Translations under genes and position numbers: made by a program
The notes under the pieces: generated by a model
The model's database searches: none
Told to the model about the DNA's origin: nothing
The model's input: the letters and a program-made list of their open reading frames with translations, nothing else
In this document: one piece after another, positions 1-57,097 of the stretch
How the letters are laid out: each line of letters begins with the position of its first letter
Position numbering within the stretch: position 1 is the first letter of the stretch
Source: Erysipelotrichaceae bacterium
GTDB taxonomy: Bacteria > Bacillota_I > Bacilli_A > Erysipelotrichales > Erysipelotrichaceae
Direction of reading: 5' to 3'
Assembly (NCBI GenBank): GCA_003520745.1
Contig: DOUE01000022.1
Coordinates: forward strand, 10,950-68,046
Length of the DNA: 57,097 nucleotides

Positions 1-869
<869 letters not shown>

Positions 870-1616
870 TTACGCTTTTAAAGCGTCGATGATGGCTTTG
901 AACGAGTCGACTTTCAAGGATGCGCCTCCGATGAGGGCTCCGTCGATGTCGGCTTCCGCCATGTATTCACGGATGTTTTCGGGTTTGACCGATCCGCCGT
1001 ATTGGATACGAACTTTTTCTGCGACTTCGGGTCCGAAGTTCTTCTTCACTTCATCACGGACGATCGCACAGGTATCCTGGGCGATTTCCTTGGTGGCGTT
1101 CTTCCCGGTCCCGATCGCCCAAACCGGTTCGTAGGCGATGACCAGAGCGGCGACATTGTCGCCGGCCAAGCCGTTCAATGCGGCCGCGGTCTGCGTACGG
1201 ACGACGGATTCCGTTTCACCGGCTTCGAATTGCGCCAACGTTTCACCAACGCAAATGATCGGCGTGATCTGGTTCGCGACCAGTTTCAAGGCTTTCTTGT
1301 TGACGGTGGCATCCGTCTCGCCGAAGTAGGTGCGACGTTCGGAATGTCCGATGATGCACCACGTGACGCCGACTTCCTTCAGCATGGATACGCTGACTTC
1401 GCCGGTGAATGCGCCGCTGTCTTCGAAATGGACGTTCTGCGCGGCGATCAAGAGATGTTTCGCATGCGCGACGGATTTCTCCAAGGTAAGAAACGGTACG
1501 CCGACGCCGAAGTCGGCATCGTCGTGCAATAGCGGTTCGATCGCATCGACGAAACTAACGGCTTCGGCGATGGTCTTATTCATCTTCCAATTCCCTACGA
1601 TGATCGGTTTACGCAT
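870..1616 (-). CDS. tpiA: Triosephosphate isomerase
   Basis: 248 aa. Motifs: IVGNWKMNK, IIGHSERR, AYEPVWAIGTGK, YGGSV. Its ATG overlaps the pgk stop (TAATG). Confidence 0.95.
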   Translation of the reverse strand: MRKPIIVGNWKMNKTIAEAVSFVDAIEPLLHDDADFGVGVPFLTLEKSVAHAKHLLIAAQNVHFEDSGAFTGEVSVSMLKEVGVTWCIIGHSERRTYFGETDATVNKKALKLVANQITPIICVGETLAQFEAGETESVVRTQTAAALNGLAGDNVAALVIAYEPVWAIGTGKNATKEIAQDTCAIVRDEVKKNFGPEVAEKVRIQYGGSVKPENIREYMAEADIDGALIGGASLKVDSFKAIIDALKA

Positions 1617-2815
1617 TATTTTTTCTCCTGGATGATGGCGATACCCGGCAATTCCTTGCCTTCCATGAATTCCAGGGAGGCTCCGCCTCCGGTGGAAATG
1701 TGACTGAATTTATCTTTGAATCCAAGTTGGATCGCTGCGGCCGCGGAATCCCCGCCACCGATGACGGTCATCGCACCCGGAAGTTCGGAAATCGCTTTGC
1801 AGACTTCCAAGGTACCGGCGGCGAACGGCTTCATTTCGAAGACGCCCATCGGTCCGTTCCAAACGACGGTTTTCGCTCCCAATAATTCGTTCTTGAAGAG
1901 TTCGATCGATTTCGGACCGATATCCAAGCCCATGTAGTCGGCCGGGATGTGGTCGTTGTCGACGACTTTCGTATCCGCATCTTCAGCGAACGCACTGGCC
2001 GTGATGTGGTCGACCGGCAGGACCAGTTTCCCTTTACCGCGTTCCAGGAATTCTTTCGCCAAGTCCAAACGATCGGCTTCCAGCAGAGATTTTCCGATTT
2101 CCTTGCCTTCCGCCTTCAAGAAGGTATACGCCATCCCGCCGCCGATCAACACCTTGTCGGCGATGTTCAGCAGGTTTTCGATGACCGCGATCTTGTCGGA
2201 GACTTTCGCCCCGCCCAATATCGCAACAAACGGTCGAGCCGGTTCATAGACGGCTTTGCCCAGCATATCGACTTCTTTCTCGACCAAGAAACCCAAGGCC
2301 GAAGGCAGGATTTCCGCAATCCCGACCGTCGAGGAGTGGGCGCGATGTACGGATCCGAAAGCATCCGTCACAAACAAATCGCCCAGCGACGCCCAGTACT
2401 TGCTGAGTTCGGGGTCGTTCTTGCTTTCGCCTTTTTCATAACGCGTGTTCTGAACCAACAGGATTTCCCCGTCGTTCAGCGCGGCGACGGCGGCTTCAAG
2501 TACCGGTCCGCGAGTTTCGGCGCAGAACGAAACCTTGGTGCTGACTTTTTCAGCCAACTTCACCGCAACCGGCGCCATGTTGTTCTTGGCCTTATCCGCC
2601 GCAGTGACTTCGGGGTCTTTATGATCCACCTTGCCTAAATGCGACATCAAAATGATGCGCGCCCCCTGTTCGACCAAATAGTCGATGGTCGGCAGCGCCT
2701 GTACGATACGATTATCGTCTTTGATTTTGCCTTCTTTGATCGGAACGTTAAAATCGACACGAACGATGACGCGTTTCCCTCTTACATCGAGGTCGCGCAC
2801 TGTCTGTTTTGCCAT
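1616..2815 (-). CDS. pgk: Phosphoglycerate kinase
   Basis: 399 aa. Motifs: [36 protein letters not shown]-type RBS upstream. Confidence 0.95.
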
Positions 2816-2842
2816 ATCTACATCCTCCTTGTAGTCACTCAG

Positions 2843-2871
2843 ATTATAGCATTTCCACTACCTTGAAACAA
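2843..2871 (-). promoter_or_regulatory. Sigma-A-type promoter of pgk-tpiA-eno
   Basis: Minus strand reads TTGTTT (2866-2871), a 17-nt spacer, then TGcTATAAT (-10 at 2843-2848). It lies ~30 nt upstream of the pgk ATG. Confidence 0.6.
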
Positions 2872-2904
2872 TGTTTTTATGCTTGTATGTTAGTCGTTTC
2901 ACAT

Positions 2905-2918
2905 ATTAAGCGCTTTCA
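2905..2918 (-). promoter_or_regulatory. cre-like box (one mismatch) upstream of the pgk promoter
   Basis: Minus strand TGAAAGCGCTTAAT compared with WTGNAANCGNWNNCW; position 13 is A instead of C. Confidence 0.3.
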
Positions 2919-3019
2919 TTTTCGCACTTTTTTAGTGCGCTTTCCCTGCTTCCCGTTTTACTCGGAGTCCGCATTCAAGAGCTTGTCATCCAATTCCGAC
3001 CGACCCTGTTTTTAAGCGT

Positions 3020-3049
3020 TTTCTTAGAAAAAGCGTCTTTCGACGCTTT
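3020..3049 (-). terminator. Rho-independent terminator after glgA
   Basis: Minus strand AAAGCGTC-GAAA-GACGCTTT followed by TTCTAAG, starting 3 nt after the glgA stop. Confidence 0.7.
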
Positions 3050-3051
3050 GA

Positions 3052-4488
3052 TCACTTCGTTTTTCTTTCGATGAGTTTCGCGTATTCTTTGGCCGACTTA
3101 CTCCAGGATACATCCTTCTTCATCGCCTGCTTCACCAGCTTTTTCCAGTTCTCAGGGTTGCGGTAATAAGTATCCAATGCGTATTTGAGGATGTGCTTGA
3201 AATCTTCACGGTTGAAATTGGTGAAGGTGAAGCCGGTCCCTTTGGTGGTGAACTCGTTGTAGGGCTCGACCGTATCCTTCAACCCGCCGGTTTCACGTAC
3301 CAGGGGAAGGGTTCCGTAATGCATGGCGATCAATTGCGAAATCCCGCACGGCTCGAACGCCGACGGCATCAGCAACATATCAGCCCCCGCATAGATGCGA
3401 TGGGCGAGTTCTTCATGGTATCCGCAATAGAAGACGGCGCGACGAGGATAGCGATATTCGATTTGACGCAGTTCGTTTTCGGTCCAATTGTCGCCGGTAC
3501 CCAGGATGATCAGTTGCATGTCCCATCCCATGATTTCGTGCATGGTTTCCATGAGGATCTGAATCCCTTTTTGGGGTGTCAGACGGCTGACCATCGCCAC
3601 CAGCATGACGCCGGGGTCTTGGCGTAGACCGAGTTCGGCTTGGATGGCCGCTTTATTGGCGGCTTTCCCTTTTTCAACCGTACGGGTATCGAAGGATTTC
3701 GCCAATGCAGTATCGACCGTCGGGTTCCATGATTTCACATCGATGCCGTTGACGATGCCATAAAGATCTTTCTTGCGCATGCGCAGGACGTCTTCCATGT
3801 GTTCGCCGAAGTCGGAGGTCAGGATTTCATGGGCATAGGTTTCGGAAACGGTCGTGACCGCGTCCGCATACAGGATGCCGGCTTTCATGAAGGAAACCAT
3901 GCCTTCATGGAAACGGAGCGTCCCGTCGAAATACATCTGGTTGGAAACGCCGATGCAACTTTCCAGTAGGCCATAGGGGAAATTCCCTTGGAAAGCTAGG
4001 TTGTGGATCGTATAGAGGGTCAGAGGTTGGGGGATGCGATGGAGATAGACGGTCTTGCATAACAACGGCAAGAACCCGGTATGCCAGTCGTGGCAATGCA
4101 GGACATCCGCCGAAATATGTTTCTCTTCGATGGCACGCAAGATCGCGTGTTGTAAGAACGAGAATCGTTCGCCGTCATCCGGATAGCCATAGTATCCTTC
4201 GCGTTCGAAATACCCCGCGTGCTCGATCAAATAGTACGTGACATCGCCCACGAGACGGGAATACAAGGTCGCCACGGTGTTCAGACTTCCGACGATGACA
4301 GGATAGGTGGCGATCTTGGTCAGGGTGTGGTGTTGGGTGCGTGCGGTTTTAAGGTATAAGGGAATGATGACCGAGACGTCGAAACCGATCGCACTCAGTT
4401 CTTGAGGCAAACTGCCGACCACATCCGCCAAACCGCCGGTCTTGACGAAGGGTAAACCCTCCGATGCGGCGAACAAGATCTTTTTCAT
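3052..4488 (-). CDS. glgA: Glycogen synthase (ADP-glucose type, GT5)
   Basis: 478 aa. N-terminal MKKILFAASEGLPFVKTGGLADVVGSLP carries the KTGGL motif. GT-B C-terminal region includes PSAFEPCGISQL. Confidence 0.93.
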   Translation of the reverse strand: MKKILFAASEGLPFVKTGGLADVVGSLPQELSAIGFDVSVIIPLYLKTARTQHHTLTKIATYPVIVGSLNTVATLYSRLVGDVTYYLIEHAGYFEREGYYGYPDDGERFSFLQHAILRAIEEKHISADVLHCHDWHTGFLPLLCKTVYLHRIPQPLTLYTIHNLAFQGNFPYGLLESCIGVSNQMYFDGTLRFHEGMVSFMKAGILYADAVTTVSETYAHEILTSDFGEHMEDVLRMRKKDLYGIVNGIDVKSWNPTVDTALAKSFDTRTVEKGKAANKAAIQAELGLRQDPGVMLVAMVSRLTPQKGIQILMETMHEIMGWDMQLIILGTGDNWTENELRQIEYRYPRRAVFYCGYHEELAHRIYAGADMLLMPSAFEPCGISQLIAMHYGTLPLVRETGGLKDTVEPYNEFTTKGTGFTFTNFNREDFKHILKYALDTYYRNPENWKKLVKQAMKKDVSWSKSAKEYAKLIERKTK

Positions 4489-4495
4489 ATCAACC

Positions 4496-5611
4496 TCACA
4501 GGGTATCCCGACGTTTGACGTAGATCAAATCTTCGGGTGTGCCCAAGAGTTCCTTCACATGCATGATCTTGGCATTCTTATCGACGATGCAGTACTTCAA
4601 CTTCGCATTTTCGCCGATAAAGGCGCCGGGTAGGACGATACAGTTTTCAATGACCGCCCCCGGTTTCACGATGACGCCGCGTCCTAGGACCGAATTACGC
4701 ACTTCGCCTTCGATGAAACATCCGTTGGCGATGGTCGAGAACTTGACATCCGCCAAGGGTGAATATTGGGTCGGGCAGGAGTCGTTGGTACGGGTATGGA
4801 ACGGCCACTTCGGATCGAAGAGTTCGCTCGCCTTGTCCCTGCAGATCAACTCCATGTTGGCCTTGAAATACTGGTCAAGATTGTTGATGCAGGCGACATA
4901 GCCTTTGTGGTTGTATCCGACAACGTTCAACGTATTCAGGTTGTCCCCGATGATGTCGGAGAGGGTATACATCGAACTGGTCTTCTGTGCCAACTTCACT
5001 AAGTCGATGAAGAGGTTCTTTCTCATGATATACATACGTAGCGAAACATGGCGGTTTTTGAACTTGCCTTGGTTCTTTTCAAACTTCACGATCCGTTTGT
5101 CGCGGTCCAAGGTCAAGGTGTTGATTCCGATGAACGCTTCTTTCGCATTGTCGATGGTCTTGTAGGCGACGGTGACATCGGCTCCCGATTCCATGTGGGC
5201 GGCCATGACGTCGTTGAAGTCGATCTTGGTGACCATGAAACTCGGAGCGATGACGACATATGGATACTTCGCTTCTTCGATGAACTGCATGTTCTGCATG
5301 AAGGCCGTGATGTCGTGGTTGTAGATTTCGGAATGGATGGGTTCTTCCCCGCTCAGTAAATGCAATTTACCGCGCTTTGAATTGATGTTGTATTGACGAC
5401 CCGTCCCCAGATGTTCGAAAACGGAACGCGGTTTCGACTTGACGTAGACCTGGACATGCTTGATGCCCGAATTGGTCATGTTGGAAAGCGCGAAGTCGAT
5501 CAGGCGGTAACGGCCGAGAAACGACACCGAAGGCATCGGACGATAGTCCTGCAGCCCTTCGACATATGCGGATGCGTCATCGTAGTTGATGATTCCTAAT
5601 GCGTTGCACAT
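4496..5611 (-). CDS. glgD: Glucose-1-phosphate adenylyltransferase regulatory subunit GlgD
   Basis: 371 aa. GlgC-like fold (RYRLIDFALSNMTNSG, beta-helix C-terminus) but lacking the GGxGxRL loop. It sits between glgC and glgA as in Firmicutes. Confidence 0.85.
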   Translation of the reverse strand: MCNALGIINYDDASAYVEGLQDYRPMPSVSFLGRYRLIDFALSNMTNSGIKHVQVYVKSKPRSVFEHLGTGRQYNINSKRGKLHLLSGEEPIHSEIYNHDITAFMQNMQFIEEAKYPYVVIAPSFMVTKIDFNDVMAAHMESGADVTVAYKTIDNAKEAFIGINTLTLDRDKRIVKFEKNQGKFKNRHVSLRMYIMRKNLFIDLVKLAQKTSSMYTLSDIIGDNLNTLNVVGYNHKGYVACINNLDQYFKANMELICRDKASELFDPKWPFHTRTNDSCPTQYSPLADVKFSTIANGCFIEGEVRNSVLGRGVIVKPGAVIENCIVLPGAFIGENAKLKYCIVDKNAKIMHVKELLGTPEDLIYVKRRDTL

Positions 5612-5626
5612 GGTGTGGCCTCCTCC

Positions 5627-6757
5627 TTACGCGTGGACATTCCGGTGGATCAGTTCGATCTCACCGTCGCCAGGTTTCCCGACCTTGGCGTTTTCTTTAA
5701 TCTCGACCTCGTCCGCGACGATGACCCGTTGCACAAGAGCGCCTTTACGTACGATCGCTCCCGGCATCAAGACGGAATCGATGACTTTCGCCCCTTCTTC
5801 AACCACGCAGCTGGTGAAGAGTACGGAGTTTTCCACATGCCCGTCGACGATGCAGCCTTGGTTGATGTAGGCGTTCTTCACGGTCGCATTGCGTCCGATG
5901 TATTGCGAAGGCAAAGTGATGTCTTCGGTATAGATTTTCCAAGCAGGGTCGGAGAGATCCAGTTCGCTTCCGCGATAGATCAAATCCATGTTGGCTTCCC
6001 ATAAACTGTCGATGGTGCCGACATCCTTCCAGTATCCTTTAAAGCGGTGGGTAAACAACCGTTTCCCTGAATTCAACGCTCCCGGGATGATGTCCTTCCC
6101 GAAGTCGTGGCTGGATTTCTCCGCCTTGACATCGTCGACAAGCATCTTCCTGAGTAGTTTCCAGTTGAAGATGTAAACCCCCATGGATGCAAGGTTGCTC
6201 TTGGGTTGTTTCGGTTTTTCTTCGAATTCGACGATCCGACCTGTTTCATCCGCGTTCATGATGCCAAAGCGCGACGCTTCTTTCAGCGGGACTTCAAGCA
6301 CCGCGATCGTAATGTCCGCGTTGTTCTTCTTGTGGTCGCTCAGCATCTTGTCATAATCCATCTTGTAGATATGGTCGCCTGACAAGATCAAGACATATTC
6401 GGGGTCGTACTGGTCGAGGAAGTCGATGTTCTGCGTGATCGCATCCGCCGTCCCGCGGTACAATCCGAAGCCTTCGCTCTTTTCGCGCGGAGGCAAAACG
6501 AAAATCCCTGAATCTTTCGCATCCAAGCCCCAGCGTTGGTCTTGCGTGACATACGAATTCAAAAGCACCGATTCGTACTGGGTTAACACCCCGACGATAT
6601 TGATGTCCGAATTCGCGCAATTACTGAGCGGAAAGTCGATGATGCGATACTTCCCTCCGAAATACACAGCGGGTTTCGCGACTTTGTTGGTAAGCTCCAG
6701 CAACCGTGATCCGCGCCCGCCGGCAAGGATCATGGCCACCATCGAATGTTGGCGCAT
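5627..6757 (-). CDS. glgC: Glucose-1-phosphate adenylyltransferase
   Basis: 376 aa. Motifs: [15 protein letters not shown] (GGxGxRL), [22 protein letters not shown]. Confidence 0.93.
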
Positions 6758-6879
6758 ATTATATTTGTCCCCTTTTCATTATAGTTTTATTATACTCCAT
6801 TTTCGTTTTTCAACGAAATCGAGTTTTGCACTTTCTTGCGATTTCACTTCAATATCGGCACTTATCCAGGACGGTGGAA

Positions 6880-6904
6880 TAAGAAAAACGGAACTTAGTT
6901 CCGT
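6880..6904 (-). terminator. Terminator overlapping the stop codon of the folT-like gene
   Basis: Minus strand ACGGAAC-TAA-GTTCCGT followed by TTTTTCTT. The stop codon is the loop. Confidence 0.6.
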
Positions 6905-7746
6905 CTTCGTTCAATTAATCGTTCAATCGTACTTACAATGAAATATCCGAGTACGATATTGAGTTGGATCATCACCGTCCCCTTCACCAAACGGGGGGCG
7001 ACGCTGAACCAAAACGGGATCCCGTACATGGTTTGAAGCCAGAGCGGGGTTAAGATAAGATTGACGACGAATTCGACCAATAAGACCGCGATGACCCAAT
7101 CCGTCAATGCGAAACGCAGGTTCTTGGTTTTAAAGTAATTCGTGATGATGTTCAGCATGACGATCATGAAGGCGAAGAGGATCGTGCTGAGGATGAAGAT
7201 GCCGATCTTCGTCATCATGGAGATCTCCATGATTTCCTGGCCGACCTTCACTTCGTCGATGGTGAAGGTGAATGCCATGGCAAGAAGGTAGAACCCCCCC
7301 AACAACACATGCGGCAGGTACTTGAACTGTTTGATCTTGGTCTTGGGGATCAACATCCATAGCGCCGGCAACATCGCGACCAGGATCTTGTTGAGCGTGA
7401 ACCCGAAGAACGGGAAACCGACCGGCATGGTCAAGAGTTCAAGGACGTCTTCCATTAACCCGGCGAGAAACGCCCAGGATGGTCCGAGAAACAACCCGAT
7501 CATCATCAAAGGCAACTGGGAAAATCCGATCTTCAAACTGGGATAGCCGAACATCGGGACCATCAGGGAAAAGATCGAAAGGATGACGGAAAGCATGACC
7601 ATCAACGCCGTGAAGGTGATGGAACGGATTTCAAGTTTCAACGGAAAAAATTTGAACGTCAAAAACCCCAGGACTAGGATCGCGACGACCGCAAGTACTT
7701 GGATGACGATGGACAAACTAAGGATGGAGTCGAAAAATTCGCTCAT
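6895..7746 (-). CDS. Putative folate-family ECF transporter S component (FolT-like), unusually long
   Basis: 283-aa polytopic membrane protein. The core (ITFTALMVMLSVILS...KIGFSQLPLMMIGLFLGPSWAFLAGLMEDVLELL...GFPFFGFTLNKIL) resembles the FolT pattern. It overlaps the folC stop by 4 nt. Confidence 0.5.
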   Translation of the reverse strand: MSEFFDSILSLSIVIQVLAVVAILVLGFLTFKFFPLKLEIRSITFTALMVMLSVILSIFSLMVPMFGYPSLKIGFSQLPLMMIGLFLGPSWAFLAGLMEDVLELLTMPVGFPFFGFTLNKILVAMLPALWMLIPKTKIKQFKYLPHVLLGGFYLLAMAFTFTIDEVKVGQEIMEISMMTKIGIFILSTILFAFMIVMLNIITNYFKTKNLRFALTDWVIAVLLVEFVVNLILTPLWLQTMYGIPFWFSVAPRLVKGTVMIQLNIVLGYFIVSTIERLIERRRN

Positions 7747-8996
7747 GGGGATCGCCTTTCTAGAATTTCGTCAAGATAGTGGTTGCGGACATCGGAAATG
7801 AAATACAGGGATCCGGTGATCAGAAGACTTCCGATAGAAACGCCGCGCAGACCTTCACGCAAGGCTTCCAGGGGATCGGAAATGACTTCGACGGGTAATC
7901 CATCCGCAAGATCGACGGCTTTCGCACCACGATAGTACTGGAATTCCGTCACTATGATTCTATCACAAACACCCAGGAGTTTCTCCAACATTCCTTTGGC
8001 TTTCTTGTCTTTCAGCGCCGTGAACACCGCGACGACCGGTTGCGGGAGGGATTGGATACTGGAGAGGATGGCCGCGACCCCGTGTTCGTTGTGCGCACCG
8101 TCCAACACGATCGTGGGATTCGTGTGGACGACCTCGAAGCGTCCCTTCCACAGTGCACGCTCCAGTCCGTTCTTGATCGATTCATCGGAAACCTCCCAAC
8201 CTAGATGATCACGCAGATACAACAGCGCGTCGATCGCCAGGGATGCGTTGCTGATTTGATACAAGGCCGGTCCTTTGAGATGGATGCGATATCCCTGATA
8301 GTCGAAGGTGACCGAGGATTGATCATGGGCGATCAGGGTGGCTTCCGTGGTCAGTAACAGTTCGCTTCGTTTCTCTTCGCAAACGCGATGGAATACGTTC
8401 AAACACTCTTCTTTCTTTTCACCCGTGATCACCGGAACATGGTCCTTGATGATGCCGGCTTTTTCACCTGCGATCAGTTCCAACGTATCGCCAAGATAAT
8501 CCATATGGTCCATCCCGATGTTGGTGATCAGGGCGAGTTGGGGAAGGATGAGATTGGTGGCGTCCAACCGTCCACCTAGGCCGACTTCATAGAGCGCGAT
8601 GTCGACCGCTTCTTCTTTGAAATACGTCGCCGCCAGGACCATGTCGATCTCAAACATCGTCAGTCCGTATTTCTCGAACACGGGATAGAAGCGGTTGCCA
8701 TATTCCAGAAGTTTCTCGTCGGTGATGAAGATGTCGTTGATCCGGATCCGGTCGTTGTGGACTTCAAGGTGGGGCGATGTGAAACTTCCGACCCGGTACC
8801 CCGCTTCCTGGAGTACGCTTCTTAGGAAGTTGGTCGTACTTCCCTTCCCGTTGGTCCCGGCGATATGAACGCAAGGAACGGCGAACTGGGGTTGTCCGAG
8901 TTCGACCAACGCATCGTTGAGACGACTCAGTCCGAATCTTCCCGACGACATCCTTCGGGTGGTATAGTCGATGAATTCATGGATGGTTTGAAACAT
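7743..8996 (-). CDS. folC: Folylpolyglutamate synthase / dihydrofolate synthase
   Basis: HIAGTNGKGST P-loop and Mur-ligase fold. I place the start at the ATG at 8994-8996 (MFQTIHEF), which overlaps the ung stop as TAATG. The ORF-track start at 9011 is a TTG. Confidence 0.9.
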   Translation of the reverse strand: MFQTIHEFIDYTTRRMSSGRFGLSRLNDALVELGQPQFAVPCVHIAGTNGKGSTTNFLRSVLQEAGYRVGSFTSPHLEVHNDRIRINDIFITDEKLLEYGNRFYPVFEKYGLTMFEIDMVLAATYFKEEAVDIALYEVGLGGRLDATNLILPQLALITNIGMDHMDYLGDTLELIAGEKAGIIKDHVPVITGEKKEECLNVFHRVCEEKRSELLLTTEATLIAHDQSSVTFDYQGYRIHLKGPALYQISNASLAIDALLYLRDHLGWEVSDESIKNGLERALWKGRFEVVHTNPTIVLDGAHNEHGVAAILSSIQSLPQPVVAVFTALKDKKAKGMLEKLLGVCDRIIVTEFQYYRGAKAVDLADGLPVEVISDPLEALREGLRGVSIGSLLITGSLYFISDVRNHYLDEILERRSP

Positions 8997-9658
8997 TAGT
9001 CGATCCTCCAATCGATCGGGGTTCTGCCTGACCGTATGAGGAATTCATTGGTCTTAGAGAACGGTTTGCTTCCAAAAAACCCGTTATACGCGGACAGGGG
9101 GGAGGGGTGGGGAGAGCGTATGAGATGATGCTTGGGATTGGTGATGACTTTCGCTTTCTCTTGCGCATTCTTGCCCCAGAGAATGAAAACGACGGGTTCG
9201 GGATGTTGGTTGCAGAGTTCAAGGATATGGTCGGTGAATACTTCCCAGCCTTTGTCCTTGTGTGAAAGAGGCTTGCCTTCTTCGACCGTCAGCAAGGTGT
9301 TCAGCAACAATACCCCTTGTTTCGCCCATGGGATCAGGCAGCCGCTTTTCGGGATCGGTAGATTCAGATCGGACGAGAGTTCCTTGAAGATGTTCTGGAG
9401 ACTAGGCGGGAAGGGCGTTCCGGGGAGGACCGAGAAACAGCAGCCATGGGCTTGCCGGGGTTGGTGATAAGGGTCTTGACCGAGGAGGACGACTTTCAGG
9501 TCGGGAAGGTCGAAATAGCCGAAACAGGAAAAAACGCTCTCCCGCGCCGGGTAGATCGTTTTTTCTTCATACTCATGTTTTAAAAAAGCGGCCAGTTGTT
9601 GGAAATACGGTTGCTTGAATTCGTTTTTCAGGATCGCACCCCACTGGTTTTCCATCAT
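8996..9658 (-). CDS. ung: Uracil-DNA glycosylase (family 1)
   Basis: 220 aa. Motifs: GQDPYH and HPSPLSA. Confidence 0.92.
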   Translation of the reverse strand: MMENQWGAILKNEFKQPYFQQLAAFLKHEYEEKTIYPARESVFSCFGYFDLPDLKVVLLGQDPYHQPRQAHGCCFSVLPGTPFPPSLQNIFKELSSDLNLPIPKSGCLIPWAKQGVLLLNTLLTVEEGKPLSHKDKGWEVFTDHILELCNQHPEPVVFILWGKNAQEKAKVITNPKHHLIRSPHPSPLSAYNGFFGSKPFSKTNEFLIRSGRTPIDWRID

Positions 9659-10875
9659 CCGTTCACCCTCGTTTGCGCCTTTATCCGATCGCGCCTGTTG
9701 TGATATATTGTAGCATATCCGGTCAGGATCAGGGCGAACGTCGATGCGGTGATGACGGCCACCGGCAAAAACAGGTCTTTCGGAAGGAAGAGCGCGAAGA
9801 GCAGGATCAATCCCATCCCCATGACCCGCCCGGCGTTGATCGCGACTTCCTTGACGATCGTGCGGCCAAGGATACTTTCGTTTTTCACGTAGTCCTGCAT
9901 GGCGTTCATCATGATGATCGAGAAGGGGTTGGCATAGAACGGCGTCGCGATGGCGTTCATCAAGCCATAGTAGATCGCTCCGTAAAGATTGGGGACAAGC
10001 ACCAGGACGACGGTGCTGGTGAAGACCAGGAAAGAAGCGTAACGATAGGATTTCATCCGGTTCTTGCGGCTGATCACTTTCCCCGCCAGATAGAAGGTCA
10101 GGATACTGATGACGGCGAAAATCGCCAAGAGTTGGGAGTAGAGTCCGCCTTTGCCTCCGGTCGCGTTGTACACCAGCAAACCGGCAAGCACTAATGTGGC
10201 GCTTTCACGGAAGCCGAAGAGGAAATGCGAATTCATGACATAGGCCCATTGCGGATCCTTCTTGAGGTTGAATTTATCTTTGAGGGTGTACTTGGCTTTG
10301 GGGGTCACGACGGCGACGTTGAGCGACAAGAATGCGGTGATCGCATAGATGAAGATGACCACTTGGAAGATGCGCAGGTAGCCGGCGACGTCTGAGATCG
10401 AGTTGACGATGATCCAGTTTGCGGCCAGAGGGGCGATGATGCTGGAGACGGAGTTCATGACGCCCATCAGTGAAAGATATCTGGCGCGGGATTCCTTGGT
10501 CGAGGAGAGAAGGTTGAGGACGACGATGCTGCACCAGTAGATGCCTTCGCCGATCCCGAAGAAGAGTGCGACCGCGAATACCAACAAAGTGTTCTCGGCG
10601 ATGGCTTCATTAAGGAAAAGGAGATAGAACATGCCCAAGATGATGATGGAAAGACCGGTCGCGATGGAACCGGAGAGTTTCAGTTTGCGTGAAAGCATGC
10701 CTCCGAAGTAGAAACCGATCGGAAAGAGACCGAAACGGATCATCGAATAAGCCGTCATGGTTTCCAACGACTTCGTGAAGACATAGAGATAGACATTGAC
10801 GAACACGGCCGCCATGGTCGCCGCCAAGACATAGCTGGCATTGACGAAAATCAGTATTTTCTCGTTTTTACTCAT
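9655..10875 (-). CDS. MFS-type transporter, substrate unknown
   Basis: 406 aa with ~12 hydrophobic segments and a motif-A-like GGMLSRKLKL loop. The start overlaps the upstream lipoprotein gene by 8 nt. Confidence 0.7.
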   Translation of the reverse strand: MSKNEKILIFVNASYVLAATMAAVFVNVYLYVFTKSLETMTAYSMIRFGLFPIGFYFGGMLSRKLKLSGSIATGLSIIILGMFYLLFLNEAIAENTLLVFAVALFFGIGEGIYWCSIVVLNLLSSTKESRARYLSLMGVMNSVSSIIAPLAANWIIVNSISDVAGYLRIFQVVIFIYAITAFLSLNVAVVTPKAKYTLKDKFNLKKDPQWAYVMNSHFLFGFRESATLVLAGLLVYNATGGKGGLYSQLLAIFAVISILTFYLAGKVISRKNRMKSYRYASFLVFTSTVVLVLVPNLYGAIYYGLMNAIATPFYANPFSIIMMNAMQDYVKNESILGRTIVKEVAINAGRVMGMGLILLFALFLPKDLFLPVAVITASTFALILTGYATIYHNRRDRIKAQTRVNG

Positions 10876-12238
10876 TCGTTTTAATTACCTCCGCGGGATA
10901 CCCGAGGTTGTTTGATATCCAGTCGATGGATAGGAGCACGATTTCGTCTTGGGCTTGCTGAGCCGTGATTTCCTGTAGAAATAAACGTTTCAATACAGGA
11001 AGGATTTCCATTTGACGATACATGGTGAACCCAAGCACTTTGGGGTTGCCTTCCAGCGCAATCAGTGGGAAACTCCGGGAATGGACATAGGCTTTCGCCA
11101 ATTCCTGTTGTTTGGCATCGGGATAGGTCACTTGATCCGTCAAGCTTGGATGGACAAGCAAAGTCTTTTTCACCGTCGCTGTAAAAGCATTCAGGGATTC
11201 CACTTCGCGGATCACCCGCAAGACTTCATGGGCTGCCGAAGGATAGGCCGTGTTTTGGATCACATACCCCTCCACGCTCACCAAAGGTGTGAGGATTTGA
11301 TCCTCCAGAGCCGGGAATCGCGCATAGCGGACATTGTGTTTGGTACGGTTTTCATAGGCTTCCACATACATCCATTCACTCGCCATGCTGAAGAGGAATT
11401 CTTTTCCCGAAAGGACTTGGTCGAATTGCCAAACCAATTTCACGGGATCGACCGGCCGCTGGGCGACGATCGTCGAGGCGCCGATTTTTTCAATCAACAT
11501 AAGGGCTTCAAGGAACTCGGGCGTTTCGAATCCGGGTTCGGTCGCGATGTCTTCGGGGAAGATTTCCCATCCCCCCGCGGTAAGGAAAGGGTAAAAGGAA
11601 AGGGCTTCGTTGAACGCCAGAGGGAAAACGGAGGTATAGGTTCTTTTTACGTCTTGGGCAAGATACTTCGCGGCGACCGCCGTGATTTCATCCACGGTAT
11701 CGATCGCATCGGGAAGTCCGTCCGCATCGACATCCTCAAGGCTGACGCCAAGATCGCTTAGCACGGTTTCATCATAGACGAAGGTGAATCCGGTCGCGGA
11801 CATCGGCACGAAACGGAGTCCCTCCAGGTTCACTTCTTCGGATTTGTCCCATTGTAGGTTATTTAAAAGGAGCTCGTTCATCGATTCATCCAGCTCCAAC
11901 AACGAAGCATAGTTCAACGCCGCTTCGTTCTGCGTCATGAATCGAAGATCCGGGGTAGTGTCGCTTGATGCATTCCCTACCACATAGGAAAGGAGTTTAG
12001 AGGTCTCTTGGTGGGCGGCGTCGAAAAGCGCGACCAATCGGTCGCCATATTCTTTCGTCGGTACTTCGACGACGATTTTCGCCCCGTCTTCAATCAAAAA
12101 AGTCTGACTCTTTTCGTCAAAGCAAACCTTCGTACCATCGGGTACGCAGGTCTTGGTCGAAGTCAGGGTGCATCCGATGACCAAAACGGCAAGCGCCGCG
12201 GTCAATAACAAGATGGATAGTCGTCGGTTCAGTTTCAT
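10868..12238 (-). CDS. Orphan ABC-type solute-binding lipoprotein, paralog of the maltodextrin-binding protein at 26285-27682
   Basis: Start trimmed to MKLNRRLSILLLTAALAVLVIGC (lipobox; GAGGA RBS). It shares these blocks with the malE-like protein: TCxxxDGTxVCxDEK, VALxDA, DxxGDxLPDAxDT, VFPLxxxExxSxYxFxTAGG and PGxxTPEF. Confidence 0.7.
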   Translation of the reverse strand: MKLNRRLSILLLTAALAVLVIGCTLTSTKTCVPDGTKVCFDEKSQTFLIEDGAKIVVEVPTKEYGDRLVALFDAAHQETSKLLSYVVGNASSDTTPDLRFMTQNEAALNYASLLELDESMNELLLNNLQWDKSEEVNLEGLRFVPMSATGFTFVYDETVLSDLGVSLEDVDADGLPDAIDTVDEITAVAAKYLAQDVKRTYTSVFPLAFNEALSFYPFLTAGGWEIFPEDIATEPGFETPEFLEALMLIEKIGASTIVAQRPVDPVKLVWQFDQVLSGKEFLFSMASEWMYVEAYENRTKHNVRYARFPALEDQILTPLVSVEGYVIQNTAYPSAAHEVLRVIREVESLNAFTATVKKTLLVHPSLTDQVTYPDAKQQELAKAYVHSRSFPLIALEGNPKVLGFTMYRQMEILPVLKRLFLQEITAQQAQDEIVLLSIDWISNNLGYPAEVIKTNE

Positions 12239-12304
12239 AGTGTCCTCAAATTCCGTATTCAGTTTAACAAACCCCCACCCAAAAGACAAACGAAATCCAA
12301 TGAA

Positions 12305-12334
12305 TTCAAAAAGAAAGACGGCGAGACGCCGTCT
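12305..12334 (-). terminator. Rho-independent terminator after mglC
   Basis: Minus strand AGACGGCG-TCT-CGCCGTCT followed by TTCTTTTTG. Confidence 0.8.
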
Positions 12335-12344
12335 TGATGAAGGA

Positions 12345-13346
12345 TTATTTTTTCGCGAGGTATTTGCGGATGTCGATCGCGACCGCGGCCACGATGACCA
12401 AGCCGATCGCCACGTACTGTAAGTCGGGGGTGACGCCCAAGAACTGGAGGGCGGTTTTCAAGAGTTCGAAGATCAAGACCCCGGAGACGATGCCGCCGAT
12501 CGTACCGACGCCGCCGGCCGTGGAGACACCGCCGATCGTACAAGCCGCGATGGCTTCGAGTTCATAACCGATCCCGTAGTTCGCCGTCGCACCGCCGCTC
12601 TTGGCGGCCATCAGAACACCGGCCAAACCATAAAGCAAACCCGCCAAGGCATAGACACGGATCTTGGTGAAGGTGACGTTGACGCCCGCGACTTCCGCGG
12701 CGACTTCGTTCCCACCGATCGCATAGATGTATTTACCGAATTTCGTCATGTTGAGGATGAACCACATGAAGGCGATGACGATCAAGGCGATGATGGCGAG
12801 GTTGGGTATACCGAACACCCGTCCCGTCGCAATGCTTGTCAATTCGACCTTCAACCCACCGATCGGTTCGTTGCGGGTATAGACCTGTGCGAACCCGTAA
12901 ACGATGCTCTGCATCCCCAAGGTCGCGATGAACGGAGGCACATGCAGGTAGGCGATCACCAAGCCGTTGATCAAACCGATCAACATCGTGACGATCATGG
13001 CGAGGATTAGAATCATCCAAACCGGCGTGTCGGGGAAATTCGGAAAGAATTTCGCCGCGTAGTCCGGACGTTGCAACAGGGTTCCGGCGATGACCGCCCC
13101 GACCCCGACGATCCGACCGGCGGAAAGATCGGTCCCGCGGGTGATCAGCGCACCGCTGACCCCGAGGGCGATGATGAGACGGACGGATGAATTCATGAGG
13201 ATATTCTGGAAGTTCCCCAGCGACAGGAACTTCGGACGTAGAATCGTAACGACGATGACCATCGTGATGAGGATGATGTACATCGCGTTTTCAATCATAC
13301 GATTCTTAATGTTACTTGAATTAAGTTTCATTTTTCGTGTGGACAT
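12345..13346 (-). CDS. mglC: Galactose/methyl-galactoside-type (CUT2) ABC permease
   Basis: Start trimmed to MSTRKMKL (ATG 13344-13346, AAGGAG RBS 5 nt upstream). Polytopic, with a CUT2 permease pattern (TGGIDLS-like RGTDLSAGRIVG). Confidence 0.85.
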   Translation of the reverse strand: MSTRKMKLNSSNIKNRMIENAMYIILITMVIVVTILRPKFLSLGNFQNILMNSSVRLIIALGVSGALITRGTDLSAGRIVGVGAVIAGTLLQRPDYAAKFFPNFPDTPVWMILILAMIVTMLIGLINGLVIAYLHVPPFIATLGMQSIVYGFAQVYTRNEPIGGLKVELTSIATGRVFGIPNLAIIALIVIAFMWFILNMTKFGKYIYAIGGNEVAAEVAGVNVTFTKIRVYALAGLLYGLAGVLMAAKSGGATANYGIGYELEAIAACTIGGVSTAGGVGTIGGIVSGVLIFELLKTALQFLGVTPDLQYVAIGLVIVAAVAIDIRKYLAKK

Positions 13347-13356
13347 GGGGTGCTCC

Positions 13357-14871
13357 TTACATGTACTTTGTGGCCAATTCCATGATTTTCTCTTGGTTGG
13401 CGTCTTTCCCTTCGACAATTCCGCTTAACTTCCCTTCACACATGACCAGGATCCGATCGCTCATCCCCAGCAGTTCAGGCATTTCCGAACTGATCATGAT
13501 GACGCTCTTCCCGGCTTTCGCCAGACTGACCATGATACTGTAGATCTCGTACTTGGCGCCGACGTCGATCCCTCGGGTCGGTTCATCGAGGATGAAGATT
13601 TCGGGATCCCTCGCCAACCATCGCGAGATGATGACTTTCTGCTGGTTCCCGCCCGAGAGGGATTGGATTTTCGTCTTCGTACTCGGTGTTTTGATACTCA
13701 GTTTGCGAATGTTGTCTTCCGCCAAGGCATTGAGTTTGCGATTGTTGAGTTTGATGTGGAAATCGACATAGTCATCCAAACTCGCGACCGAGACGTTATC
13801 CCGGACCGAGAGGACGCCGAAGATTCCGCTACCGCGCCGATCTTCCGTCAAGAGGGAGATCCCTTTTCGGATGGCATCGCGCGGATGATTGATTTTCAAT
13901 GTTTTCCCATGGAGTTTGATTTCACCAAACGAACTGGCGCGGATACCGAAGATCCCTTCGACAAGCTCCGTCCTCTGTGCCCCGACCAATCCGCCGATGC
14001 CCAGGATTTCACCCCGGCGAAGATCGAAGGACACGTCTTTGAACGATCGAGGGTTGGGCGAGGTGAAGTTCTTCACTTCGAAGACCACATCCCCCGGTAC
14101 GTTATTCTTCGGCGGATAGAGGTTGGTCAATTCACGTCCGACCATTTTGGTGATAATCAAATCCATCGTCAATTCGCTGCTGAGATAGGTTCCGATGTAT
14201 CGTCCGTCACGCATGATGGTGACCTCATCGGAAATGCGCAGGATTTCTTCCATCTTATGCGAGATATAGATGATGGAAACCCCTTGGTTGCGTAATTCAT
14301 TGATGATTTCAAACAGTTGGGTGACTTCCGCTTGGGTCAGCGATGACGTCGGTTCATCCATGATGATGATTTTCGCGTTATAGGAAATCGCCTTCGCGAT
14401 TTCGATCGACTGGATCTGCGATACCGACAGATCTTTCAGTTTCGTATCCGGATTTGCGTTCAAGCGAACACGGCTCAATAAGTCCGTCGACATGTCGCGC
14501 ATCTTCTTCGCGTCGACCATCACCGGTATATTGGCGATTTTAATCATCGGATATCGTCCGATCCAAAGATTCTCCGCGATGCTGCGGTATGGAATCGGCT
14601 GTAATTCTTGGTGGATCATCGAAATCCCCGCATTCAATGCGTCTTTCGGATTATGAAAATCCATCTTCTTCCCTTCGAGGATGATTTCCCCATCATCCGG
14701 TAGATAGATCCCGAAGAGACACTTCATTAACGTGGACTTCCCTGCCCCGTTTTCCCCCATCAATGCATGCACGGTCCCTTTTCTTACGTGAAAAGATACA
14801 TCGTCCAACGCCTTGACGCCCGGAAAACTTTTACTGATGTGGTTCATCTCAAGAATGATTTCTTGGCCCAT
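13357..14871 (-). CDS. mglA: Sugar ABC transporter ATP-binding protein with duplicated NBD (CUT2)
   Basis: Start trimmed to MGQEIILEMNHISKSF (GGAGAGGA RBS). It has two NBDs: GENGAGKST Walker A, LSVSQIQ and LSGGNQQK signatures, and IIIMDEPT and ILDEPTRG Walker B motifs. Confidence 0.9.
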   Translation of the reverse strand: MGQEIILEMNHISKSFPGVKALDDVSFHVRKGTVHALMGENGAGKSTLMKCLFGIYLPDDGEIILEGKKMDFHNPKDALNAGISMIHQELQPIPYRSIAENLWIGRYPMIKIANIPVMVDAKKMRDMSTDLLSRVRLNANPDTKLKDLSVSQIQSIEIAKAISYNAKIIIMDEPTSSLTQAEVTQLFEIINELRNQGVSIIYISHKMEEILRISDEVTIMRDGRYIGTYLSSELTMDLIITKMVGRELTNLYPPKNNVPGDVVFEVKNFTSPNPRSFKDVSFDLRRGEILGIGGLVGAQRTELVEGIFGIRASSFGEIKLHGKTLKINHPRDAIRKGISLLTEDRRGSGIFGVLSVRDNVSVASLDDYVDFHIKLNNRKLNALAEDNIRKLSIKTPSTKTKIQSLSGGNQQKVIISRWLARDPEIFILDEPTRGIDVGAKYEIYSIMVSLAKAGKSVIMISSEMPELLGMSDRILVMCEGKLSGIVEGKDANQEKIMELATKYM

Positions 14872-14950
14872 GGTTGTTTGTCCTCTCCATATCGATAAAA
14901 AATCAAGTGTGGTGGAAACCACACTTGATTCAGGATTCCTTTTTTACTTC

Positions 14951-15943
14951 TTACTTAATGAAGTCTTCGTAGTTTTCCGGCGTAACTTTTACGTACGGAA
15001 CCCATTGCAGAACATCGACGGCTTCGCCATTCAACAGTTTGATGGCGGAATCAACGGAAGTGTGAGCCTGTCCATCGGAATCGTTCAGAACCGTACCCTT
15101 CAAGGTACCGTTTTTGATCGCATCCAACGCAGGGGCGGTCGCATCGACGCCGACAACCGGAACATCGGTCATACCGGCGGCAACCAACGCTTCGATCGCG
15201 CCGAGCGCCATGTCATCGTTGTTCGCGAAGACGACTTCGATCGCATCGCCGAACTGGGTGATCGCGGTAGCCATTTTTTCCTGGCCTTTTACACGGTCCC
15301 ATTCGCCACGGTCTTCGAAGAGTTTGTCGACGACGATACCGGCGGCTTCAACGGCTTTGATGGAGTATTCGGTACGCAGGGCGGCATCCTGGTGGATGGC
15401 TTGTCCCATCAACATAACGTATTGGAGTTTGTCGTCTCCGTTTTTGTCGACTTTCGAATCGGTGGCTTCCCAAAGGTCAACGATGATTTCGCCTTGGTAA
15501 GTGCCCGAATCTTCAGCTTTGGCACCGACGTAGGTGATTTTGTCCCATGTCGCCATGTCGGCATCCGACGGTTGACGGTTGATGAAGACGGTCGGGATAT
15601 TGGCTGCCTTGACTTTCGCTATGATCGTACTTGCAGCGGTAAGATCCACGAGGTTGATGATCAGAACATCATAGTCTTGAGCGATGAAGTTGTCGATTTG
15701 TTCGGTTTGAGCGACTTGGTCGTTCTTCCCGTCGGTAACTTCGACTTCATACTTGACGGTATCCGAATTCTTCGTTTCGAAATAAGCTTTCATTTCGTTA
15801 CGATAATTCGTCATGAAGGTATCGTCGAACTTGTAGATGGCGATCCCTACTTTGATGGTTTTCGGTCCGGTTTCTTTCGGCGCGCACGCTGTCAGACCAA
15901 GCACCATCGCAACAACTGCTATGATTGCGAACAGCTTTTTCAT
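14951..15943 (-). CDS. mglB: Galactose/glucose-binding lipoprotein
   Basis: 330 aa with lipobox MKKLFAIIAVVAMVLGLTAC. Long collinear similarity to E. coli MglB as I remember it (VGIAIYKFDDTFM, NDQVAQTEQIDNF, VFANNDDMALGAIEAL, GVDATAPALDAIKNGTLKGTVLND). Confidence 0.88.
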   Translation of the reverse strand: MKKLFAIIAVVAMVLGLTACAPKETGPKTIKVGIAIYKFDDTFMTNYRNEMKAYFETKNSDTVKYEVEVTDGKNDQVAQTEQIDNFIAQDYDVLIINLVDLTAASTIIAKVKAANIPTVFINRQPSDADMATWDKITYVGAKAEDSGTYQGEIIVDLWEATDSKVDKNGDDKLQYVMLMGQAIHQDAALRTEYSIKAVEAAGIVVDKLFEDRGEWDRVKGQEKMATAITQFGDAIEVVFANNDDMALGAIEALVAAGMTDVPVVGVDATAPALDAIKNGTLKGTVLNDSDGQAHTSVDSAIKLLNGEAVDVLQWVPYVKVTPENYEDFIK

Positions 15944-15972
15944 TTCGTCCTCCTATAGACGGGTATACATAG

Positions 15973-15986
15973 TGTATACGCTTTCA
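15973..15986 (-). promoter_or_regulatory. cre box at the mglB transcription start region
   Basis: Minus strand aTGAAAGCGTATACA fits WTGNAANCGNWNNCW. It abuts the putative -10. Confidence 0.55.
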
Positions 15987-16014
15987 TGTTAGACCTTTGG
16001 AATTGTTAAGTCAA
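15986..16014 (-). promoter_or_regulatory. Putative mglBAC promoter
   Basis: Minus strand TTGACT (16009-16014), a 17-nt spacer, then TAACAT (15986-15991). Confidence 0.5.
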
Positions 16015-16113
16015 GGGCATTTTCACAATTCATTCCTACATTTATTTGTCAAGACAACCCAGGTGTAATCGATTTCATTTTGGCAACATCCCTAACCCCG
16101 ATGGTTGTTAGGC

Positions 16114-16127
16114 TGTAACCGTTATCA
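16114..16127 (+). promoter_or_regulatory. cre box overlapping the -35 of the maltosyltransferase-like gene
   Basis: TGTAACCGTTATCA is a perfect match to TGWAANCGNTNWCA. Confidence 0.65.
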
Positions 16128-16150
16128 TTTTATCCAACCTATGGTAAAAT
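16122..16150 (+). promoter_or_regulatory. Putative promoter of the GH13 maltosyltransferase-like gene
   Basis: TTATCA (16122-16127), a 17-nt spacer, then TGgTAAAAT (extended -10, 16145-16150). Confidence 0.5.
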
Positions 16151-16167
16151 GGTGGCGGAGGATGATT

Positions 16168-18258
16168 ATGAAAAATTTGGAAAGAGTTGCGAAGGCGATC
16201 GCCAAGCAAGCGGCAGAGAATCCAGGCGTCTACAATTACGCGATTCCCGACCTTTGGGATAATTTCGGCTATACGGGCGAAGAGAAGGTCGTCACCCACG
16301 ACGGTCATGTTTTGGTGAATCCGTACCGCTTCTATGGTTCGCTCATCCGGGATGTTTTCCTAGCCCGTGCGGATAAGAAGATCGACTATTCCGAGAGTTT
16401 CTATACCCAACGTCCGGTCGACGAGGAACTGAAGAACGGGGATTGGATCCGCAAATCGAGCGTCTATTCGATGATGATCCGCGCATCCGGCAGTTTCGAC
16501 CATGACCGTACCGGTAGTCTCGAGGACCGGAATCTTTATAAACTGAAAGATACGGGGACGTTCATCAAAGCGTTGGCCATGTTGCCAAATTTAAAGAAGA
16601 TGGGTATCGACGTGCTGTATTTGTTGCCGATCGCGAAGTACTCGTTGAAAGACAAGAAAGGCGAACTGGGTTCGCCCTACGGCGTCTCCAATTTCAACGC
16701 GCTCGATCAAGGGTTGAAAGATCCGATCACGGGCGATGCGACGACGGTCGAACAAGAGTTCAAGGCATTCGTCGAAGCCGCGCATATCTTGGGCATGAAG
16801 GTCATCATCGACATCATCCCGAGAACCAACTCCGTCAATTCCGACTTGATCGTCGACCATCCGGATTGGTTCTATTGGCTGGATCTGGCCGACCTGCCGG
16901 ATTATCGTTCGCCGATGGTTCCGGGATTGAAAGCCGCGATTCCCGCCAAAAAGGAATATGCGCCTCAGATCTATGCTTCCGAAGAAGTTTTACAACATAT
17001 CCGCAAATTCCGCAAGAACCCCAAACAGATCGACGCCAAGAAATGGCGCGAGATGATCAAGGAGTATAAATCCGAAGGCAATACGAAGGAAATCCTGGAT
17101 TTGGTTCAGGAATACTTCAAGATGACGATCGCACCGGCGTTCTCCGATTGCATCAACGATCCGCAACCCGCGTGGAGCGATGTCACTTATTTCCGCATGT
17201 ATCTCGACCACCCGGAAAGCAGCCAGCCTTTCTTGGATAAGCTGGGGCACTTCGAACCCTACATCCTGTTCGATGTCGCCAAGAGCAGCTTCAATCCCGG
17301 CACACAACCGAATACACCCTTGTGGGAAATGTTGAGCGGGATCATCCCCTTCTATCAGAAGCAATTCGGGATCGACGGCGCCCGCATCGACATGGGTCAT
17401 GCCTTGCCGTTGGAACTGGTTAGCGAAATCATCCGTAAAGCCCGCGAGATCAATCCGGAATTCACGTTCATCGCCGAAGAGTTGGATGTCGTCAACGCCG
17501 CCGACTCCAAGTCCAAAGGCTACAACATGATCATCGGCGACGGGTTCATGCGTGAACCGCGCGTCTATGACGGATTGTTCAATAGTTTCGTCTATGGCGC
17601 CATGAATCTGGAGTCCCCCTTGTTCGCCTGCGGGGAAACCCACGACACGCCCCGTTTGGCGGCGCGCAACGGCGGGGAAACCTTGGCGAAGATGCTGACG
17701 ATCTTCAATCTCTTCGTCCCCAACGCCATCCCGTTCTTGAATTCGGGTCAGGAAGTGTTCGAGCGCCAACCGATGAATACGGGGTTGGACTGCCGCCCCA
17801 ACGAAGCGGAGATGCTTGACCCGAAAGACCCGTTCTTCGGCAAGCTCGCCCTCTTCGATCGTTTCGCCTTCCATTATCTCCATCCCGACCGTTGGGAGTT
17901 CATGAACCTGATCCAGGATGCCAATGCGATCCGTCAGCACATCCTCCCCGCGCTCTTGGATAAAGAGGCCACGTATCCCTTAGGCTTCAGCGCCCCGTGG
18001 GACATGGCGGCAGGATTCGGCTATCGTACGGAGAAGAAGATGATCTTGGTCATCGCCAACACCGACGTCTTCAACGAAAAGCATCATCTTGTCCGTCTCG
18101 ACAATCTCCCGGCGAAGTATCTCGGTTCGAATCGTTCGATCCGCCAGATCTTCTCCAGCGACAAGAATAGCGTCTGGCCGACCATCGAGATCGATTCCTA
18201 CCAAAACATCAACCTTCACTTCCAAAAAGGTGAAGTCAAGATTCTTGAAATCGAATGA
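16168..18258 (+). CDS. GH13 alpha-amylase-superfamily glucanotransferase, Thermotoga maltosyltransferase (MTase)-like
   Basis: Start trimmed to the ATG at 16168 (GGAGG at 16157-16161; the ORF-track start is a TTG). GH13 regions: VIIDIIPRT (atypical region I), GIDGARIDMGHAL (II), FIAEELD (III) and ACGETHD (IV). Further blocks are SPYGVSNF, DHPDWFYW, INDPQPAWSDVTYFRMYLDHPE and NSGQEVFERQPMNTGLD. There is no signal peptide. Confidence 0.7.
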   Translation: MKNLERVAKAIAKQAAENPGVYNYAIPDLWDNFGYTGEEKVVTHDGHVLVNPYRFYGSLIRDVFLARADKKIDYSESFYTQRPVDEELKNGDWIRKSSVYSMMIRASGSFDHDRTGSLEDRNLYKLKDTGTFIKALAMLPNLKKMGIDVLYLLPIAKYSLKDKKGELGSPYGVSNFNALDQGLKDPITGDATTVEQEFKAFVEAAHILGMKVIIDIIPRTNSVNSDLIVDHPDWFYWLDLADLPDYRSPMVPGLKAAIPAKKEYAPQIYASEEVLQHIRKFRKNPKQIDAKKWREMIKEYKSEGNTKEILDLVQEYFKMTIAPAFSDCINDPQPAWSDVTYFRMYLDHPESSQPFLDKLGHFEPYILFDVAKSSFNPGTQPNTPLWEMLSGIIPFYQKQFGIDGARIDMGHALPLELVSEIIRKAREINPEFTFIAEELDVVNAADSKSKGYNMIIGDGFMREPRVYDGLFNSFVYGAMNLESPLFACGETHDTPRLAARNGGETLAKMLTIFNLFVPNAIPFLNSGQEVFERQPMNTGLDCRPNEAEMLDPKDPFFGKLALFDRFAFHYLHPDRWEFMNLIQDANAIRQHILPALLDKEATYPLGFSAPWDMAAGFGYRTEKKMILVIANTDVFNEKHHLVRLDNLPAKYLGSNRSIRQIFSSDKNSVWPTIEIDSYQNINLHFQKGEVKILEIE

Positions 18259-18262
18259 TAAG

Positions 18263-18292
18263 AAAGAGACATCGCGATGGCGATGTCTCTTT
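18263..18292. terminator. Bidirectional terminator between convergent genes
   Basis: 13-bp stem AAAGAGACATCGC-GATG-GCGATGTCTCTTT with A/T runs on both sides. Confidence 0.8.
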
Positions 18293-18789
18293 TACTGCAG
18301 TGTATCCGCTTCTTCGATGACGGTGAATCCTTCTTCGTCTTCTACCCAATACCTAAGCTTGCGGCCTTGGATCCAGGCCGCCCCGAGCGAGTACAACAGC
18401 CAGGCATGCATCGCATAGTCGATCATGTAGGCGGGGTCGAACCCTTCGCTTAGAGAAATCCAGACCAGGAATCCGGTATCCAGTAGATAAAGGATGAAGG
18501 CGATCATAAACCAATGGACTTTCTTCTTACTGAAAAACCATGAAATCAAGAAGACCGACAGGACGCAAACACCGATCAACACATAGATCAACCCGACAGC
18601 CAGACTGTCATAGACGGTGATCGACAAAAACCCGACATAAATCGTGAACATCGAGAAATAGGATGAATACGGGAAACTGACATTCGAATTCATGAAGGCG
18701 AAGGCGAGATTCAACACGGTCAGCACCAACATGAACAACAACGAACTCCGACCGGCCGATACGACTCTAGGCAACGTTTTTCTTTCCAT
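18292..18789 (-). CDS. Small integral membrane protein, unknown function
   Basis: Trimmed from the 240-aa ORF to MERKTLPRVV (ATG 18787-18789, GGGGG RBS), giving ~165 aa with 4-5 hydrophobic segments. The longer ORF would overlap the upstream SRPBCC gene and its terminator. Confidence 0.5.
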   Translation of the reverse strand: MERKTLPRVVSAGRSSLLFMLVLTVLNLAFAFMNSNVSFPYSSYFSMFTIYVGFLSITVYDSLAVGLIYVLIGVCVLSVFLISWFFSKKKVHWFMIAFILYLLDTGFLVWISLSEGFDPAYMIDYAMHAWLLYSLGAAWIQGRKLRYWVEDEEGFTVIEEADTLQ

Positions 18790-18866
18790 TTTGTTTCCCC
18801 CTGGATGATTCCATTCTATCATCGACGGGTAATCGACGTAAAGGCAGAGTTTTCGACGCACCCAAA

Positions 18867-18895
18867 GAAAAGGCGAATTCGAGATTCGCCTTTTC
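18867..18895 (-). terminator. Terminator after the SRPBCC gene
   Basis: Minus strand GAAAAGGCGAAT-loop-ATTCGCCTTTTC followed by TTTGGG. Confidence 0.75.
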
Positions 18896-18898
18896 CAT

Positions 18899-19318
18899 TC
18901 ATTCGAAATGCGTTGTTTCGCAATATTTCTTAAAATTGTCCAGGATCGACTGCCACCCGAAACGTTGTAGCTCGATGGAATTCTCCGTTTCCGCTTCGAA
19001 GGTCTCGACGACATGCGTCCGATCCCCTAGATTATTGAAAACCACTTCGACCGTTCGGTCATCGTCCAGGGTATACGCCAGGACGCGGTGAGGTACGACT
19101 CTTGTATAGGTCCCGCTGAAGTCGAATCCGGCGCTCCCGTCGCGGGCTTCCATGCGGCTGGAAAACTTCCCGCCGACGACTAGGTCGTTCTTCGACCAAG
19201 GCGAACACCAATCCTCGGAGGCGGCGTTCCACTGGGTAATATGCTTCGGTTGTGTCCAGGCTTCCCATACTTTTTCGACGGGTAGCAGGACGAGGGTTTC
19301 AATCGTGATTTTTTCCAT
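18899..19318 (-). CDS. SRPBCC/AHSA1-family (START-like) small protein
   Basis: 139 aa. The pattern MEKITIETLVLLPVEKVWEAWTQPKHITQW...GGKFSSRMEARDGS.GFDFSGTYTRV is typical of Aha1/BPI-like SRPBCC proteins. Confidence 0.75.
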   Translation of the reverse strand: MEKITIETLVLLPVEKVWEAWTQPKHITQWNAASEDWCSPWSKNDLVVGGKFSSRMEARDGSAGFDFSGTYTRVVPHRVLAYTLDDDRTVEVVFNNLGDRTHVVETFEAETENSIELQRFGWQSILDNFKKYCETTHFE

Positions 19319-19390
19319 GGTTTCTCCTTTTCAAGATTCTTCCTACACCATCTATACCATACTTGTTTCATGAATCCAAACAGGATGACT

Positions 19391-19418
19391 AAAGAGCGCA
19401 CCGTCGGGCGCGCTCTTT
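19391..19418 (-). terminator. Possible terminator after the GNAT gene
   Basis: AAAGAGCGC...GCGCTCTTT, a 9-bp stem with a short T run only. Confidence 0.45.
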
Positions 19419-19421
19419 CGA

Positions 19422-19883
19422 TCAGTCTTTGATTTTAAGCGAATAGATCCGTGAACTCTCACCCCAGGGATGATAGCCGATCCCGACGAAACCGAACCCG
19501 AAGTGTTCATAATACCCCACATGGTCGGTACAGAGATAGACTTCGTTGAAGCCGGCGTTTTTCGCGTCTTCGACCGCTTTCTTGATTAGGAGTTCGCCGA
19601 AATTGTTTCCACGACGATCTTGTTCGATATACATCGCGCAAACCCAGGGATAGAGATCCATACGGCTGATGAAGTCGTTGGTGATGAGGCCGGCGCATCC
19701 GATGATGCGGTCTTCCTCCATGAGCAGATACCATTGGGGGAGCGGGTTTTTCGCGTTGGACGTGTGGGTCAGGCAATCCACGTAGACTTGACGGTTCTGG
19801 GGGTTCGCCCATTTCGAGGCGATATACTGGATCGCTTCACGAAGAATACTGGCATCCTGGCGCAGCGAGATGACGGTTGGCAT
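19422..19883 (-). CDS. GNAT-family N-acetyltransferase
   Basis: 153 aa with an acetyl-CoA-binding motif-A-like segment (IEQDRRGNNFGELLIKKAVEDAKNAG). Confidence 0.8.
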   Translation of the reverse strand: MPTVISLRQDASILREAIQYIASKWANPQNRQVYVDCLTHTSNAKNPLPQWYLLMEEDRIIGCAGLITNDFISRMDLYPWVCAMYIEQDRRGNNFGELLIKKAVEDAKNAGFNEVYLCTDHVGYYEHFGFGFVGIGYHPWGESSRIYSLKIKD

Positions 19884-19887
19884 AGGT

Positions 19888-21174
19888 TCACTTTCTTTCT
19901 TTGGGGACTTGGAAGAGGATCGGACGGTCGCTAAGCGCGATGGATCCGTGGTTGATGTGGATGGGTTTTGATGTGATCAGGTGAGGGTAGGATCCATCTG
20001 GGAGACTGACATTCATGACGCCGGTTTCATTCCCGACGTTCAGAATCCCGACGACGATCCTCTCCTCGTTCTCATATTCGAAATGCAATACGTCTTCAAC
20101 ATGGCTGACGATCTTGTAGCCTTTGTTTTGGGCGAAGATCGGATCTTTCTTCATCTTGGCCAGTCCTTGGATCCATCCTACGATTTCAGGATCGAGTTTC
20201 GACCAGTCGACCGGGTCTTTCTCGAAAAGGTCGGGCAAGTGGTCGGTTCCGGTTTCCATCCCGTATTGGATGAAGGCGATGCCTTTACTGAAGAAACAGT
20301 AGGCGATCCATTGGAGCGATTTCGCGTAATCCTGGGTGTAATAGCGGATCCGGTGGTTGTCGTGGTTTTCCACGTTACGTGCCTTGACGTAGTCGATCGG
20401 ATAAATCCGCTCCTGCGCCCTTAGGGCTTGACGGAAAGTTTCGAGATCGTTCTCATGAAGCAAATAACCTGCGAACGGGATTCTCGTATCGTATTCATAG
20501 AGGGCGTCGAACACTTGGAAACATTCGGAATCGCTGAGGCATCCGTAGCCATGGTAGCGGAGATAGTCGATGTAGTTGGAATCGACGCTTTCCCCTAAGA
20601 GGAAGACGTCGGGGTTCTTCCTGCGCATCGCTTCCTTGGCCTCAAGCAGGAAATCCAAAGGGATCAGACTGGGGACGTCGAAACGGAAACCGTCCAACCC
20701 GAGATCCAACCAATAGAGCAGGACATCGATGAGTTTCTCATGGACAAGCGGCACATCGAAGTTCAGGTCGGCGATGTCCCACCAATCCCCGACTTTGTTT
20801 TTCAAGCGTCCGTTCTCGTCGAAATAGTAGAATTCGGGATGTTCAACCACCCAGTGATGATCGCGGGCGGTGTGATGGAAGACGATGTCCAGGATGATCT
20901 TCATCCCATGCTTGTGGGTGGCGTCGATCAGATCCTTGAGATCGGCCAAGGTTCCCAGATCCTCCGAGATCCCGGTATAGTTCTGGATGGCATAGGGGCT
21001 ACCGTAGGTGCCTTTGCGGGCTTTGACCCCGATCGGTTGTACCGGCATCAGGTAGACGATGTCCGCCCCCAAGGCTTGGATGCGCCCCAAATCTTTCTCG
21101 ACCGCTTTGAACGTGCCTTCCTGGCTATAATTGCGGACGAACACCTGATAGATGAACTGGTTTCTGTAACTCAT
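19888..21174 (-). CDS. Cytoplasmic GH13 alpha-amylase-family glycosidase
   Basis: 428 aa with no signal peptide. GH13 regions: DIVFHHTARD (I), GLDGFRFDVPSLI (II), FLLGESVD (III), NVENHDNHR (IV). Confidence 0.8.
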   Translation of the reverse strand: MSYRNQFIYQVFVRNYSQEGTFKAVEKDLGRIQALGADIVYLMPVQPIGVKARKGTYGSPYAIQNYTGISEDLGTLADLKDLIDATHKHGMKIILDIVFHHTARDHHWVVEHPEFYYFDENGRLKNKVGDWWDIADLNFDVPLVHEKLIDVLLYWLDLGLDGFRFDVPSLIPLDFLLEAKEAMRRKNPDVFLLGESVDSNYIDYLRYHGYGCLSDSECFQVFDALYEYDTRIPFAGYLLHENDLETFRQALRAQERIYPIDYVKARNVENHDNHRIRYYTQDYAKSLQWIAYCFFSKGIAFIQYGMETGTDHLPDLFEKDPVDWSKLDPEIVGWIQGLAKMKKDPIFAQNKGYKIVSHVEDVLHFEYENEERIVVGILNVGNETGVMNVSLPDGSYPHLITSKPIHINHGSIALSDRPILFQVPKERK

Positions 21175-21185
21175 GTTTACCTCCG

Positions 21186-21210
21186 AGTAAAAACCCGAAT
21201 TGCTTCGGGT
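21186..21210 (-). terminator. Hairpin/partial terminator between msmK and the cytoplasmic GH13 gene
   Basis: Minus strand ACCCGAA-GCAA-TTCGGGT followed by TTTTAC, immediately before the GGAGG RBS of the next gene. Confidence 0.55.
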
Positions 21211-21215
21211 CTGGT

Positions 21216-22307
21216 TTAATAAATGGATTGTGTCGTTTCTTTATCGAAGAAGTGGAGTTTCGATACGTCCATCGAAAGTTGGATCGTGTCATGGGCATGG
21301 ACGTCGACGCGGGAGGAAACCTTCGCCAAGATCTTCTGTCCGCCGAATTCTCCGTGAAGGATGAATTCATGACCGAGCAATTCGCAAACATCCACATTGA
21401 AATCAAACGGGGTTTCCGGGAAGGCTTCGGCGACGATGCCTTCGTAGTGGATGTCTTCAGGACGGATCCCGAGAACGAGGTCTTTACCGTTATAGTTCTT
21501 CAAGCGATCATGGAACATGCCCGGGACTTTGAAGGACTTGTTGTTGACTTCGAAACGACCGTCGCGATAGACGCCGTTGATGAAGTTCATGGCGGGGGCG
21601 CCGATGAAGTTCGCGACGAACATGTTGTTGGGGTGGTTGTAGATGTCTTTCGGCGTACCGATCTGTTGGATGTAGCCGTCTTTCATGACGACGATGCGGG
21701 ACGCCATGGTCATCGCTTCGGTCTGGTCATGGGTGACGTAGATGGTCGTCGCATTGAGACGTTCATGCAATTTGATGATTTCGGAACGCATCTGAACACG
21801 CAGTTTCGCATCCAGGTTCGACAGCGGTTCGTCCATCAAGAACACTTTCGCGTTACGGACGATCGCACGGCCTAAAGCGACACGTTGACGTTGACCGCCG
21901 GACAGCGCCTTGGGTTTGCGATCCAAGTATTTTTCGATTTCAAGGATACGCGCGGCTTCTTTGACGCGGGTATCGATTTCATCTTTCGGCATTTTCTTCA
22001 ATTTCAAACCGAACGCCATGTTTTCATAGACGCTCATATGCGGATACAAAGCATAGGATTGGAAAACCATCGCGATGTCGCGGTCTTTCGGAGCGACCGT
22101 ATTGACGAGTTTTTCATCGATGTACAGTTCACCGGAAGTAATGTCTTCCAAACCGGCGATCATACGCAGCGTCGTGGACTTCCCACAACCCGACGGACCG
22201 ACCAAAACGATGAATTCACGATCTTTGATGTCGAGATTGAAATCGAAGACGGCTTGGACATTGTTGTCGTAGATTTTATTGATATCTTTTAGCTTTAGGT
22301 TTGCCAT
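21216..22307 (-). CDS. msmK: Multiple-sugar ABC transporter ATPase (MsmK/MalK/UgpC type)
   Basis: 363 aa. Motifs: GPSGCGKST Walker A, LSGGQRQR signature, FLMDEPLS Walker B, and a MalK-like C-terminal regulatory domain. Confidence 0.9.
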
Positions 22308-22332
22308 GGTATCACCTCGTGTTTATTATACA

Positions 22333-22346
22333 TGAAAGCGCTCTCT
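22333..22346 (+). promoter_or_regulatory. cre box adjacent to a TATAAT -10 upstream of msmK
   Basis: aTGAAAGCGCTCTCT fits WTGNAANCGNWNNCW. The minus-strand TATAAT is at 22325-22330. No good -35 was seen. Confidence 0.45.
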
Positions 22347-22370
22347 GTGTGTTGTGCATTGTGCACAAAT

Positions 22371-22934
22371 CTAATCGAGGTTGGTTAACAGGAACCACAT
22401 TTCCATGAGTTTCCCTTGGTCGATCTCCCGGATGTCCACTCCCGTTTGGGTGATGAACTTGTTGAGACGGTAGCGGAAGGTGTTGCGATGCAGGTAGAGA
22501 TGCGCCGCGCTGGCGTTGACGTTGCGGCCGGTCTCCAGATACATGCGCGCCGTTTCCATCTCGTCGCGTCCGATCGATTCGAAGTGGCGATCGAGCCTTC
22601 GGACAAGCCCGATCTTGCCCAACAGTTGCGCGAGGACCAGGGCTTCGGCGGCACCGATCAGTTTACCTGGCCGGTTTTCCGCCAGGAAGTCGAGGAAAAG
22701 AACCATGATGTCATCCGCATCGAAACCGCTGACCCCGCTTAAGGTAAGTCCAAGATCATGTTGGAAACTCGAGAACATCAGTTTGAGCTGGACCCTGCCG
22801 AATTCGCTGAGATCGGCCTTGAGGGTGCGCGGATCGATCCAGCGCACATCCGTCACGAACGACTCGATGCTGTTCTCGATTTCATTGGGTTTGAAATTGT
22901 CGGTATGGACCCGCAGATACAAGGCGTGGCTCAT
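22371..22934 (-). CDS. Short PucR/CdaR-type helix-turn-helix regulator
   Basis: 187 aa. The C-terminal ETARMYLETGRNVNASAAHLYLHRNTFRYRLNKFITQTGVDI matches the PucR C-terminal HTH pattern. The N-terminal part is only ~130 aa. Confidence 0.65.
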   Translation of the reverse strand: MSHALYLRVHTDNFKPNEIENSIESFVTDVRWIDPRTLKADLSEFGRVQLKLMFSSFQHDLGLTLSGVSGFDADDIMVLFLDFLAENRPGKLIGAAEALVLAQLLGKIGLVRRLDRHFESIGRDEMETARMYLETGRNVNASAAHLYLHRNTFRYRLNKFITQTGVDIREIDQGKLMEMWFLLTNLD

Positions 22935-22937
22935 CGC

Positions 22938-24509
22938 TTAGTCACCGATGATGACGCTGGCGTAGGGCTGTAGCGTCAAGACAGTGGAGACGAGTTGAAC
23001 GTCCCCGTGTTGATAAAGGATCGTGCCTGAATCATTGAGGTCGACGGTCTGCGCGAAGCGGTCCAGGTTATGGACGATGGTCAAGGTCTTCCCTTCGAAG
23101 GTGCGGGTGAAGCCCAACACTTTGTTCGATAAGGTCAGGCTCTGAATGTCGCCGAAACGCAAGACGTCGGAAGCATCACGGAAATGGACAAGCCTGCGAT
23201 AGAGGCTGAACATGGAATCTTCATCCGTGGTCTGTTGTTCATAGGGGGTGGTGTTTAGATTGAGTTCCCAGTTCTCCCACAACGCATTGGGGGCGTCGTT
23301 CTGACTGGTCCAACGATAGGGTTCACGGATCCTCTCGTCCGGTTTCGCCCCCACCATGCCCAACTCTTCCCCATAATAGATGAAGGGAATCCCGGGCAGG
23401 GTGAAGAGGATGTTCGCGGCGAGTTTGGCTTGGTCGACGTTGCCGCCCAAAACGCTCATGACCCTGTTCTGGTCGTGGTTGGTGAGGAAGGTCGAATCCA
23501 GGTAGTTCTCGTTGCGCCCGGTGAAAACATTCTTTCCGTTGAGGTAGGTCGCGACGAAATTGGTTTGGTATCCTTGCATGACGGTATTCACGATTCCGGT
23601 GGCCAAATCGAAGTTGAACATCGAGTCGAATCCGACCGCATACGGGGCGGCTTGCGTCGCCGGCATCCATACTTCAGCCAAAAGCAGGATATCGGGGTCT
23701 TCGGACTTTACGTATTCCTTCATTTCCATCCAGAACTGCTTGTTTAATTCCATCGTCCCGGTTCCGACCGGGTATTCATTGGCGTCATACATCCGCGGCG
23801 CGGCGTCGTAACGGAACCCGTCGACGCCCAGATCCATCCAGAACGAAAGGATCTTCTTCATCTCGTCGCGGACCGCTTCGCTGTCCGCATTGAGTTCGGG
23901 CATCTGGTCCCAGAACGAAGCATAGTAAGCCAGGCTATTGCGGAAACTCCACCCTGTTTTATTGGGGTATTCCGCGTTGGTCAGTTTCTCTTCGATGCGA
24001 TAGTAGTCACGATAGACTTCATCCCCCGACATGGCTTTGATGAACCAGGGGTTGTCGTCGGCCGTGTGGTTGAAGACGATGTCGATGATCAGTTTGATAC
24101 CGCGTTCTTCACAGGCATCCGAAAGGTCTTGGAAATCATCCAAGGTTCCGAATTCCGGGTCGATCGCATAATAGTCGATGACGTCGTATTTGTGGTAGGT
24201 CTTGGAGGGGTGGATCGGATTGAGCCAGATGGCCGTGATACCGAGGTCCGTGTCGGTCGAAGGGTCGCCATCGTTGAGAACATCGAGGTGGTCGATGATC
24301 CCGCGCAGATCGCCCGTACCGTCCCCGTCCGAGTCCGCATAGGAGATCGGGAAGATGTTGTAGGCGACCGAGACTTCGGATGCGAACTTGTCCGCATTGG
24401 AGCCTTCAAGCAAAGCAGCCAGTTCATCGACGGTTTTGCGTTGAATCGTCGGTTCTTTCTGGACGCAGGCGCTTAAGACAAGCAGTAAAACCAGAAGTAG
24501 TTTTTTCAT
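22938..24509 (-). CDS. Extracellular lipoprotein alpha-amylase (GH13)
   Basis: MKKLLLVLLLVLSAC lipobox (ATG at 24507-24509; the ORF-track start at 24515 is a GTG). GH13 regions: DIVFNHTADD, GVDGFRYDAAPRM, LLAEVW, FLTNHDQNR. Confidence 0.85.
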   Translation of the reverse strand: MKKLLLVLLLVLSACVQKEPTIQRKTVDELAALLEGSNADKFASEVSVAYNIFPISYADSDGDGTGDLRGIIDHLDVLNDGDPSTDTDLGITAIWLNPIHPSKTYHKYDVIDYYAIDPEFGTLDDFQDLSDACEERGIKLIIDIVFNHTADDNPWFIKAMSGDEVYRDYYRIEEKLTNAEYPNKTGWSFRNSLAYYASFWDQMPELNADSEAVRDEMKKILSFWMDLGVDGFRYDAAPRMYDANEYPVGTGTMELNKQFWMEMKEYVKSEDPDILLLAEVWMPATQAAPYAVGFDSMFNFDLATGIVNTVMQGYQTNFVATYLNGKNVFTGRNENYLDSTFLTNHDQNRVMSVLGGNVDQAKLAANILFTLPGIPFIYYGEELGMVGAKPDERIREPYRWTSQNDAPNALWENWELNLNTTPYEQQTTDEDSMFSLYRRLVHFRDASDVLRFGDIQSLTLSNKVLGFTRTFEGKTLTIVHNLDRFAQTVDLNDSGTILYQHGDVQLVSTVLTLQPYASVIIGD

Positions 24510-24515
24510 GTTCAC

Positions 24516-26210
24516 CTATTTCTCAAGCACCAAGGCTTGATAGGGTAGCAATACGATTTCCTTCGTTATTTCGGCGAGTCCGTAGTTGTCATAGTGGATC
24601 GCTTTAGGAAGATAAGGGAGTTTATAGCGGATCTCATGGGCGCGGAAGTTCGCGACCACCAGGACGGTCACATCATCTTTCTTTCTTTCAAAGACGAAGA
24701 GGTCTTTGTTTTTCGGCGAAATCAGTTTGAAATCCCCATTTACCAGTACGGAATGAAGATGCCCGTGTTTGCGTAACCTGATTAAATGCTTGTAGGCGTT
24801 GAGGATCGATGAAGGATCTTCGCTTTGTTGCTTGACGTTGATTTCTTTATAGTTTCCGACCGGTTTCTGATGCGGTTTCCCCGTCGTAAACCCTGCGCTG
24901 GCGCTATCGTCCCATTGCATCGGCGTACGGGCGTTATCGCGCGATGTACGGCGTAAATGGGTTAGGATCTGTTCCGGACTCTGGCGTTTGATCGCCTTTT
25001 CATAGTAGTTCTTCACCCAGACATCGTTGAAGTCGTTGATGTCGGTGTAATCGACGTTGGTCATCCCGATTTCCTCACCGTTGTAGATGAAGGGGGTCCC
25101 GGGCAAGGTCAACAATACCGTCCCCAACATGCATCCGGATGCACGATGGAACTTTCTGGGATTACCATATTGACTCATGACCCGAGGGTGGTCGTGATTG
25201 AGCCAATAATGCGGAATCCAACCCTTCCCTTTCATTCCCTGGATCCAACGGTCCATGGTTTCTTTGAGGTCGAGTACGTTGACCGTCAGTTCATCGTCGG
25301 TTTTATCTTCCGATCCGAACGCTCCGTTCTTCCAACAATGGTCGAAGTTGAACACCATGTTGAAGGCTTTGGCATGATAGCCCGCATAACGGGTCGCGGC
25401 TTTTACGTTCGCCCCGCCGCCGACTTCGCCGACCGACAGGCAATCGTAATGTTTCAACACTTCATCGTGGAATTCATGGAGATATTCGAACAATTCGGGG
25501 CGGTTGGAGAATTTCGACCAATCCGGGGCGACCCCGTCGTGGTTGAGTTTCATTTCGCTGTCGGTGAACGACGTGTCTTTGCTGAGGTGGGCGACCGCGT
25601 CGACGCGGAACCCGTCCACGCCCAAATCCAACCACCAACGCGACATCGCATACATTTCCTTGCGTAGATCCGGATTGGCCCAGTTCAAGTCGGGCATTTT
25701 ATCCGAAAAGATCTTCAGGTAATATTCACCGGAGGTTTCGTCGTAGTTCCAGCACGATCCTTCGAAAAAGCTTGCCCAATTGGTCGGTGGGATTCGTTTC
25801 CCTTTTTCATCCTGGCGGGGTTTCTGCCAGATGTACCAATCCCTTTTCGGATTGTCCAAGGAAGAGCGTGATTCCATGAACCAGGGATGCTCATCGGAGG
25901 TGTGGTTTAAAACAAGATCCAATATGATGCGGATTCCCTTTTGATGGGCTTTCGCGATCAGTTCCTTCGCATCGTCCAAGGTCCCGAACAAGGGATCGAC
26001 ATCGTAGAAGTCGCTGACATCGTATCCGTTATCATCCATCGGCGAGCGGTAAAAAGGACAGATCCAAACGCAATCGACACCTAAATCCTGGATGTAGTCG
26101 AGTTTTTCGATGATGCCGCGCAGATCTCCGATTCCGTCGGCGTTGGTGTCTTTGAAGGATCGTGGGTAGATTTGATAACCTACCGCGTTTTTCCACCATT
26201 GTGTTTTCAT
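24516..26210 (-). CDS. Oligo-1,6-glucosidase / alpha-glucosidase (GH13_31-like)
   Basis: 564 aa. Motifs: WWKNAVGYQIYPRSFKDTNADGIGDLRGIIEKLDYIQDLGVD, DLVLNHTSDEH, GVDGFRVDAV, VGEV, WLNHDHPR. Confidence 0.88.
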   Translation of the reverse strand: MKTQWWKNAVGYQIYPRSFKDTNADGIGDLRGIIEKLDYIQDLGVDCVWICPFYRSPMDDNGYDVSDFYDVDPLFGTLDDAKELIAKAHQKGIRIILDLVLNHTSDEHPWFMESRSSLDNPKRDWYIWQKPRQDEKGKRIPPTNWASFFEGSCWNYDETSGEYYLKIFSDKMPDLNWANPDLRKEMYAMSRWWLDLGVDGFRVDAVAHLSKDTSFTDSEMKLNHDGVAPDWSKFSNRPELFEYLHEFHDEVLKHYDCLSVGEVGGGANVKAATRYAGYHAKAFNMVFNFDHCWKNGAFGSEDKTDDELTVNVLDLKETMDRWIQGMKGKGWIPHYWLNHDHPRVMSQYGNPRKFHRASGCMLGTVLLTLPGTPFIYNGEEIGMTNVDYTDINDFNDVWVKNYYEKAIKRQSPEQILTHLRRTSRDNARTPMQWDDSASAGFTTGKPHQKPVGNYKEINVKQQSEDPSSILNAYKHLIRLRKHGHLHSVLVNGDFKLISPKNKDLFVFERKKDDVTVLVVANFRAHEIRYKLPYLPKAIHYDNYGLAEITKEIVLLPYQALVLEK

Positions 26211-26223
26211 GTGTCGTTTCTCC

Positions 26224-26259
26224 CTTGAAGAAAGATGAGCACCTTGCGATGCTCATCTT
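26224..26259 (-). terminator. Terminator/attenuating hairpin after the malE-like gene
   Basis: Minus strand AAGATGAGCA-TCGCAAGG-TGCTCATCTT followed by TCTTC. Confidence 0.65.
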
Positions 26260-26284
26260 ACGGTGTTTCAGTTGTCTCTACGGA

Positions 26285-27682
26285 TTATTGATTGTCGGCA
26301 GCGATCTTCGCATCGGTCGTCGCGATCAATTCGGCGACGGCTTCGTCGACGGTCTTGGTGCCATCCCAAATCGCTTGGATCATCGCAACCAACGTACCAT
26401 CATAGTAAGCAGCATCCATGGCTTTACGTGCAGGGTTCTTCGGAAGGGTCAATGCCGGTTCCGGATAGTTGTACATGAACGCAGCCATCATTTGTTCTTG
26501 GTATCCGCCTGCTTCGAGGGTCGGGGTCAAATCAGATCCATCCTTCAAAGACGGGGCATAGCTGGTGCCGGTAACCAACGCATCGAATCCATCTTTGGAA
26601 TAGATCAAACGCATCAGTTCGGTCGCAGCGGAACGATATTCGGTATAGCCGTTGATGACGAAACCCTTCGTCTTAACAAACGGGGATTGGTGTTCGCCAC
26701 CGAACGTCGGGAGAGCGGAAACGACATAGGTCGAACCGGTCGTCGTGGAAGCGCCCTTGATATCCATCCAAGTACCGACTAAGCCAAACGGAGCGGTTTC
26801 ATTGTTGATGACGCCGTCCCATCTCCAGCCCATGTCGCCGGCTTTGGTCAAGATACCGGCAGCGTCGACGGAAATCTGAGCTTCTTTAGCGGCAAGCAGG
26901 AAGTTCAAGCCTTCTTTGAATTCAGGAGTATTGTAGCCAGGTTTCGTCGCATCGCCTTCGCCGAACAGTTTGAATCCGCCGGCGGTGAATTGGTGATAAG
27001 CGGACCACGGTTCACCCAAGGAAAGCGGAAACACGATGTCGACGTTCGCGCCTTTGTAAACCGGACGAGCGCCGATCCAAGACGTGGACAGAGCGAAGAT
27101 TTCTTCCCAGGTATCAAACGCGTCAGGCAGGTTGTCGCCGTTTGCATCGGTGACGTCTTTGCCTAAGGTCGTAAGCATCGTCTTATTCCAAACGAATGCC
27201 ATGCCATCATACGCCATCGGAGCATAAACCGTCGTAGCGGTCGCGTTTCCGGCTTTGTAGAAGGATTCCAACGAGTTTTCTTTGATGATGTTGGCAAGGA
27301 AGGCATCGATCGCCAAGAGATGGCTTTCGTTACGGGAAACTTCACCGTCGATGGCCATGAAGACGTCAGGATATTCACCTTGTTGGGTAGCTAAAGCATC
27401 GGCGGATCCGGCAGCACCGGAGTTTACGAATTCAACGGCGCCTTTGAGTTCAGGATACGTAGCATCCCAAAGCGCGACGATCGCGTTACCGACGACATCG
27501 TTGTCAGCACCGAAACGTAGGGTAGCGCCTTCTTCGATCGCATAGGCTTCAAGTTTTTCATCATAACAGACGACCGTGCCGTCGAGATCTTCGGCTTTAC
27601 AGGTCTTAAGTGTGCGTCCGCATGCGGTCAATGATCCGACGACCAGCACGAGAACTGCAGCGAGAGTAAGCAGTTTCTTCAT
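26285..27682 (-). CDS. malE: Maltodextrin-binding lipoprotein (ABC SBP, cluster with malFG)
   Basis: Start trimmed to MKKLLTLAAVLVLVVGSLTAC (lipobox; AGGAGG RBS). SBP fold. Context is malF-malG-DUF1189 upstream and alpha-glucosidases downstream. Confidence 0.8.
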   Translation of the reverse strand: MKKLLTLAAVLVLVVGSLTACGRTLKTCKAEDLDGTVVCYDEKLEAYAIEEGATLRFGADNDVVGNAIVALWDATYPELKGAVEFVNSGAAGSADALATQQGEYPDVFMAIDGEVSRNESHLLAIDAFLANIIKENSLESFYKAGNATATTVYAPMAYDGMAFVWNKTMLTTLGKDVTDANGDNLPDAFDTWEEIFALSTSWIGARPVYKGANVDIVFPLSLGEPWSAYHQFTAGGFKLFGEGDATKPGYNTPEFKEGLNFLLAAKEAQISVDAAGILTKAGDMGWRWDGVINNETAPFGLVGTWMDIKGASTTTGSTYVVSALPTFGGEHQSPFVKTKGFVINGYTEYRSAATELMRLIYSKDGFDALVTGTSYAPSLKDGSDLTPTLEAGGYQEQMMAAFMYNYPEPALTLPKNPARKAMDAAYYDGTLVAMIQAIWDGTKTVDEAVAELIATTDAKIAADNQ

Positions 27683-27726
27683 TTTAAAACATTCCTCCTG
27701 TGTTCTTCTTTTCAGAAGTCGTCTTA

Positions 27727-27755
27727 AGTATAGCACTTGATAATTTGTTTGTAAA
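27727..27755 (-). promoter_or_regulatory. Internal promoter driving malE and downstream genes
   Basis: Minus strand TTTACA (27750-27755), a 17-nt spacer, then TGcTATACT (-10 at 27727-27732). Confidence 0.65.
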
Positions 27756-27763
27756 CGGTTACA
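27750..27763 (+). promoter_or_regulatory. cre box overlapping the -35 of the malE promoter
   Basis: TGTAAACGGTTACA is a perfect match to TGWAANCGNTNWCA. Confidence 0.7.
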
Positions 27764-27776
27764 CTTCACGAAACTT

Positions 27777-28595
27777 TCACGAAACCTCTTCCGGATGGCT
27801 CAATTTCAACTTGCCGCGCATCACGCCGTAGTAGAGGACGATGATGCGTATGACGAAGGCGAAGGGCAAAATCATGGCTGCCGTCGCCGGGCTGAACATC
27901 CCGATCGCGGCACAAACCATCGCCGGCGCAAGCATCAGATTGATCATCATGGTGAACCCATGGGAGAACTTGATTTTCTTTTCTTCCTTGCGTCCGCCCA
28001 TGAATTTAAACAGGAAAGCGATGACTAAAACATAGACGGTATACTGGATGAATTGCATGAAATAACTGAAGGTGAATTTCGCAAACAACGAACTCAGGTT
28101 GAGATTGCGGATAAACAGGGTCGCCAAATCATCGGGTTGAATCTGGTTCGCCTCGAGTTGCGCCGACAGATCCTGGAAATCGTATTTCCCGAAATTGTCA
28201 TAATACCCGATGGCCAGCGATTTCCCGTCCTTGTCGATGACGACGCCGATTTCCTCGGTCAAATACACTTCGTTCTTGCCGGTCGTTTCAGGCAGGACGG
28301 TCACGAAGTGGAAGGTGGTTTTCGAGCCTTCCCACTTGCGATCCCTCGTGACGACACAGGTCAGTTTCCCATCGATCACGCAGTCGTTTTCTTTCAACAT
28401 TTCCGCCAGATCGACCGAGAAGTTCTCCATCCGTGGCAAATAGGTCGACGATTTCTGCATGTATAGACTGAAGAACGCCGGGATACTGATGAAAAGGATG
28501 AGTACGAAATAGAGCAGGATCGGATAACGCACCTTCATTTTGCGTGTATCCAACACCGCTTGATTACTGTAAAACACTTTGATCCACTGTAGCAT
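27777..28595 (-). CDS. DUF1189 membrane protein (YvdJ/MalA-type maltodextrin utilisation protein)
   Basis: 272 aa. The N-terminus WIKVFYSNQAVLDTRKMKVRYPILLYFVLILFISIPA and a C-terminal TM bundle resemble DUF1189. It sits after malG, as in Bacillus and Streptococcus maltodextrin loci. Confidence 0.6.
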   Translation of the reverse strand: MLQWIKVFYSNQAVLDTRKMKVRYPILLYFVLILFISIPAFFSLYMQKSSTYLPRMENFSVDLAEMLKENDCVIDGKLTCVVTRDRKWEGSKTTFHFVTVLPETTGKNEVYLTEEIGVVIDKDGKSLAIGYYDNFGKYDFQDLSAQLEANQIQPDDLATLFIRNLNLSSLFAKFTFSYFMQFIQYTVYVLVIAFLFKFMGGRKEEKKIKFSHGFTMMINLMLAPAMVCAAIGMFSPATAAMILPFAFVIRIIVLYYGVMRGKLKLSHPEEVS

Positions 28596-28610
28596 AGGTC
28601 CTCCTCGTAA

Positions 28611-28635
28611 GATAAGCGCGAATCTCGCGCTTATC
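28611..28635 (-). other. Intra-operon stem-loop overlapping the malG stop codon
   Basis: GATAAGCGCGA-ATC-TCGCGCTTATC, an 11-bp stem with a weak T run, immediately before the DUF1189 RBS. Confidence 0.4.
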
Positions 28636-29503
28636 CTTTTTCTGCTCCGGATGTCAAACCATAAACCATATACTTCTGCATGAAGAATTGGATGATCATG
28701 ATCGGGATTGCGATCAGCAAGGCACCGGCCATGAAGTTCAAGGGATTATAGACCAAGGTCAACAAGGGGTCGGTCGTACGATACAACCAGACGGCGACCG
28801 TCATTTGTTCAGGCTGCAGGAAGACGGATTGCAGGATGTAGTCGAGCCAAGGACCCATGAAGGCGCCGACGGCCAGGAAACCGACGATCGGAACGATCAA
28901 GGGGAACAAGATGAGACGAAGGATCTGGATCGGGGTCGCACCGTCGATCGCGGCGGCTTCATCCAAGGATTTCGGGATGTTGCGCATGAATCCGCGGACT
29001 AGGAACGTGTTGTACGGAATGGAACCGGCGGTGTAGATCAAGGCGAGGTAGTTGGGCTTGTTGAGGAAACCGAAGGTCCTGAACAGCAAGAACAAGGCGA
29101 TCATCCCCATGAACGACGGGAACATCTGCAGGATCATCATCGTCAGCAACATTTGCTTTTTACCCTTGAAACGCAGACGGGCGAAGGCGAAACCGGTGAT
29201 GACGGCGAAGAAGACGACGCCGACGGTGTTGAGAACCGCGATCTGCAAGGTGCGTACGAACGCGCCGGGATAGTCGGCGAACAACGACGCCGGGTTGGAT
29301 TTATACGTGAAGATGTAGTTGAAGTGTTCTAGCGACCATTTGGTGAAATCCGGAATCAACGGAACGCCCGACAGGAGTTTTCCCGGGGTGAAGGCGGCGG
29401 ATACCATCCAAATCAGAGGGACGAGAACGATGATCGCTCCCAGAATGAGCCAGATATGCGTTACGATGTTCATTAGGATATCCGATGCGCGATATTTTTT
29501 CAT
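28631..29503 (-). CDS. malG: Maltodextrin ABC permease
   Basis: 290 aa with 6 TM segments and EAA loop DEAAAIDGATPIQILRLILFP. Confidence 0.85.
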   Translation of the reverse strand: MKKYRASDILMNIVTHIWLILGAIIVLVPLIWMVSAAFTPGKLLSGVPLIPDFTKWSLEHFNYIFTYKSNPASLFADYPGAFVRTLQIAVLNTVGVVFFAVITGFAFARLRFKGKKQMLLTMMILQMFPSFMGMIALFLLFRTFGFLNKPNYLALIYTAGSIPYNTFLVRGFMRNIPKSLDEAAAIDGATPIQILRLILFPLIVPIVGFLAVGAFMGPWLDYILQSVFLQPEQMTVAVWLYRTTDPLLTLVYNPLNFMAGALLIAIPIMIIQFFMQKYMVYGLTSGAEKG

Positions 29504-29506
29504 GGC

Positions 29507-31069
29507 TTATTCCTCCTCCCAGATGCCTTTGGAGCGTGCAAGGTTGACCACCGAAATCGATCCGATGAAGATGAAGATCAAGATGGAGTAAACCGCTGCG
29601 ATGTTGAAGAGCTGTGCGTTGTTCGAGAATGAAAGTTTATAAATCCAGGAAATCAGGATGTCGGTCTGGCCGGGGATGCCGCCCATGACCTGCATGCTGA
29701 GGGGGATTTGTTCTAGATTGTATGCGGGTCCGCCTCCGGTCAGGAAGTAGATCGCGCCGAAGTTGTTGAAGTTGTAGGTGAAGGTCATGATGATCGCAGG
29801 CAAGGTCGCCCGTAGAATCAACGGTAAGGTGATGTTGCGGAAGGCCTGCCATTTGCTGGCCCCGTCGATCGCCGCGGCTTCATAGAGATCCTTCGGCAAG
29901 GTCGTCAAGACCCCCGTAATCAACATCATGAAATACGGGGCGCCCAACCATAGATTGACCAGGATGACGACCGCTTTCGCCAGATTCCCGTTATAGTTGA
30001 CCGTCAACCAGGAAATGACCGTATCGGGTCTGCCTTGCAATCCGATCTTGAAGAGGAAGTCGGATACCGCAGGCATCAAGCCCGTCTTCAATAACAACTG
30101 GTTGGCTAATCCTGTGTTTTCGAAAACGTTTCTGAAAACCATCAACGAAATCATCGCCGGGACCGCCCAAGGGACGATCATGATGGTACGCCAGAACTTT
30201 TTGAGTTTGACGTATTTCGATTCGATGATGATCGCTTGGATCAACCCCATGATATAGCAGGTCGCACTCGCCATGATGGCATAGAAGAACGTCCAGCCTA
30301 AGATCTGCGAGAACACCGAGAACCATCCCGGGTCGCCCGCGATCATGGCGAAGTTCTTGAACCCGACCCATTCGATCAAACGTGAAGGAACCGGAATCCG
30401 ATAGGTATAGTTGGTAAACGCCAACAAGAACGAGAACATGAACGGGATCAAGGTAAAGAAGAGAACCATGACCAAAGTCGGCACCAGGATAAGATACGGG
30501 AACATATCCGACCATAGGCGTTTCACATACTCTTTGCCGGTTTCGACGATGCCGTGTTTCAAGATCGTTTTACGGGAAACATACGCATCGCGGATATTGT
30601 AGATCCATACCGCGATGACGATCGAACTCAACACCAACGCGATCAACCCGCTACCAAGCAAAGTGACCGAGTTATCCGCGGACAGCCAAGGGATGATCTT
30701 GTTGAAGGTTTCGACCGCTTGACCGCGATAGAGTTCGCCGCGTACGACTTTCCCCAAGGTCGCCAAACCCCATAACCCCTTACTGAAGATTCCGCCATAG
30801 TCACGGATGAAATAGATCTGACTGCCGGGATCCGCCGGATATTGCGCCAGGTCGGAAAAAATGTAGAAGTATCCTCCGGTAAACAACTCCGTCAGGAAAG
30901 CGACTGCCCCGAATCCAAGAAACGTAAATCCCTTCGCTTTCTGCTTGTTGCGGAACTGGCCTAAGCCCATCACAAAAAAAGACATGACAGCGGATTTCAA
31001 TGCATCCGGGTTGTCCTTGATGTCTTTCAGGAGTTCATTCCACCGTTGGCCGAATTTTTTCTTCTTCAT
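29507..31069 (-). CDS. malF: Maltodextrin ABC permease (long MalF type)
   Basis: Start trimmed to MKKKKFGQRW (ATG 31067-31069, GGAGGG RBS). EAA loop YEAAAIDGASKWQAFRNITLP and an extended N-terminal domain. Confidence 0.85.
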   Translation of the reverse strand: MKKKKFGQRWNELLKDIKDNPDALKSAVMSFFVMGLGQFRNKQKAKGFTFLGFGAVAFLTELFTGGYFYIFSDLAQYPADPGSQIYFIRDYGGIFSKGLWGLATLGKVVRGELYRGQAVETFNKIIPWLSADNSVTLLGSGLIALVLSSIVIAVWIYNIRDAYVSRKTILKHGIVETGKEYVKRLWSDMFPYLILVPTLVMVLFFTLIPFMFSFLLAFTNYTYRIPVPSRLIEWVGFKNFAMIAGDPGWFSVFSQILGWTFFYAIMASATCYIMGLIQAIIIESKYVKLKKFWRTIMIVPWAVPAMISLMVFRNVFENTGLANQLLLKTGLMPAVSDFLFKIGLQGRPDTVISWLTVNYNGNLAKAVVILVNLWLGAPYFMMLITGVLTTLPKDLYEAAAIDGASKWQAFRNITLPLILRATLPAIIMTFTYNFNNFGAIYFLTGGGPAYNLEQIPLSMQVMGGIPGQTDILISWIYKLSFSNNAQLFNIAAVYSILIFIFIGSISVVNLARSKGIWEEE

Positions 31070-31124
31070 AATATACCCTCCTGTTGTTATTGTGCCATGA
31101 TTCTTGTGATTCTTCAAGGGTTAT

Positions 31125-31138
31125 GGTAAGCGTTTACA
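31125..31138 (-). promoter_or_regulatory. cre-like box in the malF / neopullulanase divergent region
   Basis: Minus strand TGTAAACGCTTACC matches the cre consensus at 13 of 14 positions. Confidence 0.45.
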
Positions 31139-31222
31139 TCATGATTCCCTCTGAAACCCTTTTCGCAAGGAAGTCGGTTGACATTTCCTTCCGGGTGGTT
31201 CAAAATATCGGCGAGGTGACCC

Positions 31223-32908
31223 ATGAACATCAACGCAATTTACCACCGGTCGCAAGACAACTGGTGTTTCCCCTATGACGACCATTCCGTGGAACTTCGG
31301 ATCCGCACCGGCTTGGAAGTGACGAAAGTCGTCTGCGAGTATGGCGACCAGCACGAAGGCACGGTCCTCTTTTCGAAGTGGAAATGGAAATCGCATGCGA
31401 TCGAAATGAAACGTAGCGGTCAAACCGCCCATCATCAATACTGGACATGCATCGTCACCCCCTCGAATCGACGCATGAAATATCACTTCATCCTATCCGA
31501 TGATCACGAAACCCTCGTTTTCGGCGAAACCAGCGTCCTTCCTCCCGATGAAGAACCCGATAACTTCAACTATTTCTTTTTCCCGTACTTCCATCGCAAA
31601 GAACGCTATTTCGCCCCTGCCTGGGTCAAGGATACCGTTTGGTACCAGATTTTCCCCGATCGTTTCGCCAATCAAGGAAACAGAGGGTTCAAAGCCTGGC
31701 ATAACGGTCCCGTGAAGAATTCCGACCATTACGGAGGCAACCTGAAAGGCATTCTTGAACACTTGGATTACTTGAAGGAATTAGGCATCAGTGGGATTTA
31801 TCTCACCCCGGTTTTCGCCTCCCCCACCACCCATAAATACGACACGCAGGACTATTTCACGATCGACCCGGACTTCGGTACGAAAGAAGATTTGATCGAA
31901 CTGGTAAAACAAGCGCATCGCAGAGGGATCAAAGTCATGTTGGACGCGGTGTTCAACCATGCCGGCGACCGATTCAAAAAGTGGATGGATGTGAAAAACA
32001 ATCCGGACTCGAACGATCGCGACTGGTTCTTCCTTGATGAGAAGAATCATTATGAAACATTCGCGTTTGCGAAAAACATGCCCAAACTCAATACCGAAAA
32101 CCCCGATGTCATCGATTACTTCTGCACCGTCGGGAAATACTGGATCGAGACCGCCGACATCGACGGTTGGCGATTGGATGTCGCCAATGAAATCAGCCAT
32201 ACGTTCTGGCGCGCGTTCAGACACGAAGTCCGCTCCGTCAAACCCGATGTCTATATCCTGGGCGAAGTCTGGCACGATGCGATGCCGTGGCTGCAAGGCG
32301 ACCAATTCGACGCCGTCATGAATTATCCCTACACGAAAATCCTGTTGGACTTGATCGCTCATGAGCGCATCGGCCTCGAAGAATTCAGAGCCGGGATCGA
32401 TGAAATCCGCAACCATTACCCCTCGATCGTCCAAGCCAACCAATTCAACCTCTTCGACAGCCATGACACCGCACGACTGACCACCCTATGTAAGAACGAC
32501 CTTACCAAAGTCAAAGGGGCGCTCGCTTTTCTCTTGGTCTCCCCTGGTTCACCTTGCATTTATTACGGTACGGAAATCGCGATGGAAGGCGGAAACGACC
32601 CGGATTGCCGGAGATTGATGCAATGGAATCCAGATCCAAAAAACCATGAATTGTTTAAACTGATCCAAACCTTCATCCAACTCCGCAAAGACCATCCCGC
32701 CTTGTCAAACGACGGTGACTGGAAGTGGATTGAAACCGCAAAAGAAGTCATCGCCTTTACTCGTTCAACGACGGATGAAACCTTTTCTTTCTATTACAAT
32801 CCGACAACCCGTCCGGTCTCGATTGAACAAAGAAAAGGCGAATCCCTCTATGGATCCGCCTCTGTGATTCTTGCGCCTGGGCAAATACAGCTCATCAAAG
32901 AAATGTAA
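31223..32908 (+). CDS. Neopullulanase / cyclomaltodextrinase / maltogenic amylase (GH13_20-like)
   Basis: 561 aa. N-domain MNINAIYHRSQDNWCFPYD, then DAVFNHAGD, DGWRLDVANEI, ILGEVWHD, LFDSHDTARL. Confidence 0.88.
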   Translation: MNINAIYHRSQDNWCFPYDDHSVELRIRTGLEVTKVVCEYGDQHEGTVLFSKWKWKSHAIEMKRSGQTAHHQYWTCIVTPSNRRMKYHFILSDDHETLVFGETSVLPPDEEPDNFNYFFFPYFHRKERYFAPAWVKDTVWYQIFPDRFANQGNRGFKAWHNGPVKNSDHYGGNLKGILEHLDYLKELGISGIYLTPVFASPTTHKYDTQDYFTIDPDFGTKEDLIELVKQAHRRGIKVMLDAVFNHAGDRFKKWMDVKNNPDSNDRDWFFLDEKNHYETFAFAKNMPKLNTENPDVIDYFCTVGKYWIETADIDGWRLDVANEISHTFWRAFRHEVRSVKPDVYILGEVWHDAMPWLQGDQFDAVMNYPYTKILLDLIAHERIGLEEFRAGIDEIRNHYPSIVQANQFNLFDSHDTARLTTLCKNDLTKVKGALAFLLVSPGSPCIYYGTEIAMEGGNDPDCRRLMQWNPDPKNHELFKLIQTFIQLRKDHPALSNDGDWKWIETAKEVIAFTRSTTDETFSFYYNPTTRPVSIEQRKGESLYGSASVILAPGQIQLIKEM

Positions 32909-33022
32909 TGACATGTAATAATTCGTTATTGTTTCATTGACGAGTACTGTTCTAAACACTCTATCGATCGTTCGTTGAGTTCATCTTTATGTATGTTGAA
33001 CATTTTAAGCATGAAATCATAA

Positions 33023-33913
33023 CTATTTTTTAGGTACGTTTAGCTGTTCCAACAATATCCCGACATTGCTTGGCCGATCCGCAACCAAGGCTCCCGCCTT
33101 CGTCAACGCTTCGATTTTATCTTCCACAGCGCCTTTACCACCTGTGATGATCGCGCCGGCATGACCCATCTTCTGTCCTTTGGGAGCCGTTCTGCCACCG
33201 AGAAATGCGACCAGCGGTTTGGTGAAAACGCCTTTTTCCATCGCTTCCGCAACCTCTTCTTCCATCGTCCCGCCCAGCTCGCCGATGATGACCACGGCTT
33301 CGGTTTGTTCATCCTGCTGGTAATAGGGTAGCATTTCCGCGAATCGGGTTGCGGGAACCGGATCGCCACCGACGCCGATCAGCGTCGAAACGCCGTATCC
33401 TCGTTTTACGATCATCGCGGTAACTTCGTTGGTCAATGAACCGCTACGTGTCATGACACCGATATTGCCGCGCTTATATACGCGTTGGATCCAATAGGGG
33501 AAACTGCCCATCATCGCTTCTTCCGGCGATATGACTCCGGAGGTGTTTCCGCCGATGACCAGTGCATCATGCTCGAGTGCCGCATGGCGTATGGCGACCA
33601 TATCGAAAAGCGGTATGCCGTCAGCCATCGTAACGATCTTCTTGATTCCGTTGGCAAGCGCTTCAAATACGGCGTCCTTCGTGAGTTTCGGGGGGACGAA
33701 AATCATGGATGCATCGACTTCATGATTTCTTAATGCCCGCTCGACCGAATGGTAAACCGGTATATCATGGATGGTTTGACCTTCTTTTGCAGGGGTGACA
33801 CCACAGATGACCTGGGTTCCCAAATCAATCATGTGCTTTGTCCAAAAACTACCCTCCGAGCCGGTGATCCCCTGAACTAAAACACGTGTATTCCGATCGA
33901 TGAAAATACTCAT
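33023..33913 (-). CDS. ADP-forming acyl-CoA ligase, alpha (CoA-binding/phosphohistidine) subunit, SucD-like; predicted sulfoacetate-CoA ligase subunit
   Basis: 296 aa. Motifs: VLVQGITGSEGSFWTK, SGSLTNEV and GHAGAIITGG (catalytic His loop). It overlaps the beta subunit gene by 4 nt. Confidence 0.8.
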   Translation of the reverse strand: MSIFIDRNTRVLVQGITGSEGSFWTKHMIDLGTQVICGVTPAKEGQTIHDIPVYHSVERALRNHEVDASMIFVPPKLTKDAVFEALANGIKKIVTMADGIPLFDMVAIRHAALEHDALVIGGNTSGVISPEEAMMGSFPYWIQRVYKRGNIGVMTRSGSLTNEVTAMIVKRGYGVSTLIGVGGDPVPATRFAEMLPYYQQDEQTEAVVIIGELGGTMEEEVAEAMEKGVFTKPLVAFLGGRTAPKGQKMGHAGAIITGGKGAVEDKIEALTKAGALVADRPSNVGILLEQLNVPKK

Positions 33914-35034
33914 ATCTTCGTCTCCTTCGCTAAGGCAACCGCCAAGCGAACCGCTTCTTCCGTATCAAAAAGTGGATTCAATCCGGCTTTTCGCAGAGTT
34001 TCGACAGCTTCAACTTCATTAGTCCCACGGATACACGTCACGATTGGACGATCCGGTTTTAATTTACCGATGGCTTCAACAATGCCTTGCGCCATCACAT
34101 CGGCACGGGCGATCGTTCCAAAGGTCACGATCAAGATGACTTTCGACGGAACTTTTAAACAGATTTCCATGGCTTTCATCGCTTTTTTATAGTGAGGTCC
34201 GCCAAATTCCAGATAATTCGCGATCGTTCCGCCTTCATAGTGAACCAAGTCGTAAACGGTCGTGGTTAATCCGGCTCCTGCGCACATCAAACTGATGTCG
34301 CCATCAAACTGAATGAACGGTATGCCTTCTTCCGCCGCCAAGCGCTCTGCTTCGTTTTCGATATCCCCCAGCGGAACGGAAATGTCTTCATGTCGAAACA
34401 TGGAGTTGTCATCGATCGAACACTTCCCATCCCCGGCAACCAACTCGTTTGATTTGGTGATGAAAAGCGGATTGATTTCCAATAACTCACAATCATACTG
34501 AACAAACAAACGATACAGTTTAACCAGCAATTGGGTAAATTTCTTTGCGATTTCAGGATCAAAGCCACATTCATACGCGATGTGGTTGGCTTGATATGCT
34601 TGTAACCCGAGGTTCATATCGATTTTTGTCTGAAGGATCTTATGTGGCTGTTCAATGGCCAATGTTTCGATATCGACGCCGCCGGTAGCGCTGACGATGG
34701 ATAGGGCTGATCCGCTGATTGGATCGATCGTAAATGAAGCATAGACTTCATGGGCAATATCCACGGCTTCTTCGATGAGCAAGGATGATATTTTTTGAGG
34801 CAGGGCAAACAGTCGGGTGACTTCTTCCATCCCTTTACCCTCGTTTTTTACAAACTGAATCAATCCGGCTTTGCCGCGTCCGCCACTCAACACCTGAGAT
34901 TTGATGACACAGGGAAACCCGATTTGAGCAAACGCTTCAGACGCCTGATCGACGCGATGAATCAATTGGCTTTTCGGAACAATGATCCCTGCATTTTTAA
35001 ACAGGTCTTTTACTTGATATTCAAAAAGTTTCAT
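33910..35034 (-). CDS. ADP-forming acyl-CoA ligase, beta (ATP-grasp) subunit, SucC-like; predicted sulfoacetate-CoA ligase subunit
   Basis: 374 aa. MKLFEYQVKDLFKNAGIIVPKS and KSQVLSGGRGKAG indicate an ATP-grasp fold. The start overlaps the ALDH stop. Confidence 0.8.
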   Translation of the reverse strand: MKLFEYQVKDLFKNAGIIVPKSQLIHRVDQASEAFAQIGFPCVIKSQVLSGGRGKAGLIQFVKNEGKGMEEVTRLFALPQKISSLLIEEAVDIAHEVYASFTIDPISGSALSIVSATGGVDIETLAIEQPHKILQTKIDMNLGLQAYQANHIAYECGFDPEIAKKFTQLLVKLYRLFVQYDCELLEINPLFITKSNELVAGDGKCSIDDNSMFRHEDISVPLGDIENEAERLAAEEGIPFIQFDGDISLMCAGAGLTTTVYDLVHYEGGTIANYLEFGGPHYKKAMKAMEICLKVPSKVILIVTFGTIARADVMAQGIVEAIGKLKPDRPIVTCIRGTNEVEAVETLRKAGLNPLFDTEEAVRLAVALAKETKI

Positions 35035-36443
35035 CAGCGATCCTTCTTCCCGCTGGCGAAATAGGCTCCGAATATTTCTTCATCACTCGGACGGACGGGC
35101 GGAAAGAACTCGGAAACCCAGGTCGTGTTGATGAAATGCTTGTACGTGATGTTTTCCGAGGTGATGTTTCCACCCCAACTGCCACATCCCAAGGATACGG
35201 TCGATGGCATGCCGTTAAAGAATGCGCCACCGTTCCCTGCGGCTTGCGCCTGATTGACTAGCACCCGGCTGCTACGGATTCTTGAGCCGATGTACTTAAC
35301 ATATTCATCGTTGAAGGTATGTATTCCACAGGAATGTCCGGTACCGTAATTATCGGTTAGTCTTTCGAGAATGCGATACCCTTCTTCAAAGGTTGCGTAC
35401 TTAAAGACCGTCAATACGGGGGACAGTTTTTCTTGGGAGAAAAAGTCGGATTCGATATCTTCCCTACCTTCGACGAGCAAAACTTTCACAGAATCGTCCA
35501 CCGTCAACATGGCTCCTTGAGCAATGGACCGTGCGGATTGAGCGATGATTTTGGGGTTGATCGAGCGATATCCTTTGTCGTTTAAAGGCCACATATACAT
35601 CGATAATTGTTCGCGCATGTCTTCGGAAACTAGGTAGGCACCCAGTGAAATCAACTGTTCGATCATTTGATCATAAATCGACTCATGAATGATGATGGAG
35701 TTTTCACTTGAACACGATGTCGCATGATCAAATGCTTTACTACCCATGATTTTCGTGGCAGCGTCTTTCACATTGGCGTCTTCGGCGACGATGGATACTG
35801 AATTACCGGGTCCGACGCCATAGGCCGGTTTACCGGATGAGTATGCGGCTTTAACCATCGCCCCGCCTCCGGTCGCAAGTACGACATCGACTTGTTTCAT
35901 GAGTTCTTCCGTGACTTCGATGGAGGGTTCATCAATGACTTGGATGAGATCTTCAGGAGCGTTGACCTTGCGAAGTCCGTCCCTCATAAATTGCACGGCC
36001 ATGGCCGTCGCTTTTTTGGATCTCGGATGCGGCGCAAAGATAACGGCGTTTCTACCTTTTAAGATCGTGATCCCATTGCTGGCAGGTGTCGCCGTCGGAT
36101 TGGTTACGGGAGTCAATGCGCCGACAACGCCAACCGGTTTGGCGAATTTCCTGATTTTCTTTACCTCGTCCACTTCAATGCAACCCACGGACTTGGCATG
36201 TTGGACATCTTTTAAAACACCGAGCACTTTGTTTTTGTGTTTAGTGATTTTGTCCTGGACATTCCCCATCTTCGTTTCTTCGACCGCAAGTTTAGCCAGT
36301 ATCTCAATGTTATGATCATTGTATACTTCCCAACCGATCGCTACACAAACTTCATCGATTTGCTCTTGGGTGTAAAACTGGATTTGTTTCTGTGCAGCTT
36401 TCGCCCTCTTTACGTAGGACGACACATACTCTTTCGAACTCAT
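35034..36443 (-). CDS. CoA-acylating aldehyde dehydrogenase (EutE/PduP/SauS-like); predicted sulfoacetaldehyde dehydrogenase (acylating)
   Basis: 469 aa ALDH fold. The short C-terminus and catalytic Cys segment FDHATSCSSENS are typical of acylating ALDHs. It lies directly upstream of the CoA ligase genes. Confidence 0.8.
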   Translation of the reverse strand: MSSKEYVSSYVKRAKAAQKQIQFYTQEQIDEVCVAIGWEVYNDHNIEILAKLAVEETKMGNVQDKITKHKNKVLGVLKDVQHAKSVGCIEVDEVKKIRKFAKPVGVVGALTPVTNPTATPASNGITILKGRNAVIFAPHPRSKKATAMAVQFMRDGLRKVNAPEDLIQVIDEPSIEVTEELMKQVDVVLATGGGAMVKAAYSSGKPAYGVGPGNSVSIVAEDANVKDAATKIMGSKAFDHATSCSSENSIIIHESIYDQMIEQLISLGAYLVSEDMREQLSMYMWPLNDKGYRSINPKIIAQSARSIAQGAMLTVDDSVKVLLVEGREDIESDFFSQEKLSPVLTVFKYATFEEGYRILERLTDNYGTGHSCGIHTFNDEYVKYIGSRIRSSRVLVNQAQAAGNGGAFFNGMPSTVSLGCGSWGGNITSENITYKHFINTTWVSEFFPPVRPSDEEIFGAYFASGKKDR

Positions 36444-36453
36444 ATTTTCTCCT

Positions 36454-37695
36454 TTATTTTATGATGCCTAGCCGGTGAAGCAGTCCTAAGAAAGTGGACA
36501 CGAAGGCTAAGGCAATGAACGCTACGATATACATTTTTTTGAAAAGCTTCTTCTCATCGACTCCTGCGGGTAAACTGCCCAAAGCCAGGGCTCCCATGAC
36601 GGATAGCGGACTCATGGTGGTCATATGCGAGGCGACCGCTATGGTCATCGTCAGGACTGCCGGACTCACCGCAAAGTTCAGACTTTCCGATAAGGCGACC
36701 GTCGTGGGTATCAGCGTCGGCATGACCACGCCGACCGCCGAAGCGAAGGTCGCCATGGTTCCGGAAAGAATCGATATGATGAAAACCGCGGTCTGACCAT
36801 TCGTAATCTTTGCTAGAAAATCGGTCATCATTTGAATGCCGCCGAGTTCACCGACGACACTGATCAAAACGGCTGCTCCGCAAATTTGAAGGATGGTTGT
36901 CCACGGAACGTGTTGAACGGCTTGTTGCTGATTGCCGGCTTTGAGAAAGAAGAGTCCGACTGCGAGGGTAAATCCAGCGAAACCGACGTGGGCTTTCCCG
37001 AAGATGACCCAGAGAATCAAGACCAGAATACTAAGCAATGTCAGTTTTTGCTCATAGGTGAAGGGTAACGGTGGTGAAACCTCCGTTTTCTGACCATTCA
37101 TCTTATAGCCTTTCATCGCGATAAAAAAGAGCGTTGAAAAGATGACGATGCTGATCATGTTTAGCAGGTAGATCGATATTCCGAGTTCTCCCACATTGTT
37201 TAATCGAGCCAGTTCCAAGGCGACGATCCCATTGGGGGCAATGGGGGACAATCCGCCGGCGATGGATCCTTGAATGATCAGGACGCTCATCAACAGTAAA
37301 GACATATTGGATTGATAGGCAATGGCTAACCCAATGGGTAAAAGCAGGGCCGCTGCTGAAATGTTCCCGGGTCCGATGGAAGCAAGTCCCAATGACAGCA
37401 CAAAGAAAATAATCTGGATCTTGATTTTGCTGCCCTTGCTGCGATAGATGATCATGGTTGACAGGTTTTCAAGGGTTCCGTTGATTTTCGCGATACTGAA
37501 AAACAATGTGACTCCTACCGTGGTGAAAAATAGGTTTAGCGGCCAAAATCCAATGATCGTGTTGGGGCTTAATCCACCTAGCGTCGTTCCTAGGAAGAAA
37601 GCAAATACGAGTGCGATAAACCCTACGTTGATATTCGTGGCTATGCCAATGATAATTGCGACTAAAATTGACAGTAGCGATATGATTTCAATCAT
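36454..37695 (-). CDS. Ion-transporter-superfamily anion permease (ArsB/NhaD/DASS-like); candidate sulfoacetate exporter
   Basis: 413 aa, highly hydrophobic with ~11-12 TM segments and an internal two-fold repeat organisation. It is embedded in the SQ operon. Confidence 0.55.
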   Translation of the reverse strand: MIEIISLLSILVAIIIGIATNINVGFIALVFAFFLGTTLGGLSPNTIIGFWPLNLFFTTVGVTLFFSIAKINGTLENLSTMIIYRSKGSKIKIQIIFFVLSLGLASIGPGNISAAALLLPIGLAIAYQSNMSLLLMSVLIIQGSIAGGLSPIAPNGIVALELARLNNVGELGISIYLLNMISIVIFSTLFFIAMKGYKMNGQKTEVSPPLPFTYEQKLTLLSILVLILWVIFGKAHVGFAGFTLAVGLFFLKAGNQQQAVQHVPWTTILQICGAAVLISVVGELGGIQMMTDFLAKITNGQTAVFIISILSGTMATFASAVGVVMPTLIPTTVALSESLNFAVSPAVLTMTIAVASHMTTMSPLSVMGALALGSLPAGVDEKKLFKKMYIVAFIALAFVSTFLGLLHRLGIIK

Positions 37696-37707
37696 ACATG
37701 TTGCTTC

Positions 37708-38190
37708 TTACTGACGATGAAAGCTTTCTTTCTCAATTTTGGCTACGGCTTCCTTGGCCTTAACTAAGTTTTTAGCCCTCCATTCTTCCAGATTTTGGGT
37801 AAATTCGGTATTTAAGAAGGTTTTGGTCATTTCGACACCCATGATCGGCGCAATGATCCATCCACCCATACATAGAATGTTGGCGTCGTTGATGGCACGG
37901 CACTTCTCGGCTGCATATACGGATTCGCAGGCTGCCCCGAAAACACCTTCATGCTTGTTGGCGACGATGGACATGCCCATGCCGGTTCCGCAAATCAGGA
38001 TGCCTCTTGTGTATTCTTTGGATTGAATTTTCAGTGCGCCTTTAAGCGCAACATCGAAGAAAGGCGCAGGTTTTTCTTCATCGGTGGTGCCGATGTCTTC
38101 GACTTCATAGGCTTCGCCAAGTAGATATTGTTTAATGGCTTCTTTCAATGCAAACCCGGATTTGTCTGATCCGATAAAGATTTTTTTCAT
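37708..38190 (-). CDS. RpiB/LacA/LacB-family sugar(-phosphate) isomerase; candidate 4-deoxy-4-sulfoerythrose isomerase
   Basis: Start trimmed to MKKIFIGSDKSGFALK (ATG 38188-38190). Motifs: ILICGTGMGMSIVANK and NILCMGG. Confidence 0.8.
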   Translation of the reverse strand: MKKIFIGSDKSGFALKEAIKQYLLGEAYEVEDIGTTDEEKPAPFFDVALKGALKIQSKEYTRGILICGTGMGMSIVANKHEGVFGAACESVYAAEKCRAINDANILCMGGWIIAPIMGVEMTKTFLNTEFTQNLEEWRAKNLVKAKEAVAKIEKESFHRQ

Positions 38191-38194
38191 ATTA

Positions 38195-39139
38195 CTACCC
38201 TTTTCTTTCGAGAACGCGATGCACGGCATCGACGATGTTATGTGCTTTGAGCCCGAATTTCTCCATTAAGAAGTCTTTCTTGCCGACTTCGCCAAAATGA
38301 TCTTTGGTTCCGACGCGTTCCATGACGACCGGATATTCTTCAACCAGAACTTCGGCGACCGCACTGCCCAACCCGTTGATGATATTATGGTTTTCGGCGG
38401 TAACGATTGCCCGGGTCTTCTTTGCTTCAGCAATAATCGCTTCTCGATCGATCGGCTTTACTGTGTGAATATTGACGACGCTCGCGGATATGCCTTCTTC
38501 GGCTAGGATTTTGCGTGCTTCTAGTGCTTCTACCACCATGATCCCCGTCGCAAAGATACTGACATCGGTTCCTTCTTCGAGTTTGATCGCTTTACCTAAG
38601 GTGAATTGGGTTCCATCTGCGAAGACCGATGGAAATTCCTGGCGAAGAAGTCGGATATATACCGGACCGTAGTGTTCGATGATCTGATCAAACATACCGG
38701 CGAGCTGTACGCCATCGACCGGTTCAAAGATGGTCATGGTCGGAATGGTTCTCATGATCCCGACGTCTTCCAAAGACATGTGCGTACCACCATTTAAGGT
38801 AGCCATGATTCCCGGATCTGATCCCACCATTTTGACATTGAGCTGGGCATAGGCGACCGACAGCATGACTTGGTCGAAACAGCGGCGTGTAGCAAACGGT
38901 GTGAAGGTGTGCGTGAACGGCAGTTTCCCCATGTTGCTTAACCCGGCGGCGACGCCGATCATATTGGCTTCAGCGACACCGACATTGATGGTTCTTTCCG
39001 GGAATACTTCCGCGAAGCCGGTGGTTTTCGCAGCTTTCATCAAGTCAGCTTCAACGATGACCAGATTCGGATGCTTTTTCGCGGCTTCAATCAGTAAATC
39101 TACGTAGATATCTCTTAATTGACGATCATGTAATTTCAT
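38195..39139 (-). CDS. Transketolase, C-terminal (Pyr + C domain) subunit
   Basis: 314 aa. Motifs: FPERTINVGVAEANMIGVAAGL and IFEPVDG. It overlaps the N subunit gene by 4 nt. Confidence 0.9.
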   Translation of the reverse strand: MKLHDRQLRDIYVDLLIEAAKKHPNLVIVEADLMKAAKTTGFAEVFPERTINVGVAEANMIGVAAGLSNMGKLPFTHTFTPFATRRCFDQVMLSVAYAQLNVKMVGSDPGIMATLNGGTHMSLEDVGIMRTIPTMTIFEPVDGVQLAGMFDQIIEHYGPVYIRLLRQEFPSVFADGTQFTLGKAIKLEEGTDVSIFATGIMVVEALEARKILAEEGISASVVNIHTVKPIDREAIIAEAKKTRAIVTAENHNIINGLGSAVAEVLVEEYPVVMERVGTKDHFGEVGKKDFLMEKFGLKAHNIVDAVHRVLERKG

Positions 39140-39954
39140 TTTCTTTCCAACCTCGCAATCGCTTCGTTCGCTTGATCCATCGTTACAGGCATATTGTGTG
39201 AGCCGGCTTGTCCTTCACAGAAGTAAGCGCCTTTTCCTTTTATGGTGTTCAGTATGATCATCGAAGGTTTCCCTTTGACTTCTTTTGCATGATCGATCGC
39301 TTCCGAAATGGCTAGCACATCATGCCCGTCAATGACTTGTACGTGCCAGTTGAATGCTTCCCATTTCTTGTCGAGCGGGGCAACATCGTTGATATCGCAG
39401 ACGGCACCGTCGATTTGTAATTTGTTGTAGTCGGTAAAGGCGATCAACGTGTCCAGTCCGCGACTTCCAGCGAACATGGCGGACTCCCAAATCTGGCCTT
39501 CTTGGCTTTCGCCATCACCGATGATTGCGTAAACCGTTAATAGGGACCCATCCAACTGAGCCGCAGTGACCATGCCTACCGCAGCGGAGAATCCTTGACC
39601 TAAGGACCCGGTGGTCATATCGACGCCGATGGTTTTGTTTTTATCGGTATGACTAGGTAAGTTGGTGTTTGACTGATTCAGTGTCAATAGCAGCGACTTG
39701 TCAAAATACCCCTTGATGGCCAATGTTGCATATACGGCCGGTCCACCATGGCCTTTCGATAAAACAAATCGATCACGGCTCAATAAGCCCGGATTCTTGG
39801 GGTCGATGTTCATTTTTTCAAAATAGAGTACGGCCAAAACATCGGCGATCGACAGGCTTCCGCCGATATGACCGACACCCAACGTACCGATGCACCGCAA
39901 GGTTTCTTGGCGGATTTCTTTCGCCTTTTCTTCTAAATACGCTCTTTTTTCCAT
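39136..39954 (-). CDS. Transketolase, N-terminal (ThDP/PP domain) subunit
   Basis: 272 aa. Motifs: GHIGGSLSIADVLAVLYF, SKGHGGPAVYA and the IIGDGESQEGQIWE ThDP motif (GDG...E). Confidence 0.9.
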   Translation of the reverse strand: MEKRAYLEEKAKEIRQETLRCIGTLGVGHIGGSLSIADVLAVLYFEKMNIDPKNPGLLSRDRFVLSKGHGGPAVYATLAIKGYFDKSLLLTLNQSNTNLPSHTDKNKTIGVDMTTGSLGQGFSAAVGMVTAAQLDGSLLTVYAIIGDGESQEGQIWESAMFAGSRGLDTLIAFTDYNKLQIDGAVCDINDVAPLDKKWEAFNWHVQVIDGHDVLAISEAIDHAKEVKGKPSMIILNTIKGKGAYFCEGQAGSHNMPVTMDQANEAIARLERK

Positions 39955-39965
39955 CTTTCTTCTCC

Positions 39966-41306
39966 TTAGTATTTTACTACTTCACACGCGAATAATTGAG
40001 CCAATACTTCCAATTCTTCTTTGATATCCCCATAAATAACGACGAAGTGTGGTTCCCATCCATCTTGTACCATGTTCGTGATCAGCGGATTCACTTTGGG
40101 TTCCACTTCGACGACGACACTGGTTCCTAAGAATTGTTGGGGCTTGTCCAATACTTTTCCATCGAGGATCAAAAACCTGAATGTCCCATCCGGTTTACGA
40201 CCGATTCGGAAGATTGTGGCTTCTTTACATTCCTTAAGTCCAAACTCCATGGTCGGTCCGATTTTTCGATTGGGATGAACACCCACGGCTGCGCCGGTAT
40301 CTTTTCTAGCCAAACCGCAGGCAGCGGTTCCGCAATGCCAGAACGTAATGGTGTTTTCTTCTTCATCGATCGAGACGGGATCCCCAAGATAGGTTGGCGA
40401 TTTCGAGAGTTGTTGTCCGATATACATACTCAATGCGCCATAAGCGTCGGCTTCACAGGCCGCCGCAACGTTTTGATCGTTGAGCATGGCCAGCACACTG
40501 CATACCGGGGTTCCGTAATCCGTAAAGAAGTCCGGCCAGCATCGCGAAGCTATGGCTTTGATTTGATTTTTATCGATATAGTCTTGATATGCTTTGTACA
40601 GTTTGACAAAGTCGACGCGGTTTTTGGTTACGGTTTTATCCAATCCGACCATTCGCCGACCAATTTCATTTTCTTCGTTTTTTGCATCTTCGATCTTCAT
40701 TTCCTGGGCAATCTTGGTCAGTTCTCGTGATTCAATGGCGAGAAGATTGACACCGAAGGTCGAGGCCATTTCGAGATCCAAAGCACGGCCGAAGCCGAAT
40801 CCCTGCGGGGTGTGTCCAACCATCAGAAGATTCGCGTTTTTCATTTCGTGTTTCAACTTCGCGGCATGAATGATCTTTTTCAGTCTGTTTTGAATGCCAT
40901 CTTCGCTGGGTGAGCCATACATGTAGAAAATTCTGTCTTTTCTCATCGCTTTGTAGGCATACCCTGCCGAGAACGCTCCGGTTAATGAGTTAAGTCTGAG
41001 TCTTCCGCCATCAATGACAGGTTCACGTAACGTCCACAACAAGACTGGCGCAGAGATACGTTTCAATACTTCCGTCGCATATGCAGAGTTGGCAAAGGTT
41101 ACATTCTGTAAAATCACCAAGTCGGGATTCTTCCCATCGATATACTTAAGTAGCGTTTCGATAGACAATAGCATTTCACTGCTGACGGTAATCGTCTCGT
41201 CGATGCTCTTGAGCAAGCTGATTGAATCCTCATATGCTCTTTGGGCGGATTCTAAGTGAAATGTCGGAACACCAATCGGTACATATAGACATTCAAACGG
41301 TTTCAT
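39966..41306 (-). CDS. L-fucose/L-arabinose isomerase-family protein (COG2407-like), role in the SQ operon unassigned
   Basis: 446 aa. Motifs: ASRCWPDFF, AACEADAYGALS, FWHCGTA, GWEPHFVVIYGD. Confidence 0.75.
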   Translation of the reverse strand: MKPFECLYVPIGVPTFHLESAQRAYEDSISLLKSIDETITVSSEMLLSIETLLKYIDGKNPDLVILQNVTFANSAYATEVLKRISAPVLLWTLREPVIDGGRLRLNSLTGAFSAGYAYKAMRKDRIFYMYGSPSEDGIQNRLKKIIHAAKLKHEMKNANLLMVGHTPQGFGFGRALDLEMASTFGVNLLAIESRELTKIAQEMKIEDAKNEENEIGRRMVGLDKTVTKNRVDFVKLYKAYQDYIDKNQIKAIASRCWPDFFTDYGTPVCSVLAMLNDQNVAAACEADAYGALSMYIGQQLSKSPTYLGDPVSIDEEENTITFWHCGTAACGLARKDTGAAVGVHPNRKIGPTMEFGLKECKEATIFRIGRKPDGTFRFLILDGKVLDKPQQFLGTSVVVEVEPKVNPLITNMVQDGWEPHFVVIYGDIKEELEVLAQLFACEVVKY

Positions 41307-41329
41307 ATGTGTCCTGCTTTCTTAAGAAT

Positions 41330-41359
41330 CAGGGTGCTACACACTTGTATAGCACCCTG
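41330..41359 (-). other. Intra-operon stem-loop after the SBP gene (transcript stabiliser or partial terminator)
   Basis: CAGGGTGCTA-10 nt-TAGCACCCTG, a 10-bp stem, followed on the minus strand by ATTCTTAAG. Confidence 0.55.
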
Positions 41360-41366
41360 TGTTGTA

Positions 41367-42575
41367 TTATTTCTTGGCGTCTTTGAGTTTGGTTTCTAGT
41401 TCTTGTAACGCTTCCAACGGCGTTGCTTCTTTAGCGACAGCTTTGCGGATGGCTTCGTTGATCATCGGATACATTCCCGGAACCATGACTTGAGTTAACC
41501 AGTCTTGAACATAGGATGCATCGGTCGCGGCGATTTCATCAAGGAATATGGCATACTCATCTTTGAAATTGCCATAGTCGACTTCTGCGCCTAAACGCGG
41601 TGTCAAGTAAGGAACTCCACCGGTATATCTGTCGTGGTTTTCGCCTTTGGCTAACCAAGTAATGAATTTCTTGGCTTCTTTGGGAGCGTTGGAGTCCATA
41701 AACGCTGCGATGGACTTACCGCCGAGAATGGTCGCGCGGTTTGTTTCTTTCGGCATCGGGACGACCGTCCAGTCAAATGTCAAGTCTTGATAACTGCTGA
41801 CATTCCAGTTGCCTGACATATGGAAGCCGTATGCGCCCGTTCTAAACAAAGAGGCGGCGGTTGTACCGGCATAAACGGCATCGTCAATTAATCCACTTTC
41901 ATAGAAACCGACGAGTTTAGTCAATGCGTCGACAGCTGCGGTTCCAGTCAAATTACTTTCAGTGTACGGTGTTTTCCAGATTTTTGTTCCGTGTTGATAA
42001 ACCATCGGGAAAAAGCGGTGTGCTTGAGGATCGAAGACGCCCGGGAAGTTAACATCGGTACCGACACCGGCACGAAGCTTATTTACTTCGGTCTCGAATT
42101 CGTCCCATGTCCAGACGGCTTCGCCCGGTTTCGGATAGTTTACCCCGTATTTTTCCATCAAATCAACATTGATGAATAATCCGTTGGCCGTAATGTCCAT
42201 GGGTAGTGCAATAACTTCTTCATCATCATTATAGAATAAGTTGGTGAATCCCGCGCTGTCAAAGACACCTTTTAAACTCTGGATTTTTCCTTTGAAGTTA
42301 TTCAAATGTCCTTCGGTGACGCGTGCGAGTGCAGGAGCTTCTCCTCCACTGATCATGGTTGCCAAACGTGCTTCATAATCAGCGTAAGGAATTACGACTA
42401 ATTCGATTTTTACGCCTGTTTTCGTTTCGTATTCTGTAAGCAATGTTTGCATGACCGCACCTTCGGTGCCGTCGCTCCACCACAGCATTTGCAGTTCTTT
42501 AGGTTCTTGCTTAGCGCAAGCACTAAAGCCGGAGATAACGAATAAGACTAAAAGCAGACTAAGTATTCTTTTCAT
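41367..42575 (-). CDS. ABC sugar-binding lipoprotein (CUT1); candidate SQ / sulfoquinovosyl-glycerol binding protein
   Basis: 402 aa with lipobox MKRILSLLLVLFVISGFSAC and an SBP family 1 pattern. Confidence 0.8.
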   Translation of the reverse strand: MKRILSLLLVLFVISGFSACAKQEPKELQMLWWSDGTEGAVMQTLLTEYETKTGVKIELVVIPYADYEARLATMISGGEAPALARVTEGHLNNFKGKIQSLKGVFDSAGFTNLFYNDDEEVIALPMDITANGLFINVDLMEKYGVNYPKPGEAVWTWDEFETEVNKLRAGVGTDVNFPGVFDPQAHRFFPMVYQHGTKIWKTPYTESNLTGTAAVDALTKLVGFYESGLIDDAVYAGTTAASLFRTGAYGFHMSGNWNVSSYQDLTFDWTVVPMPKETNRATILGGKSIAAFMDSNAPKEAKKFITWLAKGENHDRYTGGVPYLTPRLGAEVDYGNFKDEYAIFLDEIAATDASYVQDWLTQVMVPGMYPMINEAIRKAVAKEATPLEALQELETKLKDAKK

Positions 42576-42621
42576 AAAATCCTCCCTTTCTTTATATTAA
42601 TGTTAATTAATACCCGTGTTG

Positions 42622-43437
42622 TTAACCCTTCATCCCGCTATCAACCGTTCCTTGAACGAATTGACGTTGGAAGATCAAGAAGACGATAAGCATCGGAATC
42701 ATGGCTAATGCGCTCATCGCGATGACGGAATTGTAGTCGATCCCGAATTCACCCGAGAAATTGGCGATCGCCAATTGAAGGGTGTATTTTTTCGGCGAGT
42801 TGATCGCGATCAGTGGCCAGACGTAGTCGTTCCAGCGCCACATAAACGAGAAGATGGCGAGGGTGGCGATGGCTGGTTTGGCGTTGGGTAAGATGATGTT
42901 CCAGAAGATCCGCCATTCCGATGCACCGTCGATGCGGGCCGCTTGAATGACTTCATCCGGGATGGTCAACAAGTATTGTCTCATTAAGAATATGCCGGTC
43001 GGTGTTGCGGCCGGGGGGATGATCAAGGCCAATAAAGAGTTGTACAGTCCGAAGAACCGTAAAACCGAGAAGATGGGGACCATGATGACTTCCAGCGGCA
43101 ACATGATGGTTGACAGTATCAACAACATGATGACATTCTCGCCTTTGAAGCGGAATTTGGATAGTGCGTAGCCGGCCATGGTGTTAATGATGACCGCGAT
43201 GATCGTGCTGGATATCGCCACTAGGAAGGTATTGAAGATATACAATGAGAAGTTGCCTTTGCTTAGTGCGATGGTGAAGTTTTCCAGGGTCCAATCTTTG
43301 GGAATAAACGTCGGATTGGCGGAGAACAGCTCGGATGATGGTTTAAAGGCGGAGAAGATGATGTAGATGACCGGAAGTATGAAGATTAAAAGAACCACGA
43401 TCGAGAGGACATAGGTTAAGAGGCTAGCCTTTTTCAT
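42622..43437 (-). CDS. CUT1 ABC sugar permease (MalG-like)
   Basis: 271 aa with EAA loop QAARIDGASEWRIFWNIILP. Confidence 0.85.
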   Translation of the reverse strand: MKKASLLTYVLSIVVLLIFILPVIYIIFSAFKPSSELFSANPTFIPKDWTLENFTIALSKGNFSLYIFNTFLVAISSTIIAVIINTMAGYALSKFRFKGENVIMLLILSTIMLPLEVIMVPIFSVLRFFGLYNSLLALIIPPAATPTGIFLMRQYLLTIPDEVIQAARIDGASEWRIFWNIILPNAKPAIATLAIFSFMWRWNDYVWPLIAINSPKKYTLQLAIANFSGEFGIDYNSVIAMSALAMIPMLIVFLIFQRQFVQGTVDSGMKG

Positions 43438-44336
43438 ACATTCTCCCCTCTTTTCGATAGAAAGAAGTTTGCTGCAGTGAAGATGGTGACGATCAATAAC
43501 ATGACCATGGACATCGCACTGGCAGATCCGACTTGATATTCTTTAAACGCTACTTCATAAACGTATTGAACGGTGAAATACGTGGCACGATGCGGCCCGC
43601 CGCCGGTCAAGGTTACGACCAGCGGATAGACTTTGAAGATTTCCATGGTCGTCAAGATAAATACCATCAGACGTGCCGGTCGAATGGCTGGATAGGTGAT
43701 GTACATGAATTTTTGTAGCTTGCTGGCTCCGTCCATATCGGCGGCTTCGTAGAGGGGTACCGGAATGCTAAGCAGGGCGGCCATAAAGATAATCATGTAG
43801 TAGCCCGCTCTTGACCATACGAGTGCGAAGACGACGGACCACCAGGCAAACGTCGGGTCCGTGAGTGTCTTTAGCGTCTGAATGCCAAGAGACCTTGCGA
43901 TGGCGTTGAAGATACTGAAATTTCCAGCCAATATCCAGTTCCACATAATACCGATGACGATGGCGGATATCATGACCGGCCAGTAATAGACGGCGCGAAA
44001 CAGTCCTTTGGCTTTGAGCGGCTGCACGATGAGTACGGCCATTGTCAAGGATGCCACGTACATGATCGGAACCACGACGATGACAAGCTTGATTGTATTC
44101 ACGAAGGCTTTGACAAAGTATTCGTTGTCGATCAGTTTGACGTAATTTTCCAATCCGATGAAATCGAAGCCGTCGAAGGTGAACAGGGTAACGTCGGTGA
44201 ATGAGTAATACAGTCCGATGAGCGCCGGCACAATGATGAAAATCGAAAATATGAGCAAATTGGGCGCGAGGAACATATAGGGAACAATTTTTTGTTTGAA
44301 TTCCACTCCACGCACTTTTTTCTTCACTTTTGTCAT
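43434..44336 (-). CDS. CUT1 ABC sugar permease (MalF-like)
   Basis: 300 aa with EAA loop YEAADMDGASKLQKFMYITYP. Confidence 0.85.
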   Translation of the reverse strand: MTKVKKKVRGVEFKQKIVPYMFLAPNLLIFSIFIIVPALIGLYYSFTDVTLFTFDGFDFIGLENYVKLIDNEYFVKAFVNTIKLVIVVVPIMYVASLTMAVLIVQPLKAKGLFRAVYYWPVMISAIVIGIMWNWILAGNFSIFNAIARSLGIQTLKTLTDPTFAWWSVVFALVWSRAGYYMIIFMAALLSIPVPLYEAADMDGASKLQKFMYITYPAIRPARLMVFILTTMEIFKVYPLVVTLTGGGPHRATYFTVQYVYEVAFKEYQVGSASAMSMVMLLIVTIFTAANFFLSKRGENV

Positions 44337-44339
44337 CGA

Positions 44340-46358
44340 TTATCCCCCTTTCCCATATTTCTTGTAAATATCTTCGAACAACGTTCGATAGGTCGATTGT
44401 TTCCGGTAGAATACCGGCGGATATCCGATGGGTGCATCCACCGTGATTTCTCCACCATCGAATTCTGCTCCTGTCCATAAGTGAATCCAGGTATCGGAGG
44501 GTAGATAACATGTCTGGGAAAGTTGAGACTCTTTGACGATCGGTTTTACATACAAATCCTGTCCGAAAAGGTATTCGTACTGTAGATCAAACACTTTCTC
44601 GTCTTCCGGATAATGTAAGAACAATGGTCGCTGCAACGGATAGCCAAATTTCGTCGCCTCTTCAACCAATCTCAAGAAATACGGTTTCAAGTCGACTTTG
44701 ATATTCGAGCATCGAGCCATGTGTTTCATGGTATCCACATCGTTGTAAAATTGGAAGTTCTGACTCGGACGGTTTCCTTCGTGGCTTCTCATGTAAGAGG
44801 AGAATATGTTCATTTCACACCAGCGGTCAAACAACTCCTTGGTTCGGATGTTTCCGTGTAAGCTGGTATATCCGCCGATATCGCTGTGTGTATAGGGGTT
44901 TCCGATGATGCCGGTGGAAAGTGCGGATGGAATGACGGAGGCGATTCCGTCATGGGTTTCCCAATTGACGCTTTGATCTCCTGCCCACATCGATGTGCAG
45001 TACTTTTGTGAGCCAAAGCCACCAGCTCGCATAAAGTAGAAGACTTTCCCCAAATTCCCAGATTCCTTAACGGCTTCGTAATTACACTTCGCCCATAATA
45101 CCGGCCAGGCGTTGTGCATGATTTTCGCACTTACACCGTTATGCAGGACACAGTCGATGGGCAAATATTCCCCGAAGTCCGCCATCCAGCCTTTGATGCC
45201 CAAGGACAGAATGTTCTTTTTAATCACATTCTTATACCACTCGAATCCCAGAGGGTTTGTCAGATCGACAATACCGCAATAGAATTCGCCGAAATCTTCG
45301 AGATATGGATTCCCCTCAACATCAAGGGCAAGATATCCAAACGATTTCGCCTCGTTGAACAGCGTTTCGTTTTCCAATAAGAACGGGCAGATATAGGTCA
45401 GAAAGGCGATGTTTTCCTTATTCAGTTCAGCGATCTCATCCTTTAAATTGGGGTAGAGTTTCTCATTGAGCACCCAGTTCCAGTACAATCGCTTTCCAAA
45501 CGTGGTAAAGCGGTGCCCGACCCAGTCTTGAACCCAAAGGCCGTTGACTTTAATCCCATTTTCAAGCGCAAGGTCTTTGTATTTGCGTACGGTTTCCATG
45601 CCACCTTGGACACCTAGGATGATCCCATCGTGCAAGAAGTCAGGTAGCATCGGCGGTCTTCCTGTAAATTCGGTCAGGTCGGTCAAGAGTTCAAGGTAAC
45701 TATCACTGAAATTCAATGTCAGTTCACAGGGAACTTCCCAAAACATTAATTCATGAAAATCCGGTGATCGGAAATCAAACTCGGCATAGGCCGTCGATTC
45801 CACATGCAACCAGTATTTCCGGGTGGATACGAAGGTTGGTTCCGGATAATAGGTCGTGTAGTAGTCCCCACCAGCCTTATCCACTTTATCCGCATAGAAT
45901 GTTGTCAATGAAGATTTATCGCGTCCAACGCCGGGCTCGGAGGTCCAGAGCGGATATTTCCTGTTTCTTAAGTTGAAGTAGGAGGCTTGTTCTCCACACC
46001 CGTATACTTTTTCACCGGCATCTGCTTTCATTCGGATCCAGAAGCGATTGACATCGGTTTTGTTGCATGAGAATTTCATGGTCAACCGTTGACTCACAAT
46101 GAGGAATTCAACGGTAAGAGACTCGCCGTGACTTGAGAAAACACAACTGTTTTCGACGACCTGTGCTTCTGTCAGTGGAATCCGACTCTCTAGTCGGTCT
46201 TCGATTTGATAGTTGCCACGATAACTTTCAATCGTTTCATTTCCCCGCCCAACAAAAACGAACGGATGATCACTTGAATGTTCAAGGATGCACTCATCTT
46301 TGAACATCACTCTCAACCGATCTTTATTTTTCTCAAGTGTTAACATATCTTCCTCCAT
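44340..46358 (-). CDS. yihQ: GH31 sulfoquinovosidase (YihQ family)
   Basis: 672 aa. Long collinear similarity to E. coli YihQ as I remember it: QDWVGHRFTTFGKRLYWNW (KRxxW Arg/Trp sulfonate pocket), GWMADFGEYLP (nucleophile Asp), HNGVSAKIMHNAWPVLWAKCNYEA, MWAGDQSVNW (acid/base Asp), HSDIGGYT (sulfonate Tyr) and SHEGNRP. Confidence 0.85.
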   Translation of the reverse strand: MEEDMLTLEKNKDRLRVMFKDECILEHSSDHPFVFVGRGNETIESYRGNYQIEDRLESRIPLTEAQVVENSCVFSSHGESLTVEFLIVSQRLTMKFSCNKTDVNRFWIRMKADAGEKVYGCGEQASYFNLRNRKYPLWTSEPGVGRDKSSLTTFYADKVDKAGGDYYTTYYPEPTFVSTRKYWLHVESTAYAEFDFRSPDFHELMFWEVPCELTLNFSDSYLELLTDLTEFTGRPPMLPDFLHDGIILGVQGGMETVRKYKDLALENGIKVNGLWVQDWVGHRFTTFGKRLYWNWVLNEKLYPNLKDEIAELNKENIAFLTYICPFLLENETLFNEAKSFGYLALDVEGNPYLEDFGEFYCGIVDLTNPLGFEWYKNVIKKNILSLGIKGWMADFGEYLPIDCVLHNGVSAKIMHNAWPVLWAKCNYEAVKESGNLGKVFYFMRAGGFGSQKYCTSMWAGDQSVNWETHDGIASVIPSALSTGIIGNPYTHSDIGGYTSLHGNIRTKELFDRWCEMNIFSSYMRSHEGNRPSQNFQFYNDVDTMKHMARCSNIKVDLKPYFLRLVEEATKFGYPLQRPLFLHYPEDEKVFDLQYEYLFGQDLYVKPIVKESQLSQTCYLPSDTWIHLWTGAEFDGGEITVDAPIGYPPVFYRKQSTYRTLFEDIYKKYGKGG

Positions 46359-47035
46359 TAATAGTAGATCTCAATGTTTTCCCCATGGATCGCGCTGATT
46401 GCATTGAGTTCAACCATTCGAGTGTTTTCCGGGTGATTTAGCAGCCATTTGTTTGTCTTGAATAGAAACTTGCCATATTTCCCTTGATTGCCTTTGGCAC
46501 TGACAAATTCCATGTTGGTACCATAAGGTAGAATGACCGCGCATTTGAAGCCTGAATCGGTTACTTTACAAGGAGAGAAGTGCAACGTCGTTGAATACAC
46601 TTCGATCGCCGTATTCTGGGGGATATAGAATGCGGTCACTTTGGAGGAGTGAAACGTCGAATCGTCAATATCCTCTATATGCGCAAGCAGTAATACAAGC
46701 GGGGTGACGCACACATTGATTTCGGAACTCTTGTGGAATTCAAGGGCATTGAGTTTGGAGTTGTTCCCGTTGACGTAGCCATATTCTAACGGCACCCTCC
46801 CGAAGGTGTTGTGTATGACGGAGAGATCGGAAACGAGATCCCCCAATTCAGCCCGATGCGGTACATATTCATTGCCCACACTAGGCACAGTTGTGTGTAA
46901 CTCTAAATATCTGATCAAATCACCAAATTCGCTGACGTCCAACACTTCCCCAAATCGACTAAACTCAGGATCGTGTACGGAATGGATTTGGATGTGGGGG
47001 TTCTTGACCCGAAGATTCTCTAGCATTTCATTCAT
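46358..47035 (-). CDS. DUF4867-like cupin protein; candidate sulfoquinovose isomerase (SqvD/SftI type)
   Basis: 225 aa, first gene of the operon. Its stop overlaps the GH31 start (TAATG). The family assignment comes from size, predicted beta-rich composition and context, not from a search. Confidence 0.55.
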   Translation of the reverse strand: MNEMLENLRVKNPHIQIHSVHDPEFSRFGEVLDVSEFGDLIRYLELHTTVPSVGNEYVPHRAELGDLVSDLSVIHNTFGRVPLEYGYVNGNNSKLNALEFHKSSEINVCVTPLVLLLAHIEDIDDSTFHSSKVTAFYIPQNTAIEVYSTTLHFSPCKVTDSGFKCAVILPYGTNMEFVSAKGNQGKYGKFLFKTNKWLLNHPENTRMVELNAISAIHGENIEIYY

Positions 47036-47036
47036 T

Positions 47037-47050
47037 TGTTAGCGCTTACA
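47037..47050 (-). promoter_or_regulatory. cre box 1, between the RBS and ATG of the first SQ operon gene
   Basis: Minus strand TGTAAGCGCTAACA is a perfect match to TGWAANCGNTNWCA and ends 1 nt before the ATG. Confidence 0.7.
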
Positions 47051-47106
47051 TCCTTTCAAAAAAATTTTGGGTTCTTGACCCGAAGACTCTTGTCTATTCA
47101 CTCATC

Positions 47107-47120
47107 TGTTAGCGCTTACA
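47107..47120 (-). promoter_or_regulatory. cre box 2 (duplicated copy) in the SQ operon leader
   Basis: Identical TGTAAGCGCTAACA, 70 nt upstream of box 1. Confidence 0.7.
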
Positions 47121-47219
47121 TTCTTTCCAAAATTTTTTTCGGTCGATTGATTAACAATGATACCGATAAGTTGATGCATGAAGTTGTGAATTTCCTATTA
47201 AACTATTTGTATTAAACTC

Positions 47220-47248
47220 ATTATATATTTTCCTATTCACCGCGTCAA
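47220..47248 (-). promoter_or_regulatory. Strong sigma-A-type promoter of the SQ operon
   Basis: Minus strand TTGACG (47243-47248), a 17-nt spacer, then TATAAT (47220-47225). This implies a ~178-nt leader. Confidence 0.7.
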
Positions 47249-47552
47249 TGAGTTACGAAACGAAAAATTTTCCAAAGTGGTGGTTTACAGTCGATGTATT
47301 CCATTAGAAGAAATAAAAAGCAAGAGACCTGCTATCGTCGTGTCGCGACATTTAGCAAAGAGATCTCCTGCATGTCAAGTACAGTTCAAGAAATGAATTT
47401 ATGTCTCACATTAGTCAATCCTATCATCTCATTGGAGCAACCAAAACACCGTGATCTGCAATAAAAACCACTCGTTTGAAGTCTATCGATGAAACGGAAA
47501 CTCGTGATAGAAGAAGCAATAATAGCTTATGAAATCTTGCACACTTCTTAAA

Positions 47553-49691
47553 TTACTTGGATCCCACAATCACCATGGTATACGGGTTGATCGCGACGCT
47601 TTGGACGTTGTAATCGGTAATGGCTCCGGCTTCGTTGGCAAGGAGTTCCACATAATCCGGGAACGACTGATAGAAGACTTGGGAGGTCGGATTGATGTAG
47701 ACGAAAATGGAAGAGAACTCGCAGTTCTTCAGATGATGAAGATGATAGACCAAGACTTTCTCTTCGATCGAAGAGAACATGATGTTTTTTTGGATACATT
47801 TGGCGGACGTCATGCGGAAAGCGCTGATCCGTTTGCGCAACTGGATCAAGTCGCGGGTATAACGGACGACTTCGTCGTAGCGCTCCCTGCGTAGCCAATC
47901 GAGTTGGTTGACCGGGTCGGTGCTACGATAACTATTGTGGTGTCCGCTCTTGGTACGGCAAAACTCTTGTCCGCTATGGATGAAGGGGATGCCTTGGGAA
48001 ACCAGGATCGCTCCGATCATCAGCTTTTGCTTACGGATCCTGACTTCGCGTTGGTCTTCCCTGCAGCATTCCTTGAGTTTATCCCAGGACGTACTGTTAT
48101 CGTGGCATTCCACGTAGTTGATGGATTGGTGGGGTTGTTCGAAGATTTTGACCCGGTCGTCGTTAAGACAGTTCCCGATCAATGCCGAATACATGGCCGG
48201 CAGGTAGTTGGTATCCCCTGAACAATAGCCGCGCACGGTGATTTCGTTGGGATTGGTCCGTCCTTTGACATGTTCGCGGAAGAAGTCGTTGAAATGGCCG
48301 ATTTCCGGCATTTGCGCCTGGTTGCCCATGTTCGCCTTCAGGTTCTCATCCAAGATCGTCGGCATGTTCCAGCCTTCGCCGTAGATCATCGCATCGGCCT
48401 TGAGTGAGCGGGATTGGGCGACGACTTCGTTCATCGTCGCGACGTCCAACACGCCCATGAGGTCGAAGCGGAATCCATCGACGTCGTAGGCTTCCATCCA
48501 ACATTTGCACGAATCCAAAATGAACTTGCGGACCATTCGGCAGTTGGAGTCCAGGTCGTTGTTGCAGAAAGAGCCGTTGGACAGTGCGCCTGTCGCCGAA
48601 CGTCGGAAATAGTAATACGGAACGACTTTCTCGAAAGGACTGGTGTCCATGTCGTAGACATGGTTATAGACGACATCCATATTGACGCGTAATCCCTGTT
48701 TATGGAACGCCTGGACCATCATCTTGGCTTCTTTGACACGCAGGATCGGTTGATCCGGATCGGTGGTGTAACTGCCCTCAGGGACATTGTATTGAAGCGG
48801 GTCGTAGCCCCAGTTGTAAAAGGCGCTGACATTGAGTTCATCGACCGTCGCGAAATCATACATCGGCATGATCTGGACGTGGGTGACCCCGAGGTCCTTG
48901 ATGTAGGAAATCCCGGTGGAATAGCCGGCGTCGGTCTTCGTGTTCTCATGGGTGAACGCCATGAACTTGCCCCGTTCGGGAATGTTTCCCTCACTCATCA
49001 TGGAGAAGTCGCGTACGCTGAGTTCATAGAGGATCGCATCGGTTTGGTTTTTAAAGGGGGGTAGGTTTTTCGAGAAGTTCTCGACATCGATCTTCGTATA
49101 ATCGATGACGGCGGACATCTTGTTGTTGGCGAAGGAAGAACGGGCGATCGGGTCGGTGGATTGATTCCATTTCCCGTTGACCAGGATATGGTAAAGATAG
49201 CCGCTCCCGTGGAGGTTGCAATTATAACGATGGCGGAAGACCCCTTTCGCCGTACGTTTCATTTCCCTGAGTTCCTTGACATCGTCCACATAGACTTCGA
49301 CCATGACACGATTGGCGGTCGGAGCCCACAAGGCGAAATCCGTATGGCTGCCGACGGGATGGACCCCGAGGTCATCCCCTTCGTAGTAGAACTCTTCATC
49401 GAAGCGCGCCGTCTTGGTGATCAGGGCGAACTGAAGCGGCGTGGAAAGAGAATGTTCCTCGACCACGTCGTAGGCATCGCCGATGACGATCGAATCCGGT
49501 GCACCCAGGACGTATTTCGTATAATCCCCGGAAGTCAGTTCGAATCCGTGGATGGGGAGCTTCGATAACTTCCCGGCGCTGTCGCGCAGGTAAAAACTCT
49601 CGCTGCGTCCTTGGTAGAACTGGCGGGAGAGATAAATCGTGATGACTTTGTAGTCATCGAGATGGGCTTCGAACTTTTCGACTTTTCGCAT
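47553..49691 (-). CDS. pulA: Type I pullulanase (GH13_14 with N-terminal CBM48-like domain), cytoplasmic
   Basis: 712 aa with no signal peptide. Motifs: YNWGYDP, VNMDVVYNHV, DGFRFDLMG, YGEGW, YVECHDN. Confidence 0.9.
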   Translation of the reverse strand: MRKVEKFEAHLDDYKVITIYLSRQFYQGRSESFYLRDSAGKLSKLPIHGFELTSGDYTKYVLGAPDSIVIGDAYDVVEEHSLSTPLQFALITKTARFDEEFYYEGDDLGVHPVGSHTDFALWAPTANRVMVEVYVDDVKELREMKRTAKGVFRHRYNCNLHGSGYLYHILVNGKWNQSTDPIARSSFANNKMSAVIDYTKIDVENFSKNLPPFKNQTDAILYELSVRDFSMMSEGNIPERGKFMAFTHENTKTDAGYSTGISYIKDLGVTHVQIMPMYDFATVDELNVSAFYNWGYDPLQYNVPEGSYTTDPDQPILRVKEAKMMVQAFHKQGLRVNMDVVYNHVYDMDTSPFEKVVPYYYFRRSATGALSNGSFCNNDLDSNCRMVRKFILDSCKCWMEAYDVDGFRFDLMGVLDVATMNEVVAQSRSLKADAMIYGEGWNMPTILDENLKANMGNQAQMPEIGHFNDFFREHVKGRTNPNEITVRGYCSGDTNYLPAMYSALIGNCLNDDRVKIFEQPHQSINYVECHDNSTSWDKLKECCREDQREVRIRKQKLMIGAILVSQGIPFIHSGQEFCRTKSGHHNSYRSTDPVNQLDWLRRERYDEVVRYTRDLIQLRKRISAFRMTSAKCIQKNIMFSSIEEKVLVYHLHHLKNCEFSSIFVYINPTSQVFYQSFPDYVELLANEAGAITDYNVQSVAINPYTMVIVGSK

Positions 49692-49714
49692 AGGCTTACC
49701 TTTTTGTCGTTTCT

Positions 49715-49723
49715 ATTATACCA
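49715..49723 (-). promoter_or_regulatory. Extended -10 element upstream of pulA
   Basis: Minus strand TGGTATAAT, ~25 nt upstream of the pulA ATG and just after the glgP terminator. The -35 is weak. Confidence 0.5.
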
Positions 49724-49742
49724 ACAATTCCAGATTTGTGTA

Positions 49743-49772
49743 GAGAAGAAAAAGAGCGGGGTTTCCCGCTCT
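49743..49772 (-). terminator. Rho-independent terminator after glgP
   Basis: Minus strand AGAGCGGG-AAAC-CCCGCTCT followed by TTTTTCTTCTC. The stem overlaps the stop codon. Confidence 0.85.
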
Positions 49773-52173
49773 ATTGGTCCAAGGATCGGATATGCCAGAT
49801 TTCATCCGCATATTGACGGATCGTGCGGTCCGACGAGAAGAAACCGGACTTGGCGATGTTCACCAGGCACATCTTCGGCCAGTAGTCATTGTCGAGGTAG
49901 CGACGTTGGACTTCAAGCTGGGCGGCTGCGTAGGCATCGAAATCGGCCAAGAGATAGTACTCGTCGTTGCGATACATCAGTTCATCGAAGATCGCTTTGA
50001 ATTCTTCGCGGTTGGGCTCGAAGGTCCCGTCGATCAGACTATCGACGACCGACTTAAGTCTCGGGTTGGCGTTGTAGTATTTCCAGGCATCGTAGCCTTT
50101 CTTCTTCAACTCGTCGATTTCTTCCACGGTCATCCCGAAGATGACGTCGTAGTCGCGTCCGACGCATTCGTCGATTTCGACGTTGGCGCCATCCAGCGTA
50201 CCCAAGGTGATCGCACCGTTCATCATGAACTTCATGTTGCCGGTACCGGAAGCTTCCTTACCCGCGGTCGAAATCTGTTCGGAGACATCGGCGGCGTTCA
50301 TTAGGATCTCGGCGATCGATACGTTGTAGTTGGGGATGAAGACGACTTTCAGGAACTTGTTGTACTTGGGGTCGTCGTTGACTTTCGCGGCGACGCTGTG
50401 GATCAGTTTGATGACTTTCTTCGCGAAATAGTAGGCCGGCGCGGCTTTCGCGGCGAAGATGAACGTACGCGGCGTCATCGTGAATTCAGGGTTGTTTTCG
50501 ATTTCCTTGATCAGCGAGATGATGTGCAGCACGTTCAGTAACTGCCGTTTGTAGGCGTGGAGTCGTTTCGCCTGGACATCGAAGATCGAGTCCACATCCA
50601 CGTCGATGTTCAAGGTTTTCTTGATGTAGGCGGCGAGGATCATTTTGCGTTGACGTTTCACGTTCATGAATTTCGCCTGAAGCATCTTGTCGTCCACATG
50701 GTCCATCAGTTTCTCGAGTTCTTCCGGACGATAGGCATAGTCTTCGCCGATCGTTTCGTCCAGCAAGGCTTTGAGCTGGGGGTTGGAGTAAAGCAGCCAG
50801 CGGCGATGCGTGATCCCGTTGGTCTTGTTGTTGAACTTGTCGGGGAAAAGGAGATAGAAGTCCTTCATGACATCGTTGATCAGGATTTCGGTATGAAGCT
50901 TGGCGACCCCGTTGACCGAGAACGCACCGACGATGGCGAGGTTCGCCATGTGGATCTGTCCGTCCTTGATGATCGAGACGCGGTGGACCAAGGCTTCGTC
51001 GCCCGGGAACTTCGCACGGACATCATCCAGGAAACGCTTGTTGATTTCTTCGATGATCATGTAGATGCGCGGAAGAAGCTGCTGTACGAAATGGACCGGC
51101 CATTTCTCCAGCGCTTCGGCCATGACGGTATGGTTGGTGTAAGCCATGACCTTCGAAACGATGCCCCAGGCCTGATCCCAGTCGAACCCATGGTCGTCCA
51201 TCAAGATCCGCATCAGTTCGGGGATCGATAGGACGGGATGGGTGTCGTTGAGTTGGAAGACGACTTTTTCGGGAAGGTTGGTGAGGTCGGGATGGATGCG
51301 CAGATGACCCTTGATGAAGGCGGCCAAACCGGCGGATACGAAGAAATACTGTTGTTTTAAGCGTAGGAAACGACCGTGTTCCGTCGAATCGTCCGGATAG
51401 ACGTTCTGACAGATCTCACGGAGTTCGGTGATGTATTGACGGAAATCCTTGTTGGCGGGGAGGATGTCGGAAGCTTCCGCACTCCACAACCGCAAGGTGT
51501 TGGTCATATCGGTCGATTTCCCGACGACCGGCATATCGTAGGGCACGGCGAGGATGTGTTCCGCATCGACATGTTCGAAACGGACCTTCCCTTCTTCGTC
51601 CTTACGCATTTCCACACGACCCCAGAATTTAACTTCCACGGCGTGTTTGGGTTTACGTACTTCCCAGACATTGCCTAAACGAAGCCACTGGTCGGGGACT
51701 TCGATCTGATAGCCGTTCTGGATCTTCTGACGAAACAGCCCGTATTCATAGCGCAGACAGTTCCCGTGACCGGGTAAAGATAGCGAAGCTAAAGAATCCA
51801 GGAAGCAGGCGGCTAGACGGCCTAAGCCGCCGTTGCCCAACCCGGCATCGCTTTCCATGTTTTCGATCTCGTTGATGTCGATGCCAAGATCGGATAAACC
51901 GTCCTTTACGACGTCGTAGATCCCCAGGTTCATCAGGTTGCTTGTCAACAAGCGACCAATCAAGAATTCCATGGAGAAATAGACCATCTGTTTCGCACCC
52001 AGCGTCGCGGCGATCTCTTTGCTTTCTTTCCAGTGGATGGATGCGTAGTCACGCACCATCCCGCCTAATACCATATATCGTTCAGTACGGTGGGATTGTT
52101 CAACCGAACGGCCGTAGGTTTCTACGACGCGTTGGGTAAAGTCCCGCTTAAATTGAAATTTGTTTTGAAACAT
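49771..52173 (-). CDS. glgP: Glycogen/maltodextrin phosphorylase (GT35)
   Basis: 800 aa with the PLP-Lys segment EASGTGNMKFMMNG, plus GNGGLGRLAACF and NDTHP. Confidence 0.95.
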   Translation of the reverse strand: MFQNKFQFKRDFTQRVVETYGRSVEQSHRTERYMVLGGMVRDYASIHWKESKEIAATLGAKQMVYFSMEFLIGRLLTSNLMNLGIYDVVKDGLSDLGIDINEIENMESDAGLGNGGLGRLAACFLDSLASLSLPGHGNCLRYEYGLFRQKIQNGYQIEVPDQWLRLGNVWEVRKPKHAVEVKFWGRVEMRKDEEGKVRFEHVDAEHILAVPYDMPVVGKSTDMTNTLRLWSAEASDILPANKDFRQYITELREICQNVYPDDSTEHGRFLRLKQQYFFVSAGLAAFIKGHLRIHPDLTNLPEKVVFQLNDTHPVLSIPELMRILMDDHGFDWDQAWGIVSKVMAYTNHTVMAEALEKWPVHFVQQLLPRIYMIIEEINKRFLDDVRAKFPGDEALVHRVSIIKDGQIHMANLAIVGAFSVNGVAKLHTEILINDVMKDFYLLFPDKFNNKTNGITHRRWLLYSNPQLKALLDETIGEDYAYRPEELEKLMDHVDDKMLQAKFMNVKRQRKMILAAYIKKTLNIDVDVDSIFDVQAKRLHAYKRQLLNVLHIISLIKEIENNPEFTMTPRTFIFAAKAAPAYYFAKKVIKLIHSVAAKVNDDPKYNKFLKVVFIPNYNVSIAEILMNAADVSEQISTAGKEASGTGNMKFMMNGAITLGTLDGANVEIDECVGRDYDVIFGMTVEEIDELKKKGYDAWKYYNANPRLKSVVDSLIDGTFEPNREEFKAIFDELMYRNDEYYLLADFDAYAAAQLEVQRRYLDNDYWPKMCLVNIAKSGFFSSDRTIRQYADEIWHIRSLDQ

Positions 52174-52236
52174 GACGTCCTCCTAAGGATGCGAAATGAT
52201 AATATCAGATATCACAACAAATATCAAACGATAGTT

Positions 52237-54072
52237 TTACTTGGTAAATTCGAAGTAAACCGCCGCAAACGGGGCGATCCGCACATTGATGGAGTGATGA
52301 TAGCCATGGTTGTGGATGGCGTCGGAGTGGACCGGTTGGAAATTGCACATGTCGCACCCGTCGTAGATCGCTTTTTCGGTGTTGATGATCTCCACGTAGT
52401 TGCCCTCGTACGGAACGCCGATCCTGAATCCCTCATAGGCGATCGGGGTCATGTTGAGCAGGACAAGGATGACGCTCTTTTCATCTTCACGGTAGAAGGA
52501 ATAGATGGATTGGGAAGCGTTGTCCGCGTCGATCCAACGGAACCCGTTCTGCGTATAGTCATAGCGGCTAAGGCAAGGATGATAGCGATAAATTTGATTC
52601 AAATCTTGCATGAACCGTTTAAATGCCGCGTGTTTCGCATATTCGAGCAGGAACCAATCCAGTTCGCGGTTTTCGTCCCACTCGCGGAAATGCGCCAGCT
52701 CGTTGCCCATGAAGTTCAATTTCTTGCCCGGATGGGCGAACATGTACAAGTACAGATTCTTCACTTGGGAGAACTTCTGGTTGTAGTCCCCCCACATCTT
52801 ATTGATGATGGTCCCTTTGCCATGGACGACTTCGTCGTGGCTTAAGGGAAGGACGAACTTCTCGGAGTAGAAATACGCCATCGAGAAAGTTAGGGAATGG
52901 TGGTGGAACGCTCTGTAGATCGGATCCAAAGCATAATACTTCAGGGTATCGTTCATCCATCCCAGATCCCACTTGTAATCGAAGCCCAAGCCCATTTCAT
53001 AGGTGGAATGGGTGACTTTCGGGAAATCCGAGGAATCTTCCGCAAACAACAAGACGTTGGGATGGCGTTGGTTCAGGTAATAGTTCATGCGGCGGATGAA
53101 AGCCAAGGCTCCGTCGTTGACGCCGCGTTGCTTGTTGCCATGCCAGAAAATGATGTTGCTGACCGCATCGACGCGTAATCCATCCATATGATAGGTGTCC
53201 AGCCAGTAATTGGCGCTGGACATTAGGAACGAACGGACTTCCTCGCGCCACAAATCGAAGTTCAGGGTTCCCCATTGGCTATTGGCGTCGTGGTCGTTGG
53301 GGTATTCAAAGACAGGAGAACCGTCGAAATGCGCCAATCCGAAAGCGTCGCGGACGAAATGGACCGGGACGAAATCGAAGATGACGCCGATTTCCGCCTG
53401 ATGCAGGAGGTCGACGAATTCCATCAGTTGTTTCGGGGTTCCGTAACGGCTGGTGACCGAGAAATATCCGTGCGATTGATAACCCCAGGAGCCGTCGAAC
53501 GGATGTTCCGTCACCGGCATGATTTCGATGTGGGTATATCCCATTTCTTTAAGGTAGGGGACCAATTCCCTGGCGATTTCCACATAGTTCAACCATGTCG
53601 TACCGTCTTTTTTCTTCCAGCTCCCCAGATGCAGTTCATAGATGTTGATGGCTTCCTGAAACCCTTTGGATCGGCGGTTCAGCCAGATCGCATCGTGCCA
53701 GGAATAGCCTTTCAGGTTGACGACGAGAGACGCATGCTTGGGTCGCATTTCACTGGAGATCGCATAAGGATCGGCTTTTTCGATCCAATGTCCATCCGCT
53801 TTCTGGATGACGTATTTATACATCGCCCATTCCGAGACGTTGCTCACGAAAACGCTCCAGATCCCTCCGGTCGTCGCACGGTGCATTTCGATCGGATAGC
53901 CCCAGTCGTTGAACGATCCGACGACCTGTACCCGGTGGGCATGCGGGGCATATACCGTGAAGCGGACACCGTTGACCCCTTCATAGGAAAAGTGCGCTCC
54001 GAATAGATGGTGCGCATCCAGGCTATGGCCTGAATGGAACTGCTCGACGAGTGCGTGTTGCAGCATGATCAT
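52237..54072 (-). CDS. glgB: 1,4-alpha-glucan branching enzyme (GH13_9)
   Basis: 611 aa. Motifs: DFVPVHF, DGLRVDAVSNI, LFAEDSS, LSHDEVVHGK, and an N-terminal CBM48. Confidence 0.93.
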   Translation of the reverse strand: MIMLQHALVEQFHSGHSLDAHHLFGAHFSYEGVNGVRFTVYAPHAHRVQVVGSFNDWGYPIEMHRATTGGIWSVFVSNVSEWAMYKYVIQKADGHWIEKADPYAISSEMRPKHASLVVNLKGYSWHDAIWLNRRSKGFQEAINIYELHLGSWKKKDGTTWLNYVEIARELVPYLKEMGYTHIEIMPVTEHPFDGSWGYQSHGYFSVTSRYGTPKQLMEFVDLLHQAEIGVIFDFVPVHFVRDAFGLAHFDGSPVFEYPNDHDANSQWGTLNFDLWREEVRSFLMSSANYWLDTYHMDGLRVDAVSNIIFWHGNKQRGVNDGALAFIRRMNYYLNQRHPNVLLFAEDSSDFPKVTHSTYEMGLGFDYKWDLGWMNDTLKYYALDPIYRAFHHHSLTFSMAYFYSEKFVLPLSHDEVVHGKGTIINKMWGDYNQKFSQVKNLYLYMFAHPGKKLNFMGNELAHFREWDENRELDWFLLEYAKHAAFKRFMQDLNQIYRYHPCLSRYDYTQNGFRWIDADNASQSIYSFYREDEKSVILVLLNMTPIAYEGFRIGVPYEGNYVEIINTEKAIYDGCDMCNFQPVHSDAIHNHGYHHSINVRIAPFAAVYFEFTK

Positions 54073-54095
54073 GTGACCCCCTTGTGGTTAGTTTC

Positions 54096-54124
54096 ATTGT
54101 ACTTGATTCATTCAGCACTGTCAA
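54096..54124 (-). promoter_or_regulatory. Promoter of glgB-glgP
   Basis: Minus strand TTGACA (54119-54124), a 17-nt spacer, then TACAAT (54096-54101). Confidence 0.7.
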
Positions 54125-54140
54125 AAGTGGAATTCCACGG

Positions 54141-54154
54141 AGTAATCGTTTACA
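54141..54154 (-). promoter_or_regulatory. cre box upstream of the glgB -35
   Basis: Minus strand aTGTAAACGATTACT fits WTGNAANCGNWNNCW. It lies 16 nt upstream of the -35 hexamer. Confidence 0.5.
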
Positions 54155-54307
54155 TAAGTGAACCACTCACCCAAAACAGCTCAAATTTACGCATATACAC
54201 ATCCGATTTTTGACATCCCGACCAATAAAAAAATGGCTTCTAAACCATCAATATCACACAAATTCGATTTTATTCTTTTCTATCGTTTCATTTTAAATGC
54301 CAATATC

Positions 54308-54850
54308 CTACGAAAATAGACTCTTAACGTTTCGATCAAGACGAACTGATGTTGCATTGATTAAGAGTTCTTCAACAGAAGAAATCGTCGCTAAAAGGCA
54401 ACTTATAAAGAGCACGATCGACACATCAATCCACAAAAGTAGAATCGGAAGGCTAAAAATCATCATGCCTGTTACTTTGTTTGTATAAGTATGAAGAAAG
54501 CAAATCGTCCGATATTTTAATAGGCCGATTGAAACCGAAACGAGTCGAACGAGAAGTATGACGAGTAACCATGGATACGCCAACTTCGGTACTAGTAGGC
54601 GAGGTAAAATTCTCAATAGTACGATGGTGATTACCATGAAGTCTGCAAAACTATCCAGTTTGGCTCCGATCTCGCTGATAACATTCATTTTCCGTGCAAT
54701 CCATCCATCCAGTACGTCGGTGAATCCGCACACGATGAAAATGAAAGTAAACGGGAATGAAAAAGGGGGGAAGATCAAGAGAAGTAAAGAAAGAAAAATT
54801 CGAATACAAGTCAATGTGTTCGGGATATATTTCCACATGTTCATCACCAT
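54308..54850 (-). CDS. CDP-alcohol phosphatidyltransferase (PgsA-like)
   Basis: 180 aa. DVLDGWIARKMNVISEIGAKLDSFADFMV matches D-G-x2-A-R-x8-G-x3-D-x3-D. It is a polytopic membrane protein. Confidence 0.8.
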   Translation of the reverse strand: MVMNMWKYIPNTLTCIRIFLSLLLLIFPPFSFPFTFIFIVCGFTDVLDGWIARKMNVISEIGAKLDSFADFMVITIVLLRILPRLLVPKLAYPWLLVILLVRLVSVSIGLLKYRTICFLHTYTNKVTGMMIFSLPILLLWIDVSIVLFISCLLATISSVEELLINATSVRLDRNVKSLFS

Positions 54851-54986
54851 CCCACCTAGAGATTTTCAGAGTTTCTTATCAGCTCGTGCAGTGCAATTAG
54901 TAATCACCGATTCTTTTTCAAAGGGAGATCAAAAAATCGATGCTTGTCAAAATGAAAAATTTCGTTTTAGATTTGGATTCAAACAA

Positions 54987-56117
54987 CTAGACCACATTTA
55001 CCTTCGACTGTTTCTCTTCATATAATCTCTGATCCAACATGCTTTCGAATTCCTGCGCCGTCGCCTTGCTTCTTACATCATAGACGCCGTAGCCCATGCT
55101 GAACTGAAGCGTGTAGACCTGTCTTTCGGAAGCGTTGAACTTCGAGAGTTGAAGACGGATGCGATCCACGACTTCCTGCAGTCTTTCCGGTTCGCTGATC
55201 GATAGGATCATGAAGAATTCATCCCCGCCGTAACGGGAAATGAAATCGGTGTTCCGGATGCACCCGTTGAGAAGTTTCACGTTCGCTTGCAGGGCCGAAT
55301 CCCCCATGTCATGACCGAAAGTATCGTTGATCGACTTGAAATTGTCGATGTCGATCATGATGGCGGAGAAACTCTTCTTCTCCGTGCTATTGCGAATCTT
55401 ATCTTTGAGATAGGATTCCAGTCTCTTACGATTGTTCACGCCGGTGAGATAATCGGTGTTCATGCCGTGGTTCTGGATGTTCAGACTGACGAACAACAAG
55501 GAGAGGACCACCGAGTTCAACAGGATCGGGATGCCATAGACGATGACTTGGAGTACGACGCTGAAGAGGAAGAAGAGCGGGAAGAAGACCAAGGTGAACC
55601 GATGGTTCTTGTGGATGGTCTTCAAGTTCTTCACTACGTAGACAAACGAAATGCTCAGAAGCGCGATGTTATAGATGACGGGGAGGGTGAAGTATGGTCC
55701 GCGATGGTAGATGTTCTGCAGATCGATCGAATAGTACCAACCGAATCGCAGGGACAATACGACGATCGTCAGGTTCACAAACCAGAACAGGGTCAAGGGC
55801 TTTACCAGTTTCAGCGATCTTTCCTCGTCTTGGAAGAGTTGGTTAACGACATAGACCAGCCAGATTGAAGGAAGGACGGGGCTTAGACTGAACACGACGA
55901 AGTTACCGAGTTGGTTGAGGACGGGATAGATCGCATACGCGTTAGTGTCCATGCGACTGAAGATATCGAAAAGGAGTAGGACGATCGTCGTATCCAGCAT
56001 CAACATGTACAACCGATACTGAAGGGAGCGTTTTTCTTCTTGCTTATCCGAGTGCAGCCAGAGGATGGCCAGGATGAGGATCGAATAGAGATTGATCATG
56101 AAATTGATTGGATTCAC
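54987..56117 (-). CDS. Membrane-anchored diguanylate cyclase (GGDEF domain)
   Basis: 376 aa with ~6 N-terminal TM segments. The GGDEF domain reads RYGGDEFFMIL, with RNTD (an RxxD I-site) 5 residues upstream. The ORF-track start is a GTG at 56117; an alternative ATG lies at 56099. Confidence 0.85.
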   Translation of the reverse strand: MNPINFMINLYSILILAILWLHSDKQEEKRSLQYRLYMLMLDTTIVLLLFDIFSRMDTNAYAIYPVLNQLGNFVVFSLSPVLPSIWLVYVVNQLFQDEERSLKLVKPLTLFWFVNLTIVVLSLRFGWYYSIDLQNIYHRGPYFTLPVIYNIALLSISFVYVVKNLKTIHKNHRFTLVFFPLFFLFSVVLQVIVYGIPILLNSVVLSLLFVSLNIQNHGMNTDYLTGVNNRKRLESYLKDKIRNSTEKKSFSAIMIDIDNFKSINDTFGHDMGDSALQANVKLLNGCIRNTDFISRYGGDEFFMILSISEPERLQEVVDRIRLQLSKFNASERQVYTLQFSMGYGVYDVRSKATAQEFESMLDQRLYEEKQSKVNVV

Positions 56118-56141
56118 CGGTACACCCGCCTTTCAGAAATG

Positions 56142-56150
56142 ATTATACCA
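56142..56150 (-). promoter_or_regulatory. Extended -10 element upstream of the GGDEF gene
   Basis: Minus strand TGGTATAAT, ~25 nt upstream of the GTG start. Confidence 0.4.
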
Positions 56151-56193
56151 CGATGACATATGTTGATTCCGTCGTTCAAATGATTTCCGTCGA

Positions 56194-56216
56194 TACAAAA
56201 CCCCCTTTCGGGAGTC
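56194..56216 (-). terminator. Weak terminator after the phosphoglucomutase gene
   Basis: Minus strand CTCCC-GAAA-GGGGG followed by TTTTGTATC. Confidence 0.4.
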
Positions 56217-56220
56217 TTGT

Positions 56221-57097
56221 TTATTCGATTTCTTTGGCGACCGCTTGTTTCAACCGCTCGAATTTCGCAAGGGATGCTTCTTTGGAAACATCCGTCACGC
56301 AATAATAGAACTTGCATTTGGGTTCGGTTCCGGAAGGACGGATCGCGATCCAGCTTCCGTCTTCCAGGAAATACTTGATGACGTCGCTCGGGGGATAGTC
56401 AAGTTTAGTGACGACGCCTTTGTCGATGCGTTCCAGTTTGCGGTAGTCTTCCTTCGCGACGATCTTGATGTCGGCGAACGAAGGGATCTCCGTGGTTTGG
56501 AAATGGGTCATGATTTCCTTGATGCGTTTGGACCCTTCTTCCCCTTTAAGGGAAAGGGAAACTTGGTCTTCAAGGTACCATCCGAACTTACGGTAGAGGT
56601 CCTCCAACACATCGACAAGGGTCTTGCCTTGGTTCTTATAATAAGTGATGGCTTCACTCAATAAGAGACAACTTTGGATCGCGTCTTTATCGCGGACGAA
56701 AGGTTCGACCAGATAGCCGTAGCTTTCTTCGTACCCGAACACGAAGTTCTTTTCATGCGTCACTTCATATTTCGCGATCTTTTCGCCGATGAACTTGAAT
56801 CCGGTCAGTGTCTTTTCGGTTTCGACGCCATAGGAAGTCGCGACTTTTTCACCAAGGTCGGACGTGACGACGGTATTGAAGATAACCGGGTTTGAAGGCA
56901 TGGTTCCTTTTTCATTCTTGGTGGAGAAGACATAGTCCAACAAGATCGAACCGGTCTGATTGCCTGTCAGCAAGCGGTACTCGCCGTGGTGCACGACGAC
57001 GACGCCCACGCGGTCCGCATCCGGGTCGGTGGACAACGCCGCGTCCGCCAGATGCTCCTTCATGACCTCGATGGCTCTCTCGTAGGCCGCCTTTTCT
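56221..57097 (-). CDS. Alpha-phosphoglucomutase/phosphomannomutase family protein, C-terminal ~290 codons; the N-terminus lies beyond the window end
   Basis: The open frame continues to the window edge. It carries the TDPDADRVGVVV metal-binding loop, GYEESYGY and IRPSGTEPKCKFY phosphate-binding loop. Confidence 0.85.
   Translation of the reverse strand, partial: EKAAYERAIEVMKEHLADAALSTDPDADRVGVVVVHHGEYRLLTGNQTGSILLDYVFSTKNEKGTMPSNPVIFNTVVTSDLGEKVATSYGVETEKTLTGFKFIGEKIAKYEVTHEKNFVFGYEESYGYLVEPFVRDKDAIQSCLLLSEAITYYKNQGKTLVDVLEDLYRKFGWYLEDQVSLSLKGEEGSKRIKEIMTHFQTTEIPSFADIKIVAKEDYRKLERIDKGVVTKLDYPPSDVIKYFLEDGSWIAIRPSGTEPKCKFYYCVTDVSKEASLAKFERLKQAVAKEIE

What the first reader, a model, noticed from the sequence alone, without database searches (positions are those of the whole stretch)
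33023..47248. 14-gene sulfoquinovose operon: transketolase-type sulfoglycolysis ending in sulfoacetate plus ATP
SEEN IN SEQUENCE. One co-directional minus-strand string lies behind a single TTGACG-17-TATAAT promoter, with gene overlaps or gaps of 60 nt or less. In order it encodes a DUF4867-like protein, a GH31 glycosidase, two CUT1 permeases with an SBP lipoprotein, and a FucI-family isomerase. These are followed by a split transketolase, an RpiB-family isomerase and an anion permease. The last three genes encode a CoA-acylating aldehyde dehydrogenase and a SucC/SucD-like ADP-forming CoA ligase. The GH31 protein carries the residues that separate sulfoquinovosidases (E. coli YihQ) from alpha-glucosidases. 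These are the KRLYW Arg/Trp pair, the WMADFGEY nucleophile, the MWAGDQ acid/base and the HSDIGGYT Tyr.

ESTABLISHED KNOWLEDGE. DUF4867 enzymes (SqvD/SftI) isomerise SQ to 6-deoxy-6-sulfofructose. In the sulfo-TK route, transketolase moves C1-C2 onto glyceraldehyde-3-P, giving Xu5P and 4-deoxy-4-sulfoerythrose. An aldose-ketose isomerase and a second transketolase step then give sulfoacetaldehyde.

INFERENCE. The operon has no sugar kinase, aldolase, transaldolase, dehydratase or monooxygenase. That argues against the sulfo-EMP, -ED, -TAL and -SMO routes and leaves sulfo-TK. The tail of the operon predicts sulfoacetaldehyde -> sulfoacetyl-CoA (plus NADH) -> sulfoacetate plus ATP, followed by export. 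The first-described sulfo-TK pathway instead reduces sulfoacetaldehyde to isethionate and consumes NADH.

CAVEAT FROM MEMORY. I believe a sulfoacetate-forming sulfo-TK variant has been reported from an Acholeplasma-like metagenome bin, so the core chemistry may already be described. The extra isomerase, the exporter family and the regulation (separate findings) still look open.
Basis: partly seen in the sequence, partly recalled or inferred. Interest (0 to 1): 0.9.

Follow-up and report, generated by a model that had tools for sequence, protein, structure and literature searches.

The report
Sulfoquinovose-to-sulfoacetate transketolase operon, known type
This is a real 13-gene operon for breaking down the plant sulfosugar sulfoquinovose to sulfoacetate with an extra ATP. 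It is an ordinary copy of a pathway published in 2023, so it adds a new host organism rather than new biology.

Summary
The gene string is real. It has 13 genes, not 14, all on the minus strand from 47035 to 23023+10000 (33023), behind a TTGACG-17-TATAAT promoter at 47248-47220. All gene junctions are 60 nt or less.

The GH31 protein is a true sulfoquinovosidase. It is 49% identical to E. coli YihQ and keeps Q288, R301, W304, D405, D472 and Y508.

The pathway call is supported: transketolase-type sulfoglycolysis (sulfo-TK) ending in sulfoacetyl-CoA, then sulfoacetate plus ATP. This variant was published by Chu et al. 2023 (SqwD, SqwKL). The same gene order occurs in Acholeplasma, Izemoplasma and Erysipelotrichaceae genomes.

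- The FucI-like protein is the canonical sulfoquinovose isomerase SqvD/SftI, so there is no extra isomerase.
- The DUF4867 protein is SqvB/SftX, a cupin metalloprotein whose function is still unknown.

The MatC/CitMHS permease is a fixed part of the Mollicutes/Erysipelotrichales form of the cluster. It is mutually exclusive with a DASS-type permease in the other lineages (36 versus 32 of 80 loci, none with both).

Features particular to this copy:
- No linked regulator.
- A 70-bp leader duplication that doubles a cre-like box.
- Insertion into a glycogen/maltodextrin locus.

Verdict: new member of a known kind, low interest.

The parts
47220..47248 (-). Sigma-70-type promoter TTGACG-17-TATAAT of the operon
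   Evidence: Read directly. It is the best promoter-like hit in 32800-47700, 11 of 12. The same hexamers and spacing lie upstream of the orthologous operons in L091-L094.
47319..47333 (-). Terminator-like hairpin plus T-run between the upstream pullulanase-like gene (stop at 47553) and the operon promoter
   Evidence: AGCAGGTCTCTTGCT TTTTATTTCT. This is a consensus match only. That it insulates the operon from read-through is inferred.
46998..47132 (-). 70-bp tandem duplication (1.9 copies, 84% matches). It covers the ribosome-binding region, the cre-like box and the first ~37 nt of the first gene. The upstream copy carries a 3-codon ORF (ATG AGT GAA TAG).
   Evidence: The relatives L091-L094 have a single copy.
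47107..47120 (-). cre-like box TGTAAGCGCTAACA, upstream copy
   Evidence: the pattern TGWAANCGNTNWCA matches 7 times in the window against 0.09 expected.
47037..47050 (-). cre-like box TGTAAGCGCTAACA, ending 1 nt before the start codon of the first gene
   Evidence: The same box is conserved next to the start codon in L091, L092 and L094, with one change in L093.
46358..47035 (-). SqvB/SftX homologue: DUF4867 cupin metalloprotein of 225 aa, biochemical role unknown
   Evidence: PF16161 scores 218 bits. It scores 187.5 bits against PDB 9GYY, B. megaterium SqvB. The four metal ligands are conserved as E99, H101, E105 and H152 (with PMC11968277).
44340..46358 (-). Sulfoquinovosidase (YihQ/SftG type GH31), 672 aa
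   Evidence: NCBIfam PRK10426 scores 928 bits against a cut-off of 553. PDB scores are 842 bits to 6PNR (E. rectale SftG) and 780 bits to E. coli YihQ, against 151 bits for the best GH31 enzyme outside that group. Q288, R301, W304, D405, D472 and Y508 are conserved.
43434..44336 (-). ABC permease 1 (CUT1/UgpA-like), 300 aa
   Evidence: PF00528. The best NCBIfam hit is UgpA, below its cut-off.
42622..43437 (-). ABC permease 2 (CUT1/UgpE-like), 271 aa
   Evidence: PF00528. The best NCBIfam hit is UgpE, below its cut-off.
41367..42575 (-). Solute-binding lipoprotein, 402 aa. Presumed binder of sulfoquinovose or sulfoquinovosyl-glycerol.
   Evidence: PF13416 and PF01547. It is only distantly related to solved binding proteins, the best being 61 bits to Lmo0181. 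The ligand is inferred from context.
39966..41306 (-). SqvD/SftI-type sulfoquinovose isomerase (FucI family), 446 aa
   Evidence: Its only NCBIfam hit is SftI sulfoquinovose isomerase: 404.9 bits, E 3.7e-121, full length, below the equivalog cut-off of 700. Pfam Fucose_iso_C scores 25 bits. The family assignment of SqvD comes from PMC9594981.
39136..39954 (-). SqwG: transketolase N-terminal (thiamine diphosphate-binding) subunit, 272 aa
   Evidence: PF00456 scores 181 bits. The GDG...N thiamine diphosphate motif (IGDGESQEG...TDYN) is in the translation.
38195..39139 (-). SqwH: transketolase pyrimidine-binding and C-terminal subunit, 314 aa
   Evidence: PF02779 and PF02780.
37708..38190 (-). 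SqwI: RpiB/LacAB-family isomerase, 160 aa from the ATG at 38190. Presumed 4-deoxy-4-sulfoerythrose/sulfoerythrulose isomerase.
   Evidence: PF02502 scores 144 bits. TIGR00689 scores 116 bits against a cut-off of 88.3. The 160-aa start is the one used in all assemblies. The family of SqwI is given in PMC9594981.
36454..37695 (-). MatC_N/CitMHS permease, 413 aa. Presumed sulfoacetate exporter.
   Evidence: PF07158 scores 107 bits and PF03600 66 bits. It occupies the same position in 36 of 80 SqwD loci and is mutually exclusive with a DASS permease present in 32 of 80. The substrate is inferred.
35034..36443 (-). SqwD-type CoA-acylating sulfoacetaldehyde dehydrogenase, 469 aa
   Evidence: The best NCBIfam hit is SauS, acylating sulfoacetaldehyde dehydrogenase: 515 bits against a cut-off of 600. 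It is 62-77% identical to the genes in the same position in Acholeplasma-, Izemoplasma- and spirochaete-labelled clusters.
33910..35034 (-). SqwK: beta (ATP-grasp) subunit of an ADP-forming acyl-CoA ligase, 374 aa
   Evidence: PF08442 plus PF00549. The NCBIfam SucC equivalog scores 310 bits, below its cut-off of 370.
33023..33913 (-). SqwL: alpha (CoA-binding, phosphohistidine) subunit, 296 aa
   Evidence: PF02629 plus PF00549. The NCBIfam SucD model scores 329 bits, below its cut-off of 336. The GHAGA loop is in the translation.
32834..32863 (-). Candidate operon terminator: 12-bp stem plus T-rich tail, 160 nt past the last stop codon and inside the 3' end of the convergent amylase gene
   Evidence: This is a consensus match only.
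21216..22307 (-). MsmK/UgpC/MalK-type ABC ATPase outside the operon. It is the likely energiser of the ATPase-less sulfoquinovose importer.
   Evidence: ABC_tran plus OB_MalK. The NCBIfam UgpC subfamily model scores 509 bits against a cut-off of 432. The link to this operon is inferred.

Best explanation
The 13 genes form one operon for the sulfoacetate-forming variant of transketolase-type sulfoglycolysis (sulfo-TK). The proposed steps are these; all substrates and the direction of flux are inferred from homology, gene order and the published enzymology of orthologues, and nothing was measured on these proteins.

1. A CUT1-type ABC importer takes up sulfoquinovose (SQ) or its glycerol glycoside. 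It consists of a lipoprotein binder and two permeases, and is probably powered by the MsmK-like ATPase encoded 11 kb away.
2. The YihQ-type GH31 enzyme releases SQ from the glycoside.
3. The FucI-family isomerase SqvD converts SQ to 6-deoxy-6-sulfofructose. The DUF4867 cupin SqvB may assist, for example by ring opening or anomerisation; this has not been shown in any organism.
4. The split transketolase SqwGH moves C1-C2 onto glyceraldehyde-3-phosphate. The products are xylulose-5-phosphate and 4-deoxy-4-sulfoerythrose.
5. The RpiB-family isomerase SqwI makes sulfoerythrulose.
6. SqwGH acts a second time, giving a second xylulose-5-phosphate and sulfoacetaldehyde.
7. SqwD oxidises sulfoacetaldehyde with NAD(P)+ and CoA to sulfoacetyl-CoA.
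8. The SucCD-like ligase SqwKL converts sulfoacetyl-CoA, ADP and phosphate to sulfoacetate, ATP and CoA.
9. The MatC/CitMHS permease exports sulfoacetate.

Expression probably starts at one sigma-70-type promoter. It is probably under CcpA-type catabolite repression through cre-like boxes next to the ribosome-binding site.
For: - Gene content and order.
- GH31 enzyme: it falls within the sulfoquinovosidase group, scoring 780-842 bits against SQases and 151 bits against the best GH31 enzyme outside that group. It passes NCBIfam PRK10426 at 928 bits against a cut-off of 553. All six catalytic and sulfonate-binding residues are conserved.
- FucI-like protein: its only NCBIfam hit is the SftI sulfoquinovose isomerase model, E 3.7e-121.
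- Aldehyde dehydrogenase: the best hit is the SauS sulfoacetaldehyde dehydrogenase model at 515 bits.
- SucCD-like pair: both fall below the succinyl-CoA synthetase equivalog cut-offs, 310 versus 370 and 329 versus 336. This is consistent with a non-succinate substrate.
- Literature: PMC9594981, PMC12890257, PMC11659671 and PMC11489063 describe this enzyme set, and the SqwD/SqwKL branch was shown with recombinant Acholeplasma enzymes.
- Conservation: a scan of one genome per species found 80 SqwD loci. The same gene order, from the GH31 gene through to SqwL, recurs at 52-84% protein identity in Acholeplasma sp., Acholeplasmataceae, Mariniplasma and Izemoplasmatales, including the complete genome of Ca. 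Izemoplasma sp. B36. Metagenome contigs carrying the permease of Tenericutes bacterium MZ-XQ have all 13 genes with nearly identical protein lengths.
- Exporter: the MatC-type permease (36 loci) and a DASS-type permease (32 loci) never co-occur among the 80 loci. This is the pattern expected for two interchangeable carriers of the same end product.
- Regulation: the cre-like box next to the start codon is conserved in relatives.
Against: - No enzyme or transporter from this organism has been assayed.
- Three key proteins score below NCBIfam's curated equivalog cut-offs: SqvD 405 versus 700, SqwD 515 versus 600, and SqwK/SqwL as given above. The assignments therefore rest on best hit plus gene order.
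- Transketolase and RpiB substrate specificity cannot be read from sequence.
- SqwI activity has not been shown directly even in the type system (PMC9594981).
- The function of SqvB is unknown.
- I could not read Chu et al. 2023, so identity to the exact characterised proteins and their name for the exporter are unverified.
- The rest of the genome was not seen. An unlinked sulfoacetaldehyde reductase could divert part of the flux to isethionate.
Confidence: 0.85

Rival explanations
1. The pathway is bifurcated or mainly reductive. The operon produces sulfoacetaldehyde as described, but much of it is reduced to isethionate by a reductase (SqwF/TauF/IsfD type) encoded elsewhere. In this reading SqwD and SqwKL serve only as a redox-dependent side branch.
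For: Oxidising sulfoacetaldehyde makes extra NADH, which a fermenter must dispose of. Bifurcated sulfoglycolysis is documented in Faecalicatena (PMC11659671) and Enterococcus gilvus (PMC11489063). Only 57 kb of the genome was seen.
Against: No Fe-alcohol dehydrogenase or SDR reductase is in the operon or among the window ORFs I scanned. None turned up in the syntenic relatives, although their flanking genes were only partly annotated. PMC12890257 states that bacteria with SqwD/SqwKL lack SqwF and SqwE.
Confidence: 0.08
2. The last four genes run in the opposite direction, as in Bilophila wadsworthia (SauI/SauCD/SauS). Sulfoacetate would be imported, activated with ATP and reduced to sulfoacetaldehyde.
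For: SauCD and SauS of B. wadsworthia are homologues of SqwKL and SqwD and catalyse the reverse reactions (PMC10413351).
Against: No desulfonating enzyme (Xsc or IseG/IseH) and no sulfite reductase is in the operon or window. The four genes are embedded in a single operon with an SQ importer, a sulfoquinovosidase and a transketolase, which produce sulfoacetaldehyde rather than consume it.
Confidence: 0.03
3. The operon degrades a non-sulfonated alpha-glucoside or 6-deoxy sugar by an unusual transketolase route. The aldehyde dehydrogenase and ligase would then act on an ordinary C2-C4 aldehyde such as glycolaldehyde, malonate semialdehyde or succinate semialdehyde.
For: Public records label the products generically as alpha-glucosidase, transketolase, aldehyde dehydrogenase and succinate-CoA ligase. 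Several products score below the curated sulfo-enzyme cut-offs. The operon is embedded among alpha-glucan genes.
Against: All sulfonate-binding residues of YihQ are retained, and the protein scores about 630 bits or more higher against SQases than against any other solved GH31 enzyme. The best hits of three further proteins are sulfo-specific models or structures: SftI, SauS and SqvB. The flanking alpha-glucan genes are not part of the conserved cluster, because relatives carry the operon in unrelated contexts.
Confidence: 0.04

Closest known systems
Sulfoacetate-forming sulfo-TK variant of Acholeplasma sp. (Chu et al. 2023, Appl Environ Microbiol 89:e00617-23: SqvD, SqwGH, SqwI, SqwD, SqwKL)
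   Same: It has the same enzyme set and the same end reactions: sulfoacetaldehyde to sulfoacetyl-CoA to sulfoacetate plus ATP. Acholeplasma-labelled genomes such as L024 (Acholeplasma sp. SURF_22) and L018 carry the same gene order, including the MatC-type permease between SqwI and SqwD. Protein identities there are 53-79%.
   Different: The host is an Erysipelotrichaceae-like groundwater MAG (Firmicutes bacterium GWF2_51_9 lineage) with about 51% GC. This copy has no linked regulator. It has a duplicated cre-bearing leader and sits inside a glycogen/maltodextrin locus. The paper itself was not readable, so which Acholeplasma proteins were assayed is unverified.
Original reductive sulfo-TK pathway of Clostridium sp. 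MSTE9 (Liu et al. 2021: SqvB, SqvD, SqwGH, SqwI, SqwF, SqwE)
   Same: The upper pathway to sulfoacetaldehyde uses the same protein families: FucI-type isomerase, split transketolase, RpiB-type isomerase and DUF4867 (PMC9594981).
   Different: There is no SqwF Fe-alcohol dehydrogenase, so NADH is not consumed. SqwD and SqwKL instead oxidise the aldehyde and make ATP. The exporter is a MatC/CitMHS permease rather than the SqwE sulfite/sulfonate-type transporter, as SqwE is described in PMC12890257.
Sulfoacetate-variant clusters of spirochaetes, Clostridia and Christensenellales (found here: L040-L087)
   Same: SqwD, SqwK and SqwL are 50-77% identical, and many loci also hold SqwGHI, SqvB and YihQ.
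   Different: The gene order differs. In place of the MatC-type permease, a DASS/SLC13 permease of about 485 aa (PF00939, TIGR00785) follows SqwL. It is only 26% identical to the window permease.
Bilophila wadsworthia sulfoacetate degradation (SauCD, SauS, SauI, SauXYZ; PMC10413351)
   Same: It has a homologous ADP-forming sulfoacetate-CoA ligase and an acylating sulfoacetaldehyde dehydrogenase. SauI belongs to the sodium:sulfate symporter family, the same family as the DASS permeases in the spirochaete and clostridial clusters.
   Different: It runs in the reductive, ATP-consuming direction and feeds IseG desulfonation. It has no sulfosugar genes. The window's transporter is MatC-type, not DASS or TTT.
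Sulfo-TAL (sulfo-SFT) pathway of Bacillus megaterium and Eubacterium rectale
   Same: It shares the front end: sulfoquinovosidase (842 bits to E. rectale SftG, 6PNR), SqvB/SftX (187 bits to 9GYY) and SqvD/SftI.
   Different: It uses a transaldolase and yields C3 sulfonates. The window has no transaldolase.

Membership tests
Sulfo-TK pathway, sulfoacetate-forming variant | GH31 sulfoquinovosidase with the sulfonate-binding Q/R/W/Y set and two catalytic Asp residues | tested here: met
   Q288, R301, W304, D405, D472 and Y508 (E. coli numbering) are all conserved. NCBIfam PRK10426 scores 928 bits against a cut-off of 553. PDB scores are 780-842 bits to solved SQases.
Sulfo-TK pathway, sulfoacetate-forming variant | FucI-family sulfoquinovose isomerase SqvD/SftI | tested here: inconclusive
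   The only NCBIfam hit is the SftI equivalog: full length, 404.9 bits, E 3.7e-121, but below the curated cut-off of 700. Pfam Fucose_iso_C scores 25.1 bits against 29.3. The gene holds the same position in the Acholeplasma-type clusters. Homology is clear, but equivalog status by NCBI's rule is not reached.
Sulfo-TK pathway, sulfoacetate-forming variant | Split thiamine diphosphate-dependent transketolase (SqwG plus SqwH) | tested here: met
   PF00456 on one ORF, and PF02779 plus PF02780 on the next, with a 4-nt overlap. The GDG...N motif is present. Acceptance of sulfofructose cannot be tested here.
Sulfo-TK pathway, sulfoacetate-forming variant | RpiB/LacAB-family isomerase SqwI next to the transketolase | tested here: met
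   PF02502 scores 144 bits. TIGR00689 scores 116 bits against a cut-off of 88.3.
Sulfo-TK pathway, sulfoacetate-forming variant | CoA-acylating sulfoacetaldehyde dehydrogenase SqwD | tested here: inconclusive
   The best NCBIfam hit is the SauS equivalog at 515 bits, below its cut-off of 600. The next hits are AdhE and EutE-type acetaldehyde dehydrogenases. It is 62-77% identical to the genes in the same position in 80 loci. Substrate preference is not testable.
Sulfo-TK pathway, sulfoacetate-forming variant | ADP-forming two-subunit (SucCD-like) acyl-CoA ligase SqwKL | tested here: met
   ATP-grasp_2 plus Ligase_CoA, and CoA_binding plus Ligase_CoA. The GHAGA phosphohistidine loop is present. 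Both subunits score below the succinyl-CoA synthetase equivalog cut-offs.
Sulfo-TK pathway, sulfoacetate-forming variant | No kinase, aldolase, transaldolase, dehydratase, monooxygenase or sulfoacetaldehyde reductase in the cluster | tested here: met
   No such Pfam domain occurs among the 13 products.
Sulfo-TK pathway, sulfoacetate-forming variant | Demonstrated conversion of SQ to sulfoacetate with ATP formation | not testable with these tools
   This needs enzyme assays or growth experiments.
Reductive sulfo-TK pathway (isethionate-forming) | Metal-dependent alcohol dehydrogenase SqwF (PF00465) in the cluster | tested here: not met
   PF00465 has no hit in any operon product or scanned window ORF.
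SqvB/SftX (DUF4867 cupin) | PF16161 domain with the four metal ligands Glu97, His99, Glu103 and His150 of B. megaterium SqvB | tested here: met
   PF16161 scores 218 bits. The alignment to 9GYY shows the ligands conserved as E99, H101, E105 and H152. The ligand list comes from PMC11968277.
MatC/CitMHS permeases (ion-transporter superfamily) | MatC_N plus CitMHS domains | tested here: met
   PF07158 scores 107 bits against a cut-off of 23. PF03600 scores 66 bits against 31.9.
DASS/SLC13 sodium:sulfate symporters (SauI-like) | Na_sulph_symp (PF00939) or TIGR00785 match | tested here: not met
   The window permease has no PF00939 hit and no NCBIfam hit. It is 26% identical over 356 aa to the DASS permease of spirochaete clusters.
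CcpA/cre catabolite control | cre consensus TGWAANCGNTNWCA near the promoter or start codon | tested here: met
   There are two exact matches, at 47037-47050 and 47107-47120. The window holds 7 matches against 0.09 expected. The box is conserved in relatives. The presence of a ccpA gene and actual binding were not tested.

The most novel reading that the evidence does not exclude
The 413-aa MatC/CitMHS permease is a dedicated sulfoacetate exporter. MatC carriers are known from my own recollection as malonate carriers, and sulfoacetate is the sulfonate isostere of malonate. If so, the family has been recruited to a sulfonate substrate. It would stand in non-orthologous displacement with the DASS permeases of the spirochaete and clostridial clusters. 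In addition, this Erysipelotrichaceae copy may have lost the dedicated regulators found in relatives (GntR or ROK type) and be governed only by a duplicated cre box.
Probability: 0.5. Interest if true: 0.3.

Novelty: new member of a known kind. Interest (0 to 1): 0.18.

Why it matters
[quoted passage not shown] Which C2 or C3 sulfonate a primary degrader excretes determines which secondary degraders, and how much sulfide, follow.

This locus places the ATP-yielding sulfoacetate route in Erysipelotrichaceae-like bacteria from aquifer sediment, where public records label the genes generically. That is useful for annotation and for sulfur-cycle gene surveys, but it does not change the known biochemistry.

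Two modest leads come out of the comparison. Two mutually exclusive candidate sulfoacetate exporter families could now be tested. The DUF4867 protein, still without a function, holds the first position in the operon.

Tried and rejected
- I tried to read Chu et al. 2023 (PMC10370302) to get the characterised sequences and the name of the exporter. The paper is not held.
- I looked for a fourteenth gene. No junction exceeds 60 nt, and the leader holds only a 3-codon ORF inside the duplicated segment.
- I tested whether the ~185-nt leader contains a structured RNA or attenuator. A small hairpin followed by a T-run is shared with relatives, but the folding energies of four leaders are no better than shuffles (z from -0.76 to +0.76). 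Rfam finds nothing in the whole window. Rejected.
- I looked in the window for a dedicated regulator, an MFS transporter or a second GH31 gene like those linked to the operon in relatives. tblastn found none.
- I asked whether the solute-binding protein resembles the solved SQ-glycerol binder SmoF. It is not among the PDB hits at E of 0.001 or better.
Rejected, because it is SqvD/SftI.
- A PDB sequence search with SqvD found nothing.
- A literature search for sulfo-TK together with Erysipelotrichaceae found no paper.

Full report
**Observation**

Between 47035 and 33023 the minus strand carries an unbroken series of ORFs. There are 13, not 14. Junctions are overlaps of 1-4 nt or gaps of 3-60 nt.

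The RpiB-like ORF can be read from 38229, but every assembly and relative starts it at the ATG at 38190, giving 160 aa.

The promoter TTGACG-17-TATAAT lies at 47248-47220 and is the best match in the region, 11 of 12. The simple scan finds no more promoter-like sites than shuffles do (20 versus 21.8). The stronger evidence is that the same hexamers and spacing precede the orthologous operons of four relatives.

A terminator-like hairpin at 47333-47319 separates the operon from the pullulanase-like gene upstream. A 12-bp hairpin with a T-rich tail lies at 32863-32834, 160 nt past the last stop codon.

**What the genes are**

Pfam and NCBIfam give the following, in transcription order:

| Position | Coordinates | Family | Assignment |
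|---|---|---|---|
| 1 | 46358-47035 | DUF4867 | SqvB/SftX |
| 2 | 44340-46358 | GH31 | sulfoquinovosidase |
| 3, 4 | 43434-44336, 42622-43437 | CUT1 permeases | importer |
| 5 | 41367-42575 | solute-binding lipoprotein | importer |
| 6 | 39966-41306 | FucI-like | SqvD/SftI |
| 7 | 39136-39954 | Transketolase_N | SqwG |
| 8 | 38195-39139 | Transket_pyr + Transketolase_C | SqwH |
| 9 | 37708-38190 | RpiB/LacAB | SqwI |
| 10 | 36454-37695 | MatC_N/CitMHS permease | presumed exporter |
| 11 | 35034-36443 | aldehyde dehydrogenase | SqwD |
| 12 | 33910-35034 | SucC-like | SqwK |
| 13 | 33023-33913 | SucD-like | SqwL |

*GH31.* This is a genuine sulfoquinovosidase.
- It passes NCBIfam's YihQ model at 928 bits against a cut-off of 553.
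- It scores 842 bits against E. rectale SftG (6PNR), 780 bits against E. coli YihQ and about 700 bits against a further YihQ-labelled enzyme (5OHS, 5OHY). The best GH31 enzyme outside that group scores 151 bits.
- It is 49% identical to E. coli YihQ, with Q288, R301, W304, D405, D472 and Y508 all conserved.

*FucI-like protein.* Its one NCBIfam hit is the SftI sulfoquinovose isomerase model: full length, 404.9 bits, below the equivalog cut-off of 700.

*Aldehyde dehydrogenase.* Its best hit is the SauS acylating sulfoacetaldehyde dehydrogenase model, 515 bits against a cut-off of 600.

*SucC and SucD homologues.* They fall just below the succinyl-CoA synthetase cut-offs, 310 versus 370 and 329 versus 336. 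They keep the ATP-grasp, CoA-binding and GHAGA phosphohistidine features.

None of the 13 products is a kinase, aldolase, transaldolase, dehydratase, monooxygenase or Fe-alcohol dehydrogenase.

The review PMC9594981 gives the family assignments:
- SqvD/SftI, the sulfoquinovose (SQ) isomerase, belongs to the FucI family (PF02952).
- The DUF4867 protein (PF16161) is SqvB.
- SqwI belongs to the RpiB/LacAB family (PF02502).

PMC11968277 solved the B. megaterium SqvB structure (9GYY). It is a metal-binding cupin. No mutarotase or ring-opening activity on SQ or sulfofructose could be detected with SftX, and the role is called enigmatic.

The window protein scores 187.5 bits against 9GYY and keeps all four metal ligands, as E99, H101, E105 and H152.

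The supposed extra isomerase is the canonical SQ isomerase. The protein whose function is truly open is the DUF4867 product.

**Is the pathway known?**

Yes. Three papers describe the variant of Chu et al. 2023: PMC12890257, PMC11659671 and PMC11489063. In it sulfoacetaldehyde is oxidised by the CoA-acylating dehydrogenase SqwD, and the ADP-forming ligase SqwKL then releases sulfoacetate with ATP formation. It was demonstrated with recombinant Acholeplasma sp. enzymes and is reported in Spirochaetes, Firmicutes and Tenericutes. The primary paper is not held.

**Source and relatives**

The window's proteins are identical to those of MAGs labelled Firmicutes bacterium GWF2_51_9 and Erysipelotrichaceae bacterium. 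The matching assemblies are GCA_001800835.1, GCA_001800865.1 and GCA_003455215.1, and further matching contigs come from sediment metagenomes. In those records the proteins carry generic names.

A scan of one genome per species with a SqwD alignment returned 80 loci. I compared all 13 window proteins with these loci by tblastn.
- The order from the GH31 gene through the permeases, binder, SqvD, SqwG, SqwH, SqwI, MatC permease, SqwD and SqwK to SqwL recurs at 89-100% identity in the closest Erysipelotrichales MAGs.
- It recurs at 52-84% identity in Acholeplasma sp., Acholeplasmataceae, Mariniplasma and Izemoplasmatales, including the complete genome of Ca. Izemoplasma sp. B36.
- Metagenome contigs carrying the permease of Tenericutes bacterium MZ-XQ hold all 13 genes, DUF4867 first, with nearly identical protein lengths.

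**The exporter**

The permease belongs to a compact subfamily: 236 proteins at E of 1e-5 or better, and the 120 best listed are nearly all 406-414 aa.

Among the 80 SqwD loci the two permease types divide as follows:

| Permease type | Loci | Position | Lineages |
|---|---|---|---|
| MatC/CitMHS, 413 aa | 36 | between SqwI and SqwD | Mollicutes, Erysipelotrichales |
| DASS/SLC13, about 485 aa (PF00939, TIGR00785) | 32 | directly after SqwL | Spirochaetes, Clostridia, Christensenellales |
| both types | 0 | - | - |

The two types are only 26% identical. Mutual exclusivity at a fixed place beside the sulfoacetate-forming genes is what two alternative carriers of the same product would show.

The DASS type is the family of B. 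wadsworthia SauI, a proposed sulfoacetate transporter (PMC10413351). The MatC_N domain is described by Pfam as a dicarboxylate carrier. That MatC carries malonate rests on my own recollection. Sulfoacetate is the sulfonate analogue of malonate, and SauCD retains 7% activity on malonate. The exporter role remains an inference.

**What is particular to this copy**

1. *No linked regulator.* MZ-XQ-type clusters end with two GntR/UTRA genes. The Erysipelotrichaceae relatives L091, L092 and L094 continue with three more genes: an MFS_2 transporter, a second GH31 gene and a ROK protein with an N-terminal helix-turn-helix region. Acholeplasmatales L090 has the MFS_2 and second GH31 genes but no ROK gene. 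The window has none of these.
2. *A duplicated leader.* The leader carries a 70-bp tandem duplication at 46998-47132. It doubles a perfect cre-like box, TGTAAGCGCTAACA, at 47037-47050 and 47107-47120. Relatives have one copy of the box next to the start codon. The upstream copy of the duplicated start region holds only a 3-codon ORF.
3. *An unusual location.* The operon lies between a pullulanase-like gene with a glycogen phosphorylase on one side and a maltodextrin ABC/amylase cluster on the other. Its GC content is 0.472 against 0.511 for the rest of the window. Relatives carry it in unrelated neighbourhoods. This suggests acquisition or relocation as a unit.
4. *No ABC ATPase in the operon.* An MsmK/UgpC-type ATPase at 21216-22307 is the likely energiser.

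**Negative results**

The leader does not fold better than shuffled sequence, and Rfam finds no RNA family in the window. The binding protein is not close to any solved SQ-glycerol binder. SqvD has no solved relative detectable by sequence.

**Verdict**

The pathway interpretation is correct, but two enzyme roles are mislabelled. The chemistry and the cluster architecture, very probably including the exporter, are already known from the Acholeplasma-type system. I rate it a new member of a known kind, with low interest.

The residual open points are the biochemical role of SqvB, experimental proof of either exporter family, and whether the duplicated cre leader has any regulatory effect.

Noticed in passing
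window 46998-47132 (minus strand): A 70-bp tandem duplication (1.9 copies, 84% matches) covers the ribosome-binding region, the cre-like box and the first ~37 nt of the DUF4867 gene. The upstream copy reads ATG AGT GAA TAG. Its start region resembles the allele of relative L092, and the downstream copy resembles that of L091. All four relatives examined have one copy.
   Followed up: partly
window 16064-16077, 16114-16127, 27750-27763, 47037-47050, 47107-47120: The window has seven strand-matches, at five sites, to the cre consensus TGWAANCGNTNWCA, against 0.09 expected. The three sites outside the operon lie in front of alpha-glucan and maltodextrin genes: an amylase-like gene at 16105 and the binding-protein gene ending at 27769. 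This points to CcpA-type control of the whole sugar region. No LacI/CcpA gene was found among the window ORFs I scanned.
   Followed up: partly
window 33023-47035 versus flanks; L088, L090-L094: The operon has lower GC than the rest of the window (0.472 versus 0.511). It is wedged into a glycogen/maltodextrin locus containing glgA, glgB, glgC, glgD and glgP-like genes, a pullulanase-like gene, amylases and a maltodextrin ABC system. Relatives carry the same operon next to unrelated genes: a ParE toxin, an M23 peptidase, DUF1576 and UPRTase. It looks like a mobile unit.
   Followed up: partly
L091 14758-19194; L092 14729-19175; L094 14732-19161; L090 14762-18158: Close relatives extend the operon with an MFS_2 (GPH-type) transporter and a second YihQ-like GH31 gene (36-39% identical to E. 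coli YihQ). L091, L092 and L094 also add a ROK protein with an N-terminal helix-turn-helix region. In the second GH31 protein the sulfonate-binding Arg301 is replaced by Gln, while W304, Y508, Q288 and both catalytic Asp residues are kept. This suggests a different substrate. The module is absent from the window.
   Followed up: partly
L008-L087 (80 SqwD loci): The MatC/CitMHS-type permease (36 loci, before SqwD) and the DASS/SLC13-type permease (32 loci, after SqwL) are mutually exclusive. Each follows lineage: Mollicutes and Erysipelotrichales for the first; Spirochaetes, Clostridia and Christensenellales for the second.
   Followed up: yes
L088 and L089 14741-16253: Metagenome contigs carrying the permease of Tenericutes bacterium MZ-XQ end the same 13-gene operon with two tandem GntR/UTRA (HutC-type) regulator genes. 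These are candidate SQ-responsive regulators, and the window lacks them.
   Followed up: no
window 21216-22307 (minus strand): A stand-alone MsmK/UgpC/MalK-type ABC ATPase (NCBIfam UgpC subfamily, 509 bits against a cut-off of 432) lies next to a small PucR-HTH protein (22371-22934). It probably serves several CUT1 importers, including the ATPase-less SQ system.
   Followed up: partly
window 37708-38229; L001 and L005 7529-8581: Start-codon ambiguities. The RpiB-like ORF extends to 38229, but every assembly calls it from 38190 (160 aa). The NCBI records for this MAG call the MatC-type permease as 350 aa, whereas other assemblies and all homologues give 413 aa.
   Followed up: partly
L093 1332-3344: In one metagenome relative the sulfoquinovosidase gene is split into three ORFs of 258, 248 and 147 aa. 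This is either a pseudogene or assembly or sequencing errors.
   Followed up: no
L052, L058, L073, L074, L083, L085: Christensenella- and Clostridiales-labelled loci have SqwD, usually with both ligase subunits, followed by a DASS permease and a YihQ-like GH31 gene. No transketolase or RpiB gene lies within 10 kb on either side. The upper pathway may be encoded elsewhere, or these clusters may do something different.
   Followed up: no

Follow-up and report, generated by a model that had tools for sequence, protein, structure and literature searches.

A predicted SqwD- and SqwKL-type module for ATP-yielding oxidation of sulfoacetaldehyde in an Erysipelotrichaceae sulfoquinovose operon

The last three genes of a sulfosugar operon in an Erysipelotrichaceae contig very probably encode, to judge from sequence comparison, a module that oxidises sulfoquinovose-derived sulfoacetaldehyde to sulfoacetate with the formation of one ATP, in the manner of SqwD and SqwKL. 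What we observed, in a window that is the whole stretch of 57,097 nucleotides (57 kb) analysed, is the gene content, the gene order, the motifs and the orthology to characterised enzymes. [quoted passage not shown] 2023, Appl Environ Microbiol 89:e00617-23). The idea of such a module, put forward in an earlier note on this DNA, is right, and it has already been published and reviewed; the locus is an ordinary further copy of the SqwD and SqwKL module.

Results

The module consists of an aldehyde dehydrogenase (ALDH) and a two-subunit ligase:

35034-36443, minus strand: ALDH, SqwD orthologue, predicted CoA-acylating sulfoacetaldehyde dehydrogenase; 469 aa, PF00171 Aldedh, catalytic Cys244
33910-35034, minus strand: SucC-like beta subunit, SqwK orthologue; 374 aa, ATP-grasp_2 and Ligase_CoA
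33023-33913, minus strand: SucD-like alpha subunit, SqwL orthologue; 296 aa, CoA_binding and Ligase_CoA, phosphohistidine His251, Asn162

The three genes had been described as translationally coupled, and the open reading frames, their coordinates and both overlaps are borne out: the stop of the ALDH gene and the start of the beta-subunit gene have one base in common at 35034 (cgcTGATGaaa), the four bases ATGA at 33910-33913 are shared by the end of the beta-subunit gene and the start of the alpha-subunit gene, and a ribosome-binding site of the GGAG/AAGGA type lies 5' of each of the three starts. Both catalytic segments named in the earlier note are likewise present. The ALDH segment ATSCSSENS spans residues 241-249, with Cys244 invariant in 43/43 homologues, and the phosphohistidine loop GHAGAIITGG of the ligase spans alpha residues 250-259, with His251 (in MGHAGAI) invariant in all 70 sequences compared. 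The solved structures closest to the ALDH are acylating dehydrogenases, namely 8CEI (the best PDB match, an acylating succinate-semialdehyde dehydrogenase of the Clostridium kluyveri type), 5J78 and the N-terminal domain of AdhE.

The module forms the end of a 13-gene sulfo-TK operon (47035-33023, minus strand) with the order SqvB-YihQ-permease-permease-SBP-SqvD-SqwG-SqwH-SqwI-permease-SqwD-SqwK-SqwL. The upstream features are listed below, with percentages giving identity to the corresponding gene of L091, our reference Acholeplasma contig:

47220..47248, minus strand: promoter-like sequence TTGACG-17-TATAAT (consensus match only, at 11 of 12 positions), ~185 nt 5' of the SqvB-like gene
46358..47035, minus strand: SqvB-like DUF4867 protein, first cluster gene; PF16161, 218 bits, 50%
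44340..46358, minus strand: GH31 sulfoquinovosidase, YihQ type; GH31 domains, NF007746/PRK10426, 63%
43434-44336 and 42622-43437, minus strand: two ABC importer permeases; BPD_transp_1, 61% and 71%
41367..42575, minus strand: ABC solute-binding protein (SBP); SBP_bac_1/8, 64%
39966..41306, minus strand: sulfoquinovose (SQ) isomerase, SqvD/SftI type; NF048012, 65%
39136..39954, minus strand: transketolase N-terminal half, SqwG; Transketolase_N, 76%
38195..39139, minus strand: transketolase C-terminal half, SqwH; Transket_pyr and Transketolase_C, 79%
37708..38190, minus strand: RpiB/LacAB-family isomerase, SqwI (sulfoerythrose/sulfoerythrulose isomerase); PF02502, 144 bits, 78%
36454..37695, minus strand: MatC_N/CitMHS (SLC13-like) permease; PF07158 and PF03600, 53%

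The elements by which a sulfo-TK cluster is recognised, an SQ isomerase, a split SqwGH, an RpiB-type SqwI and a sulfoquinovosidase, thus all occur in the window. The GH31 protein scores 928 bits against NCBIfam NF007746/PRK10426 (cut-off 553), a model built on E. coli YihQ. For the isomerase the sole NCBIfam match is to the sulfoquinovose isomerase model NF048012 (SftI), where its 405 bits lie under the cut-off of 700. The solute-binding protein presumably has SQ or SQ-glycerol as its ligand. The SqwI gene encodes 160 aa in public records, and its longest open reading frame extends to 38229. To judge from its sequence the promoter-like site is the probable start of the operon, but taken alone it is weak evidence, since chance alone would give 1.7 such sites over the scanned region, in which one was found; at the other end, the scan found no convincing terminator directly 3' of the last operon gene.

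According to the Pfam annotation of its genes, the 57-kb window contains no SqwF-type Fe-alcohol dehydrogenase, nor any second pathway in which the module could serve. The same annotation agrees with the earlier claim that no other TCA enzyme, microcompartment gene or phosphotransacylase/kinase pair lies nearby, which holds across the whole window.

Over 456 residues the ALDH shares 75% identity with UniProt A0A3A6N9T6 (SQWD_ACHSX). We arrived at L091 by way of the 90% cluster to which its ALDH belongs, and its K and L genes contain exactly the published SqwK and SqwL fragments, which we took from Fig. S9 and S10 of PMC11489063. The beta subunit is 63% identical to the K gene product and the alpha subunit 79% to that of the L gene; against the published fragments themselves the values are 84-91% for beta and 74-84% for alpha. 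A further contig (L090, P0160) is a near-identical relative, with 113/114 fragment positions matched. The Acholeplasmataceae MAG P0085 was considered as the characterised record and rejected.

All 13 operon genes are collinear with those of L091, at 50-79% identity, and the coupling of D, K and L, the catalytic cysteine, the phosphohistidine and the substrate-site signature are all alike in the two systems. They differ in host, Acholeplasma as against an Erysipelotrichaceae MAG, and in what follows the operon: in the window a convergent amylase gene comes next, in L091 genes for a GntR regulator, an MFS transporter and another GH31 protein. The earlier note had named the sulfoacetaldehyde of the second transketolase step as the ALDH substrate, and the collinear SqwD orthologue at 75% identity supports this assignment; the proposed conversion of sulfoacetyl-CoA to sulfoacetate and ATP by the SucCD-like ligase is similarly favoured by the orthology to SqwK and SqwL, as is, through orthology to the characterised oxidative system, the replacement of an NADH-consuming end step by one predicted to produce NADH and ATP. 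For the SqwD orthologue, NAD+- and CoA-dependent oxidation of sulfoacetaldehyde has been shown, as PMC11659671 and PMC11489063 report. Assays like those that the earlier note had proposed have been done on the SqwD/SqwKL orthologue and on SauS/SauCD of Bilophila (PMC10413351).

In NCBIfam the best match of the ALDH is SauS (NF047625), at 515 bits and below the equivalog cut-off of 600; this model is built on NADP-dependent, reverse-acting enzymes, and no SqwD-specific model is found among the ALDH matches. The gene at 35034-36443 lies next to SqwKL within a sulfo-TK cluster, as expected of SqwD.

Substrate-site signature and alternative functions

Could the ligase simply be a succinyl-CoA synthetase that, together with an acylating succinate-semialdehyde dehydrogenase, serves succinate or 4-hydroxybutyrate metabolism and merely lies beside the sulfosugar genes? 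Public annotation calls it a 'succinate--CoA ligase', the best solved-structure matches of the module are succinyl-CoA synthetases and 8CEI, and with SucCD (pig 5CAE, E. coli 1JKJ) it has the fold, the domain order, the phosphohistidine mechanism and the ATP-grasp nucleotide site in common. The substrate site is nevertheless different. In succinyl-CoA synthetase the distal carboxylate of succinate is contacted by alpha Tyr167 and a beta Gly-Ile-Val segment (pig numbering; PMC11489063 section 14). Comparison of the SucC-like pocket with that enzyme, a check that the earlier note had suggested, shows Gly-Ile-Val replaced by Thr-Ile-Ala, as in SqwK; the window signature is alpha Asn162 (TRSGSLTNE) and beta Thr307-Ile-Ala309 (VTFGTIARAD), and both segments match, letter for letter, those of SqwL and SqwK in Fig. 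S9 and S10 of PMC11489063. Alpha position 162 is Asn in 52/52 members of the ligase clade and Tyr in 18/18 SucD sequences, and the position of beta Thr307 is Gly in all 28 SucC sequences. Seven SucC-invariant positions are replaced across the clade, and in the neighbourhood of the signature changes GPNCPG becomes GGNTSG, with a short insertion. Both subunits fall below the NCBIfam equivalog cut-offs (310 against 370 for SucC, 329 against 336 for SucD), and among genome matches identity is at least 49% inside the clade and then at most 39% for true SucC (32-39%). Of the clade loci, 39 reach far enough upstream to be judged, and in every one an ALDH gene stands directly upstream of the ligase; a further eight start too near the ligase. 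Most clade loci also carry a split transketolase with RpiB, or a GH31 gene, compared with 0/30 SucC loci. Across phyla, members of the clade occur together with sulfo-TK or sulfoacetate-degradation genes and an acylating ALDH; true SucC loci show no such association. Moreover, the module is translationally coupled within an SQ operon, TCA and 4-hydroxybutyrate genes are absent from the 57-kb window, and the characterised relatives SauCD and HpfYZ are inactive on succinate. We therefore give the succinate reading very little credence.

The two other readings both keep a sulfonated substrate. HpfX and HpfYZ of Enterococcus gilvus form the 3-sulfopropionate branch of an extended sulfo-TAL pathway, and HpfYZ is inactive on sulfoacetate (PMC11489063). 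That an HpfX/HpfYZ-type module here converts 3-sulfopropionaldehyde through 3-sulfopropionyl-CoA to 3-sulfopropionate and ATP is hardly credible, even though the Enterococcus system has the same architecture of acylating ALDH and succinyl-CoA-synthetase-like ligase, gains ATP from a sulfonated aldehyde by the same substrate-level logic and is likewise attached to a sulfoglycolysis cluster. The signature proposed for HpfYZ, alpha His160 and a beta Gly-Ile-Asn segment ending in Asn312, is absent, its places being taken by Asn162 and by Thr-Ile-Ala ending in Ala309, and the window ligase is 38-45% identical to the published HpfY/HpfZ alignment blocks, on which this comparison rests, compared with 74-91% to SqwK/SqwL. 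The context is one of transketolase and RpiB, and the HpfG glycyl-radical dehydratase and HpfD that the Enterococcus system needs are absent from the 57-kb window, as is a transaldolase, so that there is no route to 3-sulfopropionaldehyde. The remaining reading, that the module spends ATP on activating imported sulfoacetate and then reduces it to sulfoacetaldehyde, to be desulfonated or used as an electron sink, has its model in SauS and SauCD of Bilophila wadsworthia, which serve sulfoacetate dissimilation (PMC10413351). [quoted passage not shown] Both reactions are reversible in vitro, the same ligase clade acts in reverse in sulfite reducers, and one clade locus, from Desulfosporosinus, shows the clade signature in a Sau-type setting, where genes for a TctCBA transporter and an Xsc-like TPP enzyme accompany it. 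SauS/SauCD are known from a context of a TTT importer and IseG or Xsc, in contrast to the sulfoglycolysis genes of the window, where Xsc, IseG/IseH, TauF, a SqwF reductase and a TTT importer are all lacking across its 57 kb. The ALDH, too, is 75% identical to the NAD+-linked SqwD as against ~42% to the ALDHs of Sau-type loci, a comparison in which the Desulfosporosinus locus stands in for Bilophila SauS/SauCD, and the module shares one operon with the enzymes that would produce sulfoacetaldehyde. We consider reverse use very improbable here.

Discussion

With oxidation of sulfoacetaldehyde by SqwD and SqwKL as the preferred reading, SQ glycosides would be imported by the ABC system and hydrolysed by the YihQ-type GH31 enzyme, and SqvD would convert SQ to sulfofructose. 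The split transketolase SqwGH would then move two C2 ketol units to glyceraldehyde-3-phosphate in two steps, sulfoerythrose being isomerised by SqwI after the first and before the second, and sulfoacetaldehyde would be left. In SqwD, a thiohemiacetal would form at Cys244 and pass its hydride to NAD+, after which CoA thiolysis would free sulfoacetyl-CoA. SqwKL would carry out a reaction of the succinyl-CoA-synthetase type in the ATP-forming direction, with phosphate displacing CoA to give sulfoacetyl phosphate and the phosphoryl group passing to alpha His251 and on to ADP in the beta ATP-grasp domain. Compared with the reductive SqwF variant, which yields isethionate, each SQ would give one more ATP, and one NADH would be made instead of consumed. 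We infer the activity, its direction and the preference for NAD+ in this organism, together with the exporter role considered below.

Sulfoacetate would probably leave through the adjoining MatC/CitMHS-type permease encoded between SqwI and SqwD (36454..37695), which public sources annotate as a di/tricarboxylate transporter or SLC13 family permease. Its position is identical in the characterised Acholeplasma cluster, and among the cluster versions only those of the Erysipelotrichales, Izemoplasmatales and Acholeplasmataceae have it. The permease may be dedicated to sulfoacetate export, a candidate from a different family than SqwE, the exporter invoked by reviews, which is of the TauE/SafE type. 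The ligase changes, Tyr to Asn, Gly-Ile-Val to Thr-Ile-Ala and GPNCPG to GGNTSG, together with the short insertion, may retune a succinyl-CoA synthetase to a shorter sulfonated substrate. Taken jointly, a dedicated exporter and clade residue changes that determine specificity make a tentative proposal, to which we give somewhat less than an even chance; Chu et al. 2023 may already have dealt with either.

Finally, whether a sulfoquinovose fermenter passes sulfoacetate or isethionate to its sulfite-reducing partners depends on this module; with a reductive SqwF branch encoded outside the 57-kb window, the pathway would be a bifurcated one. The module also provides one more ATP per sugar, which matters to anaerobes living on the head group of a very abundant plant sulfolipid. 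Both physiological roles are already established for the orthologous system, and the locus adds a lineage, the groundwater and sediment Erysipelotrichaceae. The ligase genes of this lineage are still labelled succinyl-CoA synthetase in public databases, and the residue signature could be used to correct such annotations.

The three-gene module and its operon

The three coupled genes that the earlier note read as an acylating aldehyde dehydrogenase (ALDH) and a two-subunit ligase are confirmed on the minus strand, together with their stop/start overlaps:

35034-36443, minus strand: ORF of 469 aa, ALDH (SqwD-like)
33910-35034, minus strand: beta subunit of the ligase (SqwK-like), 374 aa, with ATP-grasp_2 and Ligase_CoA domains
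33023-33913, minus strand: alpha subunit of the ligase (SqwL-like), 296 aa, with CoA_binding and Ligase_CoA domains

The overlaps are of 1 nt (TGATG) at the ALDH/beta junction and 4 nt (ATGA) at the beta/alpha junction, each with a purine-rich ribosome-binding site before it. The catalytic cysteine segment noticed earlier, ATSCSSENS, occupies ALDH residues 241-249, and its Cys244 is conserved in all 43 homologues. The phosphohistidine loop, GHAGAIITGG, is intact (alpha-subunit residues 250-259), and its His251 is kept in all 70 sequences compared.

These are the last three of 13 tightly packed, same-strand genes (47035-33023), the first of which has a near-consensus promoter-like site on its 5' side. 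SqvB (a DUF4867 protein) comes first and a GH31 enzyme second; next are two permeases and the binding protein of an ABC importer, then an isomerase, the two halves of a split transketolase, an isomerase of the RpiB family and a permease of the MatC_N/CitMHS type, before the ALDH and the ligase subunits. The GH31 enzyme scores 928 bits against a cut-off of 553 on the YihQ-type model, and the sole curated match of the isomerase that precedes the transketolase is a sulfoquinovose isomerase. The remainder of the window carries glycogen and maltodextrin genes, pgk-tpi-eno and housekeeping genes. The earlier observation that no other TCA, microcompartment or Pta/Ack-type gene lies nearby holds for the entire 57 kb, in which there is no TCA enzyme, microcompartment gene, Pta/Ack pair, glycyl-radical enzyme or Fe-alcohol dehydrogenase.

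The sulfoquinovose (SQ) operon is set among glycogen/maltodextrin genes (1-7000, 20000-33000 and 47500-54100), with glgB, glgP and a pullulanase gene upstream, several alpha-amylases and a maltodextrin-type ABC system downstream, and glgC/D/A and pgk-tpi-eno still further along; the whole has the appearance of a region for carbohydrate use. Within the SQ cluster of the window there is no evident regulator gene. The operon (33023-47035) encodes two permeases and a binding protein with no ABC ATPase, so that the SQ importer presumably depends on a shared ATPase whose gene lies elsewhere.

Orthology to the characterised Acholeplasma enzymes

UniProt entry A0A3A6N9T6 (SQWD_ACHSX, 'Sulfoacetaldehyde dehydrogenase ... 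CoA-acylating', Acholeplasma sp.) falls within the 90% cluster of a homologous ALDH, and the window ALDH shares 75% identity with it over 456 residues. All 13 genes recur, in unchanged order, on the Acholeplasma sp. contig that carries SQWD_ACHSX (L091, 90,380 bp), with gene-by-gene identities to the window of 50% to 79% (SqwK 63%, SqwL 79%). Because its K and L genes match exactly the SqwK and SqwL blocks of Figures S9/S10 (PMC11489063), we identify L091, by sequence, as the characterised cluster. According to papers citing Chu et al. 2023, the recombinant Acholeplasma sp. SqwD and SqwKL convert sulfoacetaldehyde to sulfoacetate with ATP formation. Downstream of the operon, Acholeplasma-type clusters (L091 14729-19635; a second locus, L090, 7809-12711) carry genes for a GntR/UTRA regulator and an MFS transporter and a second GH31 gene, all three of which are lacking at that place in the window. 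Reviews and research papers note that some sulfo-TK clusters are without the reductase SqwF.

As judged from homologous enzymes (SqwD, SauS and acylating dehydrogenases), Cys244 would form a thiohemiacetal with sulfoacetaldehyde, hydride would pass to NAD(P)+, and CoA would then free sulfoacetyl-CoA. By homology to succinyl-CoA synthetase, phosphate would take the place of CoA in the ligase, yielding an acyl phosphate whose phosphoryl group would be handed first to alpha-subunit His251 and from there to ADP in the ATP-grasp domain. From gene context we infer that flux runs from sulfoacetaldehyde to sulfoacetate, since the operon makes sulfoacetaldehyde, and a desulfonating enzyme, a reductase and a sulfoacetate importer are all missing from the window.

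Distribution of the ligase clade

Scanning one genome per species turned up 47 loci that are 49-98% identical to the beta subunit, in Erysipelotrichales, Izemoplasmatales, Acholeplasmataceae, Spirochaetota, Victivallales/Lentisphaerae, Verrucomicrobiota, Christensenellales, Desulfosporosinus and others; below this clade identity falls abruptly, true SucC reaching at most 39%. An ALDH homologue lies directly 5' of the ligase in every clade locus with enough upstream flank (39 of 39), a further eight starting too near the ligase for this to be judged. Most clade loci, but none of the 30 SucC loci, also hold either RpiB and a split transketolase or a GH31 gene. In one Acholeplasmataceae MAG (L089, JAIPGC010000002.1, 615-3551) the binding-protein gene of the SQ importer appears to have been interrupted by an insertion sequence: between two fragments of it, which match residues 19-116 and 104-400 of the window protein, lies a transposase ORF of 516 aa (DDE_Tnp_IS240/rve_3; 1059-2609).

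In Desulfosporosinus fructosivorans, a Gram-positive sulfite/sulfate reducer, a clade ligase with the Asn / Thr-Ile-Ala signature of the window enzyme (described below) is found with a more distant, SauS-like ALDH (41% identity), a three-domain Xsc-like TPP enzyme, a GntR regulator and a TctCBA transporter (L038 5558-16044, NZ_SPQQ01000002.1). This is the layout described for SauS, SauCD and SauXYZ, apparently a sulfoacetate-degradation cluster, and it ties the clade, for both directions of metabolism, to sulfoacetate and sulfoacetyl-CoA. For the window, use in the reverse, Sau-type direction is unlikely: it encodes no Xsc, IseG, TauF or TTT importer, and its ALDH is far nearer to SqwD than to the ALDHs of Sau-type loci.

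Substrate site of the ligase

In pig succinyl-CoA synthetase (5CAE) the distal carboxylate of succinate is held by alpha Tyr167 and the backbone of beta Gly-Ile-Val (PMC11489063, section 14); at those positions the 3-sulfopropionate ligase HpfYZ carries alpha His160 and beta Gly-Ile-Asn (PMC11489063). The earlier note had proposed a comparison of the SucC-like subunit's pocket with those of succinyl-CoA synthetases, and in the window the succinate-contacting residues prove to be replaced by alpha Asn162 and beta Thr307-Ile308-Ala309, identical to those of the characterised SqwL/SqwK. In an alignment of clade sequences (48 beta, 52 alpha) with those of ordinary SucC (28) and SucD (18), these residues are universal within the clade and absent outside it. 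Positions invariant in SucC are also replaced clade-wide (N252A, T260V, F274Y, D276E, A280P, N303V), and throughout the clade, besides the Tyr-to-Asn change, the invariant GPNCPG motif of SucD becomes GGNTSG (alpha residues 121-126) and there is a short insertion relative to SucD (Trp141, Ile142; residues 141-142). The Cys-Pro of the SucD motif is near the CoA thiol, so these last two changes may also shape the acyl pocket.

A genuine SucCD paired with a succinate semialdehyde dehydrogenase can be excluded, given the replacement of the succinate-contacting residues, the scores of both subunits, which fall under the NCBIfam SucC/SucD equivalog cut-offs, and a genomic context that does not fit. 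The same is true of a C3 module like the 3-sulfopropionate pair HpfX/HpfYZ of Enterococcus gilvus: the signature residues differ, HpfG and HpfD are absent, and in the published alignment blocks the window shows only 38-45% identity to HpfY/HpfZ, compared with 74-91% to SqwK/SqwL. Identity to the pig enzyme in those blocks is 32-61%.

A candidate sulfoacetate exporter

The MatC_N/CitMHS (SLC13-like) permease encoded at 36454-37695, between SqwI and SqwD, is by inference the obvious candidate for sulfoacetate export. It holds the same position in L091 (10001-11245), L089 (7334-8575) and other compared loci (L017-L021, L055), being present in clusters of Erysipelotrichales, Izemoplasmatales and Acholeplasmataceae, the characterised one included, and absent from the SqwD-KL loci of spirochaetes, Victivallales and Christensenellales. 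MatC is, from its Pfam name, a dicarboxylate (malonate) carrier family, and sulfoacetate, in our view, closely resembles malonate; for Bilophila, a sulfoacetate transporter of the sodium:sulfate symporter family has been proposed. Reviews either name the exporter 'SqwE' or describe SqwE as missing, and in the available literature, which does not cover Chu et al. 2023, this role for the permease seems to be undescribed. The start codon differs between records, the GenBank annotation giving 350 aa (compared locus L001, 7529-8581) and other records and the longest ORF 413 aa; a full-length MatC_N match from residue 2 of the 413-aa form favours the longer call.

Conclusions

Judged by its orthology to SqwD/SqwKL, the inference that the ALDH and the SucCD-like ligase would take sulfoacetaldehyde to sulfoacetate and ATP is sound. 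The window locus is a straightforward orthologue of that system, and we therefore class it as already known. Proposals of the pathway variant date from 2021-2022 and its demonstration from 2023; reviews now place it in Firmicutes, Tenericutes and Spirochaetes. The ligase is still labelled succinyl-CoA synthetase in public records; the Asn / Thr-Ile-Ala signature could be used both as an annotation rule and as a target for mutagenesis.

Follow-up and report, generated by a model that had tools for sequence, protein, structure and literature searches.

A predicted SqvD/SftI-type sulfoquinovose isomerase in a sulfoacetate-type sulfo-TK operon of an Erysipelotrichaceae bacterium

The published SQ isomerase of the sulfo-TK pathway is the FucI-family protein SqvD/SftI (PMC9594981, PMC7491151). 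Purified recombinant SftI from B. aryabhattai turns 13C6-SQ into sulfofructose (Frommeyer et al. 2020) and interconverts F6P and G6P as a side activity (PMC7491151). Interconversion of SQ and SF is also reported for SqvD, with no SR formation seen (PMC9594981). A role in sulfoglycolysis was assigned to the FucI family in 2020–2021 and has been repeated in later reviews (PMC9594981, PMC12890257, PMC11659671), so that the statement of a first-pass annotation of this DNA, that no FucI-family enzyme was known to have such a role, does not stand. SqwI (PF02502) is described as a putative sulfoerythrose isomerase, sulfoerythrose itself isomerising spontaneously, and a putative role in mutarotation or ring opening is given to SqvB (DUF4867) (PMC9594981). 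The 2025 structures of SqvB/SftX (9GYY, 9GYZ) revealed a cupin metalloprotein whose function was called enigmatic; no activity, mutarotase activity included, was detected on SQ or SF, and SQ clusters without DUF4867 exist (PMC11968277). A sulfoacetate-forming variant of the sulfo-TK pathway, with SqwD and SqwKL, was described from an Acholeplasma sp. by Chu et al. 2023 (PMC12890257, PMC11659671) and is reported from Spirochaetes, Firmicutes and Tenericutes (PMC12890257, PMC11659671, PMC9594981). The family, the reaction that it catalyses and this variant of the pathway were all published between 2020 and 2023.

The window analysed here, a stretch of 57,097 nucleotides from an Erysipelotrichaceae bacterium, contains a co-directional string of 13 genes (33023-47035, minus strand) of which the isomerase gene is the sixth. 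Gene for gene, the operon matches the variant of Chu et al. 2023 as later papers describe it (SqvD, SqwGH, SqwI, SqwD and SqwKL). The order of transcription is DUF4867, YihQ, two permeases, SBP, a hairpin, the isomerase, transketolase N, transketolase C, an RpiB-like protein, a MatC/CitMHS transporter, a SauS-like dehydrogenase, and SucC-like and SucD-like proteins. The features of the operon are as follows.

47220-47248, minus strand: promoter-like site TTGACG-17-TATAAT ahead of the operon's first gene (11/12 consensus; a consensus match only)
46358-47035, minus strand: sqvB/sftX, DUF4867 cupin, accessory protein (PF16161, 218 bits; PMC11968277, PMC9594981)
44340-46358, minus strand: yihQ-type GH31 sulfoquinovosidase (PRK10426, 928 bits against a cutoff of 553, with GH31 domains)
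41367-44336, minus strand: ABC importer as a whole (SBP_bac_1/8 and permease translations; conserved across TK-variant loci)
43434-44336 and 42622-43437, minus strand: ABC permeases (permease translations)
41367-42575, minus strand: SBP (SBP_bac_1/8)
41330-41359, minus strand: intercistronic stem-loop between the SBP gene and sqvD (13-bp perfect stem, no U-tract)
39966-41306, minus strand: sqvD/sftI orthologue, predicted SQ to SF isomerase of FucI/AraA fold, Mn2+-type (NF048012, fold, ligands, co-occurrence)
38195-39954, minus strand: sqwG/sqwH, predicted split transketolase acting on SF and sulfoerythrulose (Transketolase_N, 181 bits; Transket_pyr and Transketolase_C)
37708-38229, minus strand: sqwI, RpiB/LacAB-family putative sulfoerythrose isomerase (PF02502, 144 bits; role per PMC9594981)
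36454-37695, minus strand: MatC_N/CitMHS-family transporter, candidate sulfoacetate exporter (Pfam; 28 TK-variant loci)
35034-36443, minus strand: sqwD-type CoA-acylating sulfoacetaldehyde dehydrogenase (NF047625 SauS, 515 bits, full length)
33023-35034, minus strand: sqwKL-type ADP-forming sulfoacetate-CoA ligase (SucC-like 33910-35034, SucD-like 33023-33913)
32834-32863, minus strand: terminator-like hairpin following the operon's last gene (12-bp stem and T-rich tail; a consensus match only)

The two sqwKL genes scored 310 bits (beta) and 329 bits (alpha) against succinate-CoA ligase models, both slightly under the equivalog cutoffs, and contain ATP-grasp_2, CoA_binding and Ligase_CoA domains. 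In the sqwI reading frame the PF02502 alignment begins at residue 17; the true start is likely to be 38190, the end that had been given earlier for the RpiB-like protein (37708-38190), and both this protein and the DUF4867-like one at 46358-47035 were borne out by their profile scores. The operon contains neither an ABC ATPase gene nor an Fe-ADH of the SqwF type. Profile and domain annotation found no YihR-type aldose 1-epimerase gene anywhere in the window, and none of the kinases, aldolases or epimerases that accompany such isomerases in fucose or arabinose catabolism turned up in the window.

The isomerase open reading frame starts with ATG at 41306, preceded at 5 nt by an AGGA ribosome-binding site, and its translation has 446 residues. 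Its upstream neighbour is the SBP gene and its downstream neighbours are the split transketolase genes (39136-39954 and 38195-39139), the first of which lies 11 nt away. The first-pass annotation had described a 446-residue FucI/AraA-family protein with four motifs, and all four are present (RCWPDF at residue 255, CEADAYGA at 284, WHCG at 323 and GWEPH at 416), on the minus strand, which it did not give. Its placement of the gene between the SBP and transketolase genes, after a hairpin, likewise agrees with the coordinates and with folding. That hairpin begins 8 nt past the SBP stop codon, has a folding energy of −23.6 kcal/mol (z = −5.9; 0/200 shuffles fold as well) and is followed by no U-tract. 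All TK-variant loci have a strong stem-loop at this position, and in three of them (L002, L003 and L008) base changes preserve the pairing. The stem-loop might mark the boundary of two transcription units, but we think this unlikely: a U-tract is missing, only short distances separate the genes, and every related operon keeps the same layout.

We next consider the family to which the protein belongs. Its sole NCBIfam match is NF048012, 'sulfoquinovose isomerase SftI' (E 3.7e-121, 405 bits), aligned almost end to end (residues 6-444 against profile positions 4-441 of 443, with 438/443 positions covered), and no FucI or AraA model of NCBIfam matched at E ≤ 0.01. The Pfam Fucose_iso_C match, at 25.1 bits, stays below the gathering score of 29.3. 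The NF048012 score is below the equivalog cutoff of 700 bits. This might be taken as a sign of diverged function, a reading made unlikely by homologues in canonical clusters that score no higher: the 8 homologues from other species that were scored, clostridial, Lachnospiraceae and Tenericutes proteins alike, fall at 400-430 bits, among them those of the Roseburia lenta locus L050 (canonical sulfo-TAL) and of L067 (canonical isethionate-type sulfo-TK). Clostridial-type SQ isomerases are ~65% identical to SqvD of Clostridium sp. MSTE9 and ~32% identical to SftI of Bacillus aryabhattai (PMC11659671). Given these scores and the distance to the Bacillus enzyme, the sequences suggest that the 700-bit cutoff reflects a narrow, Bacillus-centred model, narrower than the functional family.

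A phmmer search of the PDB sequences returned no match at E ≤ 1, and we therefore turned to a fold search. An AlphaFold (AF2) model built on 24 homologues (pLDDT 82.9, pTM 0.86) was matched by Foldseek to L-arabinose isomerases with TM 0.78-0.81 (E ~5e-22) and to L-fucose isomerases with TM ~0.72 (E ~6e-14), so that the predicted fold agrees with the FucI/AraA family named earlier. The top 41 PDB matches of the model are all AraA, FucI or D-arabinose isomerase. Neither the phmmer search of PDB sequences nor the fold search found a structure of SqvD/SftI itself.

The published metal ligands of these isomerases are E306/E333/H350/H450 in E. coli AraA and E337/D361/H528 in E. coli FucI; the E. 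coli K-12 sequences were checked and carry these residues at these positions. With hhalign, the family alignment matched the single E. coli AraA sequence over a part only and in no meaningful way (probability 0.2), and hmmsearch of the family profile against AraA and FucI gave fragments only, so the ligands were mapped by unsupervised MAFFT and motif context, that is, by sequence alignment at 11-15% identity rather than by structural superposition. In this alignment E285 shares a column with AraA E306 and FucI E337, H420 with AraA H450 and FucI H528, and D287 with the Asp that is conserved in the E-x-D motif. D309 occupies the column of FucI D361, one column off AraA E333, and H324 lies one column away from AraA H350. 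None of these five residues varies among the 24 sequences of the family alignment, nor do R102, R174, R255, R347, R367 and K388, which are candidates for sulfonate binding. As judged from the aligned sequences, the isomerase keeps the FucI/AraA-type Mn2+ ligands E285, D309, H324 and H420. An AlphaFold model of SqvD led the pathway review to the same conclusion on its metal site (PMC9594981).

The first-pass annotation had proposed checking co-occurrence with SQ clusters, and the check reveals a near-total association. That the isomerase gene is genuine is borne out by its 3778 homologues, the closest at 98% identity. A scan with one genome per species gave 486 confirmed relatives, of which the best 80 (57-97% identity) were analysed by taking each locus plus as much as 10 kb of flanking sequence and running tblastn with the operon proteins and sulfo-TAL markers. 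The closest relatives among these best 80 are MAGs of Erysipelotrichaceae/Erysipelotrichales, up to 97% identical. At least one SQ marker accompanies the isomerase in 76/80 loci, and in the other 4 the isomerase gene lies within ~1.2 kb of a contig end. Where at least 8 kb was available on both sides (35 of the best 80 loci), YihQ was found in 32/35, DUF4867 in 28/35 and a transketolase or transaldolase in 31/35. Across the best 80 of the 486, transketolase was present in 35 loci, transaldolase in 26 and both in 1; the combination of transketolase and a SauS-like protein occurred in 27 of the 80, and an SLA reductase homologue in 26/27 transaldolase loci. The RpiB-like SqwI co-occurs strictly with transketolase in these best 80 loci, and DUF4867 is absent from some SQ clusters (L023, L028 and L047). 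Two homologues of 59% identity illustrate the contexts: the Roseburia lenta locus carries GH31, transaldolase, SLA reductase, DUF4867 and TauE, and L067 carries SqvD, Fe-ADH, TK-N, TK-C and RpiB.

Homologues of 29-31% identity are also found on plasmids of Zymomonas mobilis and Chlorohelix. Their annotated neighbours are a class II FBP aldolase or PPi-PFK, an aldose epimerase, a Gfo/Idh/MocA oxidoreductase and an SSADH-like dehydrogenase and, going by annotation only, these neighbourhoods probably resemble hybrid sulfo-EMP2 clusters.

We put the probability at about 0.9 that 39966-41306 encodes an SqvD/SftI-type SQ isomerase, an Mn2+-type enzyme with the AraA/FucI fold that would convert SQ to SF. 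The present analysis supplies the gene, fold, ligand conservation, family match and genomic association; catalysis comes from the literature on homologues, from which we infer the activity of the window protein. In the pathway so reconstructed, SQ (6-deoxy-6-sulfoglucose), once freed from glycosides by YihQ, would be taken up through the ABC importer, and SqvD would convert it to SF (6-deoxy-6-sulfofructose). The split transketolase SqwGH would then take C1-C2 off SF to leave sulfoerythrose, which the RpiB-like SqwI would isomerise to sulfoerythrulose, and a second cleavage by SqwGH would yield sulfoacetaldehyde. Oxidation by SqwD would give sulfoacetyl-CoA, from which SqwKL would form sulfoacetate and ATP, with export of sulfoacetate probably via the MatC-like carrier. 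Because the fold and ligands are conserved with FucI and AraA, the chemistry of SqvD can be proposed by analogy: O1 and O2 of open-chain SQ would bind the metal held by E285, D309, H324 and H420, and proton transfer between C2 and C1 via a metal-bound ene-diol(ate) would produce SF. This ene-diol(ate) scheme has already been proposed for SqvD (PMC9594981). The operon contains two isomerases, SqvD and SqwI, and one accessory protein, SqvB; nothing is surplus.

This reading departs from the first-pass annotation, which had presented the protein as a surplus third isomerase. That label falls, since SqvD is the published SQ isomerase and the DUF4867 protein corresponds to SqvB/SftX, for which activity on SQ or SF was not detected (PMC9594981, PMC11968277). 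One of the roles it had offered was 'alternative or true SQ isomerase', and here it is the 'true SQ isomerase' half that survives, upheld by the SftI match and the SQ clusters. The DUF4867 protein had in turn been named as a plausible SQ isomerase, which would leave the FucI-like protein as a plain L-fucose, L-arabinose or D-arabinose isomerase located by chance in an SQ operon. The label 'fucose isomerase' on its close homologues in public annotation would fit this, as would the metal-binding cupin fold of DUF4867, which is shared with some sugar isomerases (PMC11968277). We nevertheless consider it very improbable: recombinant SftI needs no partner to form SF, while no activity on SQ or SF was seen with SftX (PMC7491151, PMC11968277), and some SQ clusters, here and in the literature (PMC11968277), dispense with DUF4867. 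Moreover, the protein lacks a FucI or AraA match in NCBIfam, is only 11-16% identical to structurally characterised AraA and FucI proteins, has no gene for fuculokinase, fuculose-phosphate aldolase or ribulokinase in its vicinity and belongs to a family associated with SQ genes almost without exception over 80 species.

A further option had been that the isomerase stands in for an absent SQ mutarotase, interconverting anomers rather than aldose and ketose. The window has no YihR-type gene, as this idea would expect, but the protein has the fold and conserved Glu/Asp/His metal site of an aldose-ketose isomerase, and SF would have no producer in the operon if SqvD were taken away. The literature in any case sees DUF4867/SqvB, which the operon includes, as the putative mutarotase or ring-opening factor (PMC9594981), and we find this option scarcely credible. 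Action on an additional or different sulfosugar, whether sulfoerythrose or an epimer of SQ (sulfofucose or sulforhamnose, for example), is also quite unlikely. It draws on the facts that the spontaneous isomerisation of sulfoerythrose has kept SqwI activity from direct measurement (PMC9594981) and that SftI is somewhat promiscuous, acting on F6P/G6P (PMC7491151). However, members of the same family at 57-60% identity serve sulfo-TAL clusters, in which no sulfoerythrose arises, and sulfoerythrose is for this reason disfavoured as a second substrate; SqwI, for its part, is strictly tied to transketolase across loci. The idea of a second sugar, raised in the first-pass annotation, fares no better, as SQ and SF are the only intermediates common to the kinds of cluster that house its relatives (sulfo-TAL, sulfo-TK and probably sulfo-EMP2), no formation of SR by SqvD was seen (PMC9594981) and the operon holds no hint of another sugar. 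It is unlikely, too, that in the Erysipelotrichaceae/Acholeplasmatales clade SqvD works as an obligate pair with SqvB, which would deliver open-chain SQ, or that it has a second activity, on sulfoerythrose/sulfoerythrulose or G6P/F6P. Either would revise the accepted assignment of enzymes to steps in the sulfo-TK pathway. The sequence data contain no specific pointer to such a pairing or second activity.

The value of the SqvD assignment is corrective: the SQ isomerase step belongs to SqvD, it is DUF4867 that has no assigned step, and there is no surplus enzyme. Public annotation is behind the literature here. The 700-bit SftI cutoff leaves out the clostridial/Tenericutes/Erysipelotrichaceae clade, whose members score 400-430 bits, and their genes are therefore deposited as 'fucose isomerase' or 'hypothetical', labels that make them look novel from raw sequence.

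Four known enzymes provide the closest comparisons. YihS, the SQ isomerase of the E. coli sulfo-EMP pathway, catalyses the same reaction, SQ to SF, but has an N-acylglucosamine 2-epimerase fold, is metal-independent and also forms sulforhamnose; it is a non-orthologous isozyme (PMC9594981). FucI (E. coli 1FUI) belongs to the same superfamily, as reflected in the weak Fucose_iso_C match and in the alignment of E337/D361/H528 with E285/D309/H420, but it is a protein of 591 residues with an extra N-terminal domain, and the match (TM ~0.72, or 0.56 on target length) comes with 11-14% identity. AraA (E. coli 4F2D/2AJT, G. kaustophilus 4R1O) is the best structural match, and the E/E(D)/H/H metal site is kept, with the AraA-type fourth ligand His being H324 in the isomerase. 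Relative to AraA, the isomerase is ~50 residues shorter, lacks araB/araD neighbours and has a predicted substrate with a C6 sulfonate. The nearest counterparts are the SqvD/SftI proteins (PF02952) of Bacillus/Priestia aryabhattai SOS1, B. megaterium, Clostridium sp. MSTE9 and Acholeplasma sp., which have the same length (~445 residues). The window protein, from an uncultured Erysipelotrichaceae-like lineage, is ~58-65% identical to homologues in Clostridia and Acholeplasma clusters and, judging from its 405-bit score and published identities (PMC11659671), probably ~30-35% identical to Bacillus SftI. It aligns with the SftI HMM from end to end, at a score under the equivalog cutoff, and shares with the SqvD/SftI enzymes the fold family, the metal ligands, and the partners YihQ, DUF4867, SF-cleaving transketolase, SqwI, SqwD and SqwKL.

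The SQ operon differs in base composition from the DNA in which it lies. Its GC content is 44-49%, compared with 51-53% for the flanking glycogen/maltodextrin genes (window positions 33000-48000 versus flanks), and its proteins are 60-80% identical to counterparts in low-GC Acholeplasmataceae and Izemoplasmatales. Together, these sequence features suggest that the entire operon was gained by horizontal transfer. Its surroundings (1-33000 and 47500-57097) belong to storage-glucan metabolism: among other genes, one flank includes tpiA, pgk, glgA, glgC/D, several GH13 amylases, a maltodextrin ABC system and neopullulanase, and the opposite flank pullulanase, glycogen phosphorylase, branching enzyme and phosphoglucomutase. 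NCBIfam gives no match for ORFs 9655-10875 and 10868-12289, nor does Pfam for ORF 18292-19014. No transcriptional regulator is encoded within or adjoining the SQ operon.

Within the operon, the first-pass annotation had started the RpiB-like gene at 38190, and this start is favoured here. The longest ORF (37708-38229, minus strand) shares 35 nt with the transketolase C-terminal gene, and its Pfam alignment begins at residue 17. The internal ATG at 38190 (MKKIFIG...) is the more likely start.

The transport genes considered for SQ uptake and possible sulfoacetate release are as follows.

41367-44336, SQ ABC importer: SBP and two permeases
21216-22307, MalK/MsmX-type ATPase with an OB_MalK domain, in the maltodextrin cluster 20 kb from the SQ importer genes
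13357-14922, MglA-type, the remaining ABC ATPase identified in the window
36454-37695, minus strand, MatC_N/CitMHS-family transporter

An ATPase gene is absent from the importer set (41367-44336), and the SQ importer may share the MalK/MsmX-type ATPase with the maltodextrin cluster. The MatC_N/CitMHS-family transporter is kept among the sulfoacetate-variant loci (n=28). MatC is a malonate carrier and sulfoacetate is a sulfonate analogue of malonate; by this analogy, the transporter is a chemically sensible candidate for the sulfoacetate exporter.

The intergenic region between the SBP gene and sqvD, the SQ isomerase gene, contains the following element.

41330-41359, minus strand, stem-loop directly 3' of the SBP gene

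A strong stem-loop at this position is common to all sulfoacetate-type sulfo-TK loci (intergenic regions of sqvD-homologue loci L001-L031 and L047, and of the window). In the close relatives L002, L003 and L008 bases in the stem have changed with pairing preserved, and in distant relatives, where the sequence differs, a hairpin persists at -15 to -40 kcal/mol. The stem-loop is probably an mRNA-stabilizing or decay-barrier element that boosts expression of the SBP relative to downstream genes.

The equivalog cut-off of the curated NCBIfam SftI model NF048012 is 700 bits, whereas the window protein and its homologues at L024, L031, L037, L042, L046, L050, L061 and L067 score 400-430 bits. The cut-off leaves out the whole clostridial/Lachnospiraceae/Tenericutes/Erysipelotrichaceae SQ-isomerase clade, which is why its members appear in public records as 'fucose isomerase', 'L-fucose isomerase-like' or 'hypothetical'.

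Some homologue loci may represent other types of SQ cluster. Two, on plasmids of Ca. Chlorohelix allophototropha (L084) and Zymomonas mobilis ZM4 (L085; pZZM402, 128-11361), encode proteins 29-31% identical to the window protein. Their annotated neighbours comprise a class II FBP aldolase or PPi-phosphofructokinase, an aldose epimerase, a Gfo/Idh/MocA oxidoreductase (the family that includes NAD+-dependent sulfoquinovosidases) and an SSADH-like dehydrogenase, with annotated sulfite reductase and siroheme synthesis genes additionally present in Chlorohelix. Both look like unannotated plasmid-borne hybrid SQ clusters of sulfo-EMP2 type. Elsewhere (L036, L042, L046, L070, L072 and about 12 others), the isomerase occurs with YihQ and/or DUF4867, and both TK and TAL are absent within the available sequence; these may represent clusters of the sulfo-EMP2 type, with a kinase and a class II aldolase. 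Finally, in an uncultured Clostridia locus (L067:11365-16588), two transaldolase-family genes accompany SqvD, Fe-ADH, RpiB and the split transketolase, a set resembling the bifurcated TK/TAL pathway described in Faecalicatena (PMC11659671).
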